DNA from: Klebsiella phage K64-1
Length of the DNA: 64,000 nucleotides
Direction: 5' to 3' (one strand)
Sequence record: AB897757.1
Part shown: in pieces, positions 1-64,000 of the stretch
Position numbering within the stretch: the first letter of the stretch is position 1
Layout: each line of letters opens with the position of its first letter
Program-made: the position numbers and the translations under genes
Notes under the pieces: model-generated
The model's database searches: none
Seen by the model: the letters and a program-made list of their open reading frames with translations, nothing else
Told to the model about the DNA's origin: nothing

Positions 1-158
1 AAATCCCAACCAATAAACCCGTAGTTAGCATCAAATGCTCTCTCTCCTTTTCTGGTATTGAAGTGATTGAGAAGGTCTTGACGAATCAATTCTTCATTGT
101 ATAATGTTTTTGTTCTACCCTGTGATGGAGTAGAGAATCCTTTAAAAACAACAGCCAT
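1..158 (-). CDS. 25: baseplate wedge protein gp25-like (partial; N-terminal 52 aa, continues past window start)
   Basis: Minus-strand ATG at 158..156 with aggaaa RBS. Translation MAVVFKGFSTPSQGRTKTLYNEELIRQDLLNHFNTRKGERAFDANYGF matches the TRKGxRxFDPxFG core of T4 gp25 / P2 gpW. Not in the ORF track because it is truncated. Confidence 0.6.
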   Translation of the reverse strand, partial: MAVVFKGFSTPSQGRTKTLYNEELIRQDLLNHFNTRKGERAFDANYGFIGWD

Positions 159-172
159 ATATTAATTTCCTG

Positions 173-661
173 TTATGCAGCAGATTCGACGATTTTAGCC
201 ATTTTATCTGCACGAGATGTAGTTTGACGATACCACAGTGAATCACGCATCTGACGTCCTGCTTCTTTATAATCAGCACGACCTAAAGCAGCAAGTGCTT
301 TTTTGAAGTTAAGCACTTTTGATTTACCCATTTGAAATACCATTAGCCATAGAACACGCTGTACGCTCTCTGGAGCAGTCATACCGAATTGTTGATAGAT
401 TGCCTTAGCATCATTGTATGCTTGCTTAGCGTCCTTCAGGAGCAGTGCATCAGCCTCTTTTTCAGTTAGTCCGTTTTTAAAGTTCTCGTCTTTTAAAACC
501 AGATGACCATAACCAATAGTATCTAGACCTAAACTGTCTTTGTATACCCAGAATTTGTTATTTTTAAAATAACCAAGTTTAGACTGATACGCGATAGTAC
601 CTTCAAACTCTTTGACTTCAGTAAAAAACTGTTTATCATCACTAGAAATAGACCAGCCCAT
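173..661 (-). CDS. e: T4-type lysozyme (GH24) endolysin
   Basis: 162 aa. VYKDSLGLDTIGYGHLV and MVFQMG motifs align with T4 lysozyme IYKDTEGYYTIGIGHLL and MVFQMG. Similar length. Confidence 0.85.
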   Translation of the reverse strand: MGWSISSDDKQFFTEVKEFEGTIAYQSKLGYFKNNKFWVYKDSLGLDTIGYGHLVLKDENFKNGLTEKEADALLLKDAKQAYNDAKAIYQQFGMTAPESVQRVLWLMVFQMGKSKVLNFKKALAALGRADYKEAGRQMRDSLWYRQTTSRADKMAKIVESAA

Positions 662-697
662 ATTTTTACCTCTTTTACTTAAATTTACTTGACTTTG

Positions 698-705
698 TAT
701 TTATA
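698..705 (-). promoter_or_regulatory. T4-type late promoter TATAAATA upstream of lysozyme gene
   Basis: Reverse complement reads TATAAATA about 37 nt upstream of ATG at 661. RBS gaggt precedes the start. Confidence 0.4.
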
Positions 706-771
706 TTAGAGTACATTTGTGTAGTAAAAATATTTGAATACTAAAAGTTGTTAATTATTTAAGGTGTTTAA

Positions 772-1194
772 ATGAGATATGATGTTATAAATGATGTTAG
801 ATCTGTTTCTGTGGTTAATAAAAAGTACTTCTATAAACCAAAAGGTAAAAACAATAAGAAGTATGAAACCATGATTGATGAATACGGAACAGAAGTGATT
901 TGTAGTGATGTACCACTTGATTTACCAGAATTATCATATGAATACAATTCTTCAATTGAATACAATGGTGTTGAATTTATTTATAGAACGTATATTCGTG
1001 ATAATTATGAAATAGAAGATGATGTAATATACAGACGTATGACAGATTACACTGAAATGGATGAAGATGAGCTATTCCAGTACTCATTGGTATTCGAGAA
1101 TGATAATTTTTCATTTCATGATGCAGTTAAAATACAAAAATGGTTAATTATGAGATATCGTGTTGTTAATACCACGATTAATGTGGATTTATAA
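772..1194 (+). CDS. hypothetical protein
   Basis: 140-aa ORF transcribed divergently from the lysozyme gene. No recognisable motif. Confidence 0.5.
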   Translation: MRYDVINDVRSVSVVNKKYFYKPKGKNNKKYETMIDEYGTEVICSDVPLDLPELSYEYNSSIEYNGVEFIYRTYIRDNYEIEDDVIYRRMTDYTEMDEDELFQYSLVFENDNFSFHDAVKIQKWLIMRYRVVNTTINVDL

Positions 1195-1205
1195 GAGAGA
1201 TTATA

Positions 1206-1664
1206 ATGCCTGGAAAACCAGAGAAAATTTATGACAATACAGAATTAACCATTATACTGAAAAATGTAAACAATTACAAGAATCTAAGTCCAGAAGCAAG
1301 GGAGATATTCAAAGAAACGAATATCAAGTACAAACCGAGCGGTGCTGAAAGACCCTATGATATGGATCATATTTACTATATGATTAGAGTTCTAACTGAG
1401 GTGTCACTTGATTCAGTACGAAAGAGTTTAATTCTAAGGACAGGTGTCGTATTATCTAACAAGTCAATACAAAGATATAAGCGTGTTGTAATAGAAGTAT
1501 CAAAAGCATTGTTATGTACACACAGAAATGGTATTGCTTTGCATATCAAAAAAGAAGAAGGAAAACACTATTTGACAGATCAACAAAGTTCCAGATTGAA
1601 CACTTTAAGGAAAAAGGGTGTCCCTATTGAGGACATGATAAATTACCTACAGAAACTGCTCTAG
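1206..1664 (+). CDS. hypothetical protein
   Basis: 152-aa ORF. Spacing of 11 nt after the previous ORF suggests an operon. No recognisable motif. Confidence 0.5.
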   Translation: MPGKPEKIYDNTELTIILKNVNNYKNLSPEAREIFKETNIKYKPSGAERPYDMDHIYYMIRVLTEVSLDSVRKSLILRTGVVLSNKSIQRYKRVVIEVSKALLCTHRNGIALHIKKEEGKHYLTDQQSSRLNTLRKKGVPIEDMINYLQKLL

Positions 1665-1783
1665 CCCAGTATTCATGCGGGTTGTAGGAATTAGGGACAC
1701 CTTTTTGTGTGTTTTTTTGATGCAGTGTCCCTAATTCAGACCAAGAACCCAGTATTCATGCGGGTTGTAGGAATTAGGGACAC
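1665..1783. repeat. two perfect 36-nt direct repeats (1665-1700, 1748-1783) plus an inverted copy of the repeat 3' end (1725-1737), forming a 13-bp stem with a 24-nt loop
   Basis: cccagtattcatgcgggttgtaggaattagggacac occurs twice, 83 nt apart. gtgtccctaattc is the reverse complement of gaattagggacac. The element starts immediately after the stop of the 1206..1664 ORF. Confidence 0.85.
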
Positions 1784-2079
1784 TCTATTATTAAATTCAT
1801 ACTTTTTCCTGTCCTTAATTCAATAGGTCGCTACGCTCAAATATTGATCTTCGTCACTCCGTTCCTCGATCAATATTAAAATCGGCAATTTGCGTTTTGT
1901 TCTCGATTCGCAAGCGAACCAATCACAAACCCGCAGCGAATTGCGAATCTCCCTTCGGTCAGTCAGTAATACTGCTTTTGGGAGAAAGCAACTCTCGGAG
2001 TGATGAAAAACGAATTCCATTCGGCTCATGAAAAACCAACGAATAGTCGGTTCTGTTGAATTACTTGAATTATAATTGT

Positions 2080-2162
2080 CTGTATTCACTTCTAAGGAGT
2101 TTTATACACTTCCTTAGTGGTTCTATGTCTTAAACAAGAAAACACATCAGAATGCGATACAG
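2080..2162. repeat. 83-nt repeat copy 1 with internal stem-loop (ctaagga...tccttag)
   Basis: About 90 percent identical to 2304..2386. Contains taaggag and the complementary cttccttag flanking a ttttataca loop. Confidence 0.8.
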
Positions 2163-2303
2163 GAATTCTCGTAGCTATTATCAAAGCAGTTACTATCCAT
2201 TGTAATATCTGCTCCATTAAAAGGACGCCCAATTCAGTACTGAAAAACTTTTGTGAGTAAGTCATTTCAAACTGATTAATTTAAGGACACCCATTTAAAT
2301 TAA

Positions 2304-2386
2304 CTGTATCCACTTCTAAGAAGTTTTATACAATTCCTTAGTGGTTTTATGTCTTAAACAAGAAAACGCCTCAAAATGCGATACAG
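2304..2386. repeat. 83-nt repeat copy 2
   Basis: Aligns to 2080..2162 with about 7 mismatches. Same internal inverted repeat. Confidence 0.8.
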
Positions 2387-2417
2387 AGCGTTTTATGTGG
2401 TGTTACAGAAATAACAA

Positions 2418-2445
2418 AAGGAGCACAAGGCTCCCTTTGTTATTA
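2418..2445 (-). terminator. rho-independent terminator downstream of gp5-like gene
   Basis: ggagc-acaag-gctcc hairpin. On the minus strand it is followed by a U-run (ttttgttatttct). Confidence 0.5.
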
Positions 2446-5106
2446 TTACTGACATGCCTCAAGACGACGTGCCATAAACTCAGCACGTCTTGTTGTTTGA
2501 CCATACCATGCAGAGTTGCGAATGTGTGCTGCTGCCAGGCGATAGTTTCCCTGTGCCATAGCACCAAGCATACCCGTAAATTGTTGTACGCCCCCTTTAC
2601 CCATCTGGAATACCATCTCGACTAGTACAAGTTGAGCCATATATGGTGTTTTCATCTTATAAGATGCATAGATAGAACTTGCATCGTTGATTGCCTTTGT
2701 ACTATCACGAACCAACATTGCATCAGCTTGTTCTTCAGTAATACCTGAACTGAAGTTTTCACCACGTAATACTAGGTGTCCATAACCAATAGTTGGGAAT
2801 CCTCTACTATCAGTATAAGTCCAGAATTTATCATTTCTAAAGTACCCTTTTGCTTGTTGATATTGTTTAGTACCTTCAAACTCTTTGAGTTCTGGCATTA
2901 ATGTAGAATCACCTGGTTTGATTTGCCAATCCACCGCAGTTTTATCTACTGTACCAATATTCATTTCTTGTGGGGAGTAATTAACCACTGTACTGCTTTT
3001 TGATGTTCTTGGTCGTCTAACCGGAACATGACGAGACCCACGTTGTGCATAACCAGAACCAATTGTTTGTATCTTGGTACTAACAACCAGTTCATTACTA
3101 TCATTACCAGACACCACTACTGTGTTAGATGATGTTTCTTTAGTAGCTTTACCTTGTATTAGTGTTTTATTTGCACATTCTGAACCCGTACCAGTTTGGG
3201 TAGCATAGAATAGACCAGGATCTACCGTACCACTAAAACCATATAAATTGGCTGAATCGACGCGAATTTCAAATTTCAAAATACCACTTGCAGTACCAAT
3301 TTCTTGTCCTTTTTGTACTACATCTTTACTATACAATGAAGTTTTCAAACCATAAAATACTGATTTATACCCAGAATTATGTACAATATACACTGCATTA
3401 TTATATATACCAACTGTACCGGCATCAGGTGCAACTACAGTAGAATTACATTGTATTTCCCAGCCATTATGATCTGTTGTACTTCCTTTATTATCAGTTA
3501 TATTTTTACCCCAATACCCGTACTGACGAATAATACCATTACATGGCATTAACATGTGAAGACCTTCATATGTTTGGGAATAACCATTCATACCAGTGTC
3601 AGTCATTAAATCTTGTGTCTGCACTTGAGATGTTTCTGGGGCGTATGAGATGAACTGTACGGCCTCCTGTTGTTGAGCCTGTACCACCTGTGGCTGGACG
3701 TCATTAGCAGGTTGTGGATGTACTGGTGCCGTAGTTGAACCACTCCCTGAACCATTGTAACCTGTATCTACGGTACTACCATGATTTGATGCATCCTGCC
3801 AGTTTGAAATATTATGAATATGTTCATTAAGTCCAGCATTTGGTGTTTTAAAGTCCGGTGCCATGAATTCAGCAGTACCCTTATTACCTGAAGCATCAAC
3901 TGTAAGATTCTGTCCACCACCACTGATATTAGTGGATGAATCACCGATGATGTTAGCAGTTGAACCTTTCATGGAAACATTACTACCCGCAGTCACATCA
4001 GTACTACTACCGCTTTGTAAACGTAAAGAAGCAGCCGTCACCAATCGTAAATCTGCACCACTATTGATAACTACTTGTCCTTCTATTTTAGAATCCAATG
4101 AACCAAGTAATTCAAGTTTAGTATTACCACTAATACGAGCATTAAGATCCTGTCCAGTTTCTATATTACATGATCTACCAGCAACCATATTAATATCCTG
4201 ACCAGCACGAATGTTAATATTTTTATCGCAGTGAATATTAATATCTCCATCACCGGTAAATGATATACGAGCAGTACCATCACGATTGATTAATAAAATA
4301 TCACCAGTTGCCTCAGATAACATCAACTGAGCACCACTACGAGTACGCAAAACAATACCTTCATTGGTTCTTGCTCCCACCCTGGTATCATTCACTGGGT
4401 TATTGAATTGTGTATCCTGATAAGTATCTGGATCATCATCCCATGAAGGAACATTAAGTTCATCATCGGTATATCCATCATCTAGTACAAAACTATTACC
4501 CCTTGGTGTACTCATACCATATACTGTACTAATCATTTGTCTGGTACTACTTCTGTTAGCTACACCAGCTTCTTTGTCGTATAAAAGGTTTTGTTTTTTT
4601 AAACCTTCAACGATAGGAACATTGACATATTTTTCATTTTGATCAGTACTGATGGTATTTCTGTCATAATCGGTAACTGGTAATGGAGAATCTGTACCAC
4701 TATATTGTGATGTAGTGGAAGTTGCCATACCTGGAACCATTGTGTTCATTCGTTGTTCGTATATACAACCAATCCAGTAAGCTTCATGTGATCTACCCTG
4801 AATGAATATAACAATTACTGGACAGCCTACATCGGGAGGTACCGCCCAGAATCCATAACCTTTTGGATACTGACCGTATGCATCAGCACTCGGTACACCT
4901 GGGGTTTTACCTGCAAATGGAGACATATAAGAACATTCAATCCATGATTTCTTATCGTCTCGTTCACTTTGTGAACCCTGAACCCATACTTTAATTTTAC
5001 CACTCATAGTAGGATCTCGGTTGTCCATAACAATCGCTACCTGTGGATAAGCTGGGTCAAAACGACCCAACTGTTCTTTTGCATACTGTTTACTTGTATC
5101 TACCAT
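2446..5106 (-). CDS. 5: baseplate central spike / tail lysozyme, gp5-like: N-terminal gp5/VgrG OB domain, beta-helix region, degenerate M23 (LytM-like) domain, C-terminal T4-lysozyme (GH24) domain
   Basis: N-terminus VWVQGSQ...ECSYMSPFAG...GFWAVPPDVGCPVIVIFIQG is gp5-like. The middle has repetitive beta-helix-like segments. DHNGWEI...VVAPDAGTV...YIVHNSGY...GQEIGTASG follows the M23 pattern but lacks HxH. The C-terminus PELKEFEGTKQYQQAKGYF...TIGYGHLV...MVFQMG is a lysozyme fold. Confidence 0.8.
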   Translation of the reverse strand: MVDTSKQYAKEQLGRFDPAYPQVAIVMDNRDPTMSGKIKVWVQGSQSERDDKKSWIECSYMSPFAGKTPGVPSADAYGQYPKGYGFWAVPPDVGCPVIVIFIQGRSHEAYWIGCIYEQRMNTMVPGMATSTTSQYSGTDSPLPVTDYDRNTISTDQNEKYVNVPIVEGLKKQNLLYDKEAGVANRSSTRQMISTVYGMSTPRGNSFVLDDGYTDDELNVPSWDDDPDTYQDTQFNNPVNDTRVGARTNEGIVLRTRSGAQLMLSEATGDILLINRDGTARISFTGDGDINIHCDKNINIRAGQDINMVAGRSCNIETGQDLNARISGNTKLELLGSLDSKIEGQVVINSGADLRLVTAASLRLQSGSSTDVTAGSNVSMKGSTANIIGDSSTNISGGGQNLTVDASGNKGTAEFMAPDFKTPNAGLNEHIHNISNWQDASNHGSTVDTGYNGSGSGSTTAPVHPQPANDVQPQVVQAQQQEAVQFISYAPETSQVQTQDLMTDTGMNGYSQTYEGLHMLMPCNGIIRQYGYWGKNITDNKGSTTDHNGWEIQCNSTVVAPDAGTVGIYNNAVYIVHNSGYKSVFYGLKTSLYSKDVVQKGQEIGTASGILKFEIRVDSANLYGFSGTVDPGLFYATQTGTGSECANKTLIQGKATKETSSNTVVVSGNDSNELVVSTKIQTIGSGYAQRGSRHVPVRRPRTSKSSTVVNYSPQEMNIGTVDKTAVDWQIKPGDSTLMPELKEFEGTKQYQQAKGYFRNDKFWTYTDSRGFPTIGYGHLVLRGENFSSGITEEQADAMLVRDSTKAINDASSIYASYKMKTPYMAQLVLVEMVFQMGKGGVQQFTGMLGAMAQGNYRLAAAHIRNSAWYGQTTRRAEFMARRLEACQ

Positions 5107-5117
5107 TATTATTTCCT

Positions 5118-7451
5118 TTAATTGGTATCAGAATTAGAATTTGATGTAGAATCTGAACGTTTTAATGCACGAACTACTAATGCTGCCTGAAGTTGTTGTG
5201 TAAATGAACCACCATTAGAGAACGTACTAACTACTTTATTAACTCTATAAAAAGAACTATTAAAAATTGTTGGGGTACTTACATCCAAAATACCGGTATT
5301 ATCATTAATAGAAACAACTGGTTTAATATTAAGTAAAAGATATGCTTCAGTATCCAGATAGTTAGCATAATAAAAATCATCAACATCCAATGATATTTCT
5401 TGTCCATCCTGAACAATTTGTTTAATGTATTTTAAAAAAGAATAATCACTCCATCCCAACCAGTAAGGATCTCCAACAACTTTCATGTCAAGATTCATTA
5501 GAAAAGGGCGAACATAATAATTATCACGCATGTTACGCCTAACCATTTCTTCTGAACTACTATTATCATTAACGGAAGCACTTGTGGTAGTGTAGTTATT
5601 CTCTGCTTCAGTAGGAACTGCGTAAATTAAATTATCACGAGTGGTAATATTACCAGTATCGCTTCCAGTACCACTGTGCTCAGATGAAACGTTGTCATTG
5701 TAATCTTCTACGTATTCTCGGTTAACTTGAACTTTGAAGTTATTAAGTTCATCCTGTTCTTCTTGTGCTCCAACTTTTTGTAATGGAATAAGTGATTCAT
5801 TAACTTTTTTAACGAATTGTTTTTGTTCATCTGTTAATACAGTACCAAGTTTTTCTTTTGTTTTTAAATCATAAGCAACTTCCCATGCATCCGGTAGTGT
5901 TTTGTACTGAACACCGTCCAGAATAAACGGAGTACTGGCATGAGTACCACCAATATTTTTAGTGTCTTGTATTGGTGTGGGGTTACGTGTTGTAGCAACA
6001 AAAAACTGTTGATCGAATTTTAAATCTAAATTTAAAATTTCCTGGTTAAGACCCGTAAAATGATAATTATAAGTTTTCGCTTTTATTTTTGTTTTGTTAT
6101 CACTTGGATCTATATATTTCTTAGCCTCATTAAAAAATGTTTCAAAATTAAATCTTTCTTTTTCCAAATCTTTCTCATGAACAATATCACCGAGTTTATA
6201 TGGTAAAATATTAAAAATAACTTTATATACAGTAGTATTTCGATATGGATCAAACCCCACATATTCCTGTACTGGAATGATATTAACAAATTGACGAACA
6301 CTTTGTACATCTGCTGGATTACCACAGTTATCAAGTACATCATCGATTATTCTTGAAATTGGTGTACTGGCATTCCATGACAAATACTTTGAACCTTGTT
6401 GACCTGTACTTGTCTTACCTACTTCGGAACTTTGTTTAGAATCATAATTGATATATAAATCTTTAAGAGAAGGAGTGACTCTTAATTCAAAGAATTTTTG
6501 ATCAGAAAGTTCACTAAACAATGGGACAAGATAACCATATTGTCTCATTGACATTTCATTTAATTTATCTTCTAAATCAGCACATAATTCGTCAAAATAT
6601 GCAGCAGTGCAGTTATATTGTTCTTTTAGTGTCCATGAATTATTATCAATTAAACTTCTTGTGTTAGCCACTAATTGCATATTGTATTTCATTACGCTAC
6701 CAGTTTGAGAAGCCTGTGCCAGTACTTTAATCATACGAACCGACCATTTTCTGGTAATATCAGGAATAACTGTTGGTGCTCCATCTTTATATCCAATAAA
6801 TTTTAATTCGAGAATAAGAGGTACATCACCAAATTTCTTATAGCCAAGTTTGTTGCTTAATACAATTAATGTATCATATAAACTCATACTATTATTTTCA
6901 GTAACAGAAATTTCATATGTATTAGAACTATAACAAGTGGTTAAACCTGGAGAAGCTGGAACTGCGTTAGTAATTTTAACATCAGTAATACTATAATTAG
7001 AGGTAACACCACTTTCAGCAATAATATATTCTTGTGATTCCCAGTTTGGCTCTTTGTTAAACATTTTGAAATCATCCGGTGATAATGCATAAAGGGAAAA
7101 ATGCCATGTGTAATTATCATACTGTAATAGAACATTTTCATAATTAACTACATAGTCATTAAAATCTTTTCCATAAAATACACCATCTAATGGTCTATCT
7201 GTGCCATTATTTTCTGGTTGTGGGTTCGCCGCAAATTTGTTATTACTAATAGCACTAACATCATTTTTAAAAGAATTTACTTTATTTTGTAATATAGAAG
7301 AAATGTCTTTTGTAGCACTACTTTCGGATGTTGTAGTACTTGTTGAGTTTGATACACTGCTTGTAGTACTACTTGATGCTGTTTTAGCTTGTTCTACATC
7401 ATCAGCAAATGTTTGTGCTTGTTTTGCTAGATTACTTAAATTGAATGCCAT
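5118..7451 (-). CDS. putative baseplate hub protein (gp27 / P2 gpD position), 777 aa, Ser/Thr-rich N-terminus
   Basis: Sits immediately upstream of the spike gene, downstream of a LysM-like gene, and ahead of the gp25-like gene. This matches the conserved contractile-tail order X-hub-spike-W. No motif-level confirmation. Confidence 0.35.
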   Translation of the reverse strand: MAFNLSNLAKQAQTFADDVEQAKTASSSTTSSVSNSTSTTTSESSATKDISSILQNKVNSFKNDVSAISNNKFAANPQPENNGTDRPLDGVFYGKDFNDYVVNYENVLLQYDNYTWHFSLYALSPDDFKMFNKEPNWESQEYIIAESGVTSNYSITDVKITNAVPASPGLTTCYSSNTYEISVTENNSMSLYDTLIVLSNKLGYKKFGDVPLILELKFIGYKDGAPTVIPDITRKWSVRMIKVLAQASQTGSVMKYNMQLVANTRSLIDNNSWTLKEQYNCTAAYFDELCADLEDKLNEMSMRQYGYLVPLFSELSDQKFFELRVTPSLKDLYINYDSKQSSEVGKTSTGQQGSKYLSWNASTPISRIIDDVLDNCGNPADVQSVRQFVNIIPVQEYVGFDPYRNTTVYKVIFNILPYKLGDIVHEKDLEKERFNFETFFNEAKKYIDPSDNKTKIKAKTYNYHFTGLNQEILNLDLKFDQQFFVATTRNPTPIQDTKNIGGTHASTPFILDGVQYKTLPDAWEVAYDLKTKEKLGTVLTDEQKQFVKKVNESLIPLQKVGAQEEQDELNNFKVQVNREYVEDYNDNVSSEHSGTGSDTGNITTRDNLIYAVPTEAENNYTTTSASVNDNSSSEEMVRRNMRDNYYVRPFLMNLDMKVVGDPYWLGWSDYSFLKYIKQIVQDGQEISLDVDDFYYANYLDTEAYLLLNIKPVVSINDNTGILDVSTPTIFNSSFYRVNKVVSTFSNGGSFTQQLQAALVVRALKRSDSTSNSNSDTN

Positions 7452-7460
7452 AATAACCTC

Positions 7461-7787
7461 TTATTGGACGTTTCTCGAAGTCCCAAGATACGTTTGAATT
7501 CTTTGTGGTGTGGGTACTTTAATAACTAAACCACTTTTAAAATTATAAATTGGATCTTCACCTAATAAATCTGGATTAAGAAGTGCAAAAATATAATACA
7601 AACGTTCATTGCCGTATAATTCATATGATAATCTCCACGGCTGTTCATCGTATTTGGCAGGAATTTCGTAATCCTGATCACTATCCGCCGCCACCATATC
7701 TCTTGGTAAATTATAATCCAGATACCATGTCTTTTCAGTCTTTGCATAAGGAGAAAATTGACTTGGACTTGCATTAGAATTAGACAT
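7461..7787 (-). CDS. LysM-like domain protein, possible gp53 / P2 gpX analogue
   Basis: 108 aa. YELYGNERLYYIFALLNPDL...GLVIKVP resembles the LysM pattern (Y..G......IA..N......I..G..L.IP). Its position before the hub gene fits. Confidence 0.35.
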   Translation of the reverse strand: MSNSNASPSQFSPYAKTEKTWYLDYNLPRDMVAADSDQDYEIPAKYDEQPWRLSYELYGNERLYYIFALLNPDLLGEDPIYNFKSGLVIKVPTPQRIQTYLGTSRNVQ

Positions 7788-8518
7788 TAAATAAATCCTC
7801 CTTTGCGTAATAAGTCTCCACGCTTAAATGAATTGAGATTGAAATTCTTGGTAACATAATCCGATGTGGGTTGCTCTTCTAATTGGATAGTTACAGGGAC
7901 TTTGTGTGGAACCCATACTTCGTTTTGTTGATTCATATAACCATTACTTCTTAATTGATCAAAAAAAGTTCTGGTATCCGCATCACTTAAATTAAATGTA
8001 GTAGTGCTACTATCAACTGGAACCTGAATATAATCAACATCGTTGGTTAAAGAAAAATTATAACTTTTTAAAATAACAGGAATATCATTATATACATATC
8101 TTCCATAAGCACTTAGTAGTAAAATCGGTGGAGGTGCACCAGCAACAGCATAATCGTTATTACTACTCATAGCAGCCTGTCTACCAAAATCCATCAATGA
8201 TACGCTTCTTATGAAATGCATACATGCTAAAGTATACAGTGCTTCTGTTGGTGTATTACTAACGAACTCACCTTGAATATTAAAAATAGTATTACTCGTA
8301 TTTTTATAATTATTATAATTTGAATTTGAATGTACAGGTGATTGTGTTTCATAAACTACTGAACGTTGTTCAGTGATAGTTGGGGTAACATTCCATACTA
8401 AACCATTAGAACTTCTAAGAAAGGATAGTAACGTTGGTGTGGAAGCATCTCCATAATCACCGTATACATAATTCGCACCCGCATCCTTTGGTCTTAATCT
8501 TACACGGCGGTCAATCAT
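7787..8518 (-). CDS. hypothetical tail/baseplate-module protein
   Basis: 243-aa ORF. Its start overlaps the stop of the downstream gene, suggesting translational coupling within the baseplate module. Confidence 0.5.
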   Translation of the reverse strand: MIDRRVRLRPKDAGANYVYGDYGDASTPTLLSFLRSSNGLVWNVTPTITEQRSVVYETQSPVHSNSNYNNYKNTSNTIFNIQGEFVSNTPTEALYTLACMHFIRSVSLMDFGRQAAMSSNNDYAVAGAPPPILLLSAYGRYVYNDIPVILKSYNFSLTNDVDYIQVPVDSSTTTFNLSDADTRTFFDQLRSNGYMNQQNEVWVPHKVPVTIQLEEQPTSDYVTKNFNLNSFKRGDLLRKGGFI

Positions 8519-8556
8519 TTTTATTTCTCCATTAGGACATTTATAATATTTATATT

Positions 8557-8586
8557 TGAATAAAAACTATTTTTTGTACTATAATA
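8557..8586 (+). promoter_or_regulatory. sigma70-like early promoter TTGAAT-18-TATAAT upstream of gp55 gene
   Basis: ttgaataaaaactattttttgtactataat lies about 50 nt upstream of ATG at 8636. Confidence 0.4.
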
Positions 8587-8635
8587 TATACAATGATCCA
8601 TATTATGGACAACGTGCAATCAAAAGGATTTGTAA

Positions 8636-9514
8636 ATGACACGCCCACGCAGAAAAAAATATCTCAATAATGCAGATCTATTGAGAGAAATTCAAAAAAG
8701 CAAAATGACATATTGTTCTGTAATAGATCCTATATACAATATGTATGATTTCATTGTTTTTGATGAATCAGAAATCGATGAAGAGATTCTACAAAAAGCA
8801 AAAACTGCAAGAATCAAACGTCTAAATAATGAAATCCTCGAAAATACAAGGAATGTTCTGAATTGTGGAACTAAAAAGGCTCGTGAACATTGCATTGAAC
8901 AGGATTTATTCTTAAAAGATGTACCAGATGATGAAGTTGTTATTAGAGTAATCACAAATGAACACATTCCAGAAGGAACACGTACAAATTTCGAAGCATT
9001 TAAGCAATATATTATCAGTACTGATGGTGAATTGATTGAAGTTGCTAGAAGTCACTGGAAAGGTGATTTTGAAACCGGAGAATTCACTGTTAATGGTGGT
9101 AAGTTAACTAATGAGCTTGGTAAAATGTTCATTAAGCTGGTTGAAGAGATTTCACATAAAGCTAATTTTAGAAATTATACATACTTAGATGAAATGCAAG
9201 GTGAAGCACGAATTCAGTTGGTAAAAAATGCTCTACTTTTCAAAGAAAGTATGTTGTACAAAAAAGATAAACCTACTAATCAACTAAATCCATTTTCTTA
9301 TTATACAAGTTTCGTAACTAATTCGTTTCGTTCTGTTCTTAATAGTGAAAAAACTGTTCGTAATATCCGAGATGATTTATTGGAAATCAACGGTTTCACT
9401 CCATCACATACACGTCAATTGGAAATTGAAGTACAAATGATTGAACGAAAGAAAGAAGAAGAACAGGAACAAGAAGAAGAGAAAAATATCGATGAAAACC
9501 GACATTTTATTTGA
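8636..9514 (+). CDS. 55: late-transcription sigma factor gp55-like (extended, 292 aa)
   Basis: The N-terminus KKYLNNADLLREIQ resembles T4 gp55 KYNYVNNKELLQAI. It is followed by gp47 and gp46 homologues, as in the T4 55-47-46 order. Confidence 0.65.
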   Translation: MTRPRRKKYLNNADLLREIQKSKMTYCSVIDPIYNMYDFIVFDESEIDEEILQKAKTARIKRLNNEILENTRNVLNCGTKKAREHCIEQDLFLKDVPDDEVVIRVITNEHIPEGTRTNFEAFKQYIISTDGELIEVARSHWKGDFETGEFTVNGGKLTNELGKMFIKLVEEISHKANFRNYTYLDEMQGEARIQLVKNALLFKESMLYKKDKPTNQLNPFSYYTSFVTNSFRSVLNSEKTVRNIRDDLLEINGFTPSHTRQLEIEVQMIERKKEEEQEQEEEKNIDENRHFI

Positions 9515-10532
9515 TAAAGCGATAACATTCACCGATATTCATTTCGGAATGAAGAATAACAGTAAACAACACAATGAAGATTGTGTTAATTTTGTCAAAT
9601 TTATGATTGAAGAAGCAAAAAAGAATGAAATAAGAGTTGCTATTTTCATGGGTGACTATTTTCACAACAGAAGCAATATTAATATTCAAACACTTAATTA
9701 TGGTCTTGAAGTTCTTCAGATGCTTAATGATAATTTTGATAAAGTTTATTTTATTGTAGGTAATCATGATATGTATCACAAAAATAAACGAGATATAACC
9801 AGTATTAATATGGCTAAAGTATACAATAATATTGTATTCATTAATGAAATTACAACAATTAAAGATTGTACTTTTATCCCGTTTATGATTGATGATGAAT
9901 ATAAACAACTACCGCATATTAAATCCAAATATGTATTTGGTCATCTGGAATTACCTGGATATTTGTTGAATAAAATGGTAGAAATGCCCGATTGTGGAAA
10001 AGAGAACGAAGATTCTTTCAGTTCATGTGAATATGTTTTTAGTGGACATTTTCACAAACGTCAGGCTAAATTAACCAGACATGGTACTAAAATTGTATAC
10101 ACTGGAAATTGTTTCCCTCATAACTTTTCTGATACATGGGACGATGCTCGTGGTGTTATGATTCTTGAACACGGAAAAGAACCACAATTTAAAGCATGGG
10201 AACACGCACCAAAATACAGAACATTCACATTATCTGAATTTTTGTCCAACCCACAATATTATGTCCAAAATGATACCATCAACAAAGTGTTAATTGATGT
10301 TAATATCAGTACTGATGAAATTAGTTTCATTCGTGAAATATTCAGTTCTCAATATAATATCAGAGAATTTAATGCTGTTGCTAATAAACAAAATATAAAA
10401 GAATTACTTGAATCTGAACAGGAATTTGAAAATACAGAATCAGTCGATGAAATTGTAATTCAACAAATTATGGAACTTGATAGTACAATGTTCGATAAAT
10501 CACTACTTATACAAATATATAATTCTTTATAA
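9492..10532 (+). CDS. 47: recombination/repair nuclease subunit gp47 (Mre11/SbcD-like)
   Basis: Calcineurin-like phosphoesterase motifs DIHFG, GDYFH, GNHD. The track ORF begins at 9441 inside the gp55 ORF. The likely start is MKTDILF at 9492. Confidence 0.85.
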   Translation: MKTDILFDKAITFTDIHFGMKNNSKQHNEDCVNFVKFMIEEAKKNEIRVAIFMGDYFHNRSNINIQTLNYGLEVLQMLNDNFDKVYFIVGNHDMYHKNKRDITSINMAKVYNNIVFINEITTIKDCTFIPFMIDDEYKQLPHIKSKYVFGHLELPGYLLNKMVEMPDCGKENEDSFSSCEYVFSGHFHKRQAKLTRHGTKIVYTGNCFPHNFSDTWDDARGVMILEHGKEPQFKAWEHAPKYRTFTLSEFLSNPQYYVQNDTINKVLIDVNISTDEISFIREIFSSQYNIREFNAVANKQNIKELLESEQEFENTESVDEIVIQQIMELDSTMFDKSLLIQIYNSL

Positions 10533-10541
10533 GGAAATAAA

Positions 10542-12686
10542 GTGTTAACATTTAAACGTATTACTATGCGAAATTTTTTCTCCTTTGGTAATGCACCACA
10601 AACAATTGATCTAGATAGTTCAGATATTACACTTGTTCTTGGTCAAAATAATGATGCAGTTATTGAAGGAAATGATAGTTCAGGAAGAAGAAATGGTGTT
10701 GGTAAATCCGCTATTATTCAGGGAATTGTTTTTGGTTTGTACGGAAAAAGTATTGCAAATGAAATTAAAATTCCCAATTTAGTGAATAAAATAAACGGAA
10801 AGAACTGTGAAGTAAAAATTGAATTTGAAAAAGATGGAATTTCTTATATTGTAGAACGTGGGCGTAATCCTGCGTTTTTTAATTTCATTAAACTCAGTGA
10901 TGATCAAATAAATGACGAAAGTCGTGGTGAAAAGAAAGATACACAAGAAGATTTAAATGAAATTTTGGGTATTTCACAATTTCTGTTTGAACACATTGTA
11001 GTGCTGAATGCTAACGTAGAACCTTTTCTTTCCATGTCTGCACAAAAACAACGTGATATGATCGAAGAACTTCTCGGTATTACACAATTAACCGAAAAAG
11101 CACAGCTTCTTAAAGATATGCAAAAGGAAACTAAGCGTTTAGCAGAGCAAGAACGTTTTAAAAATGAAACTATACAAGCAAGTAATGAACGAATTCAAAA
11201 AAGTATAGAAACTCTTCAGGAACAGGCAAATAAATTCGAAATTGACAAGTCAAACCGAATCAGTGAACTAGAAAAACAGATTGAAACCTATTCTGTTCTA
11301 AATTTCGAAGAACTATATGAACAAGCCAATATAAAAGAAGAATCATTAATTCATAATGCTAAGAAATCCAATTTAGAAAATCGCGTATCTGATTTAGTAC
11401 TTAAATATGAATCGTATAAACGAGATATTGAACATAATAAAGCAATACTAAAGATTAATATCGAACGCCTTCAACAAGTTGACATTGTAAGTGAATTAAA
11501 GAATCATGAAGAACTTGAATTGTGGAAACAACTTGAATCTATACTAAAAGAGAACATAACACAAAAGAATTATAAAGAACAAAAAATAAATTTATTAAAA
11601 AGTACGTTACAAAGTTCTAAATCTTCTCTTGAATTGGAAAAAAACAAACTAGATGTGGTACTCAATAGCAAATGCCCACTGTGTAAATCAAGTCTGGAGC
11701 ATAATGAGCATAGTTCTGATATTAAATCAAAAATTCTGAAAACAATTACTGATATTGAGAACTCGATATTAACTATTGAATATGATATTAGTATACTTCA
11801 TGAAGAAGTTGATTCAATTGACGTGTTTGATATGCCTCATAAACCAGAAACTGTGTATAATACACTTACTGAAGCACAAATGCATGAGCATAAGTTACAG
11901 GAGTTAATTAAACAGTACGAAATTGATCAAATCAATATTTTTGAATCAGAATTAATGTCATCATATGAAGAATTAAATTCTTTTGAACTAAAAGATGTAC
12001 CAGATGCACTAACCAAGACTGAAGTTCGTGAACTGGAACTTGCTTATGATTCATTAAAACAACAATTACAACGAGAATTTAGTACAGTAAACACATATAT
12101 TAGTCAAATTAACACACTTCAGAATGAATCCATTGTTGTGGTTAATTATGACTCTTATAATGAACTGGATAAGCTACAAAATCATCAAGATTTTATGGTT
12201 AAACTTCTTCTCAATAAAGATTCATACTTGAGAAAACGTATCATCGAACAAAATATTTCATTTTTAAACAACAGACTTCAGTACTATATTGATATGTGTG
12301 GTTCAGAGCACAATGTTAAGTTCTTGACTGATTTGAGTGTTGAAATTGAAAAGAATGACCAGTACTTTGACTATAAACAGCTTAGTCGCGGTGAACGTAC
12401 TCGTGTTAATATCGCACTGTCTTGTGCCTTCAGGGATACATATGAATCATTATATCAAAATATCAATTTAATTTGTTGTGATGAGGCATTAGAAACTGGC
12501 TTGGATGCTAGTGGTGTATTGAGAGCATGGATGATATTTCAGGACATGGCATCAATCAGAAATAAAAATGTCTTTGTTATTTCACACAGAGATGAACTTA
12601 TTTCAAAAACCGAAAATATCATGAAAGTTACTAAAGAGGATGGATTCAGTACTGTTCAGTACTGTACATTAGACGATATATATTAA
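10542..12686 (+). CDS. 46: recombination/repair ATPase gp46 (Rad50/SbcC-like)
   Basis: Walker A GRRNGVGKSA. Long coiled-coil middle. C-terminal signature region. Placed after gp47. Confidence 0.85.
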   Translation: MLTFKRITMRNFFSFGNAPQTIDLDSSDITLVLGQNNDAVIEGNDSSGRRNGVGKSAIIQGIVFGLYGKSIANEIKIPNLVNKINGKNCEVKIEFEKDGISYIVERGRNPAFFNFIKLSDDQINDESRGEKKDTQEDLNEILGISQFLFEHIVVLNANVEPFLSMSAQKQRDMIEELLGITQLTEKAQLLKDMQKETKRLAEQERFKNETIQASNERIQKSIETLQEQANKFEIDKSNRISELEKQIETYSVLNFEELYEQANIKEESLIHNAKKSNLENRVSDLVLKYESYKRDIEHNKAILKINIERLQQVDIVSELKNHEELELWKQLESILKENITQKNYKEQKINLLKSTLQSSKSSLELEKNKLDVVLNSKCPLCKSSLEHNEHSSDIKSKILKTITDIENSILTIEYDISILHEEVDSIDVFDMPHKPETVYNTLTEAQMHEHKLQELIKQYEIDQINIFESELMSSYEELNSFELKDVPDALTKTEVRELELAYDSLKQQLQREFSTVNTYISQINTLQNESIVVVNYDSYNELDKLQNHQDFMVKLLLNKDSYLRKRIIEQNISFLNNRLQYYIDMCGSEHNVKFLTDLSVEIEKNDQYFDYKQLSRGERTRVNIALSCAFRDTYESLYQNINLICCDEALETGLDASGVLRAWMIFQDMASIRNKNVFVISHRDELISKTENIMKVTKEDGFSTVQYCTLDDIY

Positions 12687-12718
12687 AAAAAGGGGAGCAT
12701 ATTAGCTCCCCTTTTTTA
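12687..12718. terminator. bidirectional rho-independent terminator between convergent genes
   Basis: aggggagc-atatt-agctcccct hairpin flanked by A-run and T-run. Confidence 0.65.
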
Positions 12719-13733
12719 TTATTGTCATAATTTCATTCAACGATGCAGGTGATACGGTTTCAGTCCACCCATCACCGAATAATTCTTTTGTTAAGTGTCT
12801 TGCTTTTATGGTTCTTTTTATTTCTTTTTCTATGTTAAATGCATCATTACAATTTTCATATACTTTGTGGTATACAACATTCAATTTGTACTTACATTTA
12901 TTTTTATATGAACCCATTCTGTGTTTGATATTCTTTGTTATACCGAATTTATAACCAACTATATTATTATAATCATCAGATACTTCTAAAATGTATATAC
13001 CTGAACTAAAATCAGAAGATTTATAACCATTTTTGTAACTAACAGAATTACACAAAGGACACCCTTTATCTCGCATAAAATTGTCATATGTCATAGACCA
13101 TGTATAATTGCATTTACAAGTTAAAATGACTTTACTAAAAACACCATTAAAGTTCTTTTCATCTATTAATTCAAATTTAATGCCAGTTTCTTTGCTTTTA
13201 ATTTTTAAATTCTCATTTAATTCATTTATACTGTATTTGTGAGTACCTGAACATTTCAAACAACCAATATTATTACTGAAAAATGAATCATAAGTGGTAG
13301 TATTCCATTCGTATGCTTCAGAATGTTTAGTATTGTCATTGCATTTTAGTTTTAAATATGTTTTTGTTTTATTATATTCATCAAACCCGAGGAATTCCAG
13401 TGTCCCACCTCGTTTAATGCATTCATTTTCCACATTTTGAATTAAAATTTCAGGTGTTAACTTATTCAATGAAGGCTTTCTGAACTTTTTTGATTCTATA
13501 TTTCTCAGATATCTATATAATTTGTTAATTCTGTAATTATTATAAGTTATATTATCATGTGTTATTGAAGTAAGTGTATTATTACCTAACCATTTTTCTT
13601 CAATAATGAATCCATTGAATTTTATATTAAATTTGGATAACCTTTTCGATAAATCGTTGAAATATTCCCATGGAGTTCTGGAATTATAGTTAACGTGAAC
13701 TAAAATAATATCATCTGGTAAAGATATTATCAT
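12702..13733 (-). CDS. putative homing-type endonuclease: two Cys-rich repeats plus C-terminal GIY-YIG/T5orf172-like domain
   Basis: GIYILEVSDDYNNIVGYKFGIT gives GIY...YIG spacing, then R and a C-terminal DGWTET. The N-terminus has two modules of the type L.C..........GC..C. Paralogous to 23731..24957 and 44202..45350. Confidence 0.6.
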   Translation of the reverse strand: MIISLPDDIILVHVNYNSRTPWEYFNDLSKRLSKFNIKFNGFIIEEKWLGNNTLTSITHDNITYNNYRINKLYRYLRNIESKKFRKPSLNKLTPEILIQNVENECIKRGGTLEFLGFDEYNKTKTYLKLKCNDNTKHSEAYEWNTTTYDSFFSNNIGCLKCSGTHKYSINELNENLKIKSKETGIKFELIDEKNFNGVFSKVILTCKCNYTWSMTYDNFMRDKGCPLCNSVSYKNGYKSSDFSSGIYILEVSDDYNNIVGYKFGITKNIKHRMGSYKNKCKYKLNVVYHKVYENCNDAFNIEKEIKRTIKARHLTKELFGDGWTETVSPASLNEIMTIIKKGS

Positions 13734-14224
13734 TTTTGATCTCTTTTTATATCATTCATATTCAATTGACCACTTTGTATTAGCTTTCTGGCTTGTTTGG
13801 AACGTTCTTTGATGTTACTACCGGGTACTAACCCCAAATCACTAAGAATTTCGCTCTGTTGGTTTGCTGGAAGTCGTTTGAAGCGATTTACATCAACGGT
13901 AAGTGCCGTGTGATGTATAACTTGTTCATCTGGTGAAACAGAATCGTGGTATTCCAGATAATCTGCTAAATTTCTCAATACTTCGTATAACGGTTTATCC
14001 GTTAAATGCTTACAATATTGGTGGAAGCTATTATAAACTTTACCTTCGAACGCATTCACCTCATTTTGTAATACTCCCCTGCAACTCTGTGTATCATAAT
14101 GTCTGTGGTCAAGAACGGGTCTTATTATTTTAATTCCAATAATTGGATCAATACCATTTTGTTCCTTCAGTTTTCCATTTCTATATTTGGCAGCTTCATT
14201 GCTATTTTTTAATCTACGTTTCAT
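13730..14224 (-). CDS. endonuclease VII (gp49)-like domain protein
   Basis: LDHRHYDTQSCRGVLQNEVNAFEGKV resembles T4 endo VII HLDHDHELNG...RGLLCNLCNAAEGQ. Its stop overlaps the start of the downstream GIY-YIG-like gene. Confidence 0.45.
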   Translation of the reverse strand: MKRRLKNSNEAAKYRNGKLKEQNGIDPIIGIKIIRPVLDHRHYDTQSCRGVLQNEVNAFEGKVYNSFHQYCKHLTDKPLYEVLRNLADYLEYHDSVSPDEQVIHHTALTVDVNRFKRLPANQQSEILSDLGLVPGSNIKERSKQARKLIQSGQLNMNDIKRDQK

Positions 14225-14353
14225 GATATAATCTCTTATATTATATATCTAATAAATTTATTTACTTCAATAAATACCTATGTAAATAATCTTTCTGTAT
14301 AATGCATAATTCAATACATAATTTCTTGATACGTTAGATACGGAATAGCAAAA

Positions 14354-14388
14354 TAGGTCAGTACTTTTCAGTACTGACCTATTTTTTT
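14354..14388. terminator. strong bidirectional rho-independent terminator
   Basis: aggtcagtact-tttc-agtactgacct is a perfect 11-bp stem, followed by a T7 run and preceded by an A-run. Confidence 0.75.
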
Positions 14389-14394
14389 CTGATT

Positions 14395-15464
14395 TTATCG
14401 CCCCTCATTTTGTTTACGGACTTTCTTGTTGTATGCTTTAACCATCAAGTCTCGTTCAGTTACTGGCATATTAAGTAACATTTCATACGAGGTATTATCA
14501 ATATATACAGCAGCTTCCATTAATGCTTGTTTAATTTCTTGCTGATTAAACTCTATGTCTCGTATGTATTTTTCTATTTCAGTTGCCTCTAACTGGAGAA
14601 GCTGAGATCGAAAAAACGGGTAATATCATACACCAAATCTTCAATAACCCATTCATGATTACATTCACTACATTCAACCTGCATCGTGTGTTCAACACCA
14701 GTATTTTGCATTGTGTTGATTTCATCCTGAATAGTTTTAAGAACGTCTTTTGACTGATCTCCTACCCATTCTGAAATAAATTCTCGTTCAGTCACTTCAT
14801 CCCCGTCTGGAGTGATAATTTTAGAGATACTATAAACAATACCGTCGAAGTTAATTTTAGTGATAGGTTCAAAAATATCAGAAATGAATAGTTTTGCTCG
14901 GTCTTCATCACTTAACGACTCATCTAAATCGAGATATTTGGATTTGGACTGAATATTGAACATTCGCTCATTTATATCACATTGTTCTTTCCATGTAAGT
15001 GGTTTAAGTTCAATACTTAATCCATTATTTAAAACTACAGTAGGGATTTCTTTAATATATTTTACTGTATTCAATAGCACATTCAAATCACGTTCGATAC
15101 GACCTTCATGGTCACATTCGGGACATTTTACATTAATATCATAAGTATATTCTTTGGTTGCAACTTTAATTGCAATAAGCAGTTGTTCGATATCATTGAT
15201 GTATAATTCATCTGCATTAAGGACGTTCGGGCAGCAATTTTCAATAACTCGTGATACCGCATCCCCGGACATAAGCATATCAGGAGTATTCAGTACTATT
15301 TCATCACGAGCACTGCGAGCACATACCCCAACTTTAATACCTTTATTTCCTAATACACCATCGGGATATTTAATTACATCATTTGAAATAAGTTTAGCAC
15401 TAAGTACTTCAATTTTTGTGTACTTGGCTAGTGGGTTCATCTTACTCATAAAGACTCCAATCAA
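14395..15464 (-). CDS. hypothetical protein with two CxEC(D/N)HE zinc-motifs. Annotated ORF is 14589..15464 (291 aa). The -1 frame continues to a stop at 14395, just before the terminator.
   Basis: The ORF track gives 14589..15464. A T6 run (plus-strand A6 at 14611-14616) sits 8 codons before the stop. The -1 frame encodes 73 more protein-like codons and ends 10 nt before the terminator hairpin. Confidence 0.5.
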
Positions 15465-15519
15465 TGAACAAAATAAATAATCTATATGACATATTTATAA
15501 ATGTTTAAAAGGATAAAAA

Positions 15520-17682
15520 ATGGCTGGTACAAGTACGGATTATCTATTACAACAATTGTTAACCAGTAATGAAAAAGCTAATGATAATTTATCTGCGATG
15601 AGAGATTTATTATCAGAAAATTTGAAAAAAAACGGTTCAAATAATAACAATAATAATAATCCAGGAAACGGAAATAATAGAAGAAAGAAAGAAAAGATAT
15701 CATTAAATGATGCTTTAAAAAATATATCCAGAGATGTTAGTGGATTTAGTAGAACTCTCATTAACGGTAGTGCGGATGTTGGAACTGTTACGAATTCGCT
15801 TGGTACCGGAATGAGTAGTGTAATCGGTACATTAGGAAAGGCTGTTCCAGCTATTAGTGGTGTAACTACTGCATTCCAGTTACTAATTGAAGCAGGACTA
15901 TCTGTTTATAATTATCTAAATCAACAACTGGAAATGTATAATAAAATTAATTCCAGTGGTGTTAGTTTATCAAATGGTATGAACTCTATTCGTACTGGTA
16001 GTGCTAATGCGTTAATGAGTATGGACAAATTCGGTAATTCCGTAGTAAAACATGCTGGTGTTATTGCACAATTAAATGGTATATACGGTGATGGTGTTAA
16101 GGAATATGGTGATTTGCTTGGAACATTACAATTAGCACAGGATAAAATAGGTATATATGGTGTATCACAGGAACAAATGGCAGACTTAACCGCGAGGAAT
16201 ATTAAATTCCAGAAACAATTTGGTGGTGCAGAATTAATTAGACAAACTAACCAGGAAAAAAGCACACAAGAATTTATTAAAAATATGACAACTTTTAGTA
16301 AATCAATGGGTGAATCAGTTGATGCAATTTTAAAGAAAACTCAGGATTTTGATAATTCACTTGATGCTCGTGGTTTAGAAGCTGCATTGGAAAACTGGGC
16401 TGGATTAAGTAATAAAGCTGCTACATTAACTACTGATGCATTTATTCAAGCTGCTGCCGGTATGGGTGACGCAGGAAAATCTTTTTTTAAAATAATTTCA
16501 TCACAAGCTGTAACTGGTGCATTACCTACTGAATATATGACTGGTGTTATTGCAGAATTTGCCGAAGAAAACAAAAAAATGTTTATGGGTGGTATTACTG
16601 ATGCAAAGGAAATACGCTCAGCTAACATCAAATGGGTTAGAATGCATAAAGATCAGATTAAGCGTGACATGATGAACCAGATACAACTTGGAAACATCGA
16701 AGCTGCTAACTTCAACCGAAATCTTCTTGATCTGGAAGCGTCTGCAAATGATCCAAAAAATGGACCAAAACAACGTTTAGAGGAATTAACTAATAGATTT
16801 AATAATTGGATTAGTAATACATTTATAAAGCCATTTAATCTTTTAATGGATGCTGGGGTTACATGGTTATTAGATATTTCAGATCAAACAACATCATTTA
16901 ACCAATTTATATCTACTGTATTCAGTCAGGGAATCGACAAAATAATGAGTATGGTAACTAACTTTTTTAAGAACTTTCCAGTACTTAGTGATATAGGAAA
17001 AACTTTATTCGGTGATTCTTATAATACATTGGTTGATAATGTTGGTGGTTTTATTGGTAATTTAGTAAAAATACCTATACAACTGATATCAGTTGTAACC
17101 GATATATGGAATGGTAATTTAGCTGGTGCAAGGGAAACTGTACAAAATGCAATTGCTTCATTTAAACAGAATTTCTTGGGTATGTGGGAAGGTATAAAAG
17201 ATATCAAATTCAGTTTCAGTGACGTTAAAGACCGCTTGGTTAATATTGTAGAAACACTAAAAAATAAATTAATTAATGCATTTGACATTCTTAAATATGT
17301 TTTCGGTGTCAGTGATGAAATGCCAAAAACTGAAAATACAAAAACACCAAGTGCTGAAAAACCAAAAAATGAAAACATAAATACACCCAGTAACAGTAAA
17401 CCGACTGTTAATGATAATAACAGAAAACAACCACAAGTTGATCAAAATGCTTCTAATTATACCCCACCAACTCGTGTGGATGAAGCTCAAGATAATTACA
17501 AAAAATCTCCTGATGATGAAAAAGTTGATAATAATTTACAACCAGTAAATTACGATGAATCAATGGTTGAATTATTAGGACGTGTAACATCTGCGTTAGA
17601 AAAAGCTAACGAATACAATGTACAGAATTCAAATTATCTTAGAACTATATCTGATAATACTCAAATACAACGTAATAGTTAA
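15520..17682 (+). CDS. large Asn/Gly-rich alpha-helical virion protein, possibly tape-measure-like
   Basis: 720 aa of low-complexity, helical-looking sequence immediately upstream of the portal gene. No catalytic motif. The assignment is speculative. Confidence 0.3.
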   Translation: MAGTSTDYLLQQLLTSNEKANDNLSAMRDLLSENLKKNGSNNNNNNNPGNGNNRRKKEKISLNDALKNISRDVSGFSRTLINGSADVGTVTNSLGTGMSSVIGTLGKAVPAISGVTTAFQLLIEAGLSVYNYLNQQLEMYNKINSSGVSLSNGMNSIRTGSANALMSMDKFGNSVVKHAGVIAQLNGIYGDGVKEYGDLLGTLQLAQDKIGIYGVSQEQMADLTARNIKFQKQFGGAELIRQTNQEKSTQEFIKNMTTFSKSMGESVDAILKKTQDFDNSLDARGLEAALENWAGLSNKAATLTTDAFIQAAAGMGDAGKSFFKIISSQAVTGALPTEYMTGVIAEFAEENKKMFMGGITDAKEIRSANIKWVRMHKDQIKRDMMNQIQLGNIEAANFNRNLLDLEASANDPKNGPKQRLEELTNRFNNWISNTFIKPFNLLMDAGVTWLLDISDQTTSFNQFISTVFSQGIDKIMSMVTNFFKNFPVLSDIGKTLFGDSYNTLVDNVGGFIGNLVKIPIQLISVVTDIWNGNLAGARETVQNAIASFKQNFLGMWEGIKDIKFSFSDVKDRLVNIVETLKNKLINAFDILKYVFGVSDEMPKTENTKTPSAEKPKNENINTPSNSKPTVNDNNRKQPQVDQNASNYTPPTRVDEAQDNYKKSPDDEKVDNNLQPVNYDESMVELLGRVTSALEKANEYNVQNSNYLRTISDNTQIQRNS

Positions 17683-17694
17683 GGAAGTTAATAA

Positions 17695-19428
17695 ATGTCA
17701 TGGAAACGTCACATGAGTACTGCTCGACCACGAGTATCAGTACAAAAAAATACAAGTTCAGATAAAGCGGCAGGAAGCAAGTCAAATTTTGCTTCTTATC
17801 TTCCACAAGTATATCAAGGATTACCAAATCGAACTGATCGATATCGACAATATGAAGAAATGGATCAAGATCCTGAAATCAGAACTGCATTGAATATCAT
17901 TGCTGATTTCTGTACTCAGAGTGATGTTGATTTTGGATTACCTTACAAAATTAAGTACAAAGATAATATCGGTGATACTGAAGTTACTACAATCGAAGAC
18001 CGCCTGGATGCATGGACTGACCAGAATGATTTTAAAATCAGAATGTATGAAATTGTACGCGGTTTGTTGAAATATGGTGATCAATTTTTTATTCGTGATC
18101 CAGAAACTTATGATTGGTACTGGGTTGATCCTAGTAATGTTGAACAGGTATTTGTAAACCAGGCAACAGGTAAAAACCCTGTGGTTTATTATATCAGGGA
18201 TGTATCTTTGAATCTAAAAGATAAAGTACTTAGTAATGTACATATTGGATTTAACCAAAGTGCTTATACTGGTGCTGCACCTAATTTACTTGGTTCTAAT
18301 TCATCCGCTGCATCAGTTGGTGGATTGGCTGGGATTACAAGTTCTGGCTCTTCTGGTTCATCAGATCCATTTAATACAAGTGGTAGAATGGATGTATTAC
18401 CAGTTGCTGCTGAACACGTCATTCATTTTAGTCTAAACACAGGACAAGATGGTGTGTGGCCATTTGGTACCAGTATTCTGGAAAATGTTTTTAAAACATA
18501 TAAGCAAAAATCACTTCTTGAAGACAGCATTATTATATATCGAGTACAACGTGCACCTGAACGAAGGGTATTCCGTATTGATGTAGGTGATATGCAAACT
18601 CATCAGGCAATGGCTTATGTTGAACGTTTTAAAAATGAAATTCATCAACGAAGAATTCCTTCAAATAAAGGAGGAAGTACTTCAATGATGGATGCAGCAT
18701 ATAACCCATTAAGTATTTTAGAAGATTACTACTTCCCACAAACTGCTGATGGTCGTGGTTCATCCGTTGATACATTACCAGGTGGCGACAATCTTGGGCA
18801 GATTGATGATTTGAGATACTTTAATAATAAACTTATTAGGGGATTACAAATTCCTTCATCATATCTACCACAAGGTCCAGATGATGGAGGTGTTTCATTA
18901 TTTGGTGATGGTGCAACTCAGGCAATGGCAAGTGAAATTCGTTTTAATAATGAATGTATGCGTTATCAACGTCTGGTAGCAAAAGTATTCGATGCTGAAT
19001 TTAAACGATTTATGCTACATAACGGTTATAACATAAGTACTGCATCATTTGAGGTAGTATTGAATGCACCAATTAACCTTGCAACTTATCGTAGAGCAGA
19101 ACTGGATGCTAAATTGATTACTACCTACTTACCTCTTAATGATTTACCATATATGGCAAAACAAACCATTCTACAAAAAATGGGCTTTGAACAGAAAGAT
19201 ATTGTACAGAATGAAGAATTACTTCGTCAGGAACTTGGTATGGATATTAACACCGCTAATAGTACTGAACAAGCATCACTTCAATCAGTCGGTATTGAAG
19301 CACCAAATAATTCTGAACAAGATCTCGGTGTAGATGAAAATGGTGAGCTAGAAAGTGCAGATAAAGAATATCAGGATTCACAAGAAACATCAAATTTTAA
19401 CCCAAATGGTTTAGGTGATTCTTTTTAA
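17695..19428 (+). CDS. 20: portal vertex protein gp20
   Basis: LEDSIIIYRVQRAPERRVF and TLPGGDNLGQIDDLRYF match T4 gp20 LEDAVVIYRITRAPDRRVW and TLPGADNTGNMEDIRWF. Confidence 0.9.
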   Translation: MSWKRHMSTARPRVSVQKNTSSDKAAGSKSNFASYLPQVYQGLPNRTDRYRQYEEMDQDPEIRTALNIIADFCTQSDVDFGLPYKIKYKDNIGDTEVTTIEDRLDAWTDQNDFKIRMYEIVRGLLKYGDQFFIRDPETYDWYWVDPSNVEQVFVNQATGKNPVVYYIRDVSLNLKDKVLSNVHIGFNQSAYTGAAPNLLGSNSSAASVGGLAGITSSGSSGSSDPFNTSGRMDVLPVAAEHVIHFSLNTGQDGVWPFGTSILENVFKTYKQKSLLEDSIIIYRVQRAPERRVFRIDVGDMQTHQAMAYVERFKNEIHQRRIPSNKGGSTSMMDAAYNPLSILEDYYFPQTADGRGSSVDTLPGGDNLGQIDDLRYFNNKLIRGLQIPSSYLPQGPDDGGVSLFGDGATQAMASEIRFNNECMRYQRLVAKVFDAEFKRFMLHNGYNISTASFEVVLNAPINLATYRRAELDAKLITTYLPLNDLPYMAKQTILQKMGFEQKDIVQNEELLRQELGMDINTANSTEQASLQSVGIEAPNNSEQDLGVDENGELESADKEYQDSQETSNFNPNGLGDSF

Positions 19429-19461
19429 AAATAAATAAAAGAGTACAAAAGGAATACTATC

Positions 19462-19692
19462 ATGCTTTTTAAAGATATTTTTGAGAGTACCAATGATTCA
19501 ATGTACGATCCAGAAGACGATAAAAGTGTATATAAAATTACAGATACTCGCAAACCAAAATTAACTTTGCAGGCTCTGAATAATCTACGCAAGTACAGAG
19601 AATTTAAAGCTAAAGAAGACCAAAACCGAGATGCAAATGTAGCTGCTCTGTATAAATCTTCTCATGCTGCACCGAATAACGGTGAAATGTAA
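19462..19692 (+). CDS. small protein in the gp67 (prohead core) position
   Basis: 76-aa ORF between the portal and protease genes. Assigned by position only. Confidence 0.35.
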   Translation: MLFKDIFESTNDSMYDPEDDKSVYKITDTRKPKLTLQALNNLRKYREFKAKEDQNRDANVAALYKSSHAAPNNGEM

Positions 19693-19700
19693 TATATAAA

Positions 19701-19741
19701 AATGGCATTTTTTAAGCTCTTTTAATAATGCCATTTTTCAT
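19701..19741 (+). terminator. terminator-like hairpin
   Basis: aatggcatt...aatgccatt is a 9-bp stem with a T-rich loop and a trailing T-run. Confidence 0.4.
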
Positions 19742-19788
19742 TAAACTAAATACTACATATTAATGATTAAAATCATTAGGAGAATATA

Positions 19789-20562
19789 ATGGCTAATCTA
19801 AAACTACTACAAGAAGCGATTCAGGCTTTTGCAAATGGCGAGCAAGAAGTCGCGGATACTAAAATGCGTCAATATTTCATTGAAGCTGCAAGTGATATTA
19901 ATAAAAAACTTGAAGAAGAAATGGAAGACGAAACTGACGATGAAGTAATGGAAGACTTCTCTATGTCTCCATCTCAAGATCTGAATACCGATGTACAATA
20001 CCCAATGGAAGAAGCTGAAGAAGAACCAACTGACGTTGAAGTTGATTTCCAAGCTGATGATGAAGGTGCAGATGATTCTGCTGAAGCAGAACTACCAAGT
20101 GCTGATCAATGGGCTGATATCCAGGATGCATATCGCGGTCTACAGAAAATGTTTGATGAAATCGCTGGTTCCGACGAAGTTGAACTAGGTGACGAAGAAG
20201 AACCTACTGAAGACGGTTTCGAAGATGTTTCTTTTGGTGACGAAAAAGTTGGTGAATCTTATAAAATGAAAGATGCTCCAAGTGTAGATAAAACTGAAAA
20301 ACCAGGAGTTAACAAAAAGTCTCCAATTGCTTCTACTGCTAAGTCTCCAGTACAAGGTGTTGAACCAATTAAAACTGGTAAAAACACCACTCCAGTAGTT
20401 GACGATACTTTTGACGGTGCTGATGCTGAATCTTTCACTATCCCACGTGATAATGACAATGTTCTTAATAAAGCAACTGATGCAATGAAAGATGCTAAGC
20501 AACCAAAAAATACCGCTACTAAAGCTAGTTCAGTACTACCTAAAAAAGCACCTAAACTATAA
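19789..20562 (+). CDS. highly acidic protein in the gp68 / prohead core or scaffold position
   Basis: 257 aa, rich in D/E (EEEMEDETDDEVMED...). Located between the portal and prohead protease genes. Confidence 0.45.
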   Translation: MANLKLLQEAIQAFANGEQEVADTKMRQYFIEAASDINKKLEEEMEDETDDEVMEDFSMSPSQDLNTDVQYPMEEAEEEPTDVEVDFQADDEGADDSAEAELPSADQWADIQDAYRGLQKMFDEIAGSDEVELGDEEEPTEDGFEDVSFGDEKVGESYKMKDAPSVDKTEKPGVNKKSPIASTAKSPVQGVEPIKTGKNTTPVVDDTFDGADAESFTIPRDNDNVLNKATDAMKDAKQPKNTATKASSVLPKKAPKL

Positions 20563-20586
20563 TCATAAAAGGGAGATCATTTAAAT

Positions 20587-21207
20587 ATGAGTATGCTACG
20601 TGAATGGTCTTCATTCGAGGATTCTAAAGTACTAACTGAATACAGAGATAATGGTGTAGGTGGTAAAGATTGTTATCTGCGTGGAATTGCTATTCAGGCA
20701 GATAAAAGAAATCACAACGAACGTGTATATCCACTGAACGAAATTACTAAAGCAGTCCAAAACATGCAACAGCGTATTGCCAGTACTGGTGGTATTGCTG
20801 TTGAATGTGATCACCCAGAATCATTGAACATTAATATGGATCGTGTTGCTGGTATGATTACTAAAGTGTGGATGGAAGGTTCTAATGGTATGGCTGAAAT
20901 TAAACTATTCAATACTGATCATGGAAAAAATATTCGTGCGATGATTGAAGGTGGTCTTCGTCCTGGTGTTAGTTCCCGTGGCTCTGGTAATGTTGATTAT
21001 AATGGTGTTGTTAGTGATTTCGAAATTGTTACTATTGATATTGTAGCTCAACCTAGTGCTCCTGATGCTTATCCAATGGCAGTATTTGAGTCTCTTAATA
21101 ATAAGTATGGATATGGACAAACGCAGAAACCTGTTAATGAATCAAAGTCAGTTTCTAAAAATATGGATTCTGAAATCTATGATTTTTTCAAGAAATTAAA
21201 AGGTTAA
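20587..21207 (+). CDS. 21: prohead core protease gp21
   Basis: NERVYP, ECDHPES, GVSSRGSGN and QPSAPDAY match T4 gp21 NKRLYP, ELNHPP, GVSSRGLGS and GPSAPDAW. Confidence 0.85.
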   Translation: MSMLREWSSFEDSKVLTEYRDNGVGGKDCYLRGIAIQADKRNHNERVYPLNEITKAVQNMQQRIASTGGIAVECDHPESLNINMDRVAGMITKVWMEGSNGMAEIKLFNTDHGKNIRAMIEGGLRPGVSSRGSGNVDYNGVVSDFEIVTIDIVAQPSAPDAYPMAVFESLNNKYGYGQTQKPVNESKSVSKNMDSEIYDFFKKLKG

Positions 21208-21251
21208 TATTTTTATAAACATAAATATTTGTATATTAAAGGAGATGTAAA

Positions 21252-22364
21252 ATGACTAAATTGGAAAAGCTTCTAAAAGAATCATCCCTTTCTGATGAAG
21301 CAAAACAACTCATCCAGGAAGCATGGAATGAAGAAAAAAATAATCTAGCCGCAGAAATGCGTCAGGAAATGAAAGAACGTTATAAACAAGATCTTGCTGA
21401 ACTAACTGAAGGTCTTGATCAGATGATGAGTACTGTTATCGCTGAAGAAATGAATGCGGTATATGATGAAAAACGCAAACTCGTTGAAGATCGCGTAACT
21501 CTTCGTAAAACTCTGAGTAATTTCTCTGGTTTTGCTAATTCAGTACTAGCTGAAGAAGTGAAACAAATGCGTAATGAACGTAAACTTATTAAAGAAAGTA
21601 TGAATAAATTCGTCAATTTCTCTAATAACATTCTTGCAGAAGAACTTAAAGAATTCCACGTTGAAAAACGTCAACTGGTAGAAAGTCGTGTTAAATTGCT
21701 TGCTGAAGGTTCTAAAAAAATCAATGAAGCTCGTGATAATTTTATTAAACGTACTTCCGAAAGTGCTGCAAAATATATTACTGAAACTACACAGAAACAT
21801 CTTAGTGCACTAAAACAGGATATCGCTGAAGCTAAGCAAAATACTTTCGGGCGTAAACTATATGAAGCATTTTCTAATGAATTTTATTCACAACAATTCA
21901 ATGAAAATGTTCTACTACGTTCACTGAATGAATCTCTGAAAACTAAAGAAGATGAAATTGTTCAAGTTAAACAAGCTCTTTCAGAAAGTACCAAAGCAGT
22001 TAAAGAAGTTCAACATAAACTTCGTGTTATGGAAGATACTCAAGCACGAAATGCAATTATCTCTGAACTAACTAAACCGCTTAATGTACAACAAAAGCAA
22101 ATTATGGAATCACTTCTGGCTACTTCTCCAACTGAAAAGCTAAAAGACGATTTCAATAAGTACCACAAGTCAGTACTTAATGGTACTAAAGTAACAGAAT
22201 CTGTAAAAGACGTTCAACCTAAAAAGAAAACTCTTTCAGAAGGTTCAGTTGTTACCGGCAATCGCCAACAAGCAAAAGTTATCGTTGAAAATTCAGAAAT
22301 TGATGAAGACGATATGAAGTACCTCGAAGAACTATCTATTCTAAGTGGTATTATTAAAAAGTAA
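21252..22364 (+). CDS. 22: prohead core scaffold protein gp22
   Basis: 370-aa coiled-coil, Lys/Glu-rich protein located between gp21 and gp23. Confidence 0.7.
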   Translation: MTKLEKLLKESSLSDEAKQLIQEAWNEEKNNLAAEMRQEMKERYKQDLAELTEGLDQMMSTVIAEEMNAVYDEKRKLVEDRVTLRKTLSNFSGFANSVLAEEVKQMRNERKLIKESMNKFVNFSNNILAEELKEFHVEKRQLVESRVKLLAEGSKKINEARDNFIKRTSESAAKYITETTQKHLSALKQDIAEAKQNTFGRKLYEAFSNEFYSQQFNENVLLRSLNESLKTKEDEIVQVKQALSESTKAVKEVQHKLRVMEDTQARNAIISELTKPLNVQQKQIMESLLATSPTEKLKDDFNKYHKSVLNGTKVTESVKDVQPKKKTLSEGSVVTGNRQQAKVIVENSEIDEDDMKYLEELSILSGIIKK

Positions 22365-22459
22365 TATTTTTAACGCATATTTTAACCACCTTTTTCAGTA
22401 CTGATAAATAACTTTATATTGAAAAAGATTTTAATAAAATTATCTAAAGGAGACTTTAA

Positions 22460-23615
22460 ATGTCTAATAAACTACTAACTGAATCTCAATGGGCCGCGAC
22501 CAAAGAACGTATTACCGAAGGTCTAAAAGGCAGTCGTAAACGTGTGATGGATATTACTATGGATAACTATCGTCGTGAGCGTGCATTATTTGAATCTGCT
22601 ACTGCTGGTGCTACCACTGCTGGTAACATTGCTTCTGTTAACAAAGTAATTCTACCAATCATGCGTCGTGTATATTGGTGTACAACCAATGACTGGTCCA
22701 TACTGCCAGATTCATACTCTACGTGTTCAATATGCAACCAATGCTCCAGGTGTTGCTGCTGGTGAAGAAGCTCTATCTCCATACAAAATCGCCAAATCTT
22801 ATACTGGTGAACTGAATTCTGATAACACTAGCCCACAAGCCGCTCCTACTTCTCAACTAGAAGGTACTATGGGTCGTCAGGTAAATATCAACATTCTACG
22901 TGAAATCGTTGAAGCCAAATCCCGTCGTCTCTCTGCTCGTTGGACTGTTGAATCTATGCAAGATGCACAATCTCAACACGGTGTTGATATTGAAGCTGAA
23001 CTGGTTAACGCAATTGCTCAAGAAATTACTGTAGAAATCGACCAAGAACTACTTTCTCGTCTACGTGCACTACCTGGTGCTCCAGCAGTGACCTATGACC
23101 AAACCAAAGTAACTGGTGTTGCTACTTTTATTGCTGATGAACACGCTTCTCTGGCAATTCTAATCAACCGTCAGGCAAACGAAATTGCTCGTCGTACCAA
23201 ACGTGGTGCAGCTAACTGGGCTGTTGTTTCTCCAGAAGCACTATCTATTATTCAGTCTGCAACTACTTCTAGTTTTGCACGCAGTACTGAAGGTACTTTC
23301 GAAGCACCAACCAACGTTAAATTTGCTGGTACTCTAAATGGTACTATGCGTATCTACGTTGATACCTATGCTTCTGATCTGGAAGATATCCTGATTGGTT
23401 ATAAAGGTGCTAACGAAACTGACGCTGGTGCATTCTATTGCCCATACGTTCCACTGATGGCTACCGGTACTGTAATGGATCCAAATACCTCCGAGCTAGT
23501 GACTTCCTTCCTGACTCGTTACGGTTATCTGGAATTCGTGGATTCATCCTCTTCCTTTGCAAACTCAGCCGATTACTTCAGCAAAATTGCTGTTCGTAAC
23601 GTTACTTTCATGTAA
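22460..23615 (+). CDS. 23: major capsid protein gp23, reading frame split at about 22665-22670 (two overlapping ORFs 22460..22765 and 22668..23615)
   Basis: ORF1 ...TTAGNIASVNKVILPIMRRVY matches T4 gp23 ...TSGAVTQIGPAVMGMVRRA. ORF2 YIGVQPMTGPYCQIHTLRVQY...REIVEAKSRRLSA matches DICGVQPMNSPTGQVFALRAVY...KQVIEAKSRQLKA. The two parts are in different frames with no slippery motif. Confidence 0.85.
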
Positions 23616-23659
23616 TAAAATAAAAAAACTAAAAATAATATAAAATATTGTATTTTTTA

Positions 23660-23688
23660 TGGGACTTCACTTTGAAGTCCCATTTTTT
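23660..23688 (+). terminator. rho-independent terminator after capsid gene
   Basis: tgggacttca-ctt-tgaagtccca hairpin followed by a T6 run. Confidence 0.75.
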
Positions 23689-23730
23689 ATAGCATTAATT
23701 TGTTGAACAAAGTAACAAGGATGTTTTATA

Positions 23731-24957
23731 ATGATGACATTTGATGAAGTGCATGAACAATTTATTAAAATTGGTAATAAGAGAGAACCATCTTATTTTA
23801 AAAAAATAATTTTAAAAGAAATTGAAATGTATAATTTAAATTATGAATTTATTGGGTTTAATATTAATTCTATTATTGAATTTAAAGGAGCAAGAACGAA
23901 GTTAGTACTAAAATGTCCAGTACATGGTATTTTTTCTGATTGTACTTTCAATAATTTTACAAAATCTAATGCACAGGGTCGCCGCTGTCCTGAATGTGCT
24001 AAAGAATCTAAAGCTTTGAAACAACGTTGTTGTACTGAAGAATTTATTGAAAAATGTAAAAGAGTACATAATGATTTTTATGATTACAGTAAGACTATAT
24101 ACGGAAAAAATGCTCATGAACACGTTGTTGTTACCTGTAAATTACCAAATCATGGAGATTTCAAAATACGTCCTTCATGTCATTATAATAAAGCACAAGG
24201 TTGTCCTATATGTGCAAAAGAAAAAAGAAAAATTGATGAACAGGATATAATAACCAGATTAAATGAAATACATAATAATCACTTTGGATTTGATAAATTC
24301 GTATATAATGGATCGGAAAATAAATCTATAGTAACTTGTTTAGTGCATAATAAAAATTATGAAGTTAAAGTTGGGAGTTTACTTTATGATCATGGCTGTG
24401 CATTGTGTTCAACAAGAGCAAAACACACAAAAGAATCATTCATATCGATGGCAGTACTGAAACATGGTAATGTATATGATTACAGTAAAGTACAATATGT
24501 AGATTTATTCACTAAAGTTGAAGTTGTTTGTAATAAAGATAATCATGGTTCATTCTTTATTACTCCAACAAGTCATATACATGGTTTAAAACCAAATGCA
24601 TGTCCAAAATGTTCAAAATATGGATTTCAACCAAATAAACCTGGATTCTTTTATATTCAAAAAATAACTAATTCATGTAAAGAAGTTATATCTTATAAGT
24701 ACGGTATTACATGTGATTTAATAAGACGATTGAATGAGCATAACAGAAATTCTATATATGTGCATGAATATATTTTTCATGAATACTTTGATAATGGGTA
24801 TGAAGCAATTGAACTTGAAAAGCTTATAAAAAAATCAATTCCTTCTTGGTATTTGAATTCTAATGAATTTGGTGATGGTTTCACTGAAACATACGATCCT
24901 AAATACCACAAAGATGTTATTAATATAATCAAAAAACAACAAAGGAGAAATCCATGA
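23731..24957 (+). CDS. putative homing-type endonuclease: four Cys-rich repeats plus C-terminal GIY-YIG/T5orf172-like domain (segD position)
   Basis: Four modules of about 65 aa (LKCPVHG...GRRCPEC, VTCKLPNHG...GCPIC, VTCLVHNK...GCALC, VVCNKDNHG...ACPKC). C-terminus GFFYIQKI...YKYGIT...R...DGFTET. Sits between gp23 and downstream genes, where T4 carries segD. Confidence 0.6.
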   Translation: MMTFDEVHEQFIKIGNKREPSYFKKIILKEIEMYNLNYEFIGFNINSIIEFKGARTKLVLKCPVHGIFSDCTFNNFTKSNAQGRRCPECAKESKALKQRCCTEEFIEKCKRVHNDFYDYSKTIYGKNAHEHVVVTCKLPNHGDFKIRPSCHYNKAQGCPICAKEKRKIDEQDIITRLNEIHNNHFGFDKFVYNGSENKSIVTCLVHNKNYEVKVGSLLYDHGCALCSTRAKHTKESFISMAVLKHGNVYDYSKVQYVDLFTKVEVVCNKDNHGSFFITPTSHIHGLKPNACPKCSKYGFQPNKPGFFYIQKITNSCKEVISYKYGITCDLIRRLNEHNRNSIYVHEYIFHEYFDNGYEAIELEKLIKKSIPSWYLNSNEFGDGFTETYDPKYHKDVINIIKKQQRRNP

Positions 24958-25307
24958 AAACTGTAGTAGTATTCAAAACAATTAAGGAAGAATACATAAA
25001 AAGCTCAGTATCTAATATGAAAACGTTTGTTCCACAAGGAACACTTGTTGCATTTGATGAGAATGATTCAATACTGTATTATTCGGATGATAGATTAGAA
25101 TTCAGTACAGAAAAATTTATAGATATTGCAATGATAGTTGATACTGAAGAAATGGAATACTCAGAGTACATGAAAAAGTACAAAGATTACCTTATGAAGT
25201 TTCATGGTAATGCACCTGTGATTAAATTACATGAATCCAGTGAATTCTCCCCACATAACCCGTTTCAACGTTTGGTTGATTTGGGTGTGTCCTTCAAACT
25301 TTTCTGA
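24954..25307 (+). CDS. hypothetical protein
   Basis: 117-aa ORF whose start overlaps the upstream stop. Confidence 0.45.
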   Translation: MKTVVVFKTIKEEYIKSSVSNMKTFVPQGTLVAFDENDSILYYSDDRLEFSTEKFIDIAMIVDTEEMEYSEYMKKYKDYLMKFHGNAPVIKLHESSEFSPHNPFQRLVDLGVSFKLF

Positions 25308-25366
25308 ACAAAAATTACCCATATGATATAATTTGCGAGAATAAAATTAAAAAAAGGAAATTTTAT

Positions 25367-26101
25367 ATGGGTACTTATATACTAAAACATACGTTGTTTG
25401 ATAATCAGATAAACAAAGGATATACTTATCTTCCATCTTGTATCATTGAACTTTATAAAGAAACAGAAAATAATTCATTTCTGAGTATTCGTTATCAGGG
25501 AAAATATGATAATAAGGTAAAAATAAAAAATGAACTGATTATTGATGATTTAATTAAACAAAACATCATTACACAAGATATTCTATCTGAACTGTTTATT
25601 GACAGATTTTTATTGAATGCATCCAAAACATTATCATCCTCAGTCAAGTCTATACTGAACACCGATAACAGAACTATTTGTATTAACCCGTTTCTGGTGA
25701 AAGAGTTTTTGAAATACAAAAAACAATATAACATTGATATTAATAATACGATACTTAATAATGCAATGCTTGAAAATGTTAAGTATGAATTCATGGAAGT
25801 GGTAACGTATAACAATTCACATGTAGGTAAAACTGCAAAACAAATTAGCAAAACTTCTGAAGAAAAACGATTCACATCTTTACTTGATGATAATTTTATT
25901 GATTACGATGGAATAGAAAAATATCTACCTTTGGTGTTTGATGTATTCAAATTTTCATTATCTGATAATGAATTCACCTCAAACGGTAGATTGAAACATA
26001 ATGGATATTATTATTCTAATAAAGCCAGAGTTATCAAATTCAGGATTAATGATGATTCATCCATTGAATATGTCAAATTATCAAATGAAGAAATTAAATA
26101 G
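25367..26101 (+). CDS. hypothetical protein
   Basis: 244-aa ORF. No recognisable motif. Confidence 0.5.
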   Translation: MGTYILKHTLFDNQINKGYTYLPSCIIELYKETENNSFLSIRYQGKYDNKVKIKNELIIDDLIKQNIITQDILSELFIDRFLLNASKTLSSSVKSILNTDNRTICINPFLVKEFLKYKKQYNIDINNTILNNAMLENVKYEFMEVVTYNNSHVGKTAKQISKTSEEKRFTSLLDDNFIDYDGIEKYLPLVFDVFKFSLSDNEFTSNGRLKHNGYYYSNKARVIKFRINDDSSIEYVKLSNEEIK

Positions 26102-26114
26102 ATTAATATCTTGT

Positions 26115-26122
26115 TATAAATA
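26115..26122 (+). promoter_or_regulatory. T4-type late promoter TATAAATA upstream of tail-fibre-like gene
   Basis: gttataaataatt lies 32 nt upstream of ATG at 26154. Confidence 0.4.
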
Positions 26123-26153
26123 ATTAATATACATATCGAAAAGGATTTTAATA

Positions 26154-27941
26154 ATGAGTATTAGTTTTAATCACCCCCAGAATACTATAACTAGTACTGG
26201 AAATTCTGGATCATTAAATCTAGTGGTTCTTGGTGGTTCTCCTACAAACCCAAGACCAATACGTTTTAATTCTTCATCCGTTATTATGCCTGTGCAATCA
26301 CTACCCACAGGTGAAGCTGGTGCTATTGTTTTTGACAAAAGCACAAAAACCATGAAATATCATGATGGCTCTAACTGGGTTGAATTATTAAGTGCTTCCG
26401 ATGTTGTAGCACCCCTTAATGTTCAAATCAATAACATTATCAATTCAATGGGAACAAAAATTGATACTGTTAATTATTCAAGTGCTGCAATACCGATGGC
26501 TAGTATTAGTGGTACTAATTTGAATATAGTATTTCCCAATTCCAATCCAACTGTTGGTAGTACCGGATTGTATACCAGTGCAAAAACTGGTAGTATTATG
26601 TACTATAGTTTAGCGTCAGGCCAAACATATGCCAGTATTCGTGAACAAATGTCAGGAAAAACCAATGGTCAAAGTGGTAGAACCGGTTCTCAAACTTCTC
26701 CGTGGTTAACTTCAGATGGATGGTGTTTGGCTGATGGTATGTGGTGGACGTGGCAAGGAGAGAATGGTACAGTACTAAAACAAACACCAAACCTGAATCA
26801 AAGTGCATATTTTAAGGGTTTATCTTCTGGTGGAATTACAAAAACTGATTCACCAATTGGGCAAAGTGGTTCTCTTGATACCTATACATTCACAATCCCA
26901 GATCATTATCACGGTGTAGGACAAATGAATGGAAATTCTGGACCTACTGGTGACGATGGTTCATTTATATTTGGAAGATCTTGGAATGATGGAAATTCAT
27001 ATAGAGGACTTACTATTACTGGAGATCTCAACCGACGTGAAGAACGTTCGATTAATGGGAGTGATCCAAATATTGCATTGAGTACAACGAATTCTATTTA
27101 TTTAAATGCATCTCAACGTACAATTTCACACTCACATAACTTACAGAACTTCGACGTAGCACACTTCAATGTTGCAGTACTGTATAATATTGCTGAACCA
27201 AGCTTGGCATTATCGGAAAGTGTGGCAAATACAAAATTCGTACTAAAATCCGGTGATACTATGACTGGCAACTTGAATGTAGCCAACACTCTTAGAATCG
27301 CAGGTAATAGTACTAACATTCAGTTATATTTTACCAACTCTACTTTATCTGAAAGAGCAGCAATTTATCACCAAAGTACAACAAATACATTAAGACTGCG
27401 TTCAAATGGTGGTTCTGAAGTATATATTAATGGTGATGGTTCTCTGTATGTTCCAGGTTCCACAACCGTTACTGGTAATTTTGTATCACAAGGTTCCGCA
27501 ACTGTTTCTGGTAACATTATATCACAGGGTTCTGCAACAGTTTCTGGTAACATTACATCACAAGGTTCTGCAACTGTCTCTGGTAACATTACATCACAAG
27601 GTAGAAATGTAGTAAGAGCTATTAATGGGATAACTGCTGATGGTAATGGAAACTTAAATGTAACGAATTCTAGTGGTACTACTTCCGGCTGGCATAAAGA
27701 TGAAGGTACCGGTATTATCACACAATGGGGTTACATCCAAAGTACTGGTAATGATATCCATGTAAACTTTCCACGAACTTTCAGTTCAGCATGTTACTGT
27801 GTAACATTGGGTCAAATTTTCAACTCTCATGCTGACCAAGGACGAACTGCACGTTTATTAGCACCTGCGTCAGTTTCTGGATTTGATTTTTATATCGGTT
27901 CATCAGAAACTGGGTGTTACTGGCAAGCAATCGGTCGATAA
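26154..27941 (+). CDS. tail fibre-like protein with tandem 12-aa repeats
   Basis: N-terminal PIRFNSSS...GAIVFDKSTKTMKYHDGSNWVEL is a common tail-fibre N-terminal motif. GNFVSQGSATVS is repeated 3.5 times. Repetitive Ser/Thr/Gly-rich remainder. Confidence 0.55.
   Translation: MSISFNHPQNTITSTGNSGSLNLVVLGGSPTNPRPIRFNSSSVIMPVQSLPTGEAGAIVFDKSTKTMKYHDGSNWVELLSASDVVAPLNVQINNIINSMGTKIDTVNYSSAAIPMASISGTNLNIVFPNSNPTVGSTGLYTSAKTGSIMYYSLASGQTYASIREQMSGKTNGQSGRTGSQTSPWLTSDGWCLADGMWWTWQGENGTVLKQTPNLNQSAYFKGLSSGGITKTDSPIGQSGSLDTYTFTIPDHYHGVGQMNGNSGPTGDDGSFIFGRSWNDGNSYRGLTITGDLNRREERSINGSDPNIALSTTNSIYLNASQRTISHSHNLQNFDVAHFNVAVLYNIAEPSLALSESVANTKFVLKSGDTMTGNLNVANTLRIAGNSTNIQLYFTNSTLSERAAIYHQSTTNTLRLRSNGGSEVYINGDGSLYVPGSTTVTGNFVSQGSATVSGNIISQGSATVSGNITSQGSATVSGNITSQGRNVVRAINGITADGNGNLNVTNSSGTTSGWHKDEGTGIITQWGYIQSTGNDIHVNFPRTFSSACYCVTLGQIFNSHADQGRTARLLAPASVSGFDFYIGSSETGCYWQAIGR
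27474..27603 (+). repeat. 3.5 tandem copies of a 36-nt unit inside the tail-fibre-like gene
   Basis: ggtaacattacatcacaaggttctgcaactgtctct units encode GNI(T/I)SQGSATVS. Confidence 0.8.
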
Positions 27942-27977
27942 TTTTTTTTGAACGAAAATAACATATAACGATATAAT

Positions 27978-28012
27978 TAAAGCATCTGACACACAGTCAG
28001 GTGCTTTTTATA
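27978..28012 (+). terminator. rho-independent terminator (G-U containing stem)
   Basis: gcatctgac-acac-agtcaggtgc followed by ttttt. Confidence 0.5.
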
Positions 28013-28039
28013 TAATAATGACAAAGAAGGAAATTAATT

Positions 28040-28333
28040 ATGGCTAAACATGAAGACAAAGTACAAATTGAAGATCTAAATAATGAACAACGCAAACGTC
28101 TTAGTGACGGTCTGAACAATGCAGTAGTTCAACTTACTTTTATTGATGATACCAAAGCCTCACTGAAAGATTTTATTGATTCACTGGCTGACGAACTCGG
28201 TATCGATGCAAGTGATATCAAACAAGCCGCCAATACTATCTATAAACAAAACTTCTTCGATAAATCCAGTAAGCATGATAAAATCGAAACTATTCTAAGT
28301 ATTACTGGTAATCTTCCACAAGCCGACGATTAA
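28040..28333 (+). CDS. hypothetical protein
   Basis: 97-aa ORF with an RBS aaggaaat. Lies upstream of the polymerase gene. Confidence 0.5.
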   Translation: MAKHEDKVQIEDLNNEQRKRLSDGLNNAVVQLTFIDDTKASLKDFIDSLADELGIDASDIKQAANTIYKQNFFDKSSKHDKIETILSITGNLPQADD

Positions 28334-28345
28334 TACATTATAAAT

Positions 28346-28373
28346 AAAAGCCTCCTTTTCTGGAGGCTTTTTC
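28346..28373 (+). terminator. rho-independent terminator
   Basis: aagcctcc-ttttc-tggaggctt followed by ttttc. Confidence 0.7.
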
Positions 28374-28408
28374 TATCTGTTAAGTGCAATTAAAAATAAG
28401 GAAATTTA

Positions 28409-31400
28409 ATGTATATTGATGCATATATGGAACGAAAACGTAGTGGTGATGTGTTGCATGTAGTAGAACGAAAAAATGGAAAGCGTATTCTACGAGAATT
28501 ACAACCACTATATGAGTATTATGTAGAAAATGTTAATGGTAATCACAAAACCATTTATGGTACTAAAGCAGAAAAACTGGAATTCGATACTGCATCTGAA
28601 CTAAAACGAAGTATAGAAAAAAATGTAGCAAATGGAATCAGAACATTTGAAGGTAAATTCAATGTTGTATTCAAAACACTTGCTCAATATTATATGGGTA
28701 CTGAATCACCAGATTTAAACATTGTATTCTTCGATATAGAAACTGATTTTCATAAGAAATTTGGTTATGCATCTCCATCTAATCCCTTTAATCGTGTAAC
28801 AGCCATTTCATTATATCAGTCATGGACAGGTAAAGATTATGTACTTACCCTTGCTCCAGAAGATATGACAACAACAGAAGCACAGGATATTGTCAATAAA
28901 CTAAATGCGGAAACTAATGATCCAAATTCAAGTGTAATTCTTTATACTGATGAAAAGGAAATGTTCATGGATTTCTTTAGTCTAATTGATGATAGTGATG
29001 TATTATCTGGATGGAATAGTGAATTTTTTGATATTCCTTACATGATTAACAGAACCAAAATTATCTTCAATGAAGCCATGACTGCTCGTTGGTGTTTATG
29101 GAATAAAAAACCAATTGCACGTGAAGCGGATAACTTTGGTAAATTGGTACAGACTTATGATTTGGTTGGTCGAGTTCATCTTGATTATCTTGCTCTTTAT
29201 AAGAAACACGCTGCTCAGGTAGAGCAATCGTATAAACTTGATTATATCGCAGAAAAAATCACAAAAGAAAATAAAGTACAGTACGAAGGATCTCTGGATA
29301 AATTATATAGAGAAGATTATATGACTTTCCTTCGATATTCTAAACAGGATAGCATTCTTCTCAAAAAAATCGATTCTATTCTTGACTATATTAGTCTGCA
29401 TAACCGACTTGCACATAAAGAATGTGTTCTCATCAAAACTACTATGGGTTCAGTAGCACTGATTGACACTTCAATTATCAATCTAGCACACAAACGTGGT
29501 GAAGTGGTATTTGATAAAAAAGAAGAGGTTGAAATTGATCCAGAACTTGAGTACTATGATGGATACGATGATGATGAAGACAATAATGATTCAAAACTCA
29601 GTGCAAAAGCAGCAGGTGCATGGGTACAAGACCCAATATTAGGATTAGTTGAATACTTGGGTTGTACTGACTTTAACTCACTTTACCCAACTGTACTTCG
29701 AACTCTAGGAATGAGTACTGAATGTATTCTTGGGCAAATTAGACAAGATTATACAGAAAAATACTTAGAAGAACGTATATCTGAACAAAAAGCAAAGTCT
29801 AAATCAAAATCATTTGAACCGGAGTGGACAGCAGCATGGCATGGTTTATTCGCCGCCGTGGAGTTTACGATGGTACATGAAAGAAGTGAAAAACTACTGA
29901 CTATTGATTTAGAAGATGGTAGTTCTTTCCAGGCAACGGGTTCACAGTTATATGATATTATATTCAGTCCAGAAAGTACTATTGTACTTAGTGCAAATGG
30001 AACACTATTTGATAAATCAAAATATGGTGTTATTCCAGATATCCTAACGCAATGGTATTCTGAGCGTAAAGCCCAGCAAAAAATGGTAATTGATTATAAA
30101 CATATGGCTTCAGATGGTTGGGAAATTCCATCACCTGATATTGTTCAAAATATGTTTTCACAATTCAGTACTAAATCATACTATAAAACAAACCTTCATG
30201 AAGAAGATCCAGTATATCTTCTACGTAAAGCTATAGGTGATAATAATCTTGAAGAAATTTCTCGTCTTATTGTAGAAAATAATTTAGTACTAAAAGATGG
30301 ACGTATTTTTTGTTCAGATGAGGATAAAAAATATTTCAAACAACAAAGTGCTTTCTGGAAACAAAACCAACAAATTCGTAAAATTCTTCTAAACAGTCTT
30401 TATGGTGCACTATTGAACAAAGGAAGTACTTTCTTTGATAAACGACTTGGACAATCAGTAACACTAACTGGCCGCTCAATGACAAAACACATGGCAAGTC
30501 GCATTAATGAAATTACTACTGGGGTTTATAATCACACTGGTGGTAGTGTTATATATGGTGATACCGATTCTGTGTACTTCAGCGTTGTTCATTATTTAAA
30601 AGAACAAAACATTCCATGTGATCTAAGTAAAGAAGAGATTGTGGATATGTATATAAAAATTGGCGATGAAGTGGGTGAATCTTTTCCTGAATTTATGGAC
30701 AAAATGTTCAATACTGGAATTGAAAAAGGTAAAATTGTAGGTGCTGATCTGGAAATGGTTGGCTCCCGAGGGCTGTTCCTTAAAAAGAAACGTTATGCTA
30801 TACTGAAATATTGGGAAGATGGGTTCCGTAAAGATGTTGATGGTAAACCTGGTGAAATCAAAGCAATGGGGCTTGAGATTAAGCGTTCAGATACACCAAA
30901 ATACATCCAGAACTTCCTTGAAGAGACTTTAATGGCATTACTGGTAGGGGAGTCCGAGAGTGAATTAAAACAGCGTGTACGTGATTTTAAGGCGGTATTT
31001 AAGGACAAACCAGCACACGAAAAGGGTTCGCCTAGAACAGTGAAAAATTATTCAAACCTTGAAGCTGATTTTAAAAATACTGGTAAATGTCATGTAGGTC
31101 ACGTCCTCGCTGGTATTCAATGGAATATGTTACGCAATGCATATGATGATAAAACTGTGCCAGAAGTTACTGATGGTACTAAAGTGATTGTATGTGATTT
31201 GAAACCAAATCCACTTGGAATTACTAAAATTGGTTATCCAATTGATTGTGTTGAGTACTTACCTGAGTGGTTCCTTGAATTACCGTTCGATACAGATAAA
31301 ATGGAAGAAATTATCTTAACTAAAAAACTGGATAATATCTTTGGTATTCTTGATATGGATATTGGTATTCATGAAAAAAGTACTGCACAGGATTTTGGAT

Positions 31401-31411
31401 TTTTCTCGTAA
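28409..31411 (+). CDS. 43: DNA polymerase gp43 (family B)
   Basis: Exo I FDIETDF. Motif A DFNSLYPTV. KILLNSLYGAL. Motif C IYGDTDSVYFS. 1000 aa. Confidence 0.9.
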   Translation: MYIDAYMERKRSGDVLHVVERKNGKRILRELQPLYEYYVENVNGNHKTIYGTKAEKLEFDTASELKRSIEKNVANGIRTFEGKFNVVFKTLAQYYMGTESPDLNIVFFDIETDFHKKFGYASPSNPFNRVTAISLYQSWTGKDYVLTLAPEDMTTTEAQDIVNKLNAETNDPNSSVILYTDEKEMFMDFFSLIDDSDVLSGWNSEFFDIPYMINRTKIIFNEAMTARWCLWNKKPIAREADNFGKLVQTYDLVGRVHLDYLALYKKHAAQVEQSYKLDYIAEKITKENKVQYEGSLDKLYREDYMTFLRYSKQDSILLKKIDSILDYISLHNRLAHKECVLIKTTMGSVALIDTSIINLAHKRGEVVFDKKEEVEIDPELEYYDGYDDDEDNNDSKLSAKAAGAWVQDPILGLVEYLGCTDFNSLYPTVLRTLGMSTECILGQIRQDYTEKYLEERISEQKAKSKSKSFEPEWTAAWHGLFAAVEFTMVHERSEKLLTIDLEDGSSFQATGSQLYDIIFSPESTIVLSANGTLFDKSKYGVIPDILTQWYSERKAQQKMVIDYKHMASDGWEIPSPDIVQNMFSQFSTKSYYKTNLHEEDPVYLLRKAIGDNNLEEISRLIVENNLVLKDGRIFCSDEDKKYFKQQSAFWKQNQQIRKILLNSLYGALLNKGSTFFDKRLGQSVTLTGRSMTKHMASRINEITTGVYNHTGGSVIYGDTDSVYFSVVHYLKEQNIPCDLSKEEIVDMYIKIGDEVGESFPEFMDKMFNTGIEKGKIVGADLEMVGSRGLFLKKKRYAILKYWEDGFRKDVDGKPGEIKAMGLEIKRSDTPKYIQNFLEETLMALLVGESESELKQRVRDFKAVFKDKPAHEKGSPRTVKNYSNLEADFKNTGKCHVGHVLAGIQWNMLRNAYDDKTVPEVTDGTKVIVCDLKPNPLGITKIGYPIDCVEYLPEWFLELPFDTDKMEEIILTKKLDNIFGILDMDIGIHEKSTAQDFGFFS

Positions 31412-31423
31412 TGATGGTGATAT

Positions 31424-31786
31424 ATGTTTGAAGATGAAATTCAAAGGAATAATGAATTGTATGAAGAGTATAAAAAAATGAAATCTGAAACAAAACAAAA
31501 GAACATTAACATAAGAATTACAGAATGTCTAATGAGTAATACTATCGATTCAGTACTGGCATATGATGCAATAGATGAGGACATTCTAACCAAGAATGGT
31601 TTCGTTAGAACAGGAACTATTTCTTTGTGTAATGAGATTGTTGGTGTTTATAGAAACCCAGTAAATAAAAAAACTTTTACTATAGAAATTGGTGATGATG
31701 TAGAACATCCATCAAATTTCATTGAAAAGGTTAACAATGAAATAATTAAAAAATCAGATAAACACTATCTGTACAACTGGAAATAA
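31424..31786 (+). CDS. hypothetical protein
   Basis: 120-aa ORF. Confidence 0.45.
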   Translation: MFEDEIQRNNELYEEYKKMKSETKQKNINIRITECLMSNTIDSVLAYDAIDEDILTKNGFVRTGTISLCNEIVGVYRNPVNKKTFTIEIGDDVEHPSNFIEKVNNEIIKKSDKHYLYNWK

Positions 31787-31899
31787 TTATTTTTTTTATT
31801 AAAAAATCTGAACAAGACAAGCATTTGTGATAAAATGCTTGTGTTGGAAAAGCAAAGAAACAACGATTAAATTTATAAAATAACAAAGAGGAATTAAAT

Positions 31900-32643
31900 A
31901 TGGATCTACGCAGTGTACTACGCGATCTGATGAACACTACTTCTAGTATGAATTTTGATAAAATTTCCATTACTAAAGAAGATCGTGGTGATGGTGAAAA
32001 AATTTATATGGAAAGTAAAGCAGATCAAAATGCTATTGTAATGCGTGCGTATGTAAAAGAGTCCGTACCTGAACTGGTTGAACTAAGTGGTCGTTTTGGT
32101 CTAGGTCAACTAGGTTTACTACAAGGTCTTCTGAATCTTAATACATTTAAGACTGAAGACACAAAAATTGTACCAATTATCAAAGATGGTGCTGTTAAAA
32201 GTCTAACCTTTACATCACCAGAAGCAACAACCAATTTTGTTGTTATTTCTGATAAACTAACACCACAGGCTGTTAAAGTTGCTGAGCGTGGTTATGAAAT
32301 TCAAGTAACACCAAGTGCTTCTAAAATTCAGGAACTCAAAAACTTTAGTTCTCTGTTCAAATCAATGAGTACTAAAATTACTCCTTACACCGAAAATGGG
32401 ACTCTATATTTCTCTTGTGGTGAGAAAAATAAAAATACTTCAGGTGGTGTACTTGCATTCTGCCTGTGTGATGTTGAATACCCAATGCTACAAGGCTATG
32501 AAATTGATTCAGTACTATCAGCTACTGCTCGTGTAGCAAACGCAGAAAGTACTGAAATGTTTATTACAAATAAAGGTCTAATGAAAATTAAAGTTGATAC
32601 TGGAATTGCAGTATACGAATTTTTCATGCAAGGTTCAGTATAA
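31900..32643 (+). CDS. possible sliding clamp gp45-like protein
   Basis: 247 aa, acidic. Assigned from its size and its position near the polymerase gene. No firm motif. Confidence 0.3.
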   Translation: MDLRSVLRDLMNTTSSMNFDKISITKEDRGDGEKIYMESKADQNAIVMRAYVKESVPELVELSGRFGLGQLGLLQGLLNLNTFKTEDTKIVPIIKDGAVKSLTFTSPEATTNFVVISDKLTPQAVKVAERGYEIQVTPSASKIQELKNFSSLFKSMSTKITPYTENGTLYFSCGEKNKNTSGGVLAFCLCDVEYPMLQGYEIDSVLSATARVANAESTEMFITNKGLMKIKVDTGIAVYEFFMQGSV

Positions 32644-32655
32644 GTAATAACTAAA

Positions 32656-32690
32656 ATGGGGAAATGAATTTCCCCATTATAATAAAGGAG
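32656..32690 (+). terminator. terminator-like hairpin
   Basis: atggggaaat-ga-atttccccat, weak T-run. Confidence 0.4.
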
Positions 32691-32701
32691 AAAATATAAA
32701 A

Positions 32702-32908
32702 ATGCCAATTTATACTTATCGTTGTAGTACCGAAAATTGTACTAATGTAGAAGATAAAATTGTTAAATATTCAGAACGTGAAAATCCAAAAGACTGTAAA
32801 GTGTGTGGTTCTGAAAAATCAATGCATTTTGAAAATTTCACACCGGGTGACAAAGGTGCAGCTTTTAACTACAAAGGAAATTGGTTGAATACCACAGGGA
32901 GATATTAA
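32702..32908 (+). CDS. FmdB-family zinc-ribbon protein
   Basis: MPIYTYRCSTENC...CKVCG...FE fits the MPIYEYxC...CGxxFE signature of FmdB-type zinc ribbons. Confidence 0.55.
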   Translation: MPIYTYRCSTENCTNVEDKIVKYSERENPKDCKVCGSEKSMHFENFTPGDKGAAFNYKGNWLNTTGRY

Positions 32909-32909
32909 T

Positions 32910-33209
32910 ATGAAATTAAAAATGATTAATGATTATGTACTGGTAAAACTTATTAAAGCAGAGGATACTAGTGCTGGTGGTATTATTCTAAGCAATGTTG
33001 AACCGCCTTGTGTCGGTCTTGTATTGTCAGTAGGTAAGGGTAAAGTTCTACCTAATGGCGAAATTGCTGAACATGATATTAAAGAAGGTGATATGGTTAT
33101 TTTTGGTAAATCATCCCTTAATATACCAATTGAAGAAGATCTTGGTGGTGGAAAGGATACTTATCATGTAATGAAAATTGAAGAAGTGTTTGGTAAGAAA
33201 TATGCATAA
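32910..33209 (+). CDS. groES: GroES-type co-chaperonin (cpn10; functional analogue of T4 gp31)
   Basis: MKLKMINDYVLVK...TSAGGIIL...GKGKVLPNGE...GDMVIFGK is close to bacterial GroES MKLKPLNDRVLVK...TAGGIVL...GPGKVLDNGE...GDKVLFGK. Confidence 0.8.
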   Translation: MKLKMINDYVLVKLIKAEDTSAGGIILSNVEPPCVGLVLSVGKGKVLPNGEIAEHDIKEGDMVIFGKSSLNIPIEEDLGGGKDTYHVMKIEEVFGKKYA

Positions 33210-33909
33210 GAAAAAACGTCTCTTTCCATTTTGGTTAATTCCAGCCCATTGGGGATTAACTGGAAAAGCAAAAGAACTCGCTAAAATCAATTATTATTAT
33301 TCAGGAAAAGATGCTGATCTTATGAGTGCAGAACATATGTACTTAACTCCATATGAAATTGATAAAGCAAAAATGGAAATCAACAAAAAATATGATGATA
33401 TTAGTGAACTACTATATCGTATCGGTGTTGTTGATTTGGATTTAAAATACAATCGAATTTCTAAACTGGAGCACAGTAATTTAGTACTGGACATTCGATA
33501 TGAATTAAAAGAACTGGATGAAAAAGAGTACGAAGCTCAAAAAATCGAATTACTTCCTGATGGTGTGGAAAAGAAATTAGCTGCAATTGAATATTCATAT
33601 AAGTATCATGAGATTACTGAAAATGAATATCATAAAGAAATCGCAACTATTAACAAAGAACCATGGGGTCAATTATATTCATCATATAATCCAGAAGAAG
33701 GTTCAATTGAATTTTCTTTTGATTATAATGAATATTTTTGGAAAAAACTAAAAGCTGATGGTCATCCGGGTAATGACGAAGATGAGATTATCGATAATTA
33801 TATCAGATATTGTTGTCGAAACATTGCACAGGATGATAATGAAGTTTCTGAAAGTGATGATGTGGTAATTCCAGACATTCTTCCCGAAGGATTTAAATCT
33901 TACAAATAA
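33202..33909 (+). CDS. hypothetical protein
   Basis: The track ORF is 33178..33909. A likely internal start MHKKK at 33202 overlaps the groES stop. Confidence 0.45.
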   Translation: MHKKKRLFPFWLIPAHWGLTGKAKELAKINYYYSGKDADLMSAEHMYLTPYEIDKAKMEINKKYDDISELLYRIGVVDLDLKYNRISKLEHSNLVLDIRYELKELDEKEYEAQKIELLPDGVEKKLAAIEYSYKYHEITENEYHKEIATINKEPWGQLYSSYNPEEGSIEFSFDYNEYFWKKLKADGHPGNDEDEIIDNYIRYCCRNIAQDDNEVSESDDVVIPDILPEGFKSYK

Positions 33910-33914
33910 TAAAA

Positions 33915-33946
33915 AAGGAGAATCAGTTTGATTCTCCTTTTTTTTA
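33915..33946. terminator. bidirectional rho-independent terminator
   Basis: aaggagaatca-gtt-tgattctcctt followed by a T8 run. Convergent genes on either side. Confidence 0.75.
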
Positions 33947-33955
33947 TATTAAAAA

Positions 33956-34651
33956 TTAGCTTACCAGAGCAGGGATCCATTTATACATCTTAATGGCGAA
34001 ATCACCAGCAGCATCAGCAGCGGTACTTAGTAGTGGAACTACGGTAACGCCATCTTTAGCCAGCATTGGAACACCAGTGAGATCATCAATCAACAGACGA
34101 CCTACTTCTTTTTCAGTACTTGGAACACCTTGGAAAGAACGAATGTTTTTATCAAATACATCAGCACGTTCGATCATAAAGGTAACAACAGTAGCAGCAG
34201 CGATTGAAGCAGTACCTACAGAAAGAACACCATTTGGTGCATTGGTAAAATCTTCAATAGCAACACCAGTAGGATTGCCAGCGATTTCAGAAGTACTCAG
34301 AATAACTGCACGTTGTTGGACAATATCAACAATACGTTGTAGATTCAGTTGAGCAGCATAGGCAGCATTGTAATCAGCTTCAAGAGTTGCAACAACGAAT
34401 GGAGTACCGTCAACGCGGATAATACCTTTTTCGTTAAGATAAGCAACGATTACTTCTGGTAGTTCAGTGTTTAGAAAACGTTGAACACCGACAAATGAAC
34501 TAATTGCACCAGTAACCATAAAATCAACATTACCTAGTTTACTTACAGCGATTGATGCAAGGGCATTCTTACCATAGAAGTAGCCAAGTACTTTATCATA
34601 AGAAAAGCCATTAATACGTTCAAATTCGGTATTAGTAGTATTAGTAGCCAT
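33956..34651 (-). CDS. Ala/Val/Thr-rich protein, paralogue A of a two-gene pair (candidate abundant virion protein)
   Basis: 231 aa. Shares QRAVILSTSEIA and FMIERADVFDKN with the neighbour's QRAVLVTTSTIA and WIIERQDVFNKQ. Strong RBS aagggga. Confidence 0.5.
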   Translation of the reverse strand: MATNTTNTEFERINGFSYDKVLGYFYGKNALASIAVSKLGNVDFMVTGAISSFVGVQRFLNTELPEVIVAYLNEKGIIRVDGTPFVVATLEADYNAAYAAQLNLQRIVDIVQQRAVILSTSEIAGNPTGVAIEDFTNAPNGVLSVGTASIAAATVVTFMIERADVFDKNIRSFQGVPSTEKEVGRLLIDDLTGVPMLAKDGVTVVPLLSTAADAAGDFAIKMYKWIPALVS

Positions 34652-34666
34652 AGTTAATTCCCCTTA

Positions 34667-35275
34667 TTATAGTTGTACTGGTAGTGCAGCACGTACTTTA
34701 ACAGCAGCAGCAGTTGCAGCAGCGGCATTACCGCTTGCACCAGTACCACTTAGAGCATCGACAACGGCATCTTTAGTACGGAAAATACCAGCCTGTACCA
34801 GTGCTTTAGCTAGATCTTCTGCTGGGTTAACAGGGACGTCATAAGCAGCACCTGGACGTTTATCTTGTTTGTTGAATACGTCTTGGCGTTCGATGATCCA
34901 AGTAATAGCAACAGAACCAGCACCACCAGCAACATCAACGCCGCTGGTTGCAAATGCAACTACATTAGCAGAAGCGGTTTTGAAATTGGAAGGGATAACA
35001 ACATCAGTATCAAATGCAATTGTAGAAGTAGTAACCAGTACTGCACGTTGACGTAGCAGTGAAGTAATTACGAACTGATTGTATTGAGCATTGGTTAGTG
35101 CAGTTTGAAGTGCCTGATCTTGTTCTTCAGAACCATCAGAAGTTACTTTGGTATGACCAACTTCAACATCAGTTGGTAGATCAATTACTACGGTTACGAA
35201 ACCGTTATTACCACCCCACCATTCGCGGCTATCAGCACTCATACCATAGTTGCGGTTAAAAGAGTTAAGACTCAT
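34667..35275 (-). CDS. Ala/Val/Thr-rich protein, paralogue B
   Basis: 202 aa. Strong RBS taaggag 8 nt before the ATG. Poly-Ala C-terminus. Confidence 0.5.
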   Translation of the reverse strand: MSLNSFNRNYGMSADSREWWGGNNGFVTVVIDLPTDVEVGHTKVTSDGSEEQDQALQTALTNAQYNQFVITSLLRQRAVLVTTSTIAFDTDVVIPSNFKTASANVVAFATSGVDVAGGAGSVAITWIIERQDVFNKQDKRPGAAYDVPVNPAEDLAKALVQAGIFRTKDAVVDALSGTGASGNAAAATAAAVKVRAALPVQL

Positions 35276-35408
35276 AAAAAAATCTCCTTAGTCAATTTTG
35301 TTGTAAGTTTTCACCTTACTTAAAGTTATTTATCAAAATAAATCAGACCCCATTAAAATATAATAAAAAAGTCCAATTTTAACATAATAATATTTATCTT
35401 TTAAATAT

Positions 35409-35438
35409 TTGAACGAATTAAAATCTAAATGATATAAT
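35409..35438 (+). promoter_or_regulatory. sigma70-like promoter TTGAAC-18-TATAAT upstream of rnh
   Basis: ttgaacgaattaaaatctaaatgatataat lies about 37 nt before ATG at 35475. Confidence 0.45.
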
Positions 35439-35474
35439 ATTATTGCTTATTATGAAATGAAACGGAGTTCATAA

Positions 35475-36946
<1,472 letters not shown>

Positions 36947-36981
36947 TTCAGGAGAAATGATAAGGATATCATTTTATTTTT

Positions 36982-40318
<3,337 letters not shown>

Positions 40319-40343
40319 ATATCTAAATAAAATACTAAAATAA

Positions 40344-41636
<1,293 letters not shown>

Positions 41637-41723
41637 ATAAAAACTGAACGAAAATCACCAATTTGATATAATGAATATTGTAAGGAGATGTACCTACAAA
41701 TATAAAAAAGCAGTTAAATAATT

Positions 41724-41753
41724 TTGAACAAAAACACAAAAATGTTCTATAAT
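41724..41753 (+). promoter_or_regulatory. sigma70-like promoter TTGAAC-18-TATAAT in the gp32 leader region
   Basis: ttgaacaaaaacacaaaaatgttctataat lies about 95 nt upstream of the gp32 ATG. Confidence 0.5.
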
Positions 41754-41846
41754 TATTTGGTAGGAAGGAAGAATGAATTTTCTTCTGATATTAGTGACAA
41801 AGAAAATATAAACAAAGATGCAATTAAACATAAAGGACTATAATCT

Positions 41847-42932
41847 ATGAAAACTCTAGCAGAAATTCGTGCAGAACTAAAAGCTCAAGCTGAAAAACAA
41901 GAAGCTCAAAAGAATGGTACATTTGTTGGTGAACGTAAACCAGATTCTTTCTTGGCTTTTTGGAATGTTGGTTTAAATGAAACTCTAAACCTTCGTTTTC
42001 TACCTGATGCAGATGAATCAAATCCATATTTCTGGCGTGAACGTGATATGATTAATCTTACCTTTAATGGTATTAAAGGTGTTAAACAAGAACGTGTAAC
42101 TGTTCAAGTGCCATGTAATGAAATGTGGGTACCAAAAAGCTGCCCAGTATTGACTGAAGTTCGCAAATGGTTTGATGAAGCAAATAAAACCGAAAACGAG
42201 GAACTGAAAAAACTAGCATCCTCTTACTGGAAAAAGAAAACCTATCTGATGCAATGTTTTATTGCTCCAGACAGTGCACCAGTTAAAGATGATATTGCTC
42301 CAGAAAACCCAATTCGTCGAATTCTAGCTAATAAAGATATCTTCGAAAAAGTAAAATCCATTCTACTTAATCCTGGTATCAAAGAAATGCCAACTCACTT
42401 CGAATATGGTCGTGATTTTGGTATTACTAAAACTAAAAATGGTGGTGGGTATAACAATTATGATAGTTCACAATTTTCTATGTCTGAACGTCCACTGAGT
42501 GCAGAAGAACGTGCAGCAATTGAAAAATATGGTCTGTATAATCTAAATGATTTTATGCCAAAACAACCAAATGCAGAAGAACTAAAAGCAATCAAAGAAA
42601 TGTTCGAAGCATCAGTGAATGGTGAAGCTTATGATCCAGATCGTTGGGCTTTTGCTTACCGTCCAGCAGGTGTTCAAAAACCACAAACTACATCTCCTGC
42701 TGATGTGATTGCTAGTGCAAATATTCAAACTCCATCTGTAAGTACTGAACCAACAACCCCTGTTGTAGAGAGTACCAGTACTGCTGCATCAGACCTGCTA
42801 AATCGCCTGAAAACTAACAGTACTGCACCAGTACAGGAACCAGTAGTTGCATCAGCACCAGTTCCTGAAACTACCAAAAGTACTGCTTCAGCAGCAGATC
42901 TAATTGCCCGTCTGAAACAACAACAAAAATAA
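41847..42932 (+). CDS. 32: single-stranded DNA-binding protein gp32
   Basis: FWNVGLNETLNLRFLPD matches T4 gp32 LKLDNAGNGQAVIRFLPS. Cys/His residues lie at positions resembling the T4 gp32 zinc site. Ser/Thr/Ala-rich C-terminal tail. Confidence 0.7.
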   Translation: MKTLAEIRAELKAQAEKQEAQKNGTFVGERKPDSFLAFWNVGLNETLNLRFLPDADESNPYFWRERDMINLTFNGIKGVKQERVTVQVPCNEMWVPKSCPVLTEVRKWFDEANKTENEELKKLASSYWKKKTYLMQCFIAPDSAPVKDDIAPENPIRRILANKDIFEKVKSILLNPGIKEMPTHFEYGRDFGITKTKNGGGYNNYDSSQFSMSERPLSAEERAAIEKYGLYNLNDFMPKQPNAEELKAIKEMFEASVNGEAYDPDRWAFAYRPAGVQKPQTTSPADVIASANIQTPSVSTEPTTPVVESTSTAASDLLNRLKTNSTAPVQEPVVASAPVPETTKSTASAADLIARLKQQQK

Positions 42933-42963
42933 TAAGTTTTTGGTAAAATATAGAGTATATAAT

Positions 42964-42992
42964 AAAGGAGCTATGGATTAGCTCCTTTTCAT
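42964..42992 (+). terminator. rho-independent terminator
   Basis: aaggagct-atggatt-agctcctt followed by ttcattt. Confidence 0.6.
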
Positions 42993-43005
42993 TTCAAATG
43001 GAGAA

Positions 43006-44124
43006 TTGAATATGAAACTGACAAGTGGTTTTGCTAATATTTTAAAAAATAGTACTGCATCAGTTAAAAAGAATACTGGTGTTAGCGTTGGATTCCATGA
43101 TCCTGATACATGGATCAGTACTGGTAATTATGCACTTAATTATCGTATTAGTGGTTACTTTGATCGTGGTATTCCACTAGGAAAAGTTGTAATGTTTGCA
43201 GGTGAATCTGGTGCAGGTAAATCATTCCTAGCTTCTGGTAATATAGCTCGTGAAGCACAAAAACAAGGTATTTTTGTAGTACTAATCGATTCAGAGAACG
43301 CTCTTGATTCTGATTGGTTAGAATCTTTAGGAGTAGATACTTCAGAAGATAAACTTCTAAAAGTTAACATGGGCATGGTAAACGACGTAGCCAAATTCAC
43401 ATATGAATTTATTGATGGATATCGTAAAGAATATCAAGATATCCCTCGTGAAGAACGCCAGAAAGTATTATTCATTGTGGATAGTATTGGTTTTCTATCT
43501 GTTCCTGCTGCTGTTGAACAATTCAAATCAGGGGATATGAAGGGGGACATGGGGATAAAGGCGAAGCAGCTAAAAGCTTATATTACTCAATGTGTGAACT
43601 CTTTTGGTGATCTGAATATTGGTATGGTTTGTGTGAATCATTCATATTCCTCACAAGACATGTTTAACCCAGATCCTGTTGTAGCCGGTGGTGCCGGACT
43701 TGTATATGCTTCTTCTATGGTAATTGCAATGGCTAAGTTGAAGTTAAAAGAAGATGAAGATGGAAATAAAACTTCAGAAGTTAATGGAATTCGTGCTAAA
43801 TGTAAAGTTATGAAGACTCGCTATAATAAACCTTTTGAGGATGTAGAAATTAAGATTCCGTGGAATACTGGCATGGATCCAAGAAGTGGTTTACTTGATA
43901 TGTTTGAGAAGTATAATTTGATTACAAAAACTGGCAATAGACTTCAATACACTGATATAGATACTGGTGAAGTAATTATTAAATTTCGTAAAGCATGGTC
44001 TAATAATGAAGACAACTGTTTAGATTTAGTAATGAATCAGTTTAAACGCAATCCATTAGTCGCACCAATCACTGAAGAAGAAAAAGGCGATGAGAACTTT
44101 GGTGTTGAACCAGATGTAGAATAA
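43006..44124 (+). CDS. uvsX: RecA-like recombinase UvsX
   Basis: Walker A GESGAGKS. TGMDPRSGLLDMFEKYNL matches T4 UvsX GGIDPYSGLLDMALELGF. 372 aa. Confidence 0.85.
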   Translation: MNMKLTSGFANILKNSTASVKKNTGVSVGFHDPDTWISTGNYALNYRISGYFDRGIPLGKVVMFAGESGAGKSFLASGNIAREAQKQGIFVVLIDSENALDSDWLESLGVDTSEDKLLKVNMGMVNDVAKFTYEFIDGYRKEYQDIPREERQKVLFIVDSIGFLSVPAAVEQFKSGDMKGDMGIKAKQLKAYITQCVNSFGDLNIGMVCVNHSYSSQDMFNPDPVVAGGAGLVYASSMVIAMAKLKLKEDEDGNKTSEVNGIRAKCKVMKTRYNKPFEDVEIKIPWNTGMDPRSGLLDMFEKYNLITKTGNRLQYTDIDTGEVIIKFRKAWSNNEDNCLDLVMNQFKRNPLVAPITEEEKGDENFGVEPDVE

Positions 44125-44139
44125 ATGTTTAAAATTATG

Positions 44140-44168
44140 GTTGATTTAGGTCAACCATTTTGTTATAC
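44140..44168 (+). terminator. terminator-like hairpin
   Basis: atggttga-tttagg-tcaaccat followed by tttgtt. Confidence 0.4.
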
Positions 44169-44201
44169 TTTCAGTATAACATTTTAATTGAGAATTTACA
44201 G

Positions 44202-45350
44202 ATGGCTAAAAAAAGAACTCAAGAAGAAGCAAATAAATTAGTTTTTGATGCCTGTGAACGCAAAAACTACACATTTAAATCTTTTGTATATAATAACAGA
44301 AATACTAGAATTGATGTACATTGTAATGTATGTGGGTATGAATGGGATATATTGTTTGAAAATTTAACAAGAAATCCTTGTGGTTGTCCAGATTGTGCTG
44401 GATTGGTTAAACGAACACAAGAACAAGCAGAAAATGAAGTACGTCAAAAATGTAATGAAAGAAATTATAAATTTGGAAAGTTTGTTTATGTAAATAATCA
44501 AACAAAAATACCGTTAATTTGCCATTGTGGATACGAATGGGTTTCATGTTCTTTTTCTAAATTTGTACATGGTAACAGGGGTTGTCCACGTTGCTCTAAA
44601 AAAATACAATTAACTCAAGAAGAAGCAACCAAAAAAGTGGATGCAAAATGTAAAGAGAATAATTACTTATATAAGGAATTCTCGTATATTGGAGTTGATG
44701 ATACGAGACTTTTTCTTATTTGTCATTGTGGATATGATTGGAATTGTTCATTTGATAAATTTGTTAATTCAGGAACAGGCTGTCCTAAATGTGGTGGTAG
44801 ATTGCAATTAACTCAAGAAGAAGCCGAAGAACGAGTATTATCTAAATGCAAAGAGCATAATTATACATATAAACCATTTTGTTATCTAACCAATGAAACA
44901 AAAATATCTTTGATTTGTCATTGTGGATATGAATGGGATTGTAGGTATTCATTGTTTGTAATGCCAAACGGAACTGGTTGTCCAAAATGTTCTCATAATG
45001 ATGGACAGTTATATTCATATATACATTCAATAACAGATGATGACGGTAATTTAATTTCTGTAAAATATGGGATAGAAACCACAATCAATAGTAGGAATAA
45101 AAGTCAAAATAAATTATCTAACTATAATATTTCAGTACTTAATACTTACAAATATATTACTGTTGAACAGTGTAAAAATGCAGAAAAAGAATGTATTAAA
45201 TTATTCCAAAAAGAAAACAAAGAACTTTTTGGAAGAAAGGGTTATATAACTAAAGAAGAAATGAGGGATGGTTGGACGGAAACCACATCTGTTTCTAATA
45301 TTGAAAAAATCATTTCTATCTATGAAAAATGGGGTGGAATTAAACAATAA
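44202..45350 (+). CDS. putative homing-type endonuclease: four Cys-rich repeats plus C-terminal GIY-YIG/T5orf172-like domain
   Basis: Track ORF is 44160..45350. The start MAKKRT at 44202 avoids overlap with the upstream hairpin. Four LTQEEA...KC.E.NY.YK.F.Y...CHCGYEW.C.F..FV...GCP.C modules. C-terminus GQLYSYIH...VKYGIE...DGWTET. Confidence 0.6.
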   Translation: MAKKRTQEEANKLVFDACERKNYTFKSFVYNNRNTRIDVHCNVCGYEWDILFENLTRNPCGCPDCAGLVKRTQEQAENEVRQKCNERNYKFGKFVYVNNQTKIPLICHCGYEWVSCSFSKFVHGNRGCPRCSKKIQLTQEEATKKVDAKCKENNYLYKEFSYIGVDDTRLFLICHCGYDWNCSFDKFVNSGTGCPKCGGRLQLTQEEAEERVLSKCKEHNYTYKPFCYLTNETKISLICHCGYEWDCRYSLFVMPNGTGCPKCSHNDGQLYSYIHSITDDDGNLISVKYGIETTINSRNKSQNKLSNYNISVLNTYKYITVEQCKNAEKECIKLFQKENKELFGRKGYITKEEMRDGWTETTSVSNIEKIISIYEKWGGIKQ

Positions 45351-45814
45351 TGGCAAAACCTTGGCATTGGATAATTAAGGACGATAAGAGTAAACTTCTT
45401 GATTTGATTACATATTTCAGTACTGAAATTGATGAAGCAAAGAAAGAAGTTAAAAAGGTTGGTTCTGTTGAGAAATTAGCACAAGACTTACCTGGCTGGC
45501 ATGAAACACGTTTGTCCCAATTACAAGAACTTGAAGCAGTACTGGAAACACTTGAAATAGAAATGAAACAAATACAGGCAGAAAAATTTAAATACTATCT
45601 GGAATCATATCGACGTCAGCTATCCAGTTCAGACTGTAAGAAGTATGTTGATGGTGATAAAGATGTGTGTGATTTGGCTGAAGTTATTAACGAAGTTGCT
45701 TTTCTACGAAATAAATACACCAGTATTATTAAATCATTAGAAATGAAAGCATTCCAATTAAACAATATTGTTAAATTGCGATGTGCTGGCTTGGAAGACA
45801 TTAGACTAGATTAG
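45350..45814 (+). CDS. hypothetical protein
   Basis: 154-aa ORF. Start overlaps the upstream stop. Confidence 0.5.
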   Translation: MAKPWHWIIKDDKSKLLDLITYFSTEIDEAKKEVKKVGSVEKLAQDLPGWHETRLSQLQELEAVLETLEIEMKQIQAEKFKYYLESYRRQLSSSDCKKYVDGDKDVCDLAEVINEVAFLRNKYTSIIKSLEMKAFQLNNIVKLRCAGLEDIRLD

Positions 45815-45818
45815 AAAA

Positions 45819-45841
45819 AAGGACGCTTATGCGTCCTTTTA
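45819..45841 (+). terminator. rho-independent terminator
   Basis: aaggacgc-ttat-gcgtcctt followed by tt. Confidence 0.7.
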
Positions 45842-45859
45842 TACGTTATAGGGAAATAT

Positions 45860-46681
45860 ATGACAAATAAACTTGAAGAATTTGTGAATTCTATTGCAGT
45901 ACTGGATACTGAAACCAATGGTATTCTTGAAACCGATGAAATTATAGAATTTAGTATTTCATTTCCAGAATCATTGAATGATTCTATTGATAATATTATG
46001 AATTACACCAATCGTTATAAACCACAAAAAGAAGTGCCAGCTATAGCAAGTTCAGTTCATTTTATTACAAATGAAGATTTGGAAAGTTGTGGAACTTATG
46101 ATTCTGAATTACCAACAATTGATGCATTAATGGGAAGTCGTCAATATTATGTTGGTCACAATGTACAGTTTGATCGTAGAATGATGCGTCAATGTGAAGA
46201 TAAATATCGCAGTGAACCTTCTCAATATCTATATAAAGATAATTGGATTTGCACTTTACGATTAGCCAAAAAACTTCATGCAGAAGATTCTGATTACGAT
46301 AATATGACTCTAAGTTACTTATGGTTTAAACTTGGGTGTTATAAGGGGCATCGTAAAGTAGAAGCACATAGTGCACGTGATGATGTTTTTATGTGTTACT
46401 CGGTGCTAATTAAATTAGTTGAAGAATGCATTTCACTTGGAATCATTGATCCAAATAATGACATTGGATCTCAAATTATTCAGTACTGTAATACTCCTAT
46501 TATCTATGAAAAAGTAACATTTGGTAAACACAAAGGAATGGATTTTTCTGAATTACCAATGGACTACCTTATGTGGATGATTACAAATAGTGACATTTTA
46601 AATACTGACAAAGAAGATTGTGATATGGATTTGGTGGCAACTTTTGAGTACGAATATAACAGAAGGACAAACGCCAATTAA
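45860..46681 (+). CDS. DEDDh 3'-5' exonuclease (DnaQ/DexA-like)
   Basis: Exo I VLDTETNG. Exo II VGHNVQFD. Exo III HSARDD. Confidence 0.7.
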   Translation: MTNKLEEFVNSIAVLDTETNGILETDEIIEFSISFPESLNDSIDNIMNYTNRYKPQKEVPAIASSVHFITNEDLESCGTYDSELPTIDALMGSRQYYVGHNVQFDRRMMRQCEDKYRSEPSQYLYKDNWICTLRLAKKLHAEDSDYDNMTLSYLWFKLGCYKGHRKVEAHSARDDVFMCYSVLIKLVEECISLGIIDPNNDIGSQIIQYCNTPIIYEKVTFGKHKGMDFSELPMDYLMWMITNSDILNTDKEDCDMDLVATFEYEYNRRTNAN

Positions 46682-46698
46682 TAACAAGGAAGATATAA

Positions 46699-48234
46699 AT
46701 GGAAATACCAAAAGTAGGAACAGGAACGTTCAGACCAAAGGCCAAAAAAGGTACTTCGTGCAAATTGATTATTCAAGATGAGGTTAATTGTAAGTTCGAA
46801 GGGTTAGATCCTTCCTTGCGTTCATTATTGATAAAAGAAGTATCATATATTTTACCATATGCGAAATTCACTCCAGCAGGTAGACTTGGCCGCTGGAATG
46901 GTGAAGTGAATTTTATGAATATGGGTGGTGGTACATATTTACATATGCTTGATAAACTTCTTCCAATATTAGATGAGTACGAAGTACAAATTGAATTAGA
47001 AGATCATAGGATTGATTATGGTTTTCAATTCGATCCGATTGATGAGAATATTTTCAGTGATGTAGTATTTCCAATTGGGCATCACATGGAAGGTAAAAGT
47101 ATTATTCTTCGTGAACATCAAGTAAACTCAGTAAATGCATGTTTAGCAAATCCACATGGATTATTATTAGCAGCAACTGGAGCCGGAAAGACAATTATCT
47201 GTGCAGCGTTAGCTCGTTCAGTACAGAAATACGGTCGTTCAGTAATTGTTGTCCCTAGTACTGATTTAGTTCAACAGACATATAATGATTATGTTATGAT
47301 GGGACTTGATACTGGGATGTTTTGTGGTGCTCAAAAGGATTTCGGTCATCAACATACTATTACTACATGGCAATCATTTAACTCCTTGTGGAAAAAAACC
47401 AAGAAGGGTGAAATAGAATTAACAGAGCAAGATGTTCATGATTTTATTGATGGTGTTGTTTGTGTTATTGTTGATGAAGTACAAACAGCCAGAGGTGATG
47501 CATTATCTAATCTATTATCAAAAGTAATGCAGAATGTTCCTTTGCGTTGGGGTTTAACTGGAACAATTCCAAAAGATCAAATTGAAGCAGCCAGAATTAA
47601 ATGCAATCTTGGCAATGTGATTTATACTGTTACATCAAAAGAATTACAAGATAAAAAGATACTAAGCACGTGTAACATTAGTTGTATAAAATTAAAAAGT
47701 TCAATGAAGTTTGAGAATTATGCCGAAGAATTAAAATTTCTAACAACTGATAGAGAAAGAATGTCATATGTTGCTAAGCTTATTCAAGCATTATCTGAAT
47801 CAGGTAATACATTAGTATTGGTTGATAGAATTGAATGTGGTAATCTTTTATGTGAATTTTTAGGTTTACCAAAATCAGAATTTGTTAAAGGTGACACAAA
47901 GAAAAAAGATCGTGAATCTTCTTATGGTGAAATTCGCTGGGCTGATAATAAAATTTTAATTGCTACATATGGGGTTGCTAGTACAGGCATAAGTATTTCA
48001 CGACTCTATAACGTAGTTCTTATAGAACCTGGAAAAAGTTTCATTAAGACAATTCAAAGTATAGGACGTGGATTACGCGTTGCCGAAGACAAAGACCATG
48101 TTGAAATCATTGATATCAGTAGTTCAACAAAATACAGTGCAAAACATCTCAGAGAGCGTTTGGTTTATTACAAGGAAGCAAAATATCCACATAATGTCAT
48201 AGAAGTAAAAGACTGGCAAAATCTCTCAGACTAA
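46699..48234 (+). CDS. uvsW: SF2 helicase UvsW-like
   Basis: Walker A LAATGAGKT. DExx box VIVDEVQ. 511 aa. Confidence 0.7.
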   Translation: MEIPKVGTGTFRPKAKKGTSCKLIIQDEVNCKFEGLDPSLRSLLIKEVSYILPYAKFTPAGRLGRWNGEVNFMNMGGGTYLHMLDKLLPILDEYEVQIELEDHRIDYGFQFDPIDENIFSDVVFPIGHHMEGKSIILREHQVNSVNACLANPHGLLLAATGAGKTIICAALARSVQKYGRSVIVVPSTDLVQQTYNDYVMMGLDTGMFCGAQKDFGHQHTITTWQSFNSLWKKTKKGEIELTEQDVHDFIDGVVCVIVDEVQTARGDALSNLLSKVMQNVPLRWGLTGTIPKDQIEAARIKCNLGNVIYTVTSKELQDKKILSTCNISCIKLKSSMKFENYAEELKFLTTDRERMSYVAKLIQALSESGNTLVLVDRIECGNLLCEFLGLPKSEFVKGDTKKKDRESSYGEIRWADNKILIATYGVASTGISISRLYNVVLIEPGKSFIKTIQSIGRGLRVAEDKDHVEIIDISSSTKYSAKHLRERLVYYKEAKYPHNVIEVKDWQNLSD

Positions 48235-48280
48235 AAAAACGGATTGAAGCTGAATGAAATCTAAAAAAATGATATAATTA

Positions 48281-48733
48281 TTGTGTAAAATCAACAAGGA
48301 AGTAGAAATTATGGAATTAAGAACTAGCATTTCTTTTATTGGTACTGAAGATGTACTATCTAAAATCGATTATCTAATCAATGAAGAATCTCTTATCGAT
48401 GATATGGTTTATTCGCTGGATTTTATCTCTGAACTGGAAACAGAAGATACTTATGTTTATCGTTGTTACAGTACTGGTGATTCGTGGGTAAACATCTATG
48501 ATATTCATTCACGATTTTCTACAAATGGAATTGATAAATGTGATATCATTTACACCAGTACTGATTCAGAGACTTATGTTGATGTGATCAGTTTGAGTGG
48601 AAATTTTGATGCTTATGTTGATTGTGATCCTGAAAAAATTCAGGAAATTTGTGAAACATATGGGCTTGAATTTTTTGGTTCAGATGAACCAGAAGAAGAA
48701 TACGACGACGACGAAGAAGAGGGATATTATTGA
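48281..48733 (+). CDS. small highly acidic protein
   Basis: 150 aa ending EEEYDDDEEEGYY. Confidence 0.5.
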   Translation: MCKINKEVEIMELRTSISFIGTEDVLSKIDYLINEESLIDDMVYSLDFISELETEDTYVYRCYSTGDSWVNIYDIHSRFSTNGIDKCDIIYTSTDSETYVDVISLSGNFDAYVDCDPEKIQEICETYGLEFFGSDEPEEEYDDDEEEGYY

Positions 48734-49230
48734 TGAATATTTTAACACCAGAAAATAACGCATTTGATATGGATTTGGTATCAGATTTAATTCCCGAAGA
48801 AATGTATTGCGTACTGGATTTAAGTCCAGGTGGAGATAGTGATTTTTATTTTCGTCATATCCTCAATACTATTACATTCAACAGCAACAGTGCTGATATT
48901 CAAATTGGTAATAAAGTACTACAAGTGCCTCTCAACTGGCAAATTATGTTAGGTGACGAAGACACTGGAATGGTAGAAATGTGTACTATTGAAAACATTC
49001 TTAATATGAAAGAACCAAAAGCATATGTTTTCAATCCAATTCGTTCTATGTATCCACGTTTTGAACCAGTTAAAGTACTAAGAGCATTTACTCTACCTAC
49101 TAAATGGCAAATTCCAATTGTACCAAAAAAGAATTTGCTATGTGTTCCATTACAACACGGTTCTAATCCACCTTGCGTATATTTCGCAGATGAAAATGAG
49201 AAAATTCAGGATTTACATTTGGGGCTATAA
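48730..49230 (+). CDS. hypothetical protein
   Basis: 166-aa ORF, start overlapping upstream stop. Confidence 0.5.
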   Translation: MMNILTPENNAFDMDLVSDLIPEEMYCVLDLSPGGDSDFYFRHILNTITFNSNSADIQIGNKVLQVPLNWQIMLGDEDTGMVEMCTIENILNMKEPKAYVFNPIRSMYPRFEPVKVLRAFTLPTKWQIPIVPKKNLLCVPLQHGSNPPCVYFADENEKIQDLHLGL

Positions 49231-50027
49231 TGTCTGATAAAAAAGAATTACAAATTCAGGATGTATTACATCATATTGATATTGCAGATTATAAGTACTA
49301 TGATACACTTAGTGACGAAGAAAAGAAAAGTTTCACGCCATATACTGTTTTGAGATGGGTAAGTGCGTTGGACGATTCGTTATTGGTTACTTACAATGCA
49401 AAAGAGATTGAAAATGTATTCGGTAAATGGAAGAATGGTGGCAAAGAAGCATTGAACGAGCTTGTATTGGAACTCCAGAAAGATGGAGTTGGTGTTTTGA
49501 ATGTATCAAAATATTGCCACACTGAACCTTATGACTGGAGAATCAAATTTTCAGTTAAAGATAAAAAATCGAGTGAAAAATTGATTTCAACACTTAAAGA
49601 TTTTAGAATTAACTCATCTGAGATTCTTCAACTGGAAAATAGTGATGTACTAAAATATCAATTAATCTTTTTAAATGATATGGTTAATGATGGATTTTGG
49701 GAAATGAAAGACCACCCTGATTTGGTGTATCAATTGATGTGTTCAGTTCAGGATATGGTTGGTGCTGAACCTAAAGTACATAACTGGATCCCGTTTACTA
49801 AAGGTTTGAAGAATGTTAGTACTGAATTATTCAATATCATTAAACAAACCCAACCCGAATTAACACGAGAAAATATAAACGAGCTTGAATATAAAATTCT
49901 CCTTTTATCTTACTCTAAAGAATCTTTTAAAGAACTACTTGATGATTTTGGATATCAGGAGAGTGAAGTTAAAAAATTGTTAAAAACATTTAAAGAAGAA
50001 TGTTCGAAATATGGCAAAGAGATCTAG
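49230..50027 (+). CDS. hypothetical protein
   Basis: 265-aa ORF. Confidence 0.5.
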   Translation: MSDKKELQIQDVLHHIDIADYKYYDTLSDEEKKSFTPYTVLRWVSALDDSLLVTYNAKEIENVFGKWKNGGKEALNELVLELQKDGVGVLNVSKYCHTEPYDWRIKFSVKDKKSSEKLISTLKDFRINSSEILQLENSDVLKYQLIFLNDMVNDGFWEMKDHPDLVYQLMCSVQDMVGAEPKVHNWIPFTKGLKNVSTELFNIIKQTQPELTRENINELEYKILLLSYSKESFKELLDDFGYQESEVKKLLKTFKEECSKYGKEI

Positions 50028-50757
50028 TACAGGGGTAAGAAAAACCCCTATAAAGAAAATTAAAAAAGAAGAATATGTATGTTATTTCTGTGATAAAAAA
50101 TTTAAAAGAGAAAATACTATACTAACGCATAAATGTATTAAACGTGACCGATATAATGATCGAGAAAGTCGTTTAATGAGAGAAGCATTAAGAATATATC
50201 TTTTGTTTATGAAAATAAATCATTTACCACTAAAGAAAGATGTTGAACCACTAATGTATTTTATCAAATCTTTGTATTTTAATGACTTCTATGATTTCGC
50301 TAATTACATTCTAAATAATGATATACTTGAAAAAGAAAGATTTTTGAATCACATTATGACTAGTGGTATGTCAGTGCAGAAATGGACTACCCATGCAGTA
50401 CTTGAAGAGTGGGTTCTTCATGTATTAAAATACGAACATCCAGAACGTGGTGTAGAACGTTCTATTATGGCAATAGTCGAATGGTCTGAATTGACGTCAA
50501 ACGAATGGACTACCTTTTTTGATAATGTTTCTCCTGCTCGTTTTATTGCATGGGTAGAAAGTGGTAAAATATCTCCATGGTTATTATGGACTGTTCCACC
50601 GGAAGTGCTTAGAAAAATAACAGACCGACTTAGTGATTCTGAGCTTGAATATATAGTCAAATATATTGATCCTACTTATTATCAAATAAAAAGTATAAAT
50701 CCTTATCAAGTATCAGTGCAAAAATTAAAAACTATATTACAAGATTCGGGATTTTAA
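50011..50757 (+). CDS. C2H2-type zinc-finger protein
   Basis: YVCYFCDKKFKRENTILTHKC matches the C2H2 pattern Y-x-C-x2-C-x3-F-x5-L-x2-H-x3-(H/C). Confidence 0.5.
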   Translation: MAKRSSTGVRKTPIKKIKKEEYVCYFCDKKFKRENTILTHKCIKRDRYNDRESRLMREALRIYLLFMKINHLPLKKDVEPLMYFIKSLYFNDFYDFANYILNNDILEKERFLNHIMTSGMSVQKWTTHAVLEEWVLHVLKYEHPERGVERSIMAIVEWSELTSNEWTTFFDNVSPARFIAWVESGKISPWLLWTVPPEVLRKITDRLSDSELEYIVKYIDPTYYQIKSINPYQVSVQKLKTILQDSGF

Positions 50758-50760
50758 AAT

Positions 50761-51126
50761 ATGAGTATATATAAACAAACGATCAATGAAGGTAAAATTG
50801 ATAATCTCTATCACAGAAATGTAACTAAACCAGAAGTACAGAGTATTAAAAAATCATCTGAACTTAAATTGCTCAGAAGTGGAAGTGTAACTGAAATAAC
50901 ACTGGATGATAAAACATTTCAGGTTTATGATGCACATAAGATTCATAATATTATTACGTTCGTTGAACGACATGAAGATAGTATATTCAATTTAAGACAA
51001 GATAATAATAATCTTAAAAAACAAATACAAATACTATCAAAGAATATTCAAACATTACAAAGTACTGTTACAAAATTACAGGAACAATTAAAAAATGCAG
51101 GATTCAGTTCAAACAACTACTTATAA
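50761..51126 (+). CDS. hypothetical coiled-coil protein
   Basis: 121-aa ORF. Confidence 0.45.
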   Translation: MSIYKQTINEGKIDNLYHRNVTKPEVQSIKKSSELKLLRSGSVTEITLDDKTFQVYDAHKIHNIITFVERHEDSIFNLRQDNNNLKKQIQILSKNIQTLQSTVTKLQEQLKNAGFSSNNYL

Positions 51127-51736
51127 AAAAGCAAGAACCGACATTGACATTGATGTAAAAGATGCAAAAGAAGTAATAAGTATTCTTCCTTGTACAAGGA
51201 GTACTGAAAAAATTAATGAAAGTGGGTTAATCGTTCATAATAGTGGAGTTCATTTTGATAATATTCCTGTTGATCCTGTTACTGGGTATAGTAGTATTGA
51301 ATATAAAAAAGCCGAACAATTAGGGTATCAAAAAGTTGATATCCTTTCTAATTCGGCTTATAAGTACGTGAGAGACCGAGAACATTTAATTGAACTCGTT
51401 AATAAAGAACCACAATGGGATTTATTGCTGATACCAGAAATAGTAGAAGAATTGTCACATATTAAAAAACACATTTCACTTCTTAATGTATGGAAACCAC
51501 AAAGCATAGATGAACTGGCAATGTTTATTGCCATGATTCGTCCGGGGAAATACAAATGCCAAAGTATGAATTCATGGGATGAAGTACGTAAAGAAATATG
51601 GGATTACAGTACAGTACCAGTGCAGGCAGATGGTAAAAAGGTAATGTATTTCAAAAAACCACATGCTTACGCGTATAGTTTTATGATTGTGGTGCAATTG
51701 AACGCATTAGTTGAACACATTATGTCCTCTTCTTGA
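51095..51736 (+). CDS. hypothetical protein
   Basis: 213-aa ORF. Confidence 0.45.
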   Translation: MQDSVQTTTYKKARTDIDIDVKDAKEVISILPCTRSTEKINESGLIVHNSGVHFDNIPVDPVTGYSSIEYKKAEQLGYQKVDILSNSAYKYVRDREHLIELVNKEPQWDLLLIPEIVEELSHIKKHISLLNVWKPQSIDELAMFIAMIRPGKYKCQSMNSWDEVRKEIWDYSTVPVQADGKKVMYFKKPHAYAYSFMIVVQLNALVEHIMSSS

Positions 51737-52076
51737 GGGCAACATTTCTTCGTTTAATTCGTTTTTGCGGTAAATCGCTTAAAGATGTTTGTGGCCCACT
51801 GATGAATTTAATTTGTGGTGTATCGAAACGTTTAGTATAGTTTTCAAATTTTTCCATTTCTTCCTGGAAAAATAAACATACTGGAATAAGTCTATTACTC
51901 TGAAACCACCAGTCCTCTGCTAACTGGAGTATTTCCTCTCTTTCTTTTTTAGACATAAGATCCAAGCAATAGAGTGTTGTGTATTTGGTACTCTTTATTT
52001 TAATTATCCCAATGTAGGTATTTTCGTTGTGGTCGAGTACTGTAATGTATTCGGGAAATGCTTGGTATTGATTCAT
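51720..52076 (-). CDS. hypothetical protein (lone minus-strand gene in this block)
   Basis: 118-aa ORF, convergent with the upstream + strand genes. Confidence 0.4.
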   Translation of the reverse strand: MNQYQAFPEYITVLDHNENTYIGIIKIKSTKYTTLYCLDLMSKKEREEILQLAEDWWFQSNRLIPVCLFFQEEMEKFENYTKRFDTPQIKFISGPQTSLSDLPQKRIKRRNVALKKRT

Positions 52077-52136
52077 ATCACTTCCATAAATATTATATAG
52101 GTTTTAGTATTAAGTATTTATAGAAGGAAAATATTA

Positions 52137-53114
52137 ATGTCTCATAGTGGCGTATATATGTACCCATATAATCAGGAAGTATCATTAGGAAATTTCAATA
52201 TGCCATTTCATAATGAGAAAATTGTTATATACAGAGGTGCGAATAATAATTTATCCTTTACAATCCATAATGCTGATGGAAAATATACAAAAATAAAAGA
52301 CAATGAATATTTGACATTCATGATCTTCGATGCAAGAAATAATAGTATTTTATTTAATACTGTACTTGATAAACAAATTCCATCGTGGTTATCTGAGAGT
52401 GGTCAGGCACGACAATCACTTGGTAATAAAGAAAAAGTTTATTATGGTTGTGTTGTTCCTGCTGGTGTTATTCAGGATACTAGTCCAGGTTTAAAATATC
52501 GATGGAGTATTGTCAAAACTACTATTGATGGTTCTCTTCTTGAACCCACTCAATATTTGTATACTGGACTTGATTATGAAGCATATGGTGAATTACAAAT
52601 TTCAGATAAAGCTGCACCTGTGTTTGTCCCCAGTACTGAAGTTTCAAAGGATAAAAATTCTTCATGGAAGTCTATCAAAGATAGTTACAGAGAAGTTATC
52701 AGTGATTCTATAAAAGGTGAATATGATGTGATGTGTACTTCTCCATTAGCAGCACAAATGCAGTATGGGTTAGTTGATGGATTGAGTACAATTGCACTTT
52801 ATACTGATAATTTTATTGGAAGAATTCAATTACAAGGTTCACTTGAAAATAATGTACCGTCTGATGTAGAGAATTACAAATGGTTTATTATTAAATTAGA
52901 TTCAAGTGAATATATTCAAAATAGTATAGATGAAAATGGATTTATTATTCCTATGAATGGAATACAGACATTTAATTTCAAAGGAAATTATATGTGGTTA
53001 AGAGTTGTGGTATGTATTCCACCAATCGAGTATACTGTTCCTTATGATTATAATACTGTCCGTAAAGAATACGATCCATTAAAAACACTTCCCAAAATAT
53101 TGATTCGTCGATAA
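52137..53114 (+). CDS. hypothetical protein
   Basis: 325-aa ORF. Confidence 0.5.
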   Translation: MSHSGVYMYPYNQEVSLGNFNMPFHNEKIVIYRGANNNLSFTIHNADGKYTKIKDNEYLTFMIFDARNNSILFNTVLDKQIPSWLSESGQARQSLGNKEKVYYGCVVPAGVIQDTSPGLKYRWSIVKTTIDGSLLEPTQYLYTGLDYEAYGELQISDKAAPVFVPSTEVSKDKNSSWKSIKDSYREVISDSIKGEYDVMCTSPLAAQMQYGLVDGLSTIALYTDNFIGRIQLQGSLENNVPSDVENYKWFIIKLDSSEYIQNSIDENGFIIPMNGIQTFNFKGNYMWLRVVVCIPPIEYTVPYDYNTVRKEYDPLKTLPKILIRR

Positions 53115-53172
53115 ATTTGAACAAAAATGCCTTTTGGTGATAGAATGATTTTATCAAAAGAAGGAAAACGAG

Positions 53173-54231
53173 ATGAATCAAGTTCAAAATATAGTATCTC
53201 AAATTTTTAAAGACCCGGTGCCAGCGATAAACCAGTGGAAAAGACATAACTGTCCTGCTTGTGTTTTTCGTGGTCAGGGTCGCCCAGATACAAGAGGACG
53301 TGGAAATCATATGTTCAATGCTGATGGTGGTATTGCATATAACTGCTTTAACTGTCATTTAAAAGTTTCATGGGTTCCTGGTTTATATATGAGCAAAGAT
53401 TTTAAATCTTTGCTTTCTTATTTTGGGGCTGATGAAAAAAGTATTACATATTTAGATCTCTTCGTTAAAGAAATGGTCAATAATGAAGAATATAAAAAAG
53501 AAACACCATCCTCTAAACTATTTCAAAATTTACAAACAAGATCGTTGCCAGAGAATGCAAAAACATTTATAGAATGGGCTAATACTGAACAACCACCAAA
53601 GGAATTCATTTCAGTACTAAATTCCGTAAATTCAAGAAATCCATATATTCTGGATTTGGACTTATACTGGAGTCCATCTAAAGAGCATCAATTATATAAT
53701 CGATTTATTATACCTTATTATATGAATAATAAAATAATTGGTTATACTGCTCGTCATAAAGAACACAATCCCACCAAGTCATTGCGATATATAAACCAAG
53801 TCAGTACTAATATTTTATATAATTATGATTTATTAAATGATAACAGAATTAAAACGATTTTAGTTACCGAAGGACCAATTGATGCCGCATTGATGGGTGG
53901 TGTAAGTGCAAACAACTATTTTTTAACTTCTCCACAGATTGAATTATTAAAAGCAGCACAGGAACGTGGTAAGAAAATAGTCATTGTACCTGACAGGGAT
54001 AAAAATGGATTGGAAGCAGTAAATCAGGCAATTGATAATGGGTTTAGTGTTTCATTACCAAATTTTGGAACTATTAAAGATCCAACCAAATTCGGACACA
54101 GACCAATAAAAGACTTCGATGAAGCATGTGTTATATATGGAAGAATATTTTGTTTACAATTAATACACGATTCAATACTAGATACTGAATTTTCAATCAA
54201 AACAAGAATTGCAAATTCATGGGATATATAA
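53173..54231 (+). CDS. 61: DNA primase gp61 (zinc-ribbon plus TOPRIM)
   Basis: CPACVFRG...CFNCH zinc finger. TOPRIM VTEGPIDA and VPDRDKNG. Confidence 0.8.
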   Translation: MNQVQNIVSQIFKDPVPAINQWKRHNCPACVFRGQGRPDTRGRGNHMFNADGGIAYNCFNCHLKVSWVPGLYMSKDFKSLLSYFGADEKSITYLDLFVKEMVNNEEYKKETPSSKLFQNLQTRSLPENAKTFIEWANTEQPPKEFISVLNSVNSRNPYILDLDLYWSPSKEHQLYNRFIIPYYMNNKIIGYTARHKEHNPTKSLRYINQVSTNILYNYDLLNDNRIKTILVTEGPIDAALMGGVSANNYFLTSPQIELLKAAQERGKKIVIVPDRDKNGLEAVNQAIDNGFSVSLPNFGTIKDPTKFGHRPIKDFDEACVIYGRIFCLQLIHDSILDTEFSIKTRIANSWDI

Positions 54232-54245
54232 AATAAAGGAATATA

Positions 54246-55814
54246 ATGAACAAATCAATCACACCGGACGTGACTCAATATAGTATTAAAAATCAAGAAT
54301 ATCTTCTTTCTCAAATTTTTACAAATCCAGATTTGTATGTACGTTGTAAAAATATCTTAAAACCTGAATATTTTGATAAGATATTTCAAAACAGTATTCA
54401 GTACGTTCATGAATACAGTAATAAGTACAACGGTGGTTTCCCAACTCTACTTGATATTGAAGTTAAAAGTGGATTTCAATACACTGAAATTAAAGTATCT
54501 GAATTAAACAAACAAGCTGTATTAGATCATTGCGGTGAATTTTGTCGTCACAAAGCACTAGCACTTGCAGTTGAAAAGGGAATGGAATTAGTTCAACAAA
54601 AAAAATATGGTGGTATTGAAGAATTAATCCGTGAAGCCATGCTTGTTACTGTACAAAATGAATTAGGTCTTGATGTATATGAAAACCCAGAGGAAACAAT
54701 CCAGTCACTTAAAGATATGCAGGGTTCGATGCGAAGTGGATGGGATACTCTTGATTTCAAATTATTTGGTGGTTTTGGTAAACAAGAACTTGAAATATTC
54801 GCGGCGGCAAGTGGTGGTGGTAAATCGGTTGTACTACAAAATATCGCAGTTAACTTTTCCAAAATGGGATTAAATGGTGCATATATTTCACTGGAACTTG
54901 CAGAAGAACTGGTTGCGGTTCGTATCTATGGTATGATGACTGATACTAAACTGAGTACAATCAAAAGCGATGCAAGTAACATTGGTATGAAAATCGCCAT
55001 TGATGGTAAACAGTCTGGTTCACTGAGGATTAAGCGTTTACCAGAATCGATTACAACTTCTAATGATATCGAAAGTTACATTCGAGAATTACAAATAAAA
55101 ACTGGGATTAAACTGGATTATATTTGTGTGGACTACTTAGACTTGATGACCTCGGAACGTAGTACTGATGCATCAAACGTGTTTGTTAAGGATAAATTTG
55201 TATCAGAAGAATTACGTGCCTTAGCACATACTATGGACATGACTGTATTCACAGCCGCACAGTTTAACCGTAGTGGTATTAATGAAGAAAAGAAAAGTCA
55301 GGCACAAATTGCAGGTGGCATGTCAAAGATTTATACTGCTGATAACGTAATTTATATCGAAACTAATAAAGATAAAGGTGAACTTTGGTTTGACTTCCAG
55401 AAAACTCGTAACAGTTCTGCTGTAGGTTCAAAACTTCGCATGTCTTATAATATGGACTCTCTTCGAGTACTGGATCATGCACAAACAATTCAGGAGCTTG
55501 AGTGTAATAAGAGTGGTTTTAAGCTCACACAGAGCACTATGGGTGTTGGTGGAGGCTCAGTGACACAACCACCTTCGACTATGACAAGTCTTCGCCACAG
55601 CCTTTACAATGCAAATATGGGGCTATCTCAACCAGTTGAAGTTGAACACAATGTAGACAACACAAGTGTACTAAATACTGACAATGAGGATGTTTTAAAT
55701 TCACCAGCGTATGAAAATGAAACAATTGAAGAATTTGAAATTGTAGAATCGGTGCAGACAAAACTTTCTCCAAGTAAAATTAGTAATATGAGAGACTTTT
55801 TAGGGAAGAGATAG
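54246..55814 (+). CDS. 41: replicative DnaB-like helicase gp41
   Basis: Walker A AAASGGGKS. DnaB-family arrangement. 522 aa. Adjacent to the primase gene. Confidence 0.85.
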   Translation: MNKSITPDVTQYSIKNQEYLLSQIFTNPDLYVRCKNILKPEYFDKIFQNSIQYVHEYSNKYNGGFPTLLDIEVKSGFQYTEIKVSELNKQAVLDHCGEFCRHKALALAVEKGMELVQQKKYGGIEELIREAMLVTVQNELGLDVYENPEETIQSLKDMQGSMRSGWDTLDFKLFGGFGKQELEIFAAASGGGKSVVLQNIAVNFSKMGLNGAYISLELAEELVAVRIYGMMTDTKLSTIKSDASNIGMKIAIDGKQSGSLRIKRLPESITTSNDIESYIRELQIKTGIKLDYICVDYLDLMTSERSTDASNVFVKDKFVSEELRALAHTMDMTVFTAAQFNRSGINEEKKSQAQIAGGMSKIYTADNVIYIETNKDKGELWFDFQKTRNSSAVGSKLRMSYNMDSLRVLDHAQTIQELECNKSGFKLTQSTMGVGGGSVTQPPSTMTSLRHSLYNANMGLSQPVEVEHNVDNTSVLNTDNEDVLNSPAYENETIEEFEIVESVQTKLSPSKISNMRDFLGKR

Positions 55815-55825
55815 GAATAATGTGA

Positions 55826-56095
55826 ATGGACGCAAAAAACCAAAATCTATTAGATAGTATTTTTGAACACACATCCGAAAAAAGATCAATACAGCATTTT
55901 AGTAATAGAGCAGATCACGCGATTAACTCTGTTATTAATTTACTTGAATATATAGAAACTGAATTTGATGCAGACGACGCTGAAGATTTAAAAAAGCGTT
56001 TATTTCTTAGTATAAAGAATAGAGACTATAAAAAGTTTCAAAAAGGATTGGAGAATATTGCACTCGATGAATCCAGAAAGAATAAGGATAATTGA
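55826..56095 (+). CDS. hypothetical protein
   Basis: 89-aa ORF. Confidence 0.4.
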   Translation: MDAKNQNLLDSIFEHTSEKRSIQHFSNRADHAINSVINLLEYIETEFDADDAEDLKKRLFLSIKNRDYKKFQKGLENIALDESRKNKDN

Positions 56096-56680
56096 TGATT
56101 TTTGACAAGTCCAAATTTGAAAAATTTACTAAACCACGTAAACTGAAATATATTCAGGAAAATGATTTTTTGGGATTTAATACAAAAAATGCAGTGATGG
56201 TATTATATTGTATAGAAAATGATTTAACAGATGTTGTATATGCACCTTGTGGATCTGAATGTAAAAATAACATCAACTAAACCATCCAAGTACTGTAATA
56301 GTTATAAAAACAGAAAGGAAGAAACATGTCCTCTGTGTCATAATTATTATAAAAATACAATGCAAGAGAAGTACAAAGAAAGTTGTACCAAAAAAATATG
56401 GTGTAGAAAATCCAATGAAAAGTACTGAAATTAGAGAAAACTATAAACAGAATTTCATTGAAAAAACAGGATATACAAATCCATTGTGCACAGGTACCGA
56501 TTCAAGAACAAAAAGAGATCAAACTTGTATTGTATTATTTGGTTCGGTATCTTCACAAAAACGACCCATCACTTTTGCCTAATTTAACAGAAGATGATAT
56601 AACTATCGGTTTGTATAAGTTCAATAAAATATACACTACTGGGAATTTGAAATATGAAAAAAACTATAAATGAAAATGCC
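56092..56680 (+). pseudogene. decayed copy of the N-terminal DNA-binding region of the 59097..60830 endonuclease
   Basis: Fragments in three frames (KNAVMVLY...YAPCGSECK, TCPLCHNYYKNTMQEKYKESCTKK, KKYGVENPMKSTEIRENYKQNFIEKTGYTNPLCTG) align in order with KNAVLRVY...YAVCGRKCK, YCEKCNKHWREKK and RKYGTNYNK...KTGYSCPLSNP of the intact gene. Confidence 0.6.
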
Positions 56681-56805
56681 AGTTCTGGAAGTACATCATC
56701 TGGATCTATTGCTTCCAGTACCAACGGATTACATTATCCGCTAGTCACCAGACTTCCCAAGACTAATTTCTTTGGAATGAAAGAATATAAAAAGAAGGAT
56801 AAAAA

Positions 56806-57198
56806 ATGAAACCATATACTTTCTATACAATCAATACAGTTGTTGATATTGGTGATGGTAGTACTCCTACTATATCAAATGGAAAGTTCACTGGTGCTAT
56901 GAATTTATCAAGGCTGGTAGAAACAATTACTATACATGATTATCCTATGATGGTAAGTATTGTAAAAACTGAAGTAGATTTATCAAAAGATAGTAATGCT
57001 GAATTTTACAATTTACCATCTGTGTGGGGAAAATGTGTTGTGAGTACTTTTAAGTTCGCATTAACAAATGATGTGACATTGAAAATTAATGGTGTTCCAT
57101 TGGTATTGCCTACTGTAGTTAATAATACCAGAATTACTAAATTCCAGACAATGAATACTAACAGGAATATCAGTATTATTAAGCAGACTTTTTATTAA
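56806..57198 (+). CDS. hypothetical protein
   Basis: 130-aa ORF. Confidence 0.45.
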   Translation: MKPYTFYTINTVVDIGDGSTPTISNGKFTGAMNLSRLVETITIHDYPMMVSIVKTEVDLSKDSNAEFYNLPSVWGKCVVSTFKFALTNDVTLKINGVPLVLPTVVNNTRITKFQTMNTNRNISIIKQTFY

Positions 57199-57238
57199 AA
57201 TAAATAATTGAAAGATCTTTTTTACAAAAGGAATTAAA

Positions 57239-58210
57239 ATGGATATTCAACAAACATCACAAGAATTACAAAAATTTGCTGATTCTCAGGGAATGAATAT
57301 TGATGTTTCTACTGTACTCGATAATATGGATGCTGGTGATTTCGTGGAATTGAATTCGGCTATCGACTCTAACAATAATCAAGAAATTTTTAAAATTCTT
57401 CAAAAATATAAAGCACGTATGAGTGAAAGTTTTGAATATTTTAGTCCAACATATGTACTTAAATACGTAACCGAAAATTCAAAACTAAAAGAAATTGATA
57501 ATTATAGTATTAAAGAATTAAAAGAAGCGTATTCAAAATTCAGTACATATGGTGATATTTCAGAATTTAGTACTCAGGAATTAAAAGCATTAGTGTATGA
57601 AGATATAACACAGAATGCTACACAGCTTAATGCGTTAAAAACTAGTAATATTGCACAACAAAATCTACAACAGCAACAACAACAAATTAATCCACAGACA
57701 CAGGCTAAAGTTAAACAAGCAGAATTACAAAAAGGTACGGGTAATATGAAAGTATCTGTTCCTGGTCAACAATCTGGTACAGATGAAATTGAACCCCTTG
57801 TTGGTATTGATGTTGGACAAACACCACAACAGACATTGGTTGTTACTAAAAGTGGTTCTAAACCAAATCAGGTTAATATATTTGGTCTAGATGACGTCAC
57901 CCCAGTTCAGGAATCAAGAAAACTAATGGATGACATTGATAAGATCTGCACAGAAGAAAAATCTGTACAAGAGATTAATGCAGAAACTAAAAATGTTGCT
58001 CCGCCAGCACCTGAACAAAGTGGAACGCCATCGCCAGTTACTTATACTGCTCCTGGTATGGGTGAGTTTATTCATTCAGTACAGGACGTTCCATTTGAAG
58101 ATGATTTCAGTGGAGAAGAAAGCCCATTAGGAAATTCTAAATTTGAACAGAATGATGAAATTGTTAACGATATAATTGATTTATGTAATCGAATGGATAA
58201 TAGAAAATGA
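57239..58210 (+). CDS. Gln-rich hypothetical protein
   Basis: 323 aa containing NLQQQQQQINPQTQ. Confidence 0.5.
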   Translation: MDIQQTSQELQKFADSQGMNIDVSTVLDNMDAGDFVELNSAIDSNNNQEIFKILQKYKARMSESFEYFSPTYVLKYVTENSKLKEIDNYSIKELKEAYSKFSTYGDISEFSTQELKALVYEDITQNATQLNALKTSNIAQQNLQQQQQQINPQTQAKVKQAELQKGTGNMKVSVPGQQSGTDEIEPLVGIDVGQTPQQTLVVTKSGSKPNQVNIFGLDDVTPVQESRKLMDDIDKICTEEKSVQEINAETKNVAPPAPEQSGTPSPVTYTAPGMGEFIHSVQDVPFEDDFSGEESPLGNSKFEQNDEIVNDIIDLCNRMDNRK

Positions 58211-58401
58211 GATCTATAAAAACCGACAATGGTTATAGTATTATCCTTAGTAATGAAGAGTACTCATTATATAGAAAAATTAAAGCTAGAAAAAAAATTC
58301 ACGAAGAATCTCTTCCTGAATATTATCAAGAACTCGCCAATAAACTGGTATCAAGGGGTGTTCTTGATAAAACTGAAGATAATATATATACAGTAAAATA
58401 A
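58207..58401 (+). CDS. hypothetical small protein
   Basis: 64-aa ORF overlapping the upstream stop. Confidence 0.4.
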   Translation: MRSIKTDNGYSIILSNEEYSLYRKIKARKKIHEESLPEYYQELANKLVSRGVLDKTEDNIYTVK

Positions 58402-58425
58402 TACAATGTAATTAAAGGAAGTTAT

Positions 58426-59079
58426 ATGAGTTATTATTCTGATGATTATGAACAAAATAAGAAGGCTAAATCAGAAATTTCTGATTTACTTACTGACTTG
58501 TATGATATTGGTTTTTATGATAAAAATGATATCCCACCACCGGTAAGCACGGCACCTGATTATGGTTATGATTATATTACAGAAGGTGTACAAGGTACTT
58601 ATTCACTGGATGAAAATGGTATTCCAGTTAATGTAGTACAACCCACTATCCCAGAACAGTACTATACTGAACCTGTTATTCAAAAACCAAAAAATACTAA
58701 AAAATGGGATTTAGTTGAAGATCACTATCCAGGTACTAAAAGTACTAAAGTCTATAGTATTAAATGTAATTCAAATGACCAAATTATTATGAATAACATT
58801 TTAATGCACGAAGCCGCTTTAACTTTAGTAAATCTTTTAAATGAAGGTAGAATGTTAACTGATCCAAAAATTCTTGGTATAATCAGCAGTGGTATTCAAT
58901 TTACTTCAGTTATGAATGAGGTCATAAAAGTATCAAAAGAACGTCTTGTGGTACTAAATGAAGCTCGTTATGATGATGCAAAAGAATTGGATGTAAAAAT
59001 TGCCGAAAAGAAAAATGAAGCATATAAACTGAAAAAACGTGTACTGGATTTTCTAAAAACTGAAGGCTACATTAAATAG
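58426..59079 (+). CDS. hypothetical protein
   Basis: 217-aa ORF. Confidence 0.5.
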   Translation: MSYYSDDYEQNKKAKSEISDLLTDLYDIGFYDKNDIPPPVSTAPDYGYDYITEGVQGTYSLDENGIPVNVVQPTIPEQYYTEPVIQKPKNTKKWDLVEDHYPGTKSTKVYSIKCNSNDQIIMNNILMHEAALTLVNLLNEGRMLTDPKILGIISSGIQFTSVMNEVIKVSKERLVVLNEARYDDAKELDVKIAEKKNEAYKLKKRVLDFLKTEGYIK

Positions 59080-59096
59080 TACTTCAAGGGAATGAA

Positions 59097-60830
59097 ATGA
59101 AAAAATATCTGAAAAATTTAGATACAGAAACAGAAAATCTATTTAATGAAATTCGTTCATTACTAAGTAACAAAAATAGTAAATCATGGCATACCTCAAT
59201 AAATGCTTCTGGAAGGGAGCATTTAAAAAACGCGGTACTCAGAGTCTATCCAAGTAGTGATTTTTTATTATCAGAAGCATTAAAACTGATTATCAATCAA
59301 GAAGAACCACCGTATGCAGTATGTGGTAGAAAATGTAAGTATTTTAATGGTCAGTATGATAGATATTGTTCATTGGGTGTCAAACCCAATAAAAACACTT
59401 ATTGTGAGAAGTGCAATAAACACTGGCGAGAAAAGAAAAACAAATCCACAAAAGAAAACTGTCTAAATCAGTACAATGTTGAACACCCTTTTCAGCGAAA
59501 TGATGTGAAAACAAAAGTACATGAAACTAAAATACGAAAATACGGTACTAATTATAATAAAATAATTTCAAACAAATCATTCAGTACTTATTATAATAAA
59601 ACTGGATATTCATGTCCATTGAGTAATCCAGATATACAACAAAAAATTAAAGAAACTAATATTAAAAATTATGGATATGAAAATCCCGGTTCATCTCCAT
59701 TAATTGTACAAAAAAGAAAAAATACCCAGAAGAAATTATATGGTCATGAACATTCTATGCAGAATGGTGATATAAAACTAAAGGTATTGATTAAATCTGC
59801 CACACAGAGAATGGATAGTATAAATTCAAAACTTGAATTTACTAATTTTATTCCTTTGTTTGATATTAGTGATTTAATTGGTTTGGATACATATAACAAA
59901 ATGCCATACTGGTGTAATACACATGGTTTATTTTATTCATGTAGTAATTATAAAATTATATGTAATGAATGCACTCCCGTTCATATAAGCACACAACACA
60001 AAGAGATATTAAATTTTATAGAAAATCTTGGTATTGAATGTGTAACGAATACACGCTCTGTTTTAAAAAGTACTATGGAATTGGATATTTTTATACCTGA
60101 CTTGAATGTTGCAATAGAAATTAATGGTATGTACTGGCATAGTACTGAATACAAAGAACGACTGTATCATCAAAACAAAATGTTGGAATGTAAAGAACAT
60201 GGCATTCACTTAATACAGATATGGGAAGATGAATGGAATACCAAACAAGATTTGGTTAAATTTCGTTTGATGAATGTATTAAAATGCTCCAGTACTATAT
60301 ATGCAAGAAAATGTAAAATAAAAGAAATCAATAAAAAAGAATGTGATAATTTTATTAATACATACCATATCCAAGGTTCTAGTTCATCATCTATTAGAAT
60401 TGGTTTATATTACGAAAATGAATTATATGCAGTTATGACATTTGGAAAATCCAGATTTGATAAAACTGTTCAGTATGAATTGATACGATATTGTTCAAAA
60501 AGTACAGTCGTTGGCGGTGCATCTAAATTATTAAAGTACTTTGAGAAGAAATACAAACCAGTGTCGTTGATTTCTTATGCAGATGCGTGTTGGAGTACTG
60601 GTGATTTATATATTAAACTTGGTTTTACATATAATGGATTAACTGAACCTGGTTATTTTTATTACAAATCAAGTACTGGTAGAATTTCAAGGCATCAATG
60701 TCAAAAGAAAAAACTAGTCAATCAGGGATATGATGAAAATTTATCAGAATATCAAATATGTACCACTGTACTTAAATATAACAAAATATTTGATTGTGGT
60801 AATTTTAAATTCACTAAATATTACATATAA
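59097..60830 (+). CDS. three-part putative homing endonuclease: zinc-ribbon plus K-YG-x-NP repeats, Vsr/DUF559-like PD-(D/E)xK domain, C-terminal GNAT-like domain
   Basis: CGRKC...CEKC. Repeats RKYGTNYNK / NYGYENPGSSPLIV / KLYGHEHSMQ. ELDIFIPDLNVAIEINGMYWHS fits the D...E.NG..WH pattern of Vsr/DUF559 nucleases. VVGGASKLL...SYAD...LGF looks like an acetyl-CoA-type fold. Confidence 0.55.
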   Translation: MKKYLKNLDTETENLFNEIRSLLSNKNSKSWHTSINASGREHLKNAVLRVYPSSDFLLSEALKLIINQEEPPYAVCGRKCKYFNGQYDRYCSLGVKPNKNTYCEKCNKHWREKKNKSTKENCLNQYNVEHPFQRNDVKTKVHETKIRKYGTNYNKIISNKSFSTYYNKTGYSCPLSNPDIQQKIKETNIKNYGYENPGSSPLIVQKRKNTQKKLYGHEHSMQNGDIKLKVLIKSATQRMDSINSKLEFTNFIPLFDISDLIGLDTYNKMPYWCNTHGLFYSCSNYKIICNECTPVHISTQHKEILNFIENLGIECVTNTRSVLKSTMELDIFIPDLNVAIEINGMYWHSTEYKERLYHQNKMLECKEHGIHLIQIWEDEWNTKQDLVKFRLMNVLKCSSTIYARKCKIKEINKKECDNFINTYHIQGSSSSSIRIGLYYENELYAVMTFGKSRFDKTVQYELIRYCSKSTVVGGASKLLKYFEKKYKPVSLISYADACWSTGDLYIKLGFTYNGLTEPGYFYYKSSTGRISRHQCQKKKLVNQGYDENLSEYQICTTVLKYNKIFDCGNFKFTKYYI

Positions 60831-60849
60831 CTTATAAGGAATATATAAA

Positions 60850-61473
60850 ATGTCTGACATTAAAAAAATCATGGAAGCTGAAAATCGTGTAGAAGCACTG
60901 AAGTTCATGCAGATTAATGAAAGTAATATTGAAAAACTGGAAGTGGTTCTCGCAATCAAATCTGGTATTGCCGATAAACTACAACGTGCTTCTGAGCAGT
61001 TGATGAACTACAGCGTTGACGTTCTCGGTCCAATTGTTGATCGTATTAAAGCAGAAGAAGGTATTGAAGTGGCCGAAGAATTTCAGTCCAGAGTTAAAAA
61101 CATCCTTCAACATGCAGCAGATGTAGTTATGGATGCTAAAGACCAGATCACTAACGAAACTCTTAAACTTACTGGTGATGTAGCTGATAATCCAGATGTG
61201 GCTGATATCGGTATTGATGATGATCTAACCGTTGATGAGGAAACCCCAACTTTTGATATGGAATCTGATGCTTCCTTTGATGATATTGAAGAACCTGTAC
61301 CGGAAGATCGTGCAATGAAAGAATCTGTACAATATACCCAAGTTGGTATCAAAATGGAAAGTACTAAAGGTACTATTGGTACAAAATATTTCAGTACTCA
61401 TAAAGAAGCTGAAAAATGGCTCAAAGAAAATGAATCTAAAGTCAAAAAAGTACTTGGGTTCGAGAAAAAATAA
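60850..61473 (+). CDS. acidic hypothetical protein
   Basis: 207 aa with a DVADNPDVADIGIDDDLTVDEETPTFDMESDASFDDIEEP stretch. Confidence 0.5.
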   Translation: MSDIKKIMEAENRVEALKFMQINESNIEKLEVVLAIKSGIADKLQRASEQLMNYSVDVLGPIVDRIKAEEGIEVAEEFQSRVKNILQHAADVVMDAKDQITNETLKLTGDVADNPDVADIGIDDDLTVDEETPTFDMESDASFDDIEEPVPEDRAMKESVQYTQVGIKMESTKGTIGTKYFSTHKEAEKWLKENESKVKKVLGFEKK

Positions 61474-61481
61474 GGTTAATT

Positions 61482-61832
61482 ATGAAATTTCGTGATATTG
61501 TAAAAATCACAGAAGATGCACCACCAAAAGATATTCGCAATATGATCACCAGTATTGCATTATCACTAGTTGCATCTGGTAGGGAAGAGGTTGGTATTCA
61601 GTCATTGGTTAATGAAATTAAGAAAAGGACTGGTATTGATGTTCCTTATAATGTGATGATGGATATTTTAAATTCGTTGCCATTTGTTCAGGATGCAAAT
61701 TCTGATAGAGTACAATTTTCAGGAACTGATACCAGTACTGACTTTAAGCAACCTAATTCAGAAGAAAGTTCTGAACAAAAAGTACAAGATATGGCTGGTA
61801 AAGCAGCCACCGACAGTATGAAATCACTATAA
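61482..61832 (+). CDS. hypothetical protein
   Basis: 116-aa ORF. Confidence 0.45.
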   Translation: MKFRDIVKITEDAPPKDIRNMITSIALSLVASGREEVGIQSLVNEIKKRTGIDVPYNVMMDILNSLPFVQDANSDRVQFSGTDTSTDFKQPNSEESSEQKVQDMAGKAATDSMKSL

Positions 61833-61884
61833 AATTTTTGAACAAAAAGACAAAAATAAGCTATAATTATGGAGTAACAAGGGA

Positions 61885-62592
61885 ATGTTTGTTCCACCTA
61901 TTATTAGCAGATATTCTTATGTTGATTATAAAAGAATTGAAGGCGGCTCTCAGGGTCGCCTTTATTCTACCCCAACCGGAAATCTGCCATCGGTAACTAC
62001 AATTCTAAGTGCCACATCCAATGATGAAGGATTGAAAAAATGGCGTGAATTTGTGGGAGAAGAAAAAGCCAATGCTATCACACTGGAAGCAACGACAATT
62101 GGTACCTTTATGCATGAAAATTTAGAAAATAGATTAAATTCTAAGCCAGATCATGAAGGTGGTATGCCAGTACGTGTATTAGCAAGAAAAATGGCTGATA
62201 AAATTCAAGAAGAAGCGTGGCCTAAAATTAATGAAGTATGGGGTCAGGAAGTACCACTGTACTATGAAGGTCTATGGGCTGGAACAACAGATTTGGTTGG
62301 AATTCATGACGGAATTCCAACCATCATGGATTACAAAAATTCTAGAAAAAAGAAAACATGGAATCATATTGAAAATTACCGTTTACAAATTGCCGCATAT
62401 GCGTTGGCTCATAACTATATGTATGGAACTGATATACGACGTGGTGTAATATTTGTTTGTGTAAGAGAAGATCCTCAAAATTTACAATATCAGGAATTTA
62501 TAATTGAAGGTGATGATTTTGATGAAGCCGTACAAATGTGGATTTCTAGAGTAGAGCAATATTATATAATGAATGGGCAAATTATAAATTAA
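61885..62592 (+). CDS. PD-(D/E)xK nuclease superfamily protein (RecB / lambda-exonuclease-like)
   Basis: TTDLVG...IMDYKNS has a D...D/E-x-K arrangement. A QxxxY-like YRLQIAAYA follows. Confidence 0.45.
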   Translation: MFVPPIISRYSYVDYKRIEGGSQGRLYSTPTGNLPSVTTILSATSNDEGLKKWREFVGEEKANAITLEATTIGTFMHENLENRLNSKPDHEGGMPVRVLARKMADKIQEEAWPKINEVWGQEVPLYYEGLWAGTTDLVGIHDGIPTIMDYKNSRKKKTWNHIENYRLQIAAYALAHNYMYGTDIRRGVIFVCVREDPQNLQYQEFIIEGDDFDEAVQMWISRVEQYYIMNGQIIN

Positions 62593-62612
62593 ATTAGCAA
62601 ACTGGAGTAACA

Positions 62613-63149
62613 ATGAAAGACAACGTATACATTTATATTATTAAAGTACTGGAAGGTAAAGGTTACAATATCAATGAAGTAATCAAGAAAAGCGATAAAG
62701 AAATCAAATCTCTTCCTCTATCTCGTCAGATTATTGAGGGTATTATTTCTTATAAAGAAAAAGGTTCCCCAAAACTAGAAGAAATCGAAAAGAAAATCTT
62801 TGATAAGAGATATAACCCAGACGTGGAAGTAAAAACTTCAGATATTATCGAATATGTAAAAAACACCGATGAACAAAATGAAGTCCTGGATAATATTAAA
62901 CAAGAACAACTTGAAGAAATTCCTGATGATGTAATTGTAATTAAACATACTGCTCCTAACAAAGAAGATTTGGATATCATCAAAGATGCCCTTCAACAAA
63001 AAGAACTCCGTACAATTGCAAAATATGTTAAACACCTGAAAGACACCGTTCCTTCTGCTATTATGTCTGCTGTTGATAGTGTGACTATTAATGACCTAAT
63101 TAATGCACGAATTGCAGAAGTAAAATCAGCAGAAGAAAAAACTAAATAA
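62613..63149 (+). CDS. hypothetical protein
   Basis: 178-aa ORF. Confidence 0.45.
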   Translation: MKDNVYIYIIKVLEGKGYNINEVIKKSDKEIKSLPLSRQIIEGIISYKEKGSPKLEEIEKKIFDKRYNPDVEVKTSDIIEYVKNTDEQNEVLDNIKQEQLEEIPDDVIVIKHTAPNKEDLDIIKDALQQKELRTIAKYVKHLKDTVPSAIMSAVDSVTINDLINARIAEVKSAEEKTK

Positions 63150-63180
63150 TCCTATAACGAACTTTGATTAAGGGTTTAAT

Positions 63181-63756
63181 ATGGCTCAACAACAAATCGC
63201 TTTACAACAAATCAGAACAGGTAAACAGCGTGATTTACCGGATGCGTTGGAAAAAGGACAACTAGGATTCAGTACTGACGTAGGTCGTATGTTCGTTGGT
63301 TTACCATCCTCATCTGATCCTGCAAGTTTAGTAGCAGGTCGTAATTGGGACAATGCACCAAATAGTGGGAAAGAAAATGTAGAAATTATTACGGAGTTTA
63401 CACCATGGCAGGTTGTTTCTAATATTGTAAACCGACCGTATGTATTCTCTGTACCGAAGGGTGGCAGTACGCAAATTTCAATTCAAAGTGATAATAGAGT
63501 GTTTCTTGATTATATGGCATATAACGATACTTCCAGTATTCTGGAAAGTGGTAATGTACAAATGTTGTGTAATGATTCAAAAACACTACTGGCACAATTT
63601 AATAATACAACTCAAGAAGAGGGTATCATTTCATTGACTTTCTCGGATGCAACATTCGATGAAAGTACTAAATTGATGGTATTCACTATCACTAATAATG
63701 ACACGGAAAGTGATTATAGTATAGAATTCGTATATAGAGGCTGGGATAAACCGTAA
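63181..63756 (+). CDS. hypothetical protein
   Basis: 191-aa ORF. Confidence 0.45.
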   Translation: MAQQQIALQQIRTGKQRDLPDALEKGQLGFSTDVGRMFVGLPSSSDPASLVAGRNWDNAPNSGKENVEIITEFTPWQVVSNIVNRPYVFSVPKGGSTQISIQSDNRVFLDYMAYNDTSSILESGNVQMLCNDSKTLLAQFNNTTQEEGIISLTFSDATFDESTKLMVFTITNNDTESDYSIEFVYRGWDKP

Positions 63757-63775
63757 AAGGCTCCCAGCCTTTTTA
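63756..63775 (+). terminator. terminator-like hairpin
   Basis: aaaggct-ccc-agccttt followed by ttat. Confidence 0.45.
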
Positions 63776-63824
63776 TCCCCTAAAATAATTAAAAACAATA
63801 AAAAAAAACTTAAAAGGATGTAAA

Positions 63825-64000
63825 ATGATTAACGTTATTAAACGTGATGGATCAAAAGAACCACTCGACCTTGATAAAATTCACCAGATTTTATTTTTTG
63901 CATGTGAAGGTATTTCTGGTGTGTCTGTGTCCGAAATTGAAATTCGTGCTAAATTGCAATTTCATGAAGGAATTAAAACTTCTGTAATTCATGATATCCT
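63825..64000 (+). CDS. nrdA: ribonucleotide reductase large subunit NrdA (N-terminal ATP-cone, partial)
   Basis: MINVIKRDGSKEPLDLDKIHQILFFACEGISGVSVSEIEIRAKLQFHEGIKTSVIHD matches the ATP-cone of class Ia NrdA (VTKRDGS.E..NLDKIH). Confidence 0.8.
   Translation, partial: MINVIKRDGSKEPLDLDKIHQILFFACEGISGVSVSEIEIRAKLQFHEGIKTSVIHDI

Follow-up and report, generated by a model that had tools for sequence, protein, structure and literature searches.

The palindrome AGTACT is highly iterated throughout a clade of RaK2-like jumbo phages and may serve as a site for a phage-encoded dimeric DNA-binding protein

Among described systems, the closest analogue of the AGTACT palindrome analysed here is HIP1 (GCGATCGC), together with the other highly iterated palindromes (HIPs) of cyanobacteria (PMC5861425, PMC4390886). 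In both cases a short palindrome is hyper-abundant in all coding frames as well as in non-coding DNA, one word is kept clade-wide, one-base deviants are biased to the outer positions, and both selection and biased repair have been proposed as the cause. HIP1, however, is carried by cells, whereas AGTACT is carried by a virus; the AGTACT word is AT-rich and 6-8 bp long, unlike HIP1, and its excess is 3-12 fold (up to 83-fold over a Markov-1 model for the 8-mer CAGTACTG) as against 15-300 fold for HIP1. A cognate orphan methyltransferase is one mark by which HIPs are recognised (Elhai 2015, PMC4390886), and none was found for AGTACT among the annotated enzymes. Individual HIP1 sites are reported to be better conserved than matched controls (Xu et al. 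2018, PMC5861425), whereas the positional conservation of AGTACT is weak. Its use in the early promoters of two genera further sets AGTACT apart, while over-representation, presence in all frames, on both strands and in non-coding DNA, and clade-limited abundance are features that it has in common with HIPs.

Other short words offer partial parallels. Chi sites and the DNA uptake sequences (DUS/USS) of bacteria are over-represented and spread through genes, keep their density without positional conservation and occasionally form inverted pairs in terminators, all of which holds for AGTACT, and they may be maintained by drive as well as by selection. Their words are asymmetric and orientation-dependent, with known cellular readers (RecBCD and the DNA-uptake apparatus), whereas AGTACT is palindromic and its reader is putative. 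The metbox AGACGTCT of the ribbon-helix-helix repressor MetJ is an 8-bp palindrome read by one dimer, and the copies of AGTACT in promoters are spaced, as metboxes are, by whole turns of the helix (10 and 20 bp); metboxes are confined to few promoters with no genome-wide iteration, in contrast to AGTACT. The same hexamer is the ScaI/Eco255I restriction site, although a cognate enzyme of this type was not found among the annotated phage enzymes. Phages normally avoid restriction sites rather than gather them, yet this genome accumulates the ScaI/Eco255I hexamer while avoiding many other palindromes. A further parallel is SlmA, whose sites in E. coli are far fewer than the AGTACT copies of the phage (about 900 per 346 kb). 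The SlmA site GTGAGTACTCAC is a palindrome read by a dimer and has an identical central AGTACT (Tonthat et al. 2011, PMC3020112).

The window, by which we mean the whole 64,000-nucleotide stretch that was analysed, corresponds to the core region of a Klebsiella jumbo phage of the RaK2-like type. An exact count gives 126 copies of AGTACT in positions 1-64000, one per 508 bp, and the figure of about 90 in the original prediction was too low. Its expectation of 22 was right (21.6 from mononucleotide composition), and the over-representation that it described is real, although larger than the 4-fold claimed, at 5.8-8.3 fold over the mononucleotide expectation and dinucleotide-preserving shuffles (15.2 +/- 3.6, maximum 25), respectively. 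The Markov-order-3 model that it proposed as a check expects 60 copies. The extended 8-bp palindrome CAGTACTG, in which about 30 sites had been placed, is present exactly 30 times where 0.58 are expected, and the expectation across nulls is 0.6-2.7. The enrichment also survives the synonymous-codon shuffle within genes, the control that had been named as capable of overturning it: coding sequence holds 123 copies of AGTACT against 40.2 +/- 5.4 (z=15) and 28 of CAGTACTG against 2.7, and AGTACT is the strongest single outlier of all 4096 hexamers. CTGCAG, CAGCTG and CTTAAG have no copies at all and many other 6-bp palindromes are fully avoided, which bears out the contrast drawn earlier between AGTACT and a general depletion of palindromes. 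Since the excess survives codon-preserving nulls and other 6-bp palindromes are avoided, a cause at the level of DNA is required. A flank signal is found only at -1 (C in 44% of copies) and +1 (G in 49%), and these two preferences are mutually independent, with 30 joint copies against 27 expected. Individual sites in the window are as follows.

2235, 4644, 9016, 10307, 12647, 12657, 14369, 20781, 22396, 23282, 24452, 27175, 31551, 35036, 35891, 36856, 39003, 41306, 42776, 42818, 43116, 45418, 45537, 45897, 46481, 48469, 48556, 52631, 61733 and 63270: starts of the 30 copies of CAGTACTG
12645..12664, + strand: tandem direct repeat of two TTCAGTACTG units, with AGTACT at 12648 and 12658 (10 bp apart), at the 3' end of a gp46-like recombination nuclease gene
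14350..14385, no strand assigned: a single hairpin terminator between genes, AAAATAGGTCAGTACT-tttc-AGTACTGACCTATTTT and then a T run
22396..22403, no strand assigned: CAGTACTG in the intergenic gap that separates the scaffold and major capsid genes
27175..27188, + strand: CAGTACTGTATAAT inside a tail-fibre gene
42741..42884, + strand: four in-frame AGT-ACT (Ser-Thr) in a 144-bp stretch of the ssDNA-binding protein gene (41847-42932), in its C-terminal part
59078..59083, + strand: AGTACT over the last codons and the stop codon of one gene, just upstream of an EDxHD homing-endonuclease gene

The terminator has a 16-pair stem and a 4-nt loop with one AGTACT in each arm (14360 and 14370). It had been described as two terminator stems at 14354-14388; these are indeed built from AGTACT, as the two arms of a single hairpin, and only eight such two-arm hairpins occur in the whole genome. 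The element at 27175..27188 combines AGTACTG with TATAAT, a module also present in early promoters in other parts of the genome; as it lacks a TTGACA-like -35 box, it is unlikely to be a promoter itself. The homing-endonuclease gene itself contains seven copies of AGTACT.

On the scale of the genome, AGTACT occurs 937 times against 79 expected (Markov-1), and 764 times in coding sequence against 240 under the synonymous shuffle; throughout the Klebsiella phage and its relatives there is about one copy per 370-500 bases, several times the chance rate. Enrichment rises stepwise with closeness to CAGT-ACTG, the ratio of observed to expected being 0.83 for bare GTAC, 1.39 for 5-of-6 matches, 2.0 for AGTACT without C/G flanks, 3.2 for AGTACT overall, 4.8 for the 7-mer with a C flank and 9.2 for CAGTACTG. 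The two half-sites act independently, and C is the most frequent base at their -1 flank (49%), followed by T (24%) and A (21%), G being disfavoured at 6% (5.8%). As the original prediction had it, all three codon phases and both coding orientations are represented: in the window, 72 copies lie in phase 0 (AGT ACT, Ser-Thr), 14 in phase 1 and 37 in phase 2, enriched 2.7x, 5.5x and 3.3x over the synonymous shuffle, respectively, in genes of both strands, and four copies are intergenic. Genome-wide density is similar among codon phases, strands and non-coding DNA (2.8/kb non-coding, 2.36/kb coding), and short-range spacing is Poisson (CV 0.98); the distribution was viewed at this range and in 15-kb bins, the long-range periodicity of HIP type being 10-90 kb.

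In each of six sampled relatives, whose hosts are Klebsiella, Escherichia, Salmonella, Cronobacter, Serratia and Xanthomonas, no hexamer is more over-represented than AGTACT, and the enrichment is absent from the Vibrio and Agrobacterium relatives. It is thus a trait of the phage lineage, and RaK2-like jumbo phages have in AGTACT, with CAGTACTG as its optimum, a highly iterated palindrome that spans their clade. Individual positions turn over, since only 20-29% of sites are kept in the E. coli and Salmonella relatives as against 13-17% for hexamers generally (29% vs 17% and 20% vs 13% between genera), and the surplus comes from phase-0 sites only. Where a Ser-Thr dipeptide is conserved, about 80% are encoded by AGTACT in each genome, whereas codon usage would give 17%. 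Over shorter distances, three substitutions in AGTACT were seen against phage Muenster where 8.3 were expected, which is the 26th percentile among frequent hexamers, and three against 2.0 expected in a pair of E. coli phages. In the tail-spike genes, 22 of the 25 sites lie in the N-terminal 41% (p about 2e-6), and the horizontally exchanged C-terminal modules are without AGTACT. The pressure on the word is per-site, weak and persistent.

Outside the window, AGTACT also has a fixed position in promoters, whereas the copies of the window lie within genes. Of the strong early promoters, 23 out of 31 in the RaK2-like genome and 17 out of 27 in the E. coli phage ECO103 contain AGTACT in the spacer, and in 20 and 14 of these, respectively, the hexamer precedes the -10 box by 1-2 bp. 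Often a second copy is located exactly 20 bp upstream, overlapping the -35 box, and 19 pairs have exactly this spacing. The lineages concerned are those of Klebsiella (Alcyoneusvirus) and E. coli (Asteriusvirus). In GAP32 (0 of 29 early promoters) and CBB no AGTACT is found at the -10 box despite genome-wide enrichment, so that the role in promoters must be a derived one and not the function that AGTACT had originally.

Several explanations other than a phage protein can be weighed against these observations. A by-product of translation, through Ser-Thr codon usage or codon-pair bias, is suggested by the 57% of window copies that are phase-0 Ser-Thr, by AGT and ACT being the commonest Ser (34%) and Thr (50%) codons and by a phage-encoded tRNA-Ser(GCT); the probability of this is negligible, however, for a shuffle that keeps protein and codon usage yields only about a third of the coding copies, phases 1 and 2 are enriched too, AGTACT is no less dense in non-coding than in coding DNA and the flanks are symmetric. 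Codon or translational bias as the sole cause is rejected on these grounds. The host nucleoid-occlusion protein SlmA, through which phage DNA could block host cell division, shares the AGTACT core of its 12-bp consensus with the phage word, and many hosts of the clade are enterobacteria. The first three positions of an SlmA site must be G, T and a purine (PMC3020112), but these flanks are missing or disfavoured in the phage: just 27% of half-sites have a purine at the -1 flank, which corresponds to position 3, the RaK2-like genome contains three copies of the full pattern GTNAGTACTNAC and ECO103 one, GAGTACTC has 8 copies against 248 for CAGTACTG, and the Xanthomonas phage is equally enriched. 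SlmA binding is thus largely ruled out and highly improbable, and a host protein in general, one of the candidates in the original prediction, is unlikely because the SlmA flanks fail and the word appears to be kept across hosts of different orders. A restriction-modification-type enzyme of ScaI-like specificity (a methylase, another base modifier or a nickase) would account for the identity with the ScaI site; RaK2 DNA is reported to be resistant to many restriction enzymes, and the phage encodes two methyltransferases and a Mom-family protein (PMC3622015). Against this, the enrichment is graded from 5-of-6 to 8-of-8 matches rather than all-or-none and extends to 8 bp, and a modification target alone does not explain accumulation. 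Moreover, the C5 methyltransferase gp194 is DNMT3-like and CpG-specific, with a full-length match to the DNMT3A/B catalytic domain, bisulfite sequencing showed CpG methylation (PMC3622015), the adenine methylase gp447 is a Dam-family enzyme widespread in phages, and Mom is restricted to the RaK2 lineage among the sampled relatives (six Klebsiella records, Escherichia not among the top ten organism names). As the annotated enzymes comprise only these, the modification target that had been suggested is unsupported by them, and we consider it very unlikely.

Neutral molecular drive is a more serious contender, though on balance an unlikely one. Sequence-biased mismatch repair or gene conversion would turn near-cognates into a functionless AGTACT, possibly coupled to modification as in Elhai's model of HIP1. 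It would fit the presence of the word wherever constraints permit (synonymous positions in all phases, promoter spacers, the vicinity of -35 boxes, terminator stems), the turnover with Poisson spacing, the lack of clear short-term purifying selection and the newly acquired tail-spike modules without AGTACT; such phages replicate through recombination, and the window encodes gp46/47-, UvsX-, UvsY- and UvsW-like proteins and endonuclease VII. However, none of the words one mismatch away shows strong depletion, which argues against repair drive on one precursor: AGTATT/AATACT, the T:G-mismatch precursors in repair of the very-short-patch type, are at 0.90, just 10% below expectation, where the surplus of AGTACT is about 520 copies, and the other one-mismatch neighbours are at 0.75-1.49. 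The annotated enzymes include no AGTACT-specific methyltransferase, which counts against drive, and there is no Vsr- or MutH-like protein among the RaK2 and Muenster product names or 13 Pfam-scanned proteins, which also speaks against drive, as does a near-universal, position-fixed promoter copy in two genera, which exceeds what generic drive predicts. A signal in DNA metabolism, either a preferred start for the phage's DnaG-like primase or an orientation-free, Chi-like stop for end resection, appears less probable still. One site per 370-500 bp on both strands is a scale suited to lagging-strand priming or, in a circularly permuted genome replicating by recombination, to end protection, a palindrome is usable by forks or DNA ends from either direction, and the window encodes primase, helicase and recombination genes. 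The specificity of E. coli DnaG is CTG, and CAGTACTG has this trinucleotide on both strands (+1 G, -1 C) and would template an AGUACU primer. Known primases read trinucleotides, however, so that enrichment of AGTACT is not needed for priming, known Chi sites are asymmetric, and the fixed placement in early promoters is left unexplained.

The graded, weight-matrix-like enrichment, the symmetric and independent half-sites and the fixation in early promoters of two genera are together fitted best by a protein-binding site, one of the candidates of the original prediction. We tentatively favour, at a probability of about 40%, many weak sites for a putative phage-encoded dimeric DNA-binding protein. 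Selection would favour numerous sites of moderate affinity, each read by the dimer as two CAGT half-sites, and a weak, additive, genome-wide pressure on duplex DNA would hold the word at its observed density. In Alcyoneusvirus and Asteriusvirus, where the site is built into sigma70 early promoters, the same protein probably doubles as an operator-binding regulator of early transcription, and binding may mark or organise phage DNA and shut off early genes. Some observations point away from a protein: clear short-term protection of sites is seen neither against Muenster nor in the E. coli pair, helix-turn-helix dimers typically read sites longer than 6-8 bp, a regulator of low abundance would be titrated by some 900 sites, and generic biased gene conversion would yield much the same statistics. 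A bolder form of the protein-site reading, possible but rather doubtful, is that the roughly 900 copies of CAGT-ACTG constitute a 'self' tag with a dedicated phage protein as its reader, making this the first HIP-type element seen in a virus, with early promoters in two genera switched off through two operators 20 bp apart. Such a reader would tell phage from host DNA for protection, organisation, priming or recombination; AGTACT density in the phage is estimated, from base composition only, at 10-15 times that of the host chromosome.

AGTACT occurs 126 times in the window, a direct count that replaces the approximately 90 sites estimated in the original prediction and that compares with 21.6 predicted from base composition, 15.2 +/- 3.6 in dinucleotide-preserving shuffles (none of 100 shuffles exceeding 25) and 60 in the Markov-order-3 comparison that had been proposed. 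Its full 8-bp form, CAGTACTG (CAGT|ACTG), is found 30 times where 0.58 copies are expected, in keeping with the extended palindrome noticed earlier. Based on 72 gene calls, which cover 94% of the window and match the annotation published for a near-identical phage, 72, 14 and 37 sites lie in phases 0 (AGT ACT, Ser-Thr), 1 and 2 respectively, so that the predicted occurrence in all three phases and on both gene strands holds; four sites are intergenic. A codon-preserving shuffle, named beforehand as the refuting test, left the enrichment standing: shuffling synonymous codons within genes gave 40.2 +/- 5.4 AGTACT sites against 123 observed (z=15), with enrichments of 2.7x, 5.5x and 3.3x in phases 0, 1 and 2, and 2.7 copies of CAGTACTG against 28 observed. 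Under this synonymous null AGTACT is the strongest outlier among all 4096 hexamers in the window.

A phage genome is expected to lose its short palindromes, and many other 6-bp palindromes, including CTGCAG, CAGCTG and CTTAAG, are present at zero copies in the window where 6-16 are expected. The genome generally avoids palindromes and has accumulated AGTACT; the missing words represent classical restriction-site avoidance beside the AGTACT excess. The two terminator stems described at 14354-14388 proved to be a single hairpin with AGTACT in each of its two arms and, as such two-copy hairpins number only eight genome-wide, a role as terminator building block was rejected.

Klebsiella phage Muenster matches the window at 99.3% identity and RaK2 (Alcyoneusvirus, about 346 kb) at 99.1%; the window includes genes for baseplate and head, polymerase, terminase, recombination and the primase-helicase. 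Genome-wide counts were made on a pseudo-genome, in which the window was joined to the remaining RaK2 genome. In this sequence AGTACT is found 937 times against 79 (Markov-1) or 397 (Markov-3) expected, and CAGTACTG 248 times against 3, and all 15-kb bins are enriched for AGTACT, by 5-32 fold; across relatives, the excess is 3-12 times expectation for AGTACT and 83 times for the 8-mer. Coding sites number 764 where synonymous shuffling yields 240 (z about 40-49), with an observed/expected ratio that is nearly constant among gene classes (2.95-3.85, synonymous null). Outside the early region there are 2.8 sites per kb in non-coding and 2.36 in coding DNA. Spacing is Poisson (CV 0.98), and helical phasing of within-gene sites was rejected on the Poisson spacing seen outside the early region. 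Codon or codon-pair bias is ruled out by the synonymous and codon-order shuffles together with the non-coding density. The presence of sites in all phases and the gene-class, non-coding and spacing data therefore indicate that the cause acts on DNA, and not on proteins or translation.

Flanking information is limited to positions -1 and +1 of AGTACT. Over 1874 half-sites, the -1 base is C in 49%, T in 24%, A in 21% and G in 6%, and the two flanks vary independently of each other, with 30 copies carrying C...G jointly where 27 are expected. Enrichment rises stepwise with closer match to CAGT|ACTG.

Word enrichment (observed/expected against the synonymous null)
Bare GTAC: 0.83
Five of six matching (AGTAC or GTACT only): 1.39
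AGTACT without C/G flanks: 2.0
7-mer with G, A or T flank: 2.1-2.5
7-mer with C flank: 4.8
CAGTACTG: 9.2

This shape is that of a symmetric weight matrix with two independent half-sites, and such graded enrichment is unlike a restriction-type enzyme, whose specificity would be all-or-none. Neither WGTACW nor GTAC was accepted as the underlying unit, bare GTAC being slightly depleted.

Relatives were compared over 27-42 kb around the DNA polymerase gene; in the five sampled, no hexamer there is more over-represented than AGTACT (5.5-9 fold).

Relatives with AGTACT as top hexamer around the polymerase gene
Sharanji: host E. coli
PHA46: host Salmonella
GAP32: host Cronobacter
BF: host Serratia
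XaC1: host Xanthomonas, polymerase 62% identical

AGTACT holds the same rank across the complete 350 kb of E. coli phage ECO103 4-12-1 (918 against 101; CAGTACTG, 204 against 4.4). The more distant relatives that come next, Vibrio phage 2.275.O and Agrobacterium phage Atu_ph07, show no enrichment (4 copies where 7.7 are expected and 1 where 3.5 are, respectively). A search of IMG/VR with the terminase for more relatives returned a single locus, on a 345,809-bp contig. AGTACT offers a simple signature by which this phage clade can be recognised.

Individual positions turn over. When codons were aligned, the matching position also read AGTACT for 29% of window sites in Sharanji and for 20% in PHA46; the corresponding figures for hexamers generally are 17% and 13%, and the positional conservation of phase-1 and phase-2 sites equals background. 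Conserved Ser-Thr dipeptides are encoded by AGTACT in approximately 80% of cases in each genome, whereas the share among Ser-Thr dipeptides overall is 48% and codon usage predicts 17%; this encoding suggests a weak but persistent advantage per site, with a scaled coefficient which we estimate at roughly 3. Between near-identical genomes, sites are not clearly slower-evolving than other frequent hexamers.

The C-terminal enzymatic modules of tail-spike genes are known to be horizontally swapped. Of the 25 AGTACT sites in these genes, 22 fall within the N-terminal 41% (p about 2e-6); the longest AGTACT-free stretches of the genome (3.9 and 3.4 kb) fall within them. The word builds up in resident DNA and is missing from newly arrived DNA, and could mark recently acquired modules within the clade. 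In the RaK2 tail fibre/spike cluster (pseudo-genome 322-346 kb, outside the window), nine tail-spike genes carry AGTACT only in the N-terminal ~40%, their receptor-binding/depolymerase C-terminal parts being free of it for up to 3.9 kb.

AGTACT is densest outside the window, at about 222-246 kb of RaK2, the early-gene region of small ORFs and long intergenic gaps, where sigma70-type promoters include it in the form aaAAGTACTTGACA-N-yCAGTACTG(n)TATAAT. The promoter set was defined without reference to AGTACT and the spacers were then scored for it.

AGTACT in strong early promoters
RaK2-like: 31 promoters; 23 with AGTACT in the spacer, 20 of these 1-2 bp upstream of the -10 box
ECO103: 27 promoters; 17 with AGTACT in the spacer, 14 of these 1-2 bp upstream of the -10 box

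A second AGTACT often lies exactly 20 bp upstream, overlapping the -35 box; nearly all of the 19 pairs at exactly 20 bp are in the early region. None of the 126 window sites lies in such a promoter, and at 27175 the AGTACTGTATAAT module is present with the -35 box absent. In GAP32, AGTACT is upstream of the -10 box in 0 of 29 promoter-like sites, in a region holding 138 AGTACT against 11.5 expected, and published CBB promoters likewise lack it (PMC5259590 supplement). The promoter role is hence a later recruitment in two genera, genome-wide iteration being the older of the two. Several promoter-like sites at 295-345 kb of GAP32 (stretch L025) have AGTACT abutting the -35 box on either side, as AAGTACTTGACA or TTGACAGTACTG, where it shares letters with the box.

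The AGTACT-richest non-coding stretch (L005:46600-48300, RaK2 about 224.6-226.3 kb) spans ~1.7 kb with ~25 AGTACT copies and divergent sigma70 promoters, and gave no match in an Rfam search. It lies outside the window and includes an array of Fur-box-like repeats, e.g. GAGAATGATAATGATTCTCATTT (L005:47597-47715, 47885-47905 and 48116-48136); the stretch could represent a locus that is regulated by iron or titrates Fur, or else a small RNA gene cluster.

The explanation that fits best, to which we assign a probability of roughly 40%, is that AGTACT provides many moderate-affinity sites for a putative phage-encoded dimeric DNA-binding protein, with promoter action in two genera. This reading is suggested by the symmetric, graded and half-site-independent enrichment, the strict lineage specificity and the phased early-promoter copies. 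Weak additive selection would keep each site, and in Alcyoneusvirus and Asteriusvirus the same putative protein would also act at early promoters. AGTACT density in the phage is ~10-15 times that expected for a 50-57% GC host from base composition alone, and binding may result in marking or organising of phage DNA, protection, or early-gene shut-off. A neutral conversion drive which fills in AGTACT is a serious rival, though a rather improbable one; under it, identical fill-in and positional turnover would be expected, and short-term constraint on the sites is not demonstrable. One version, a very-short-patch-like repair drive, was rejected, the precursors AGTATT/AATACT being just 10% below expectation. 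A replication or recombination signal, either a primase start site or a palindromic Chi analogue, is considered unlikely.

A modification or nicking target is, if anything, less likely still. A cognate methyltransferase link has been proposed for cyanobacterial HIPs (PMC4390886); however, the suggested check for an orphan methyltransferase found no cognate one among the annotated phage enzymes, and the annotated modification enzymes were rejected as readers on specificity or distribution. RaK2 gp194 is a C5 enzyme with a full-length match to the DNMT3A/B catalytic domain, gp447 is a Dam-family enzyme common among many phages, and the Mom-family protein was found only in the RaK2 lineage among relatives sampled. 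The gp194 protein (L004:38708-39601 in RaK2, 297 aa, outside the window) is closest to the animal DNMT3A/3B catalytic domain (E about 2e-22), which fits the CpG methylation of RaK2 DNA reported from bisulfite sequencing (PMC3622015). The T5orf172/zinc-finger 'endonuclease' paralogues (window 12702-13733 and 23731-24957) were rejected as widespread homing-endonuclease-like genes that are not clade-specific. The site of host SlmA, GTGAGTACTCAC, shares a core with AGTACT; its first three positions must be G, T and a purine (PMC3020112). These flanks are disfavoured around phage AGTACT, the full pattern GTNAGTACTNAC has only 3 copies in the RaK2-like genome and one in that of ECO103, and SlmA was rejected as reader.

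The closest known phenomenon is HIP1 of cyanobacteria, a hyper-abundant palindrome found in all frames and clade-wide, the cause of which is disputed (PMC5861425, PMC4390886). Phage AGTACT shares these properties; however, it is carried by a virus, is AT-rich, has a lower fold excess and weak positional conservation, shows no evident cognate methyltransferase, and has been recruited into promoters. The motif is not mentioned in the RaK2 and CBB genome papers, and full-text searches likewise gave no relevant description. That one palindrome is kept this abundant in relatives whose hosts span at least six genera, while many others are purged, points to a so far unrecognised process acting across the genomes of a large group of jumbo phages. 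The purpose of highly iterated palindromes has been a 30-year question in cyanobacteria, and RaK2-like jumbo phages are under consideration for therapy. If the reader protein exists, it would offer a new handle on self-DNA marking in phages without modified bases such as hydroxymethylcytosine, on early-transcription timing, and on the role of such palindromes in a system far more tractable than cyanobacteria. The ~900 ScaI sites, cut or uncut, provide a quick assay.

Some further features of the window were observed. The terminase large subunit (37649-40318) has 889 aa, as compared to 547 aa in relatives, with LAGLIDADG_3 at aa 294-349, upstream of Terminase_6N, and looks like it carries an intein or homing-endonuclease insertion. 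Near 56100 (between 55826-56095 and 56231), the window is without a 1.6-kb EDxHD homing-endonuclease gene that follows the helicase gene in Muenster (241828-243456), so that phages sharing 99% identity are polymorphic for the presence of a mobile gene. Another gene annotated as EDxHD homing endonuclease (59097-60830) carries 7 AGTACT copies and combines DUF7487 and a REase_MTES_1575 domain with a C-terminus whose Mom-like match is weak and sub-threshold.

Among words depleted in window coding regions are TATTTA (14 against 46), TAAATA (27 against 57) and AAAAAA (152 against 230). An ATAAATA late-promoter-like motif is described for relatives, and its avoidance fits the depletion of the first two. 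A second over-represented family in these regions comprises ACTGGA, CTGGAT, AACTGG and TACTGG (z 5-8), and CTGGTG and ACTGGT are over-represented in relatives (L011, L020 and L023); this ACTGG-type family is probably a preferred codon pair effect (ACT GGT and similar).

Follow-up and report, generated by a model that had tools for sequence, protein, structure and literature searches.

A non-coding locus beside gp5 of Klebsiella phage K64-1 and its putative partnership with the small helical protein ORF075

The 780 nt at positions 1665–2445 of the window (the whole 64,000-nt stretch of Klebsiella phage K64-1 DNA analysed, record AB897757.1) pair with the adjacent gene ORF075 in a module of two parts, of which they are the non-coding, cis-acting one. 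The window comes from a RaK2-like Klebsiella jumbo phage (Alcyoneusvirus), and a literature search found no paper on this locus. In the reading we tentatively favour from sequence comparison, ORF075 would bind a short repeated motif and control a promoter for a structured non-coding transcript. A preliminary description had proposed a candidate origin, sRNA locus or regulatory cassette. The non-coding nature of the locus is upheld and both the regulatory/small-RNA and the origin versions are still live, but the T4-oriE, tRNA-like and PeSL-like forms are not supported.

The same description placed the locus between the lysozyme and gp5 genes. This is correct for the gp5 side, but the immediate left neighbour is ORF075 (1206–1664, plus strand). 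The tie between the motif and ORF075, the status of the region as an insertion and its distant homologues had gone unmentioned. In PBECO4, Munch and GAP32 the lysozyme gene comes directly after gp5 with a gap of ~36 nt, and synteny shows the locus to be absent. The insertion, window positions 662–2445, is specific to the lineage and consists of ORF074, ORF075 and the 780 nt; synteny and homology show that all three entered the Alcyoneusvirus lineage as a single insertion between gp5 and the lysozyme gene. Because the locus is missing from these closest other genera, its place beside gp5 is an accident of insertion. The suggested analogy with T4 oriE fails on the same ground, and T4 oriE in any case lies in gene 5, not in a gap. 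The features at the left side are:

173–661: lysozyme gene, lying beyond ORF074 and ORF075 as seen from the gap
662–771, no strand assigned: left junction of the insertion, a divergent promoter region
698–705, minus strand: T4-type late promoter TATAAATA, serving the displaced lysozyme gene
689–717, plus strand: sigma-70-like TTGACT-17-TACATT, before ORF074
772–1194, plus strand: ORF074 (140 aa), first gene of the inserted cassette
1206–1664, plus strand: ORF075 (152 aa), all-helical, candidate binder of the AATTAGGGACAC motif

The earlier statement that the gap contains no convincing ORF is borne out by sister genomes, in which both of the RaK2 genes annotated here are broken. ORF076w is frameshifted at 2005 by one or two additional A residues in phiKp_21 and KP13-7, and ORF077w has lost single nucleotides at two places in phiKp_21 and half of its length in phage Muenster. 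Given these frameshifts, the 780-nt stretch is non-coding; small ORFs on either strand were rejected on the frameshifts and the deletion. By inspection, no codon-position bias was seen in the differences between the two 94-nt repeat copies described below, or between them and Webervirus sequences. Across eight genomes the gap is the most variable part of the region (~4.9% variable sites plus indels, versus 0–3% in the flanking genes, ORF074 having none), and its least variable part is the 171 nt that hold the motif sites (3 variable sites).

The matches of ORF074, all weak, were to PHROGs without a known function. ORF075 is a member of an unnamed family of helical proteins (150–186 aa, 26–37% identity) for which HMMER retrieved 15 remote full-length relatives, confirmed by tblastn (E values 1e-10 to 3e-23); a search of IMG/VR for related loci with the family alignment or single members returned nothing. 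Its AF2 model is all-helical with a pLDDT of 91.8 (39 for a single-sequence fold), and the structural neighbours of the model are weak and solely SANT/SLIDE/homeodomain-type DNA-binding modules. Foldseek against the PDB and a PDB sequence profile gave no significant match, PADLOC, Pfam and PHROGs assigned the family no function, and ORF075 does not resemble a recognisable initiator (winged-helix Rep, RepA_N or helicase/primase). We suggest that it may be a small helical DNA-binding protein recognising AATTAGGGACAC, the two grounds for this being its adjacency to the motif and the fact that the motif differs between loci.

An ORF-free stretch adjoins the ORF075-family gene in all 12 metagenomic loci examined, lying downstream over ~460–920 nt in 11 of them (L033 has 1.1 kb upstream and 183 nt downstream). 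A large serine recombinase gene precedes the family gene in nine of the 12, so that the module appears normally to sit just after the recombinase gene of integrating elements in uncultured bacteria; the mobile islands carry cargo such as Hcp/DUF1493, EAL-domain and GTPase genes. The stretches share a plan: a short motif in direct and inverted copies that begins at the stop codon of the gene (AATTAGGGACAC in the window), a final motif copy with a TATA(A/T)T box and AT-rich DNA immediately beside it, and a homologous core with a hairpin whose stem varies between loci but whose loop is kept. Every locus has its own 9–12 nt motif, including TTAGGG(A/C/T)(C/A)AC, CATTATGAGAAC, ATTCTGGTAAC, ATTAGCGTAAC and AACGAGAAC, and 42 of 50 copies fall within either the ORF-free stretch or the final 120 nt of the gene (up to 8.5 kb scanned per locus, 64 kb for the window). 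Motif type is not strictly congruent with the protein tree, as the distant proteins P0010 and P0016 share AATTAGGGTAAC. In most loci the last plus-strand copy is followed, usually within ~2 nt, by TATATT, TATTAT or TATAAT, 33–91 nt before the conserved hairpin H1; ten of the 12 homologous loci show the combination, L041 has a looser form of it (TAATAG), and L044 is not clear in this respect. Genes come after the ORF-free stretch in most metagenomic loci, where it might therefore be a long leader instead of a free-standing RNA.

In the window, the plan begins with an array of motif sites:

1618–1627, minus strand: inverted motif GTGTCCCTAT (as on the plus strand), inside the ORF075 3' end
1665–1700, plus strand: 36-nt repeat copy 1, with small hairpin 1663–1683 and motif AATTAGGGACAC at 1689–1700
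1688–1700/1725–1737 and 1771–1782/1810–1821: arms of the unit hairpins
1725–1736, minus strand: inverted motif copy, in the 3' arm of the 13-bp hairpin (fold z -4.2)
1748–1783, plus strand: 36-nt repeat copy 2, motif at 1772–1783
1765–1770, plus strand: -35-like TTGTAG, 15-nt spacer to TATTAT
1786–1791, plus strand: -10-like TATTAT, 2 nt past the motif at 1772–1783
1810–1821, minus strand: degenerate inverted motif TGTCCTTAATTC, pairing with 1771–1782 (one G.U on the plus strand)

The two perfect 36-nt direct repeats lie where the preliminary description had put them, and no third copy occurs within the 64-kb window (0 of 100 shuffles yield any). Each forms the conserved head of an 83/84-nt unit repeated in tandem and is followed by a hairpin of 13 bp (12 bp in the second unit), the loops, of 24–26 nt, being unrelated. 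The inverted copy of the 36-mer 3' end reported between the repeats, with a 13-bp stem, corresponds to the perfect hairpin 1688–1700/1725–1737, and the KP13-7 change G1777A makes the second pairing, 1771–1782/1810–1821, perfect as well. A motif had also been said to recur at least five times; taken as TTAGGGACAC with at most one mismatch, it has six copies in the window, five of them between 1618 and 2290 (2.6 expected; six reached in 2 of 100 shuffles). The copy at 1618–1627 pairs with 1692–1706 (15 bp) and a T-run follows the stem. With the T-run GTGTGTTTTTTTG (to 1719) behind it, 36-nt copy 1 is a likely terminator of the ORF074-075 transcript. On the minus strand a small hairpin (1635–1619) with a T-run is also terminator-like.

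If ORF075 is the binding protein, its sites would begin inside the 3' end of its own gene and extend downstream (1618–1627, 1689–1700, 1725–1736, 1772–1783 and 1810–1821), with degenerate sites at 2059–2070 and 2278–2290. The first site pair with its T-run would end the ORF074-075 message, and the last strong site would abut the -10-like box at 1786–1791, such that site occupancy would control a rightward promoter. The transcript started there would be non-coding, conserved and rich in hairpins (core 1820–1975), with two 94-nt units following, each headed by motif plus TATA, and transcripts would end at the hairpin 2363–2394 or the terminator 2410–2444. Consistent with a sigma-70 promoter, the -10 hexamer lies beside the repeated site, and its position is conserved among the homologues. 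In most loci a -35 element is either weak or missing (sequences read by eye), the spacer in the window is 15 nt versus 16–18 nt expected, and a generic promoter scan did not list the TTGTAG/TATTAT site.

The same boxes could be read as promoters of a T7-type single-subunit RNA polymerase, with the TATA-less copies as decoys. In that case the metagenomic elements would rely on a polymerase encoded by themselves or by a helper phage, and for the RaK2 copy (AATTAGGGACAC) the polymerase that it responds to, or titrates, would be that of K11-like Klebsiella podophages infecting the same cell. The annotated phage promoters of K11 are AATTAGG(G/A)CACACTATAGGGAGA, and the window motif matches their upstream half save for a 1-nt indel; the 17-nt geometry is reproduced by L047 (AATTAGGGTAACATATA|GAAT) and L028 (AATTAGGGCAACATATA|TATT), and the L033 contig encodes a PF00940 RNA_pol ORF. 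In the T7 group a promoter block determines specificity, and it is chiefly in this block that the loci differ. We nevertheless regard this explanation as very improbable, as the copies cluster beside the ORF075-family gene and not before other genes, many are inverted or have no TATA, the distance from motif to TATA varies by 0–2 nt, and the initiating bases are A/T-rich, not G-rich. The window itself has TCTAT in place of CTATA and no GGG start, and the K11-type combination of a 17-nt block ending in TATA, a G-rich start and copies before many genes was not found.

The putative transcript of the ORF075-controlled promoter would contain the conserved core:

1820–1975, plus strand: conserved non-coding core, homologous to stretches adjoining ORF075-family genes
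1828–1839: block A TCGCTACGCTCA, inside the core
1840–1849/1868–1877: hairpin H1, perfect 10-bp stem, loop TTCGTCACTCCGTTCCTC, two GATC sites
1879–1885: AAATCGG, inside the core
1886–1948: variable hairpin region, inside the core
1948–1974: block C TCTCCCTTCGGTCAGTCAGTAATACTG, inside the core

The strong hairpins noted earlier near 1842–1888, 1905–1948 and 1948–1987 were all recovered, at 1840–1849/1868–1877, 1905–1913/1940–1948 and 1948–1953/1980–1985. Core homology is significant between the window and L043 (nhmmer E values 8e-7 and 1.6e-6), and pairwise nhmmer matches, all in the orientation of the gene, connect the 13 stretches into a chain; seven control loci gave none. The matches persist even though these relatives have proteins of only ~30% identity. 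Eleven loci retain H1, its stem taking three unrelated sequences while its loop is conserved. Cognate arms pair at 8.3 of 9 positions versus 3.25 of 9 for arms taken across stem classes, and each of the nine pair positions shows at least three pair types in the 11 loci. Compensatory change of the kind expected of structured RNA was thus found in this one helix; automatic consensus folding failed. RNAalifold recovered no helix from a four-sequence MAFFT alignment, because MAFFT left the arms out of register (as it did with trimmed hairpins), and the covariation evidence accordingly consists of our arm-by-arm count. The conserved loop of H1 is most likely the recognition element of the putative RNA.

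The whole stretch folds far better than shuffled sequences on both strands (z -9.5 and -6.4), and the cues to strand differ. Promoter-like boxes point to the plus strand, and folding energy and wobble pairs to the minus strand, which folds better in 12 of 13 cores (mean -61 versus -50 kcal/mol). Since three A.C mismatches in H1 become G.U on the minus strand, a leftward transcript or a DNA-level hairpin would fit equally well. A middle-class promoter look-alike on the minus strand (1903–1875) was set aside; ~0.17 are expected by chance, and its start would fall inside H1.

The main rival is an iteron-type replication origin, served by a site-specific initiator or accessory protein of its own. 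The lack of a clear strand preference in folding counts in its favour, and so do H1 stems that covary around a fixed loop, as would be expected of a hairpin read single-stranded. In this reading ORF075 would occupy the motif copies as iterons, the AT-rich DNA would be the unwinding element, and H1 and block C would serve priming or loading; such an origin would support replication after excision in the integrating elements and would have been acquired by the jumbo phage as an additional one. The short repeats, direct and inverted, adjoin a small gene and reach into its end, and they invariably accompany members of its family; in all 13 loci the array adjoins an AT-rich tract of 30–70 nt after the last copy. 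L037 has four phased GGACGTTTTT repeats. Satellites and islands place rep-ori modules after a recombinase or integrase gene, and the placement seen here is analogous. Against this, ORF075 is a 17-kDa, all-helical protein with no winged-helix, helicase or primase match, far smaller than known iteron-binding initiators, which have about 230 aa or more. No locus shows a helicase or primase gene beside the ORF075-family gene, the sister genera replicate without the locus, ~300 nt of conserved hairpin-rich sequence exceeds the needs of typical theta origins, and the T4 oriE analogy fails. On balance we consider an origin unlikely, if a serious candidate.

Downstream of the core, the locus ends in long repeats and terminators:

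2003–2014 and 2028–2039, plus strand: two copies of ATGAAAAAC(G/C)AA, by eye like the ATGAAAACAAAT...TCGCT lead-in of block A in L037, L041 and L043
2059–2070, plus strand: motif-like AATTACTTGAAT, then TATAAT at 2071–2076
2069–2162, plus strand: 94-nt repeat copy 1, without the 3' arm of the terminal hairpin
2163–2292, no strand assigned: spacer between the long repeats, with degenerate motif AATTTAAGGACAC at 2278–2290 just before copy 2
2293–2386, plus strand: 94-nt repeat copy 2, ending in hairpin AAAACGCCTC/GAGCGTTTT (2363–2394)
2410–2444, both strands: bidirectional intrinsic terminator hairpin, 15-bp arms, 5-nt loop

These long repeats had been described as 83 nt in length and 224 nt apart; the repeats and their spacing stand, but the units are 94 nt long (88% identical). 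The pairing proposed within each unit, of a Shine-Dalgarno-like with an anti-Shine-Dalgarno-like sequence, is not kept, as copy 2 and Muenster have an uncompensated G-to-A change. Compared with shuffles, the 94-nt units show no gain in folding, with z of -0.4 to -1.1 on the plus strand (copy 1 up to -2.4 on the minus). Klebsiella Weberviruses have a conserved non-coding element to which the 46 nt at 2351–2396 are ~85% identical; one Webervirus contig holds 4.1 perfect copies of a repeat unit. By eye, 2351–2396 also resembles the 3' ends of the L046 and L033 stretches. The terminator at 2410–2444 closes gp5 on the minus strand and would close any transcript of the locus on the plus strand, where Muenster has a longer T-run, and terminator-like signals flank the locus on both strands.

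Another reading is that the stretch has become largely a passenger in decay within the jumbo phage. Its only parts of consequence would then be the terminators, which insulate the convergent transcripts of ORF075 and gp5, and the repeats would have arisen by local duplication and recombination. Variation is highest in the gap, the 94-nt units show no significant fold, gene conversion of copy 2 towards copy 1 is seen across the eight genomes, and Muenster has lost the spacer 2163–2292 and one 94-nt copy (224 nt), which are therefore dispensable, with viability kept. This explanation is improbable, since the first 171 nt and the core are well kept, H1 retains its perfect 10-bp stem in the window, the core still matches relatives of such divergent protein sequence, and 36-nt heads identical at 36 of 36 positions with unrelated loops and a kept hairpin arm are not the product of neutral decay of a duplication.

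Searches for known families were negative. ARAGORN found no tRNA or tmRNA genes in the window and Rfam gave no match at gathering thresholds for the window or the 12 homologous loci, which speaks against the suggested tRNA/rnaC/rnaD-like stable RNAs; below threshold, the best hit in 1500–2600 was an unrelated miRNA model (E ~0.9). A dispersed PeSL-like cassette is similarly disfavoured, as the 36-mer and the core of the 94-nt repeat are confined to this locus within the 64 kb, and BLAST searches of whole RaK2-like genomes with the repeats returned the locus and its own internal repeat only. Conservation in related genomes, as anticipated, was found: the locus is more than a product of chance and is kept beyond this genome. 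A CRISPR mini-array was considered for the two 36-nt repeats and their 47-nt spacer; the motif linked to ORF075 lies in the repeat and an inverted copy of it in the spacer, an arrangement that speaks against such an array. A ToxIN-like array was rejected on the 83-nt period, the unrelated spacers, the absence of a toxin-like ORF and negative PADLOC and Pfam results for ORF075. Plasmid BLAST gave 35-nt matches inside a MobQ gene (E 0.06), judged to be chance. Pattern scans found nothing in a first pass over GTDB genomes or in JGI metagenomes (0 matches). A second GTDB scan gave ~120 matches, of which the sole non-MAG record (L111, Aeromonas) was unrelated GC-rich coding DNA and the other ~119 were judged chance from the expected count of the pattern; a looser pattern gave four chance matches in IMG/VR.

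With these results, a gap that had lacked an explanation in a Klebsiella jumbo phage considered for therapy becomes a defined unit, comprising an unannotated protein family, its likely DNA sites and a non-coding element that is conserved but not represented in Rfam. They also correct two spurious ORF calls (ORF076w, ORF077w) in RaK2-type records. The unit is an example of the kind of DNA that jumbo phages acquire from mobile elements, and its role as switch, origin or RNA effector, once learned, would annotate a whole class of elements. A bolder and quite improbable extension is that ORF075 and its partner represent a previously undescribed mobile module of protein plus structured RNA (or origin) that moves between integrating islands and lytic phages and, in Klebsiella, is possibly keyed to K11-type podophage promoter-like sequences (AATTAGGG.CAC). 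It might then act in phage-phage or island-phage competition, for example by being switched on by, or soaking up, a rival RNA polymerase, and the 46-nt hairpin common to unrelated Klebsiella Weberviruses, four-fold in one contig, would belong to the same interplay.

Among known systems, the repressor/operator promoters of phages and islands are similar in having short direct and inverted sites beside the gene of a small putative DNA-binding protein, one site at a -10 box, and site sequences that vary among relatives. They differ in that the ORF075 family has no HTH, Pfam or PDB match, the window sites begin in the 3' end of the gene and run downstream, not upstream, and the regulated unit here appears to be non-coding. 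Iteron origins (lambda O/ori, SaPI/PICI rep-ori, plasmid rep-iterons) share repeated sites that overlap or follow a gene, an AT-rich tract and a position after an integrase, but ORF075 is half the size of known initiators with an unrelated fold, the ~150–300 nt conserved hairpin core has no counterpart, and no replication genes are nearby. T4 oriE shares the gp5 neighbourhood only; it lies with two tiny ORFs (repEA, repEB) inside T4 gene 5 on the antisense strand and has no sequence or architectural similarity to the window locus, an insertion absent from sister genera. ToxI of type III toxin-antitoxin systems and pseudo-ToxI agree in the 36-nt repeat length and in copy numbers that change in related phages, but the window 36-mers recur with an 83-nt period and unrelated spacers, not in tandem; a ToxN-like toxin is missing; and the neighbouring ORF075 lies upstream and is all-helical. 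The T7-group (K11) promoters resemble the sites in sequence (AATTAGGG..AC..TATA) and, in some loci, in 17-nt geometry, whereas the copies at ORF075 loci are clustered, partly inverted or without TATA, variable in spacing and without a G-rich start. The PeSL cassettes of T4-type phages likewise combine a promoter-like box with stem-loops flanking ORFan genes in a plastic region, and the window repeats also recombine (the Muenster deletion and gene conversion); in contrast to PeSLs, the window copies all lie in one 0.8-kb locus, are tied to one protein family and occur also outside phages.

By BLAST, the window belongs to the Klebsiella jumbo phages grouped around RaK2 (Alcyoneusvirus), with 98-99% identity to RaK2 (65.5-66.6 kb) and seven other records. 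The genome is tightly packed around the gap at nt 1665-2445, with usual gaps of 10-60 nt, and this is by far the longest ORF-free stretch at this genome end. A second long stretch without an ORF of at least 90 aa is found at nt 56096-56805 (710 nt). The gene neighbourhood is as follows:

173-661, - strand: free-standing lysozyme gene
772-1194, + strand: ORF074
1206-1664, + strand: ORF075
1665-2445: gap, from the end of ORF075 to the gp5 stop codon
2446-5106, - strand: gp5 hub/lysozyme gene

In Asteriusvirus PBECO4, Salmonella phage Munch and Cronobacter phage GAP32, gp5 is followed after about 36 nt by the lysozyme gene on one strand, so nt 662-2445 are an insertion of 1.8 kb that is specific to Alcyoneusvirus. 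The lysozyme gene thus displaced is preceded by a T4-type late promoter of its own, TATAAATA (nt 698-705, - strand), a sequence also present 5' of several other window genes; its positions, the lysozyme copy included, are:

705, 8554, 15499, 52122, - strand: T4-type late promoters TATAAATA
26115, + strand: T4-type late promoter TATAAATA

This lysozyme is a close paralogue of the gp5 C-terminal lysozyme domain (nt 2446-2950), from which the 1.8-kb insertion keeps it apart in this lineage, and the two are so alike at the DNA level that BLAST hits every genome at a second place. A further promoter class, TGAAC(A/G)AAAA-N13-(GA)TATAAT, lies 5' of many + strand window genes (23704, 25305, 27949, 31809, 35410, 41645, 41725, 48251, 53118 and 61839) and is similar to the 'TGAAACG' promoters described in phages CBB and GAP32 (PMC5259590). 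The hexamer AGTACT occurs 126 times in the 64-kb window against about 22 expected from base composition (for example at 2236, 12648/12658 and 14360/14370), and (C)AGTACTG is found 1-9 times in the non-coding stretches adjoining ORF075-family genes of metagenomic loci.

Word-based searches with ORF075 returned near-identical proteins only, while a full HMMER scan, with which tblastn agrees, gave 15 full-length relatives of 26-37% identity. The family matched nothing in Pfam, PHROG functions, PADLOC or PDB sequences; the AlphaFold model, built from the 16-sequence alignment, is all-helical and confident (pLDDT 91.8). Genomic context was read in 12 loci, drawn from metagenome assemblies and a single MAG. 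Usually a large serine recombinase comes first, then one to three small ORFs, among them often an HNH_3 endonuclease, and then the ORF075 relative, followed by 460-920 nt without a called gene and by varied cargo. The cargo includes Hcp and DUF1493, EAL-domain proteins, a dynamin/AIG1-like GTPase and extra HNH endonucleases in the recombinase-bearing elements (L034, L038, L041/L042, L044 and L032), and a CI/Cro-like pair in L046. In L034, L038 and L042 the recombinase is flanked by host genes (prkA, eamA/nlpC, miaB-like), which marks these loci as integrated elements. L033 is phage-like (terminase, PF00940 RNA_pol ORF) and is an exception in that its long non-coding stretch lies upstream of the ORF075-family gene. 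ORF074 weakly matches PHROGs of unknown function and a 91-aa ORF downstream of the L034 non-coding stretch (L034 5754-5918; 33% over 55 aa, E 0.003 in a small database), and may originate from the same kind of element.

Every locus carries its own short motif in direct and inverted copies, in an array that starts at or inside the last codons of the ORF075-family gene:

Window: AATTAGGGACAC
L028: AATTAGGGCAAC
L032, L041, L047: AATTAGGGTAAC
L034, L033, L038: CATT(A/G)TGAGAAC
L037: ATTCTGGTAAC
L043: ATTAGCGTAAC
L040: AACGAGAAC

With one mismatch or fewer allowed, 50 copies were counted in scans covering as much as 8.5 kb of each locus and the 64-kb window; 42 of them fall in the ORF-free stretch or in the final 120 nt of the ORF075-family gene. 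The recurrent order is a + copy, one or more inverted copies and a + copy. A -10-like box (TATATT, TATTAT or TATAAT) and an AT-rich tract come after the last + copy in most loci, usually no more than about 2 nt away and 33-91 nt before a conserved core; the box is looser in L041 and not clear-cut in L044, and -35 elements are weak. In sequence the motif is similar to the K11 promoters, which the K11 record gives as AATTAGG(G/A)CACACTATAGGGAGA, and the 17-nt geometry is kept in L047 and L028. That the copies are promoters for a single-subunit RNA polymerase is nevertheless very improbable, given their clustering, variable spacing and A/T starts and the existence of inverted and TATA-less copies.

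Pairwise nhmmer comparisons linked all the non-coding stretches, on the strand of the gene (window-L043, E 8e-7 / 1.6e-6; many other pairs, 1e-10 to 1e-50); the seven control loci gave no match. The core corresponds to nt 1820-1975 of the window, and its parts are, in order:

1828-1839: block A, TCGCTACGCTCA
1840-1849/1868-1877: hairpin H1
AAATCGG
variable hairpin region
1948-1974: block C, TCTCCCTTCGGTCAGTCAGTAATACTG

Eleven loci contain H1; its stem comes in three unrelated versions (…TTGATC/GATCAA…, …AGATCAAA/TTTGATCT… and …AGAGCCTAA/TTAGTCTCT…), and its loop, TTCG(T/C)…CTC, is conserved. Cognate arms form 8.3 of 9 pairs, compared with 3.25 for arms of different stem classes, and at least three pair types occur at every position. 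The 10-bp hairpin of the preliminary description is thus one instance of a conserved, covarying hairpin. The boxes point rightward; in 12 of 13 cores the opposite strand gives the better fold, and there the A.C mismatches of H1 become G.U.

All the repeats, motifs and hairpins listed in that description are present in the gap, and its long repeats do lie as two copies 224 nt apart, but they are 94 nt long (88% identical) rather than 83. The 36-nt repeats (1665-1700, 1748-1783) are perfect and head an 83/84-nt tandem unit, in which 36 identical bases are followed by a wholly different loop of 24-26 nt and a conserved arm able to pair with the final 12-13 bases of that head. The gap folds much better than shuffles on both strands. 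An 8-codon mini-ORF, MNLIIECP (1801-1775, - strand), was seen by eye within the second hairpin (loop and arm), preceded by a good ribosome site (AGGA-N6-ATG). Eight Alcyoneusvirus genomes were aligned for coding potential and variation. RaK2 ORF076w is broken by +1/+2 A insertions at 2005 in two of them, and ORF077w has lost two single bases in phiKp_21 and half its length in Muenster. At 1665-1835, the least variable part, 3 sites in 171 nt differ; copy 2 varies most, and most of its variable sites change to the copy-1 base, so the two copies undergo gene conversion. Muenster is without exactly one 224-nt unit, the crossover lying within the repeat near the AATGCGATACAG end, so one 94-nt unit is dispensable. 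The 94-nt units show no significant structure, and each is headed by a degenerate motif and AT box:

2059-2076: head of copy 1, AATTACTTGAAT-TATAAT
2278-2300: head of copy 2, AATTTAAGGACACCCATTTAAAT

Passenger DNA is conceivable for the right-hand third of the gap; for the locus as a whole it is improbable, as it does not explain the conserved left and centre.

Copy 2 ends in a hairpin (2363-2394) resembling, by eye, the 3' ends of the L046 and L033 stretches. The 46 nt around it (2351-2396) are about 85% identical to a non-coding element of Klebsiella Webervirus (BLAST E 1e-5, reciprocally 2e-4), beyond which nothing in 50,697 phage records matched them. In Weberviruses this element of about 130 nt (L003 1400-1546, L004, L017-L019) is kept directly 3' of the tail-tip gene and consists of a hairpin, GGCCTRAACGGC/GCCGTYAGGCC, with a compensatory change, then the shared 46 nt. 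One IMG/VR Webervirus contig (L010 2020-2303) carries the 69-nt unit 4.1 times in perfect tandem.

Four facts weigh most: the genes of an uncharacterised protein family are constantly accompanied by non-coding DNA next to them; the site motif varies by locus while its place and arrangement are kept; a -10-like box is fixed to the last site; and the core is homologous and contains a covarying hairpin. Because of these features, we tentatively propose that ORF075 is a putative DNA-binding protein whose own operators would control the promoter of a structured non-coding transcript or leader. The ORF074-075 message would be ended by the first site pair (1612-1626/1692-1706) with its T-run to 1719. 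No gene follows the non-coding unit in the phage, and the unit would be closed by a bidirectional terminator at 2410-2444. An iteron-type origin would account for the array of sites and the AT-rich tract, and likewise for the phased T-tracts of L037, the hairpin with its GATC and the location behind a recombinase gene, but is rather unlikely with replication genes absent and ORF075 small and not recognisable.

The gap falls in no Rfam family, and membership tests rejected its reading as a PeSL cassette, a tRNA/rnaC-like RNA cluster or a ToxI-type array. The parallel drawn earlier with T4, in which oriE was placed next to gene 5, does not hold: oriE and repEA/repEB are inside T4 gene 5, whereas the present locus is in the gap 3' of gp5, and the oriE reading was rejected. 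No described family includes the ORF075 protein or the non-coding core; by analogy, the locus would work most like an operator-promoter unit or a rep-ori unit.

Follow-up and report, generated by a model that had tools for sequence, protein, structure and literature searches.

The major capsid protein of the sister phage RaK2, gp094, is the most abundant protein of the virion, and runs slightly under its predicted mass of ∼43 kDa, which fits a T4-like N-terminal processing (PMC3622015). The RaK2 gene (AFA44367.1) and its orthologues in phages Muenster, RCIP0023 and KP13-7 are found in the same head module (portal, protease, scaffold, capsid) as the gene analysed here, and each of these relatives encodes the protein in one 393-aa ORF. 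The protein belongs to the same family as T4 gp23 (PF07068; PDB 5VF3, 6UZC, 7VS5), with which it has the motif RRxxPxxIAxxIxGVQPM in common. T4 gp23 is longer (521 versus 393 aa) because the T4 region between the two aligned blocks is absent from the shorter protein. Examples of one protein being read from two frames, or across a gap, are the +1 frameshifting of prfB and the bypassing of T4 gene 60. Programmed frameshifting has as its hallmarks a shift-prone codon next to a stop or rare codon, an upstream Shine-Dalgarno-like stimulator and a stem-loop, while those of bypassing are matched take-off and landing codons flanking a non-coding gap, a stop after the take-off codon and a stem-loop. 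Broken frames are also produced by errors in deposited phage genomes, which are typically 1-nt homopolymer errors.

The genome of φK64-1 (NC_027399/AB897757) is the reference genome of this phage and an exemplar of the genus Alcyoneusvirus. The whole stretch of it analysed here (64 kb; hereafter, the window) is collinear with positions 64,030–128,049 of RaK2, with an identity of 99.05%. Its capsid gene lies in a head module, after the portal, Peptidase_S77 protease and scaffold genes, which is a T4-type context (Table 1). The initial annotation described this gene as encoding a gp23-type major capsid protein and as being split between two ORFs in different frames. Both statements proved correct. 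ORF2, which lies in the +1 frame relative to ORF1, matched the Pfam Gp23 family (PF07068) with 269.8 bits (cut-off 24.4), and the PDB chains of T4 gp23 matched the capsid protein at an E value of about 1e-40. ORF1 alone had no Pfam match; the restored 393-aa protein (see below) reached 303.2 bits. In ORF1, the 30 C-terminal residues are read out of frame.

Table 1. Features of the capsid gene of φK64-1 and its surroundings (positions are those of the window)
Feature	Position	Strand	Comment
Portal gene	17695-19428		Head module
Prohead protease, gp21-type, Peptidase_S77	20587..21207	+	Head module
Scaffolding protein gene	21252..22364	+	Head module, upstream of the capsid gene
Shine-Dalgarno AAGGAG	22447..22452	+	Precedes the true start of the capsid gene; Muenster annotates an RBS at the equivalent site
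ORF1	22460..22765	+	101 aa; strong AAGGAG upstream
gp23 codons 1-71 (MSNKLL...PIMRRV)	22460..22672	+	Start-codon frame (frame 2); 100% identity to the intact 393-aa relative (tblastn)
ORF2	22668..23615	+	315 aa counted from the first GTG; +1 frame relative to ORF1
Junction lacking 26 nt	22672..22673	+	ATGCCAACCGTTATCGCTAACGAAAT, i.e. the codons for MPTVIANE plus 2 nt of that for I
Out-of-frame tail of ORF1 (YWCTTNDWSILPDS...CCCW, then TGA)	22673..22765	+	Wrong-frame read-through; without homology of its own
gp23 codons 81-393 and stop codon	22674..23615	+	+1 frame (frame 3); aa 81-393 at 22674-23612, 100% identity (tblastn)
RefSeq-annotated major capsid protein YP_010843009.1	22689..23615	+	308 aa; starts at an internal ATG (M86 in the intact protein)
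Intrinsic terminator after the capsid gene	23659..23690	+	Also annotated at the corresponding position in Muenster

Alignment of the gene with those of RaK2, RCIP0023 and Muenster showed that exactly 26 nt (ATGCCAACCGTTATCGCTAACGAAAT) are missing between the GTA ending at 22672 and the TATTGG starting at 22673. The resulting junction reads CGTCGTGTA|TATTGGTGTA; at the same point the relatives have the codons CGT CGT GTA ATG CCA ACC GTT ATC GCT AAC GAA ATT ATT GGT GTA CAA, that is, RRVMPTVIANEIIGVQ. Neither microhomology nor a direct repeat was found at the breakpoints. The gap was broken into many small gaps by megablast, and appeared as a single gap in the MAFFT alignment. The initial annotation proposed that a +1/−2 shift at the junction would join the two ORFs, and that homology to gp23 was continuous across them. 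The position of the junction was right, but the lesion is of 26 nt rather than of 1–2 nt, and nine conserved residues (MPTVIANEI) are missing from the supposedly continuous homology. Given the length of the gap and the loss of nine residues, a +1/−2 shift would mend the frame, but not the protein. In the window, no single ORF contains the motif RR-x11-GVQPM: what is left of it, RRV|YIGVQPM, straddles two frames and is nine residues shorter. A further remark in the initial annotation, namely the absence of a homopolymer or slippery heptamer at the junction, was verified by inspection of CGTCGTGTA|TATTGG.

A simple frameshift of 1–2 nt was ruled out by the single 26-nt gap in the alignment. The 26-mer does not appear to have been moved elsewhere, either by mis-assembly or by transposition, as no match to it was found in the window at up to three mismatches. 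A search of the 64-kb window with the intact orthologue as query (tblastn) found residues 72–80 of the intact capsid protein nowhere.

In the alignment of the 64-kb window with RaK2, Muenster and OU509535, the 26-nt gap alone exceeded 2 nt among the indels private to the window. The other private indels are six in number, all of 1–2 nt and all in A/T runs, and are either intergenic or located in the decayed region at 56.1–56.7 kb. Since these six are all homopolymer events of 1–2 nt, the 26-nt gap differs from them in kind. Their small number and nature also ruled out a sequence of generally poor quality.

The capsid region of the window is 96.4–98.0% identical (gaps counted) to those of the Klebsiella jumbo phages of the genus Alcyoneusvirus (RaK2, RCIP0023, KP13-7, Muenster and others). 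When 14 independent assemblies (four GenBank phages plus ten ENA or Logan contigs) were read as DNA, the intact 45-mer was present in all 14 and the junction in none; in these 14 relatives the 26 nt lie within one ORF of 1182 nt. For three further GenBank phages, KP13-7, W12-3 and phiKp_21, match length likewise indicates a gene with 26 nt more. Comparison with orthologous gp23 genes, recommended in the initial annotation, thus showed the 26 nt to be present in every relative as part of one ORF; reads with 1–2 nt more or fewer, which that annotation named as the refuting result, would have been the wrong test for a gap of this size. Not one of about 17 close relatives, nor any of the best 120 homologues, has a split gp23. 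No copy of the junction string turned up in the collections searched (viral, metagenome and genome); an intact control string was likewise absent from the metagenomes, so the metagenome scan tells little.

When the 26 nt are restored, the gene measures 1182 nt and differs by 1 nt from that of RCIP0023; across the RaK2, Muenster, RCIP0023 and KP13-7 orthologues the differences amount to 1–6 of the 1182 nt. It then encodes exactly the Muenster protein (QOE32504.1). As judged from its sequence, the remainder of the gene is free of any sign of decay. The initial annotation had also raised the possibility of a second, intact gp23 copy elsewhere in the genome. No second gp23 or gp24-like copy was detected in the 64-kb window (tblastn), and all sequenced relatives contain exactly one gp23 copy per genome.

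The nine lost residues correspond to codons 72–80 and lie inside the RR-x11-GVQPM motif. Among the best 120 homologues (63–100% identity, mostly 387–395 aa), 116 contain RR and GVQPM separated by 11 residues that read VMPTVIANEIx or a near-identical variant. In a 26-sequence alignment, 14 of the 18 positions between R69 and M86 were invariant. The lost segment also aligns without gaps to residues I103–I111 of T4 gp23 (IPNLIAFDI) in the solved capsid structures. These alignments show its residues to be essentially invariant and part of the N-terminal motif that the family conserves best. In the K64-1 record, the motif shared with T4 gp23 is itself truncated. The preference of the T4 protease suggests that the prohead cleavage site is likely to be LFE|S, at residues 43–46; cleavage at this site would leave the lost segment inside the mature protein. 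A tryptic peptide of the intact gene product is VMPTVIANEIIGVQPMTGPYCQIHTLR. An AlphaFold2 model of the intact orthologue was of low confidence (mean pLDDT 47.6) and was discarded.

The gap is also present in the public annotation. The protein database contains no 393-aa capsid entry for K64-1; the entry YP_010843009.1 (‘major capsid protein [Klebsiella phage K64-1]’) has 308 aa, begins with MTGPYCQ… and corresponds to positions 22689–23615 of the window. The coincidence indicates that the annotation pipeline was faced with the same broken gene and settled on an internal ATG, and it rules out a deletion confined to the copy of the sequence analysed here. The split between two frames and the 308-aa RefSeq protein are thus both consequences of the 26-nt gap. 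No mention of an anomaly in the capsid gene was found in the φK64-1 literature searched (the original genome paper aside).

Phage φK64-1 has been repeatedly isolated from single plaques and is grown to doses of 1e9 PFU; it also replicates in colonised mice (PMC9441799). Such normal growth makes a mistake in the deposited sequence the most likely origin of the gap. Only one record has the lesion, in a gene that is otherwise undecayed, and the phage is viable (PMC9441799) although such a lesion would be lethal. On these grounds we consider it very probable that the gap is an error in the deposited sequence or assembly, and that the living phage keeps an intact gene. The 26 nt would have been lost while the record was being produced, and candidate routes include a gap overlooked where two contigs were joined, a mistake during hand-finishing and a deletion in a template that had been cloned or amplified. 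We infer that real φK64-1 DNA does not have the gap and would carry an intact gp23 of 1182 nt encoding 393 aa, as all its relatives do, with no recoding involved. The K64-1 gap resembles other frame-breaking errors in deposited phage genomes in being private to one record, in affecting an essential and otherwise perfectly conserved gene of a viable phage, and in having led to the choice of an internal ATG, but differs from the typical ones in being blunt and 26 nt long. To our knowledge, a clean loss of 26 nt in non-repetitive sequence is the typical error of no sequencing chemistry, which counts against an error in the record; so does the lack of a repeat or microhomology at the breakpoints, which leaves a collapse by the assembler without explanation there. 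A blunt, non-repetitive gap of 26 nt, being unlike ordinary sequencing errors, would be easier to understand as a true deletion in the sequenced DNA. The stock would then have been rich in capsid-defective genomes, for instance those of a recent lethal mutant kept up by co-infection with the wild type, and the consensus would have caught the defective allele. The pristine state of the rest of the gene fits a very recent event, and the homing-endonuclease-like ORF at 23731–24957, directly downstream, allows for a variant of this explanation in which the deletion arose by imprecise repair after a cut made by the product of this neighbouring gene. The same ORF, however, is found in every relative alongside an intact capsid gene, and a defective allele would need to exceed the wild type in the stock to reach the consensus. 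Moreover, a genome devoid of capsid protein cannot form plaques alone, while φK64-1 was repeatedly purified from single plaques (PMC9441799). A genuine deletion in the sequenced stock is therefore unlikely.

The initial annotation considered an indel, a defective genome and a recoding event. An error of sequencing or assembly is the option favoured by the present results, while recoding is strongly argued against. In the latter case, the deletion would be real and ribosomes would shift by +1, or hop, within positions 22650–22677, generating a 384-aa capsid protein lacking the nine residues. The phage is viable, and both frames are open at the junction (the +1 frame after the TAA at 22647–22649, and the 0 frame until 22763–22765), so a single +1 event within this nine-codon stretch would yield a fused product. 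Nevertheless, the junction contains neither a slippery or ‘hungry-codon’ site nor a 0-frame stop. The overlap, ATT CTA CCA ATC ATG CGT CGT GTA TAT TGG, has no slippery sequence of the repeat type, and the first 0-frame stop starts at 22763. The predicted RNA folding of positions 22640–22770 was no better than that of shuffled sequences (z = +0.5). The features of T4 gene 60-type bypassing were also missing, as there is no stop at the junction and no inserted gap (sequence has been removed, not added). The sequences flanking the junction are identical to those of relatives that need no shift, which indicates that no recoding signal has evolved. The likeness to prfB and T4 gene 60—the homology of an essential protein running over two frames in a T4-related phage—is thus superficial: their defining signals are all absent, and neither the close relatives (about 17) nor the best 120 homologues show the arrangement. 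In addition, the nine residues that would be missing from the recoded product do not vary between genera, and their conservation extends to T4. Recoding of a truly deleted gene is accordingly very improbable. Even less credible is that the capsid protein is made as two polypeptides, namely the 101-aa product of ORF1 and the 308- or 315-aa product of ORF2, which would co-assemble. Both ORFs do exist, but neither the ATG at 22689 nor the GTG at 22668 of ORF2 is preceded by a Shine-Dalgarno sequence or RBS, the final 30 residues of ORF1 are out of frame, the nine invariant residues would still be missing, and no relative has a split gene. As a whole, the idea that the deletion is present in infectious genomes, and that a very large capsid is built from a recoded or two-fragment gp23 that tolerates the loss of nine residues, deserves very little credence. 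If it were true, this would be the first recoded or split capsid gene of the gp23 type, and a segment conserved from T4 to jumbo phages would be dispensable.

The split of the capsid gene is no new biology. If it is an artefact, as an error in the record would imply, its practical value is that of a curation flag for the reference genome and for the RefSeq capsid protein, since the truncated YP_010843009.1 would distort capsid-protein phylogenies, proteome comparisons and training sets.

Several other features of the window were noted. The ORF at 23731–24957, which adjoins the capsid gene immediately downstream, is alike in its domains to those at 12702–13733 (− strand) and 44160–45350; the three contain CapR or treble-clef zinc-finger modules, and their RaK2 counterparts are all annotated as RB49ORF239c-like. 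The ORF at 12702–13733 also showed T5orf172 and MUG113 matches. These three ORFs may be free-standing homing-endonuclease-like genes. Another ORF, at 59097–60830, encodes a 577-aa ‘putative homing endonuclease’ in which DUF7487 was detected above the Pfam cut-off; REase_MTES_1575, Mom and PvuRts1I-like_N also matched this product, all of them below their cut-offs.

The large terminase (37649–40318; 889 aa) contains a LAGLIDADG_3 domain (aa 294–349) ahead of Terminase_6N (aa 434–642), which suggests an intein or a homing-endonuclease insert. Within this region, a patch (37922–38864) differs strongly from RaK2 and contains numerous small indels; it represents a K64-1-specific allele. A 4333-bp Logan contig from an independent public sequencing run (ERR7847573, contig 1198) was 100% identical to positions 37020–41352 of the window, thereby spanning the K64-1-specific terminase allele. 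The large terminase and the DNA polymerase had exact protein matches in Klebsiella phage K64-1 (BAQ02807.1 and BAQ02806.1, respectively).

The region at 56090–56680 consists of a string of short ORFs in three frames. Compared with ORF130 of RaK2, it contains three 1-nt insertions in A/T runs, at 56181, 56263 and 56390, the last two being private to the window. In Muenster, a full EDxHD homing-endonuclease gene lies near the equivalent site. The region looks like either the decayed remnant of a homing endonuclease or the result of homopolymer sequencing errors. Finally, a 1-nt difference from RaK2 was observed at about position 31667 (RaK2 95719, ORF101), where a small ORF has an A-run close to its end. 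The window, Muenster and OU509535 all have the same 1-nt state at this site, and the ORF of the latter two is longer (363 versus 273 nt); in this case, the homopolymer error may be in the RaK2 record itself.
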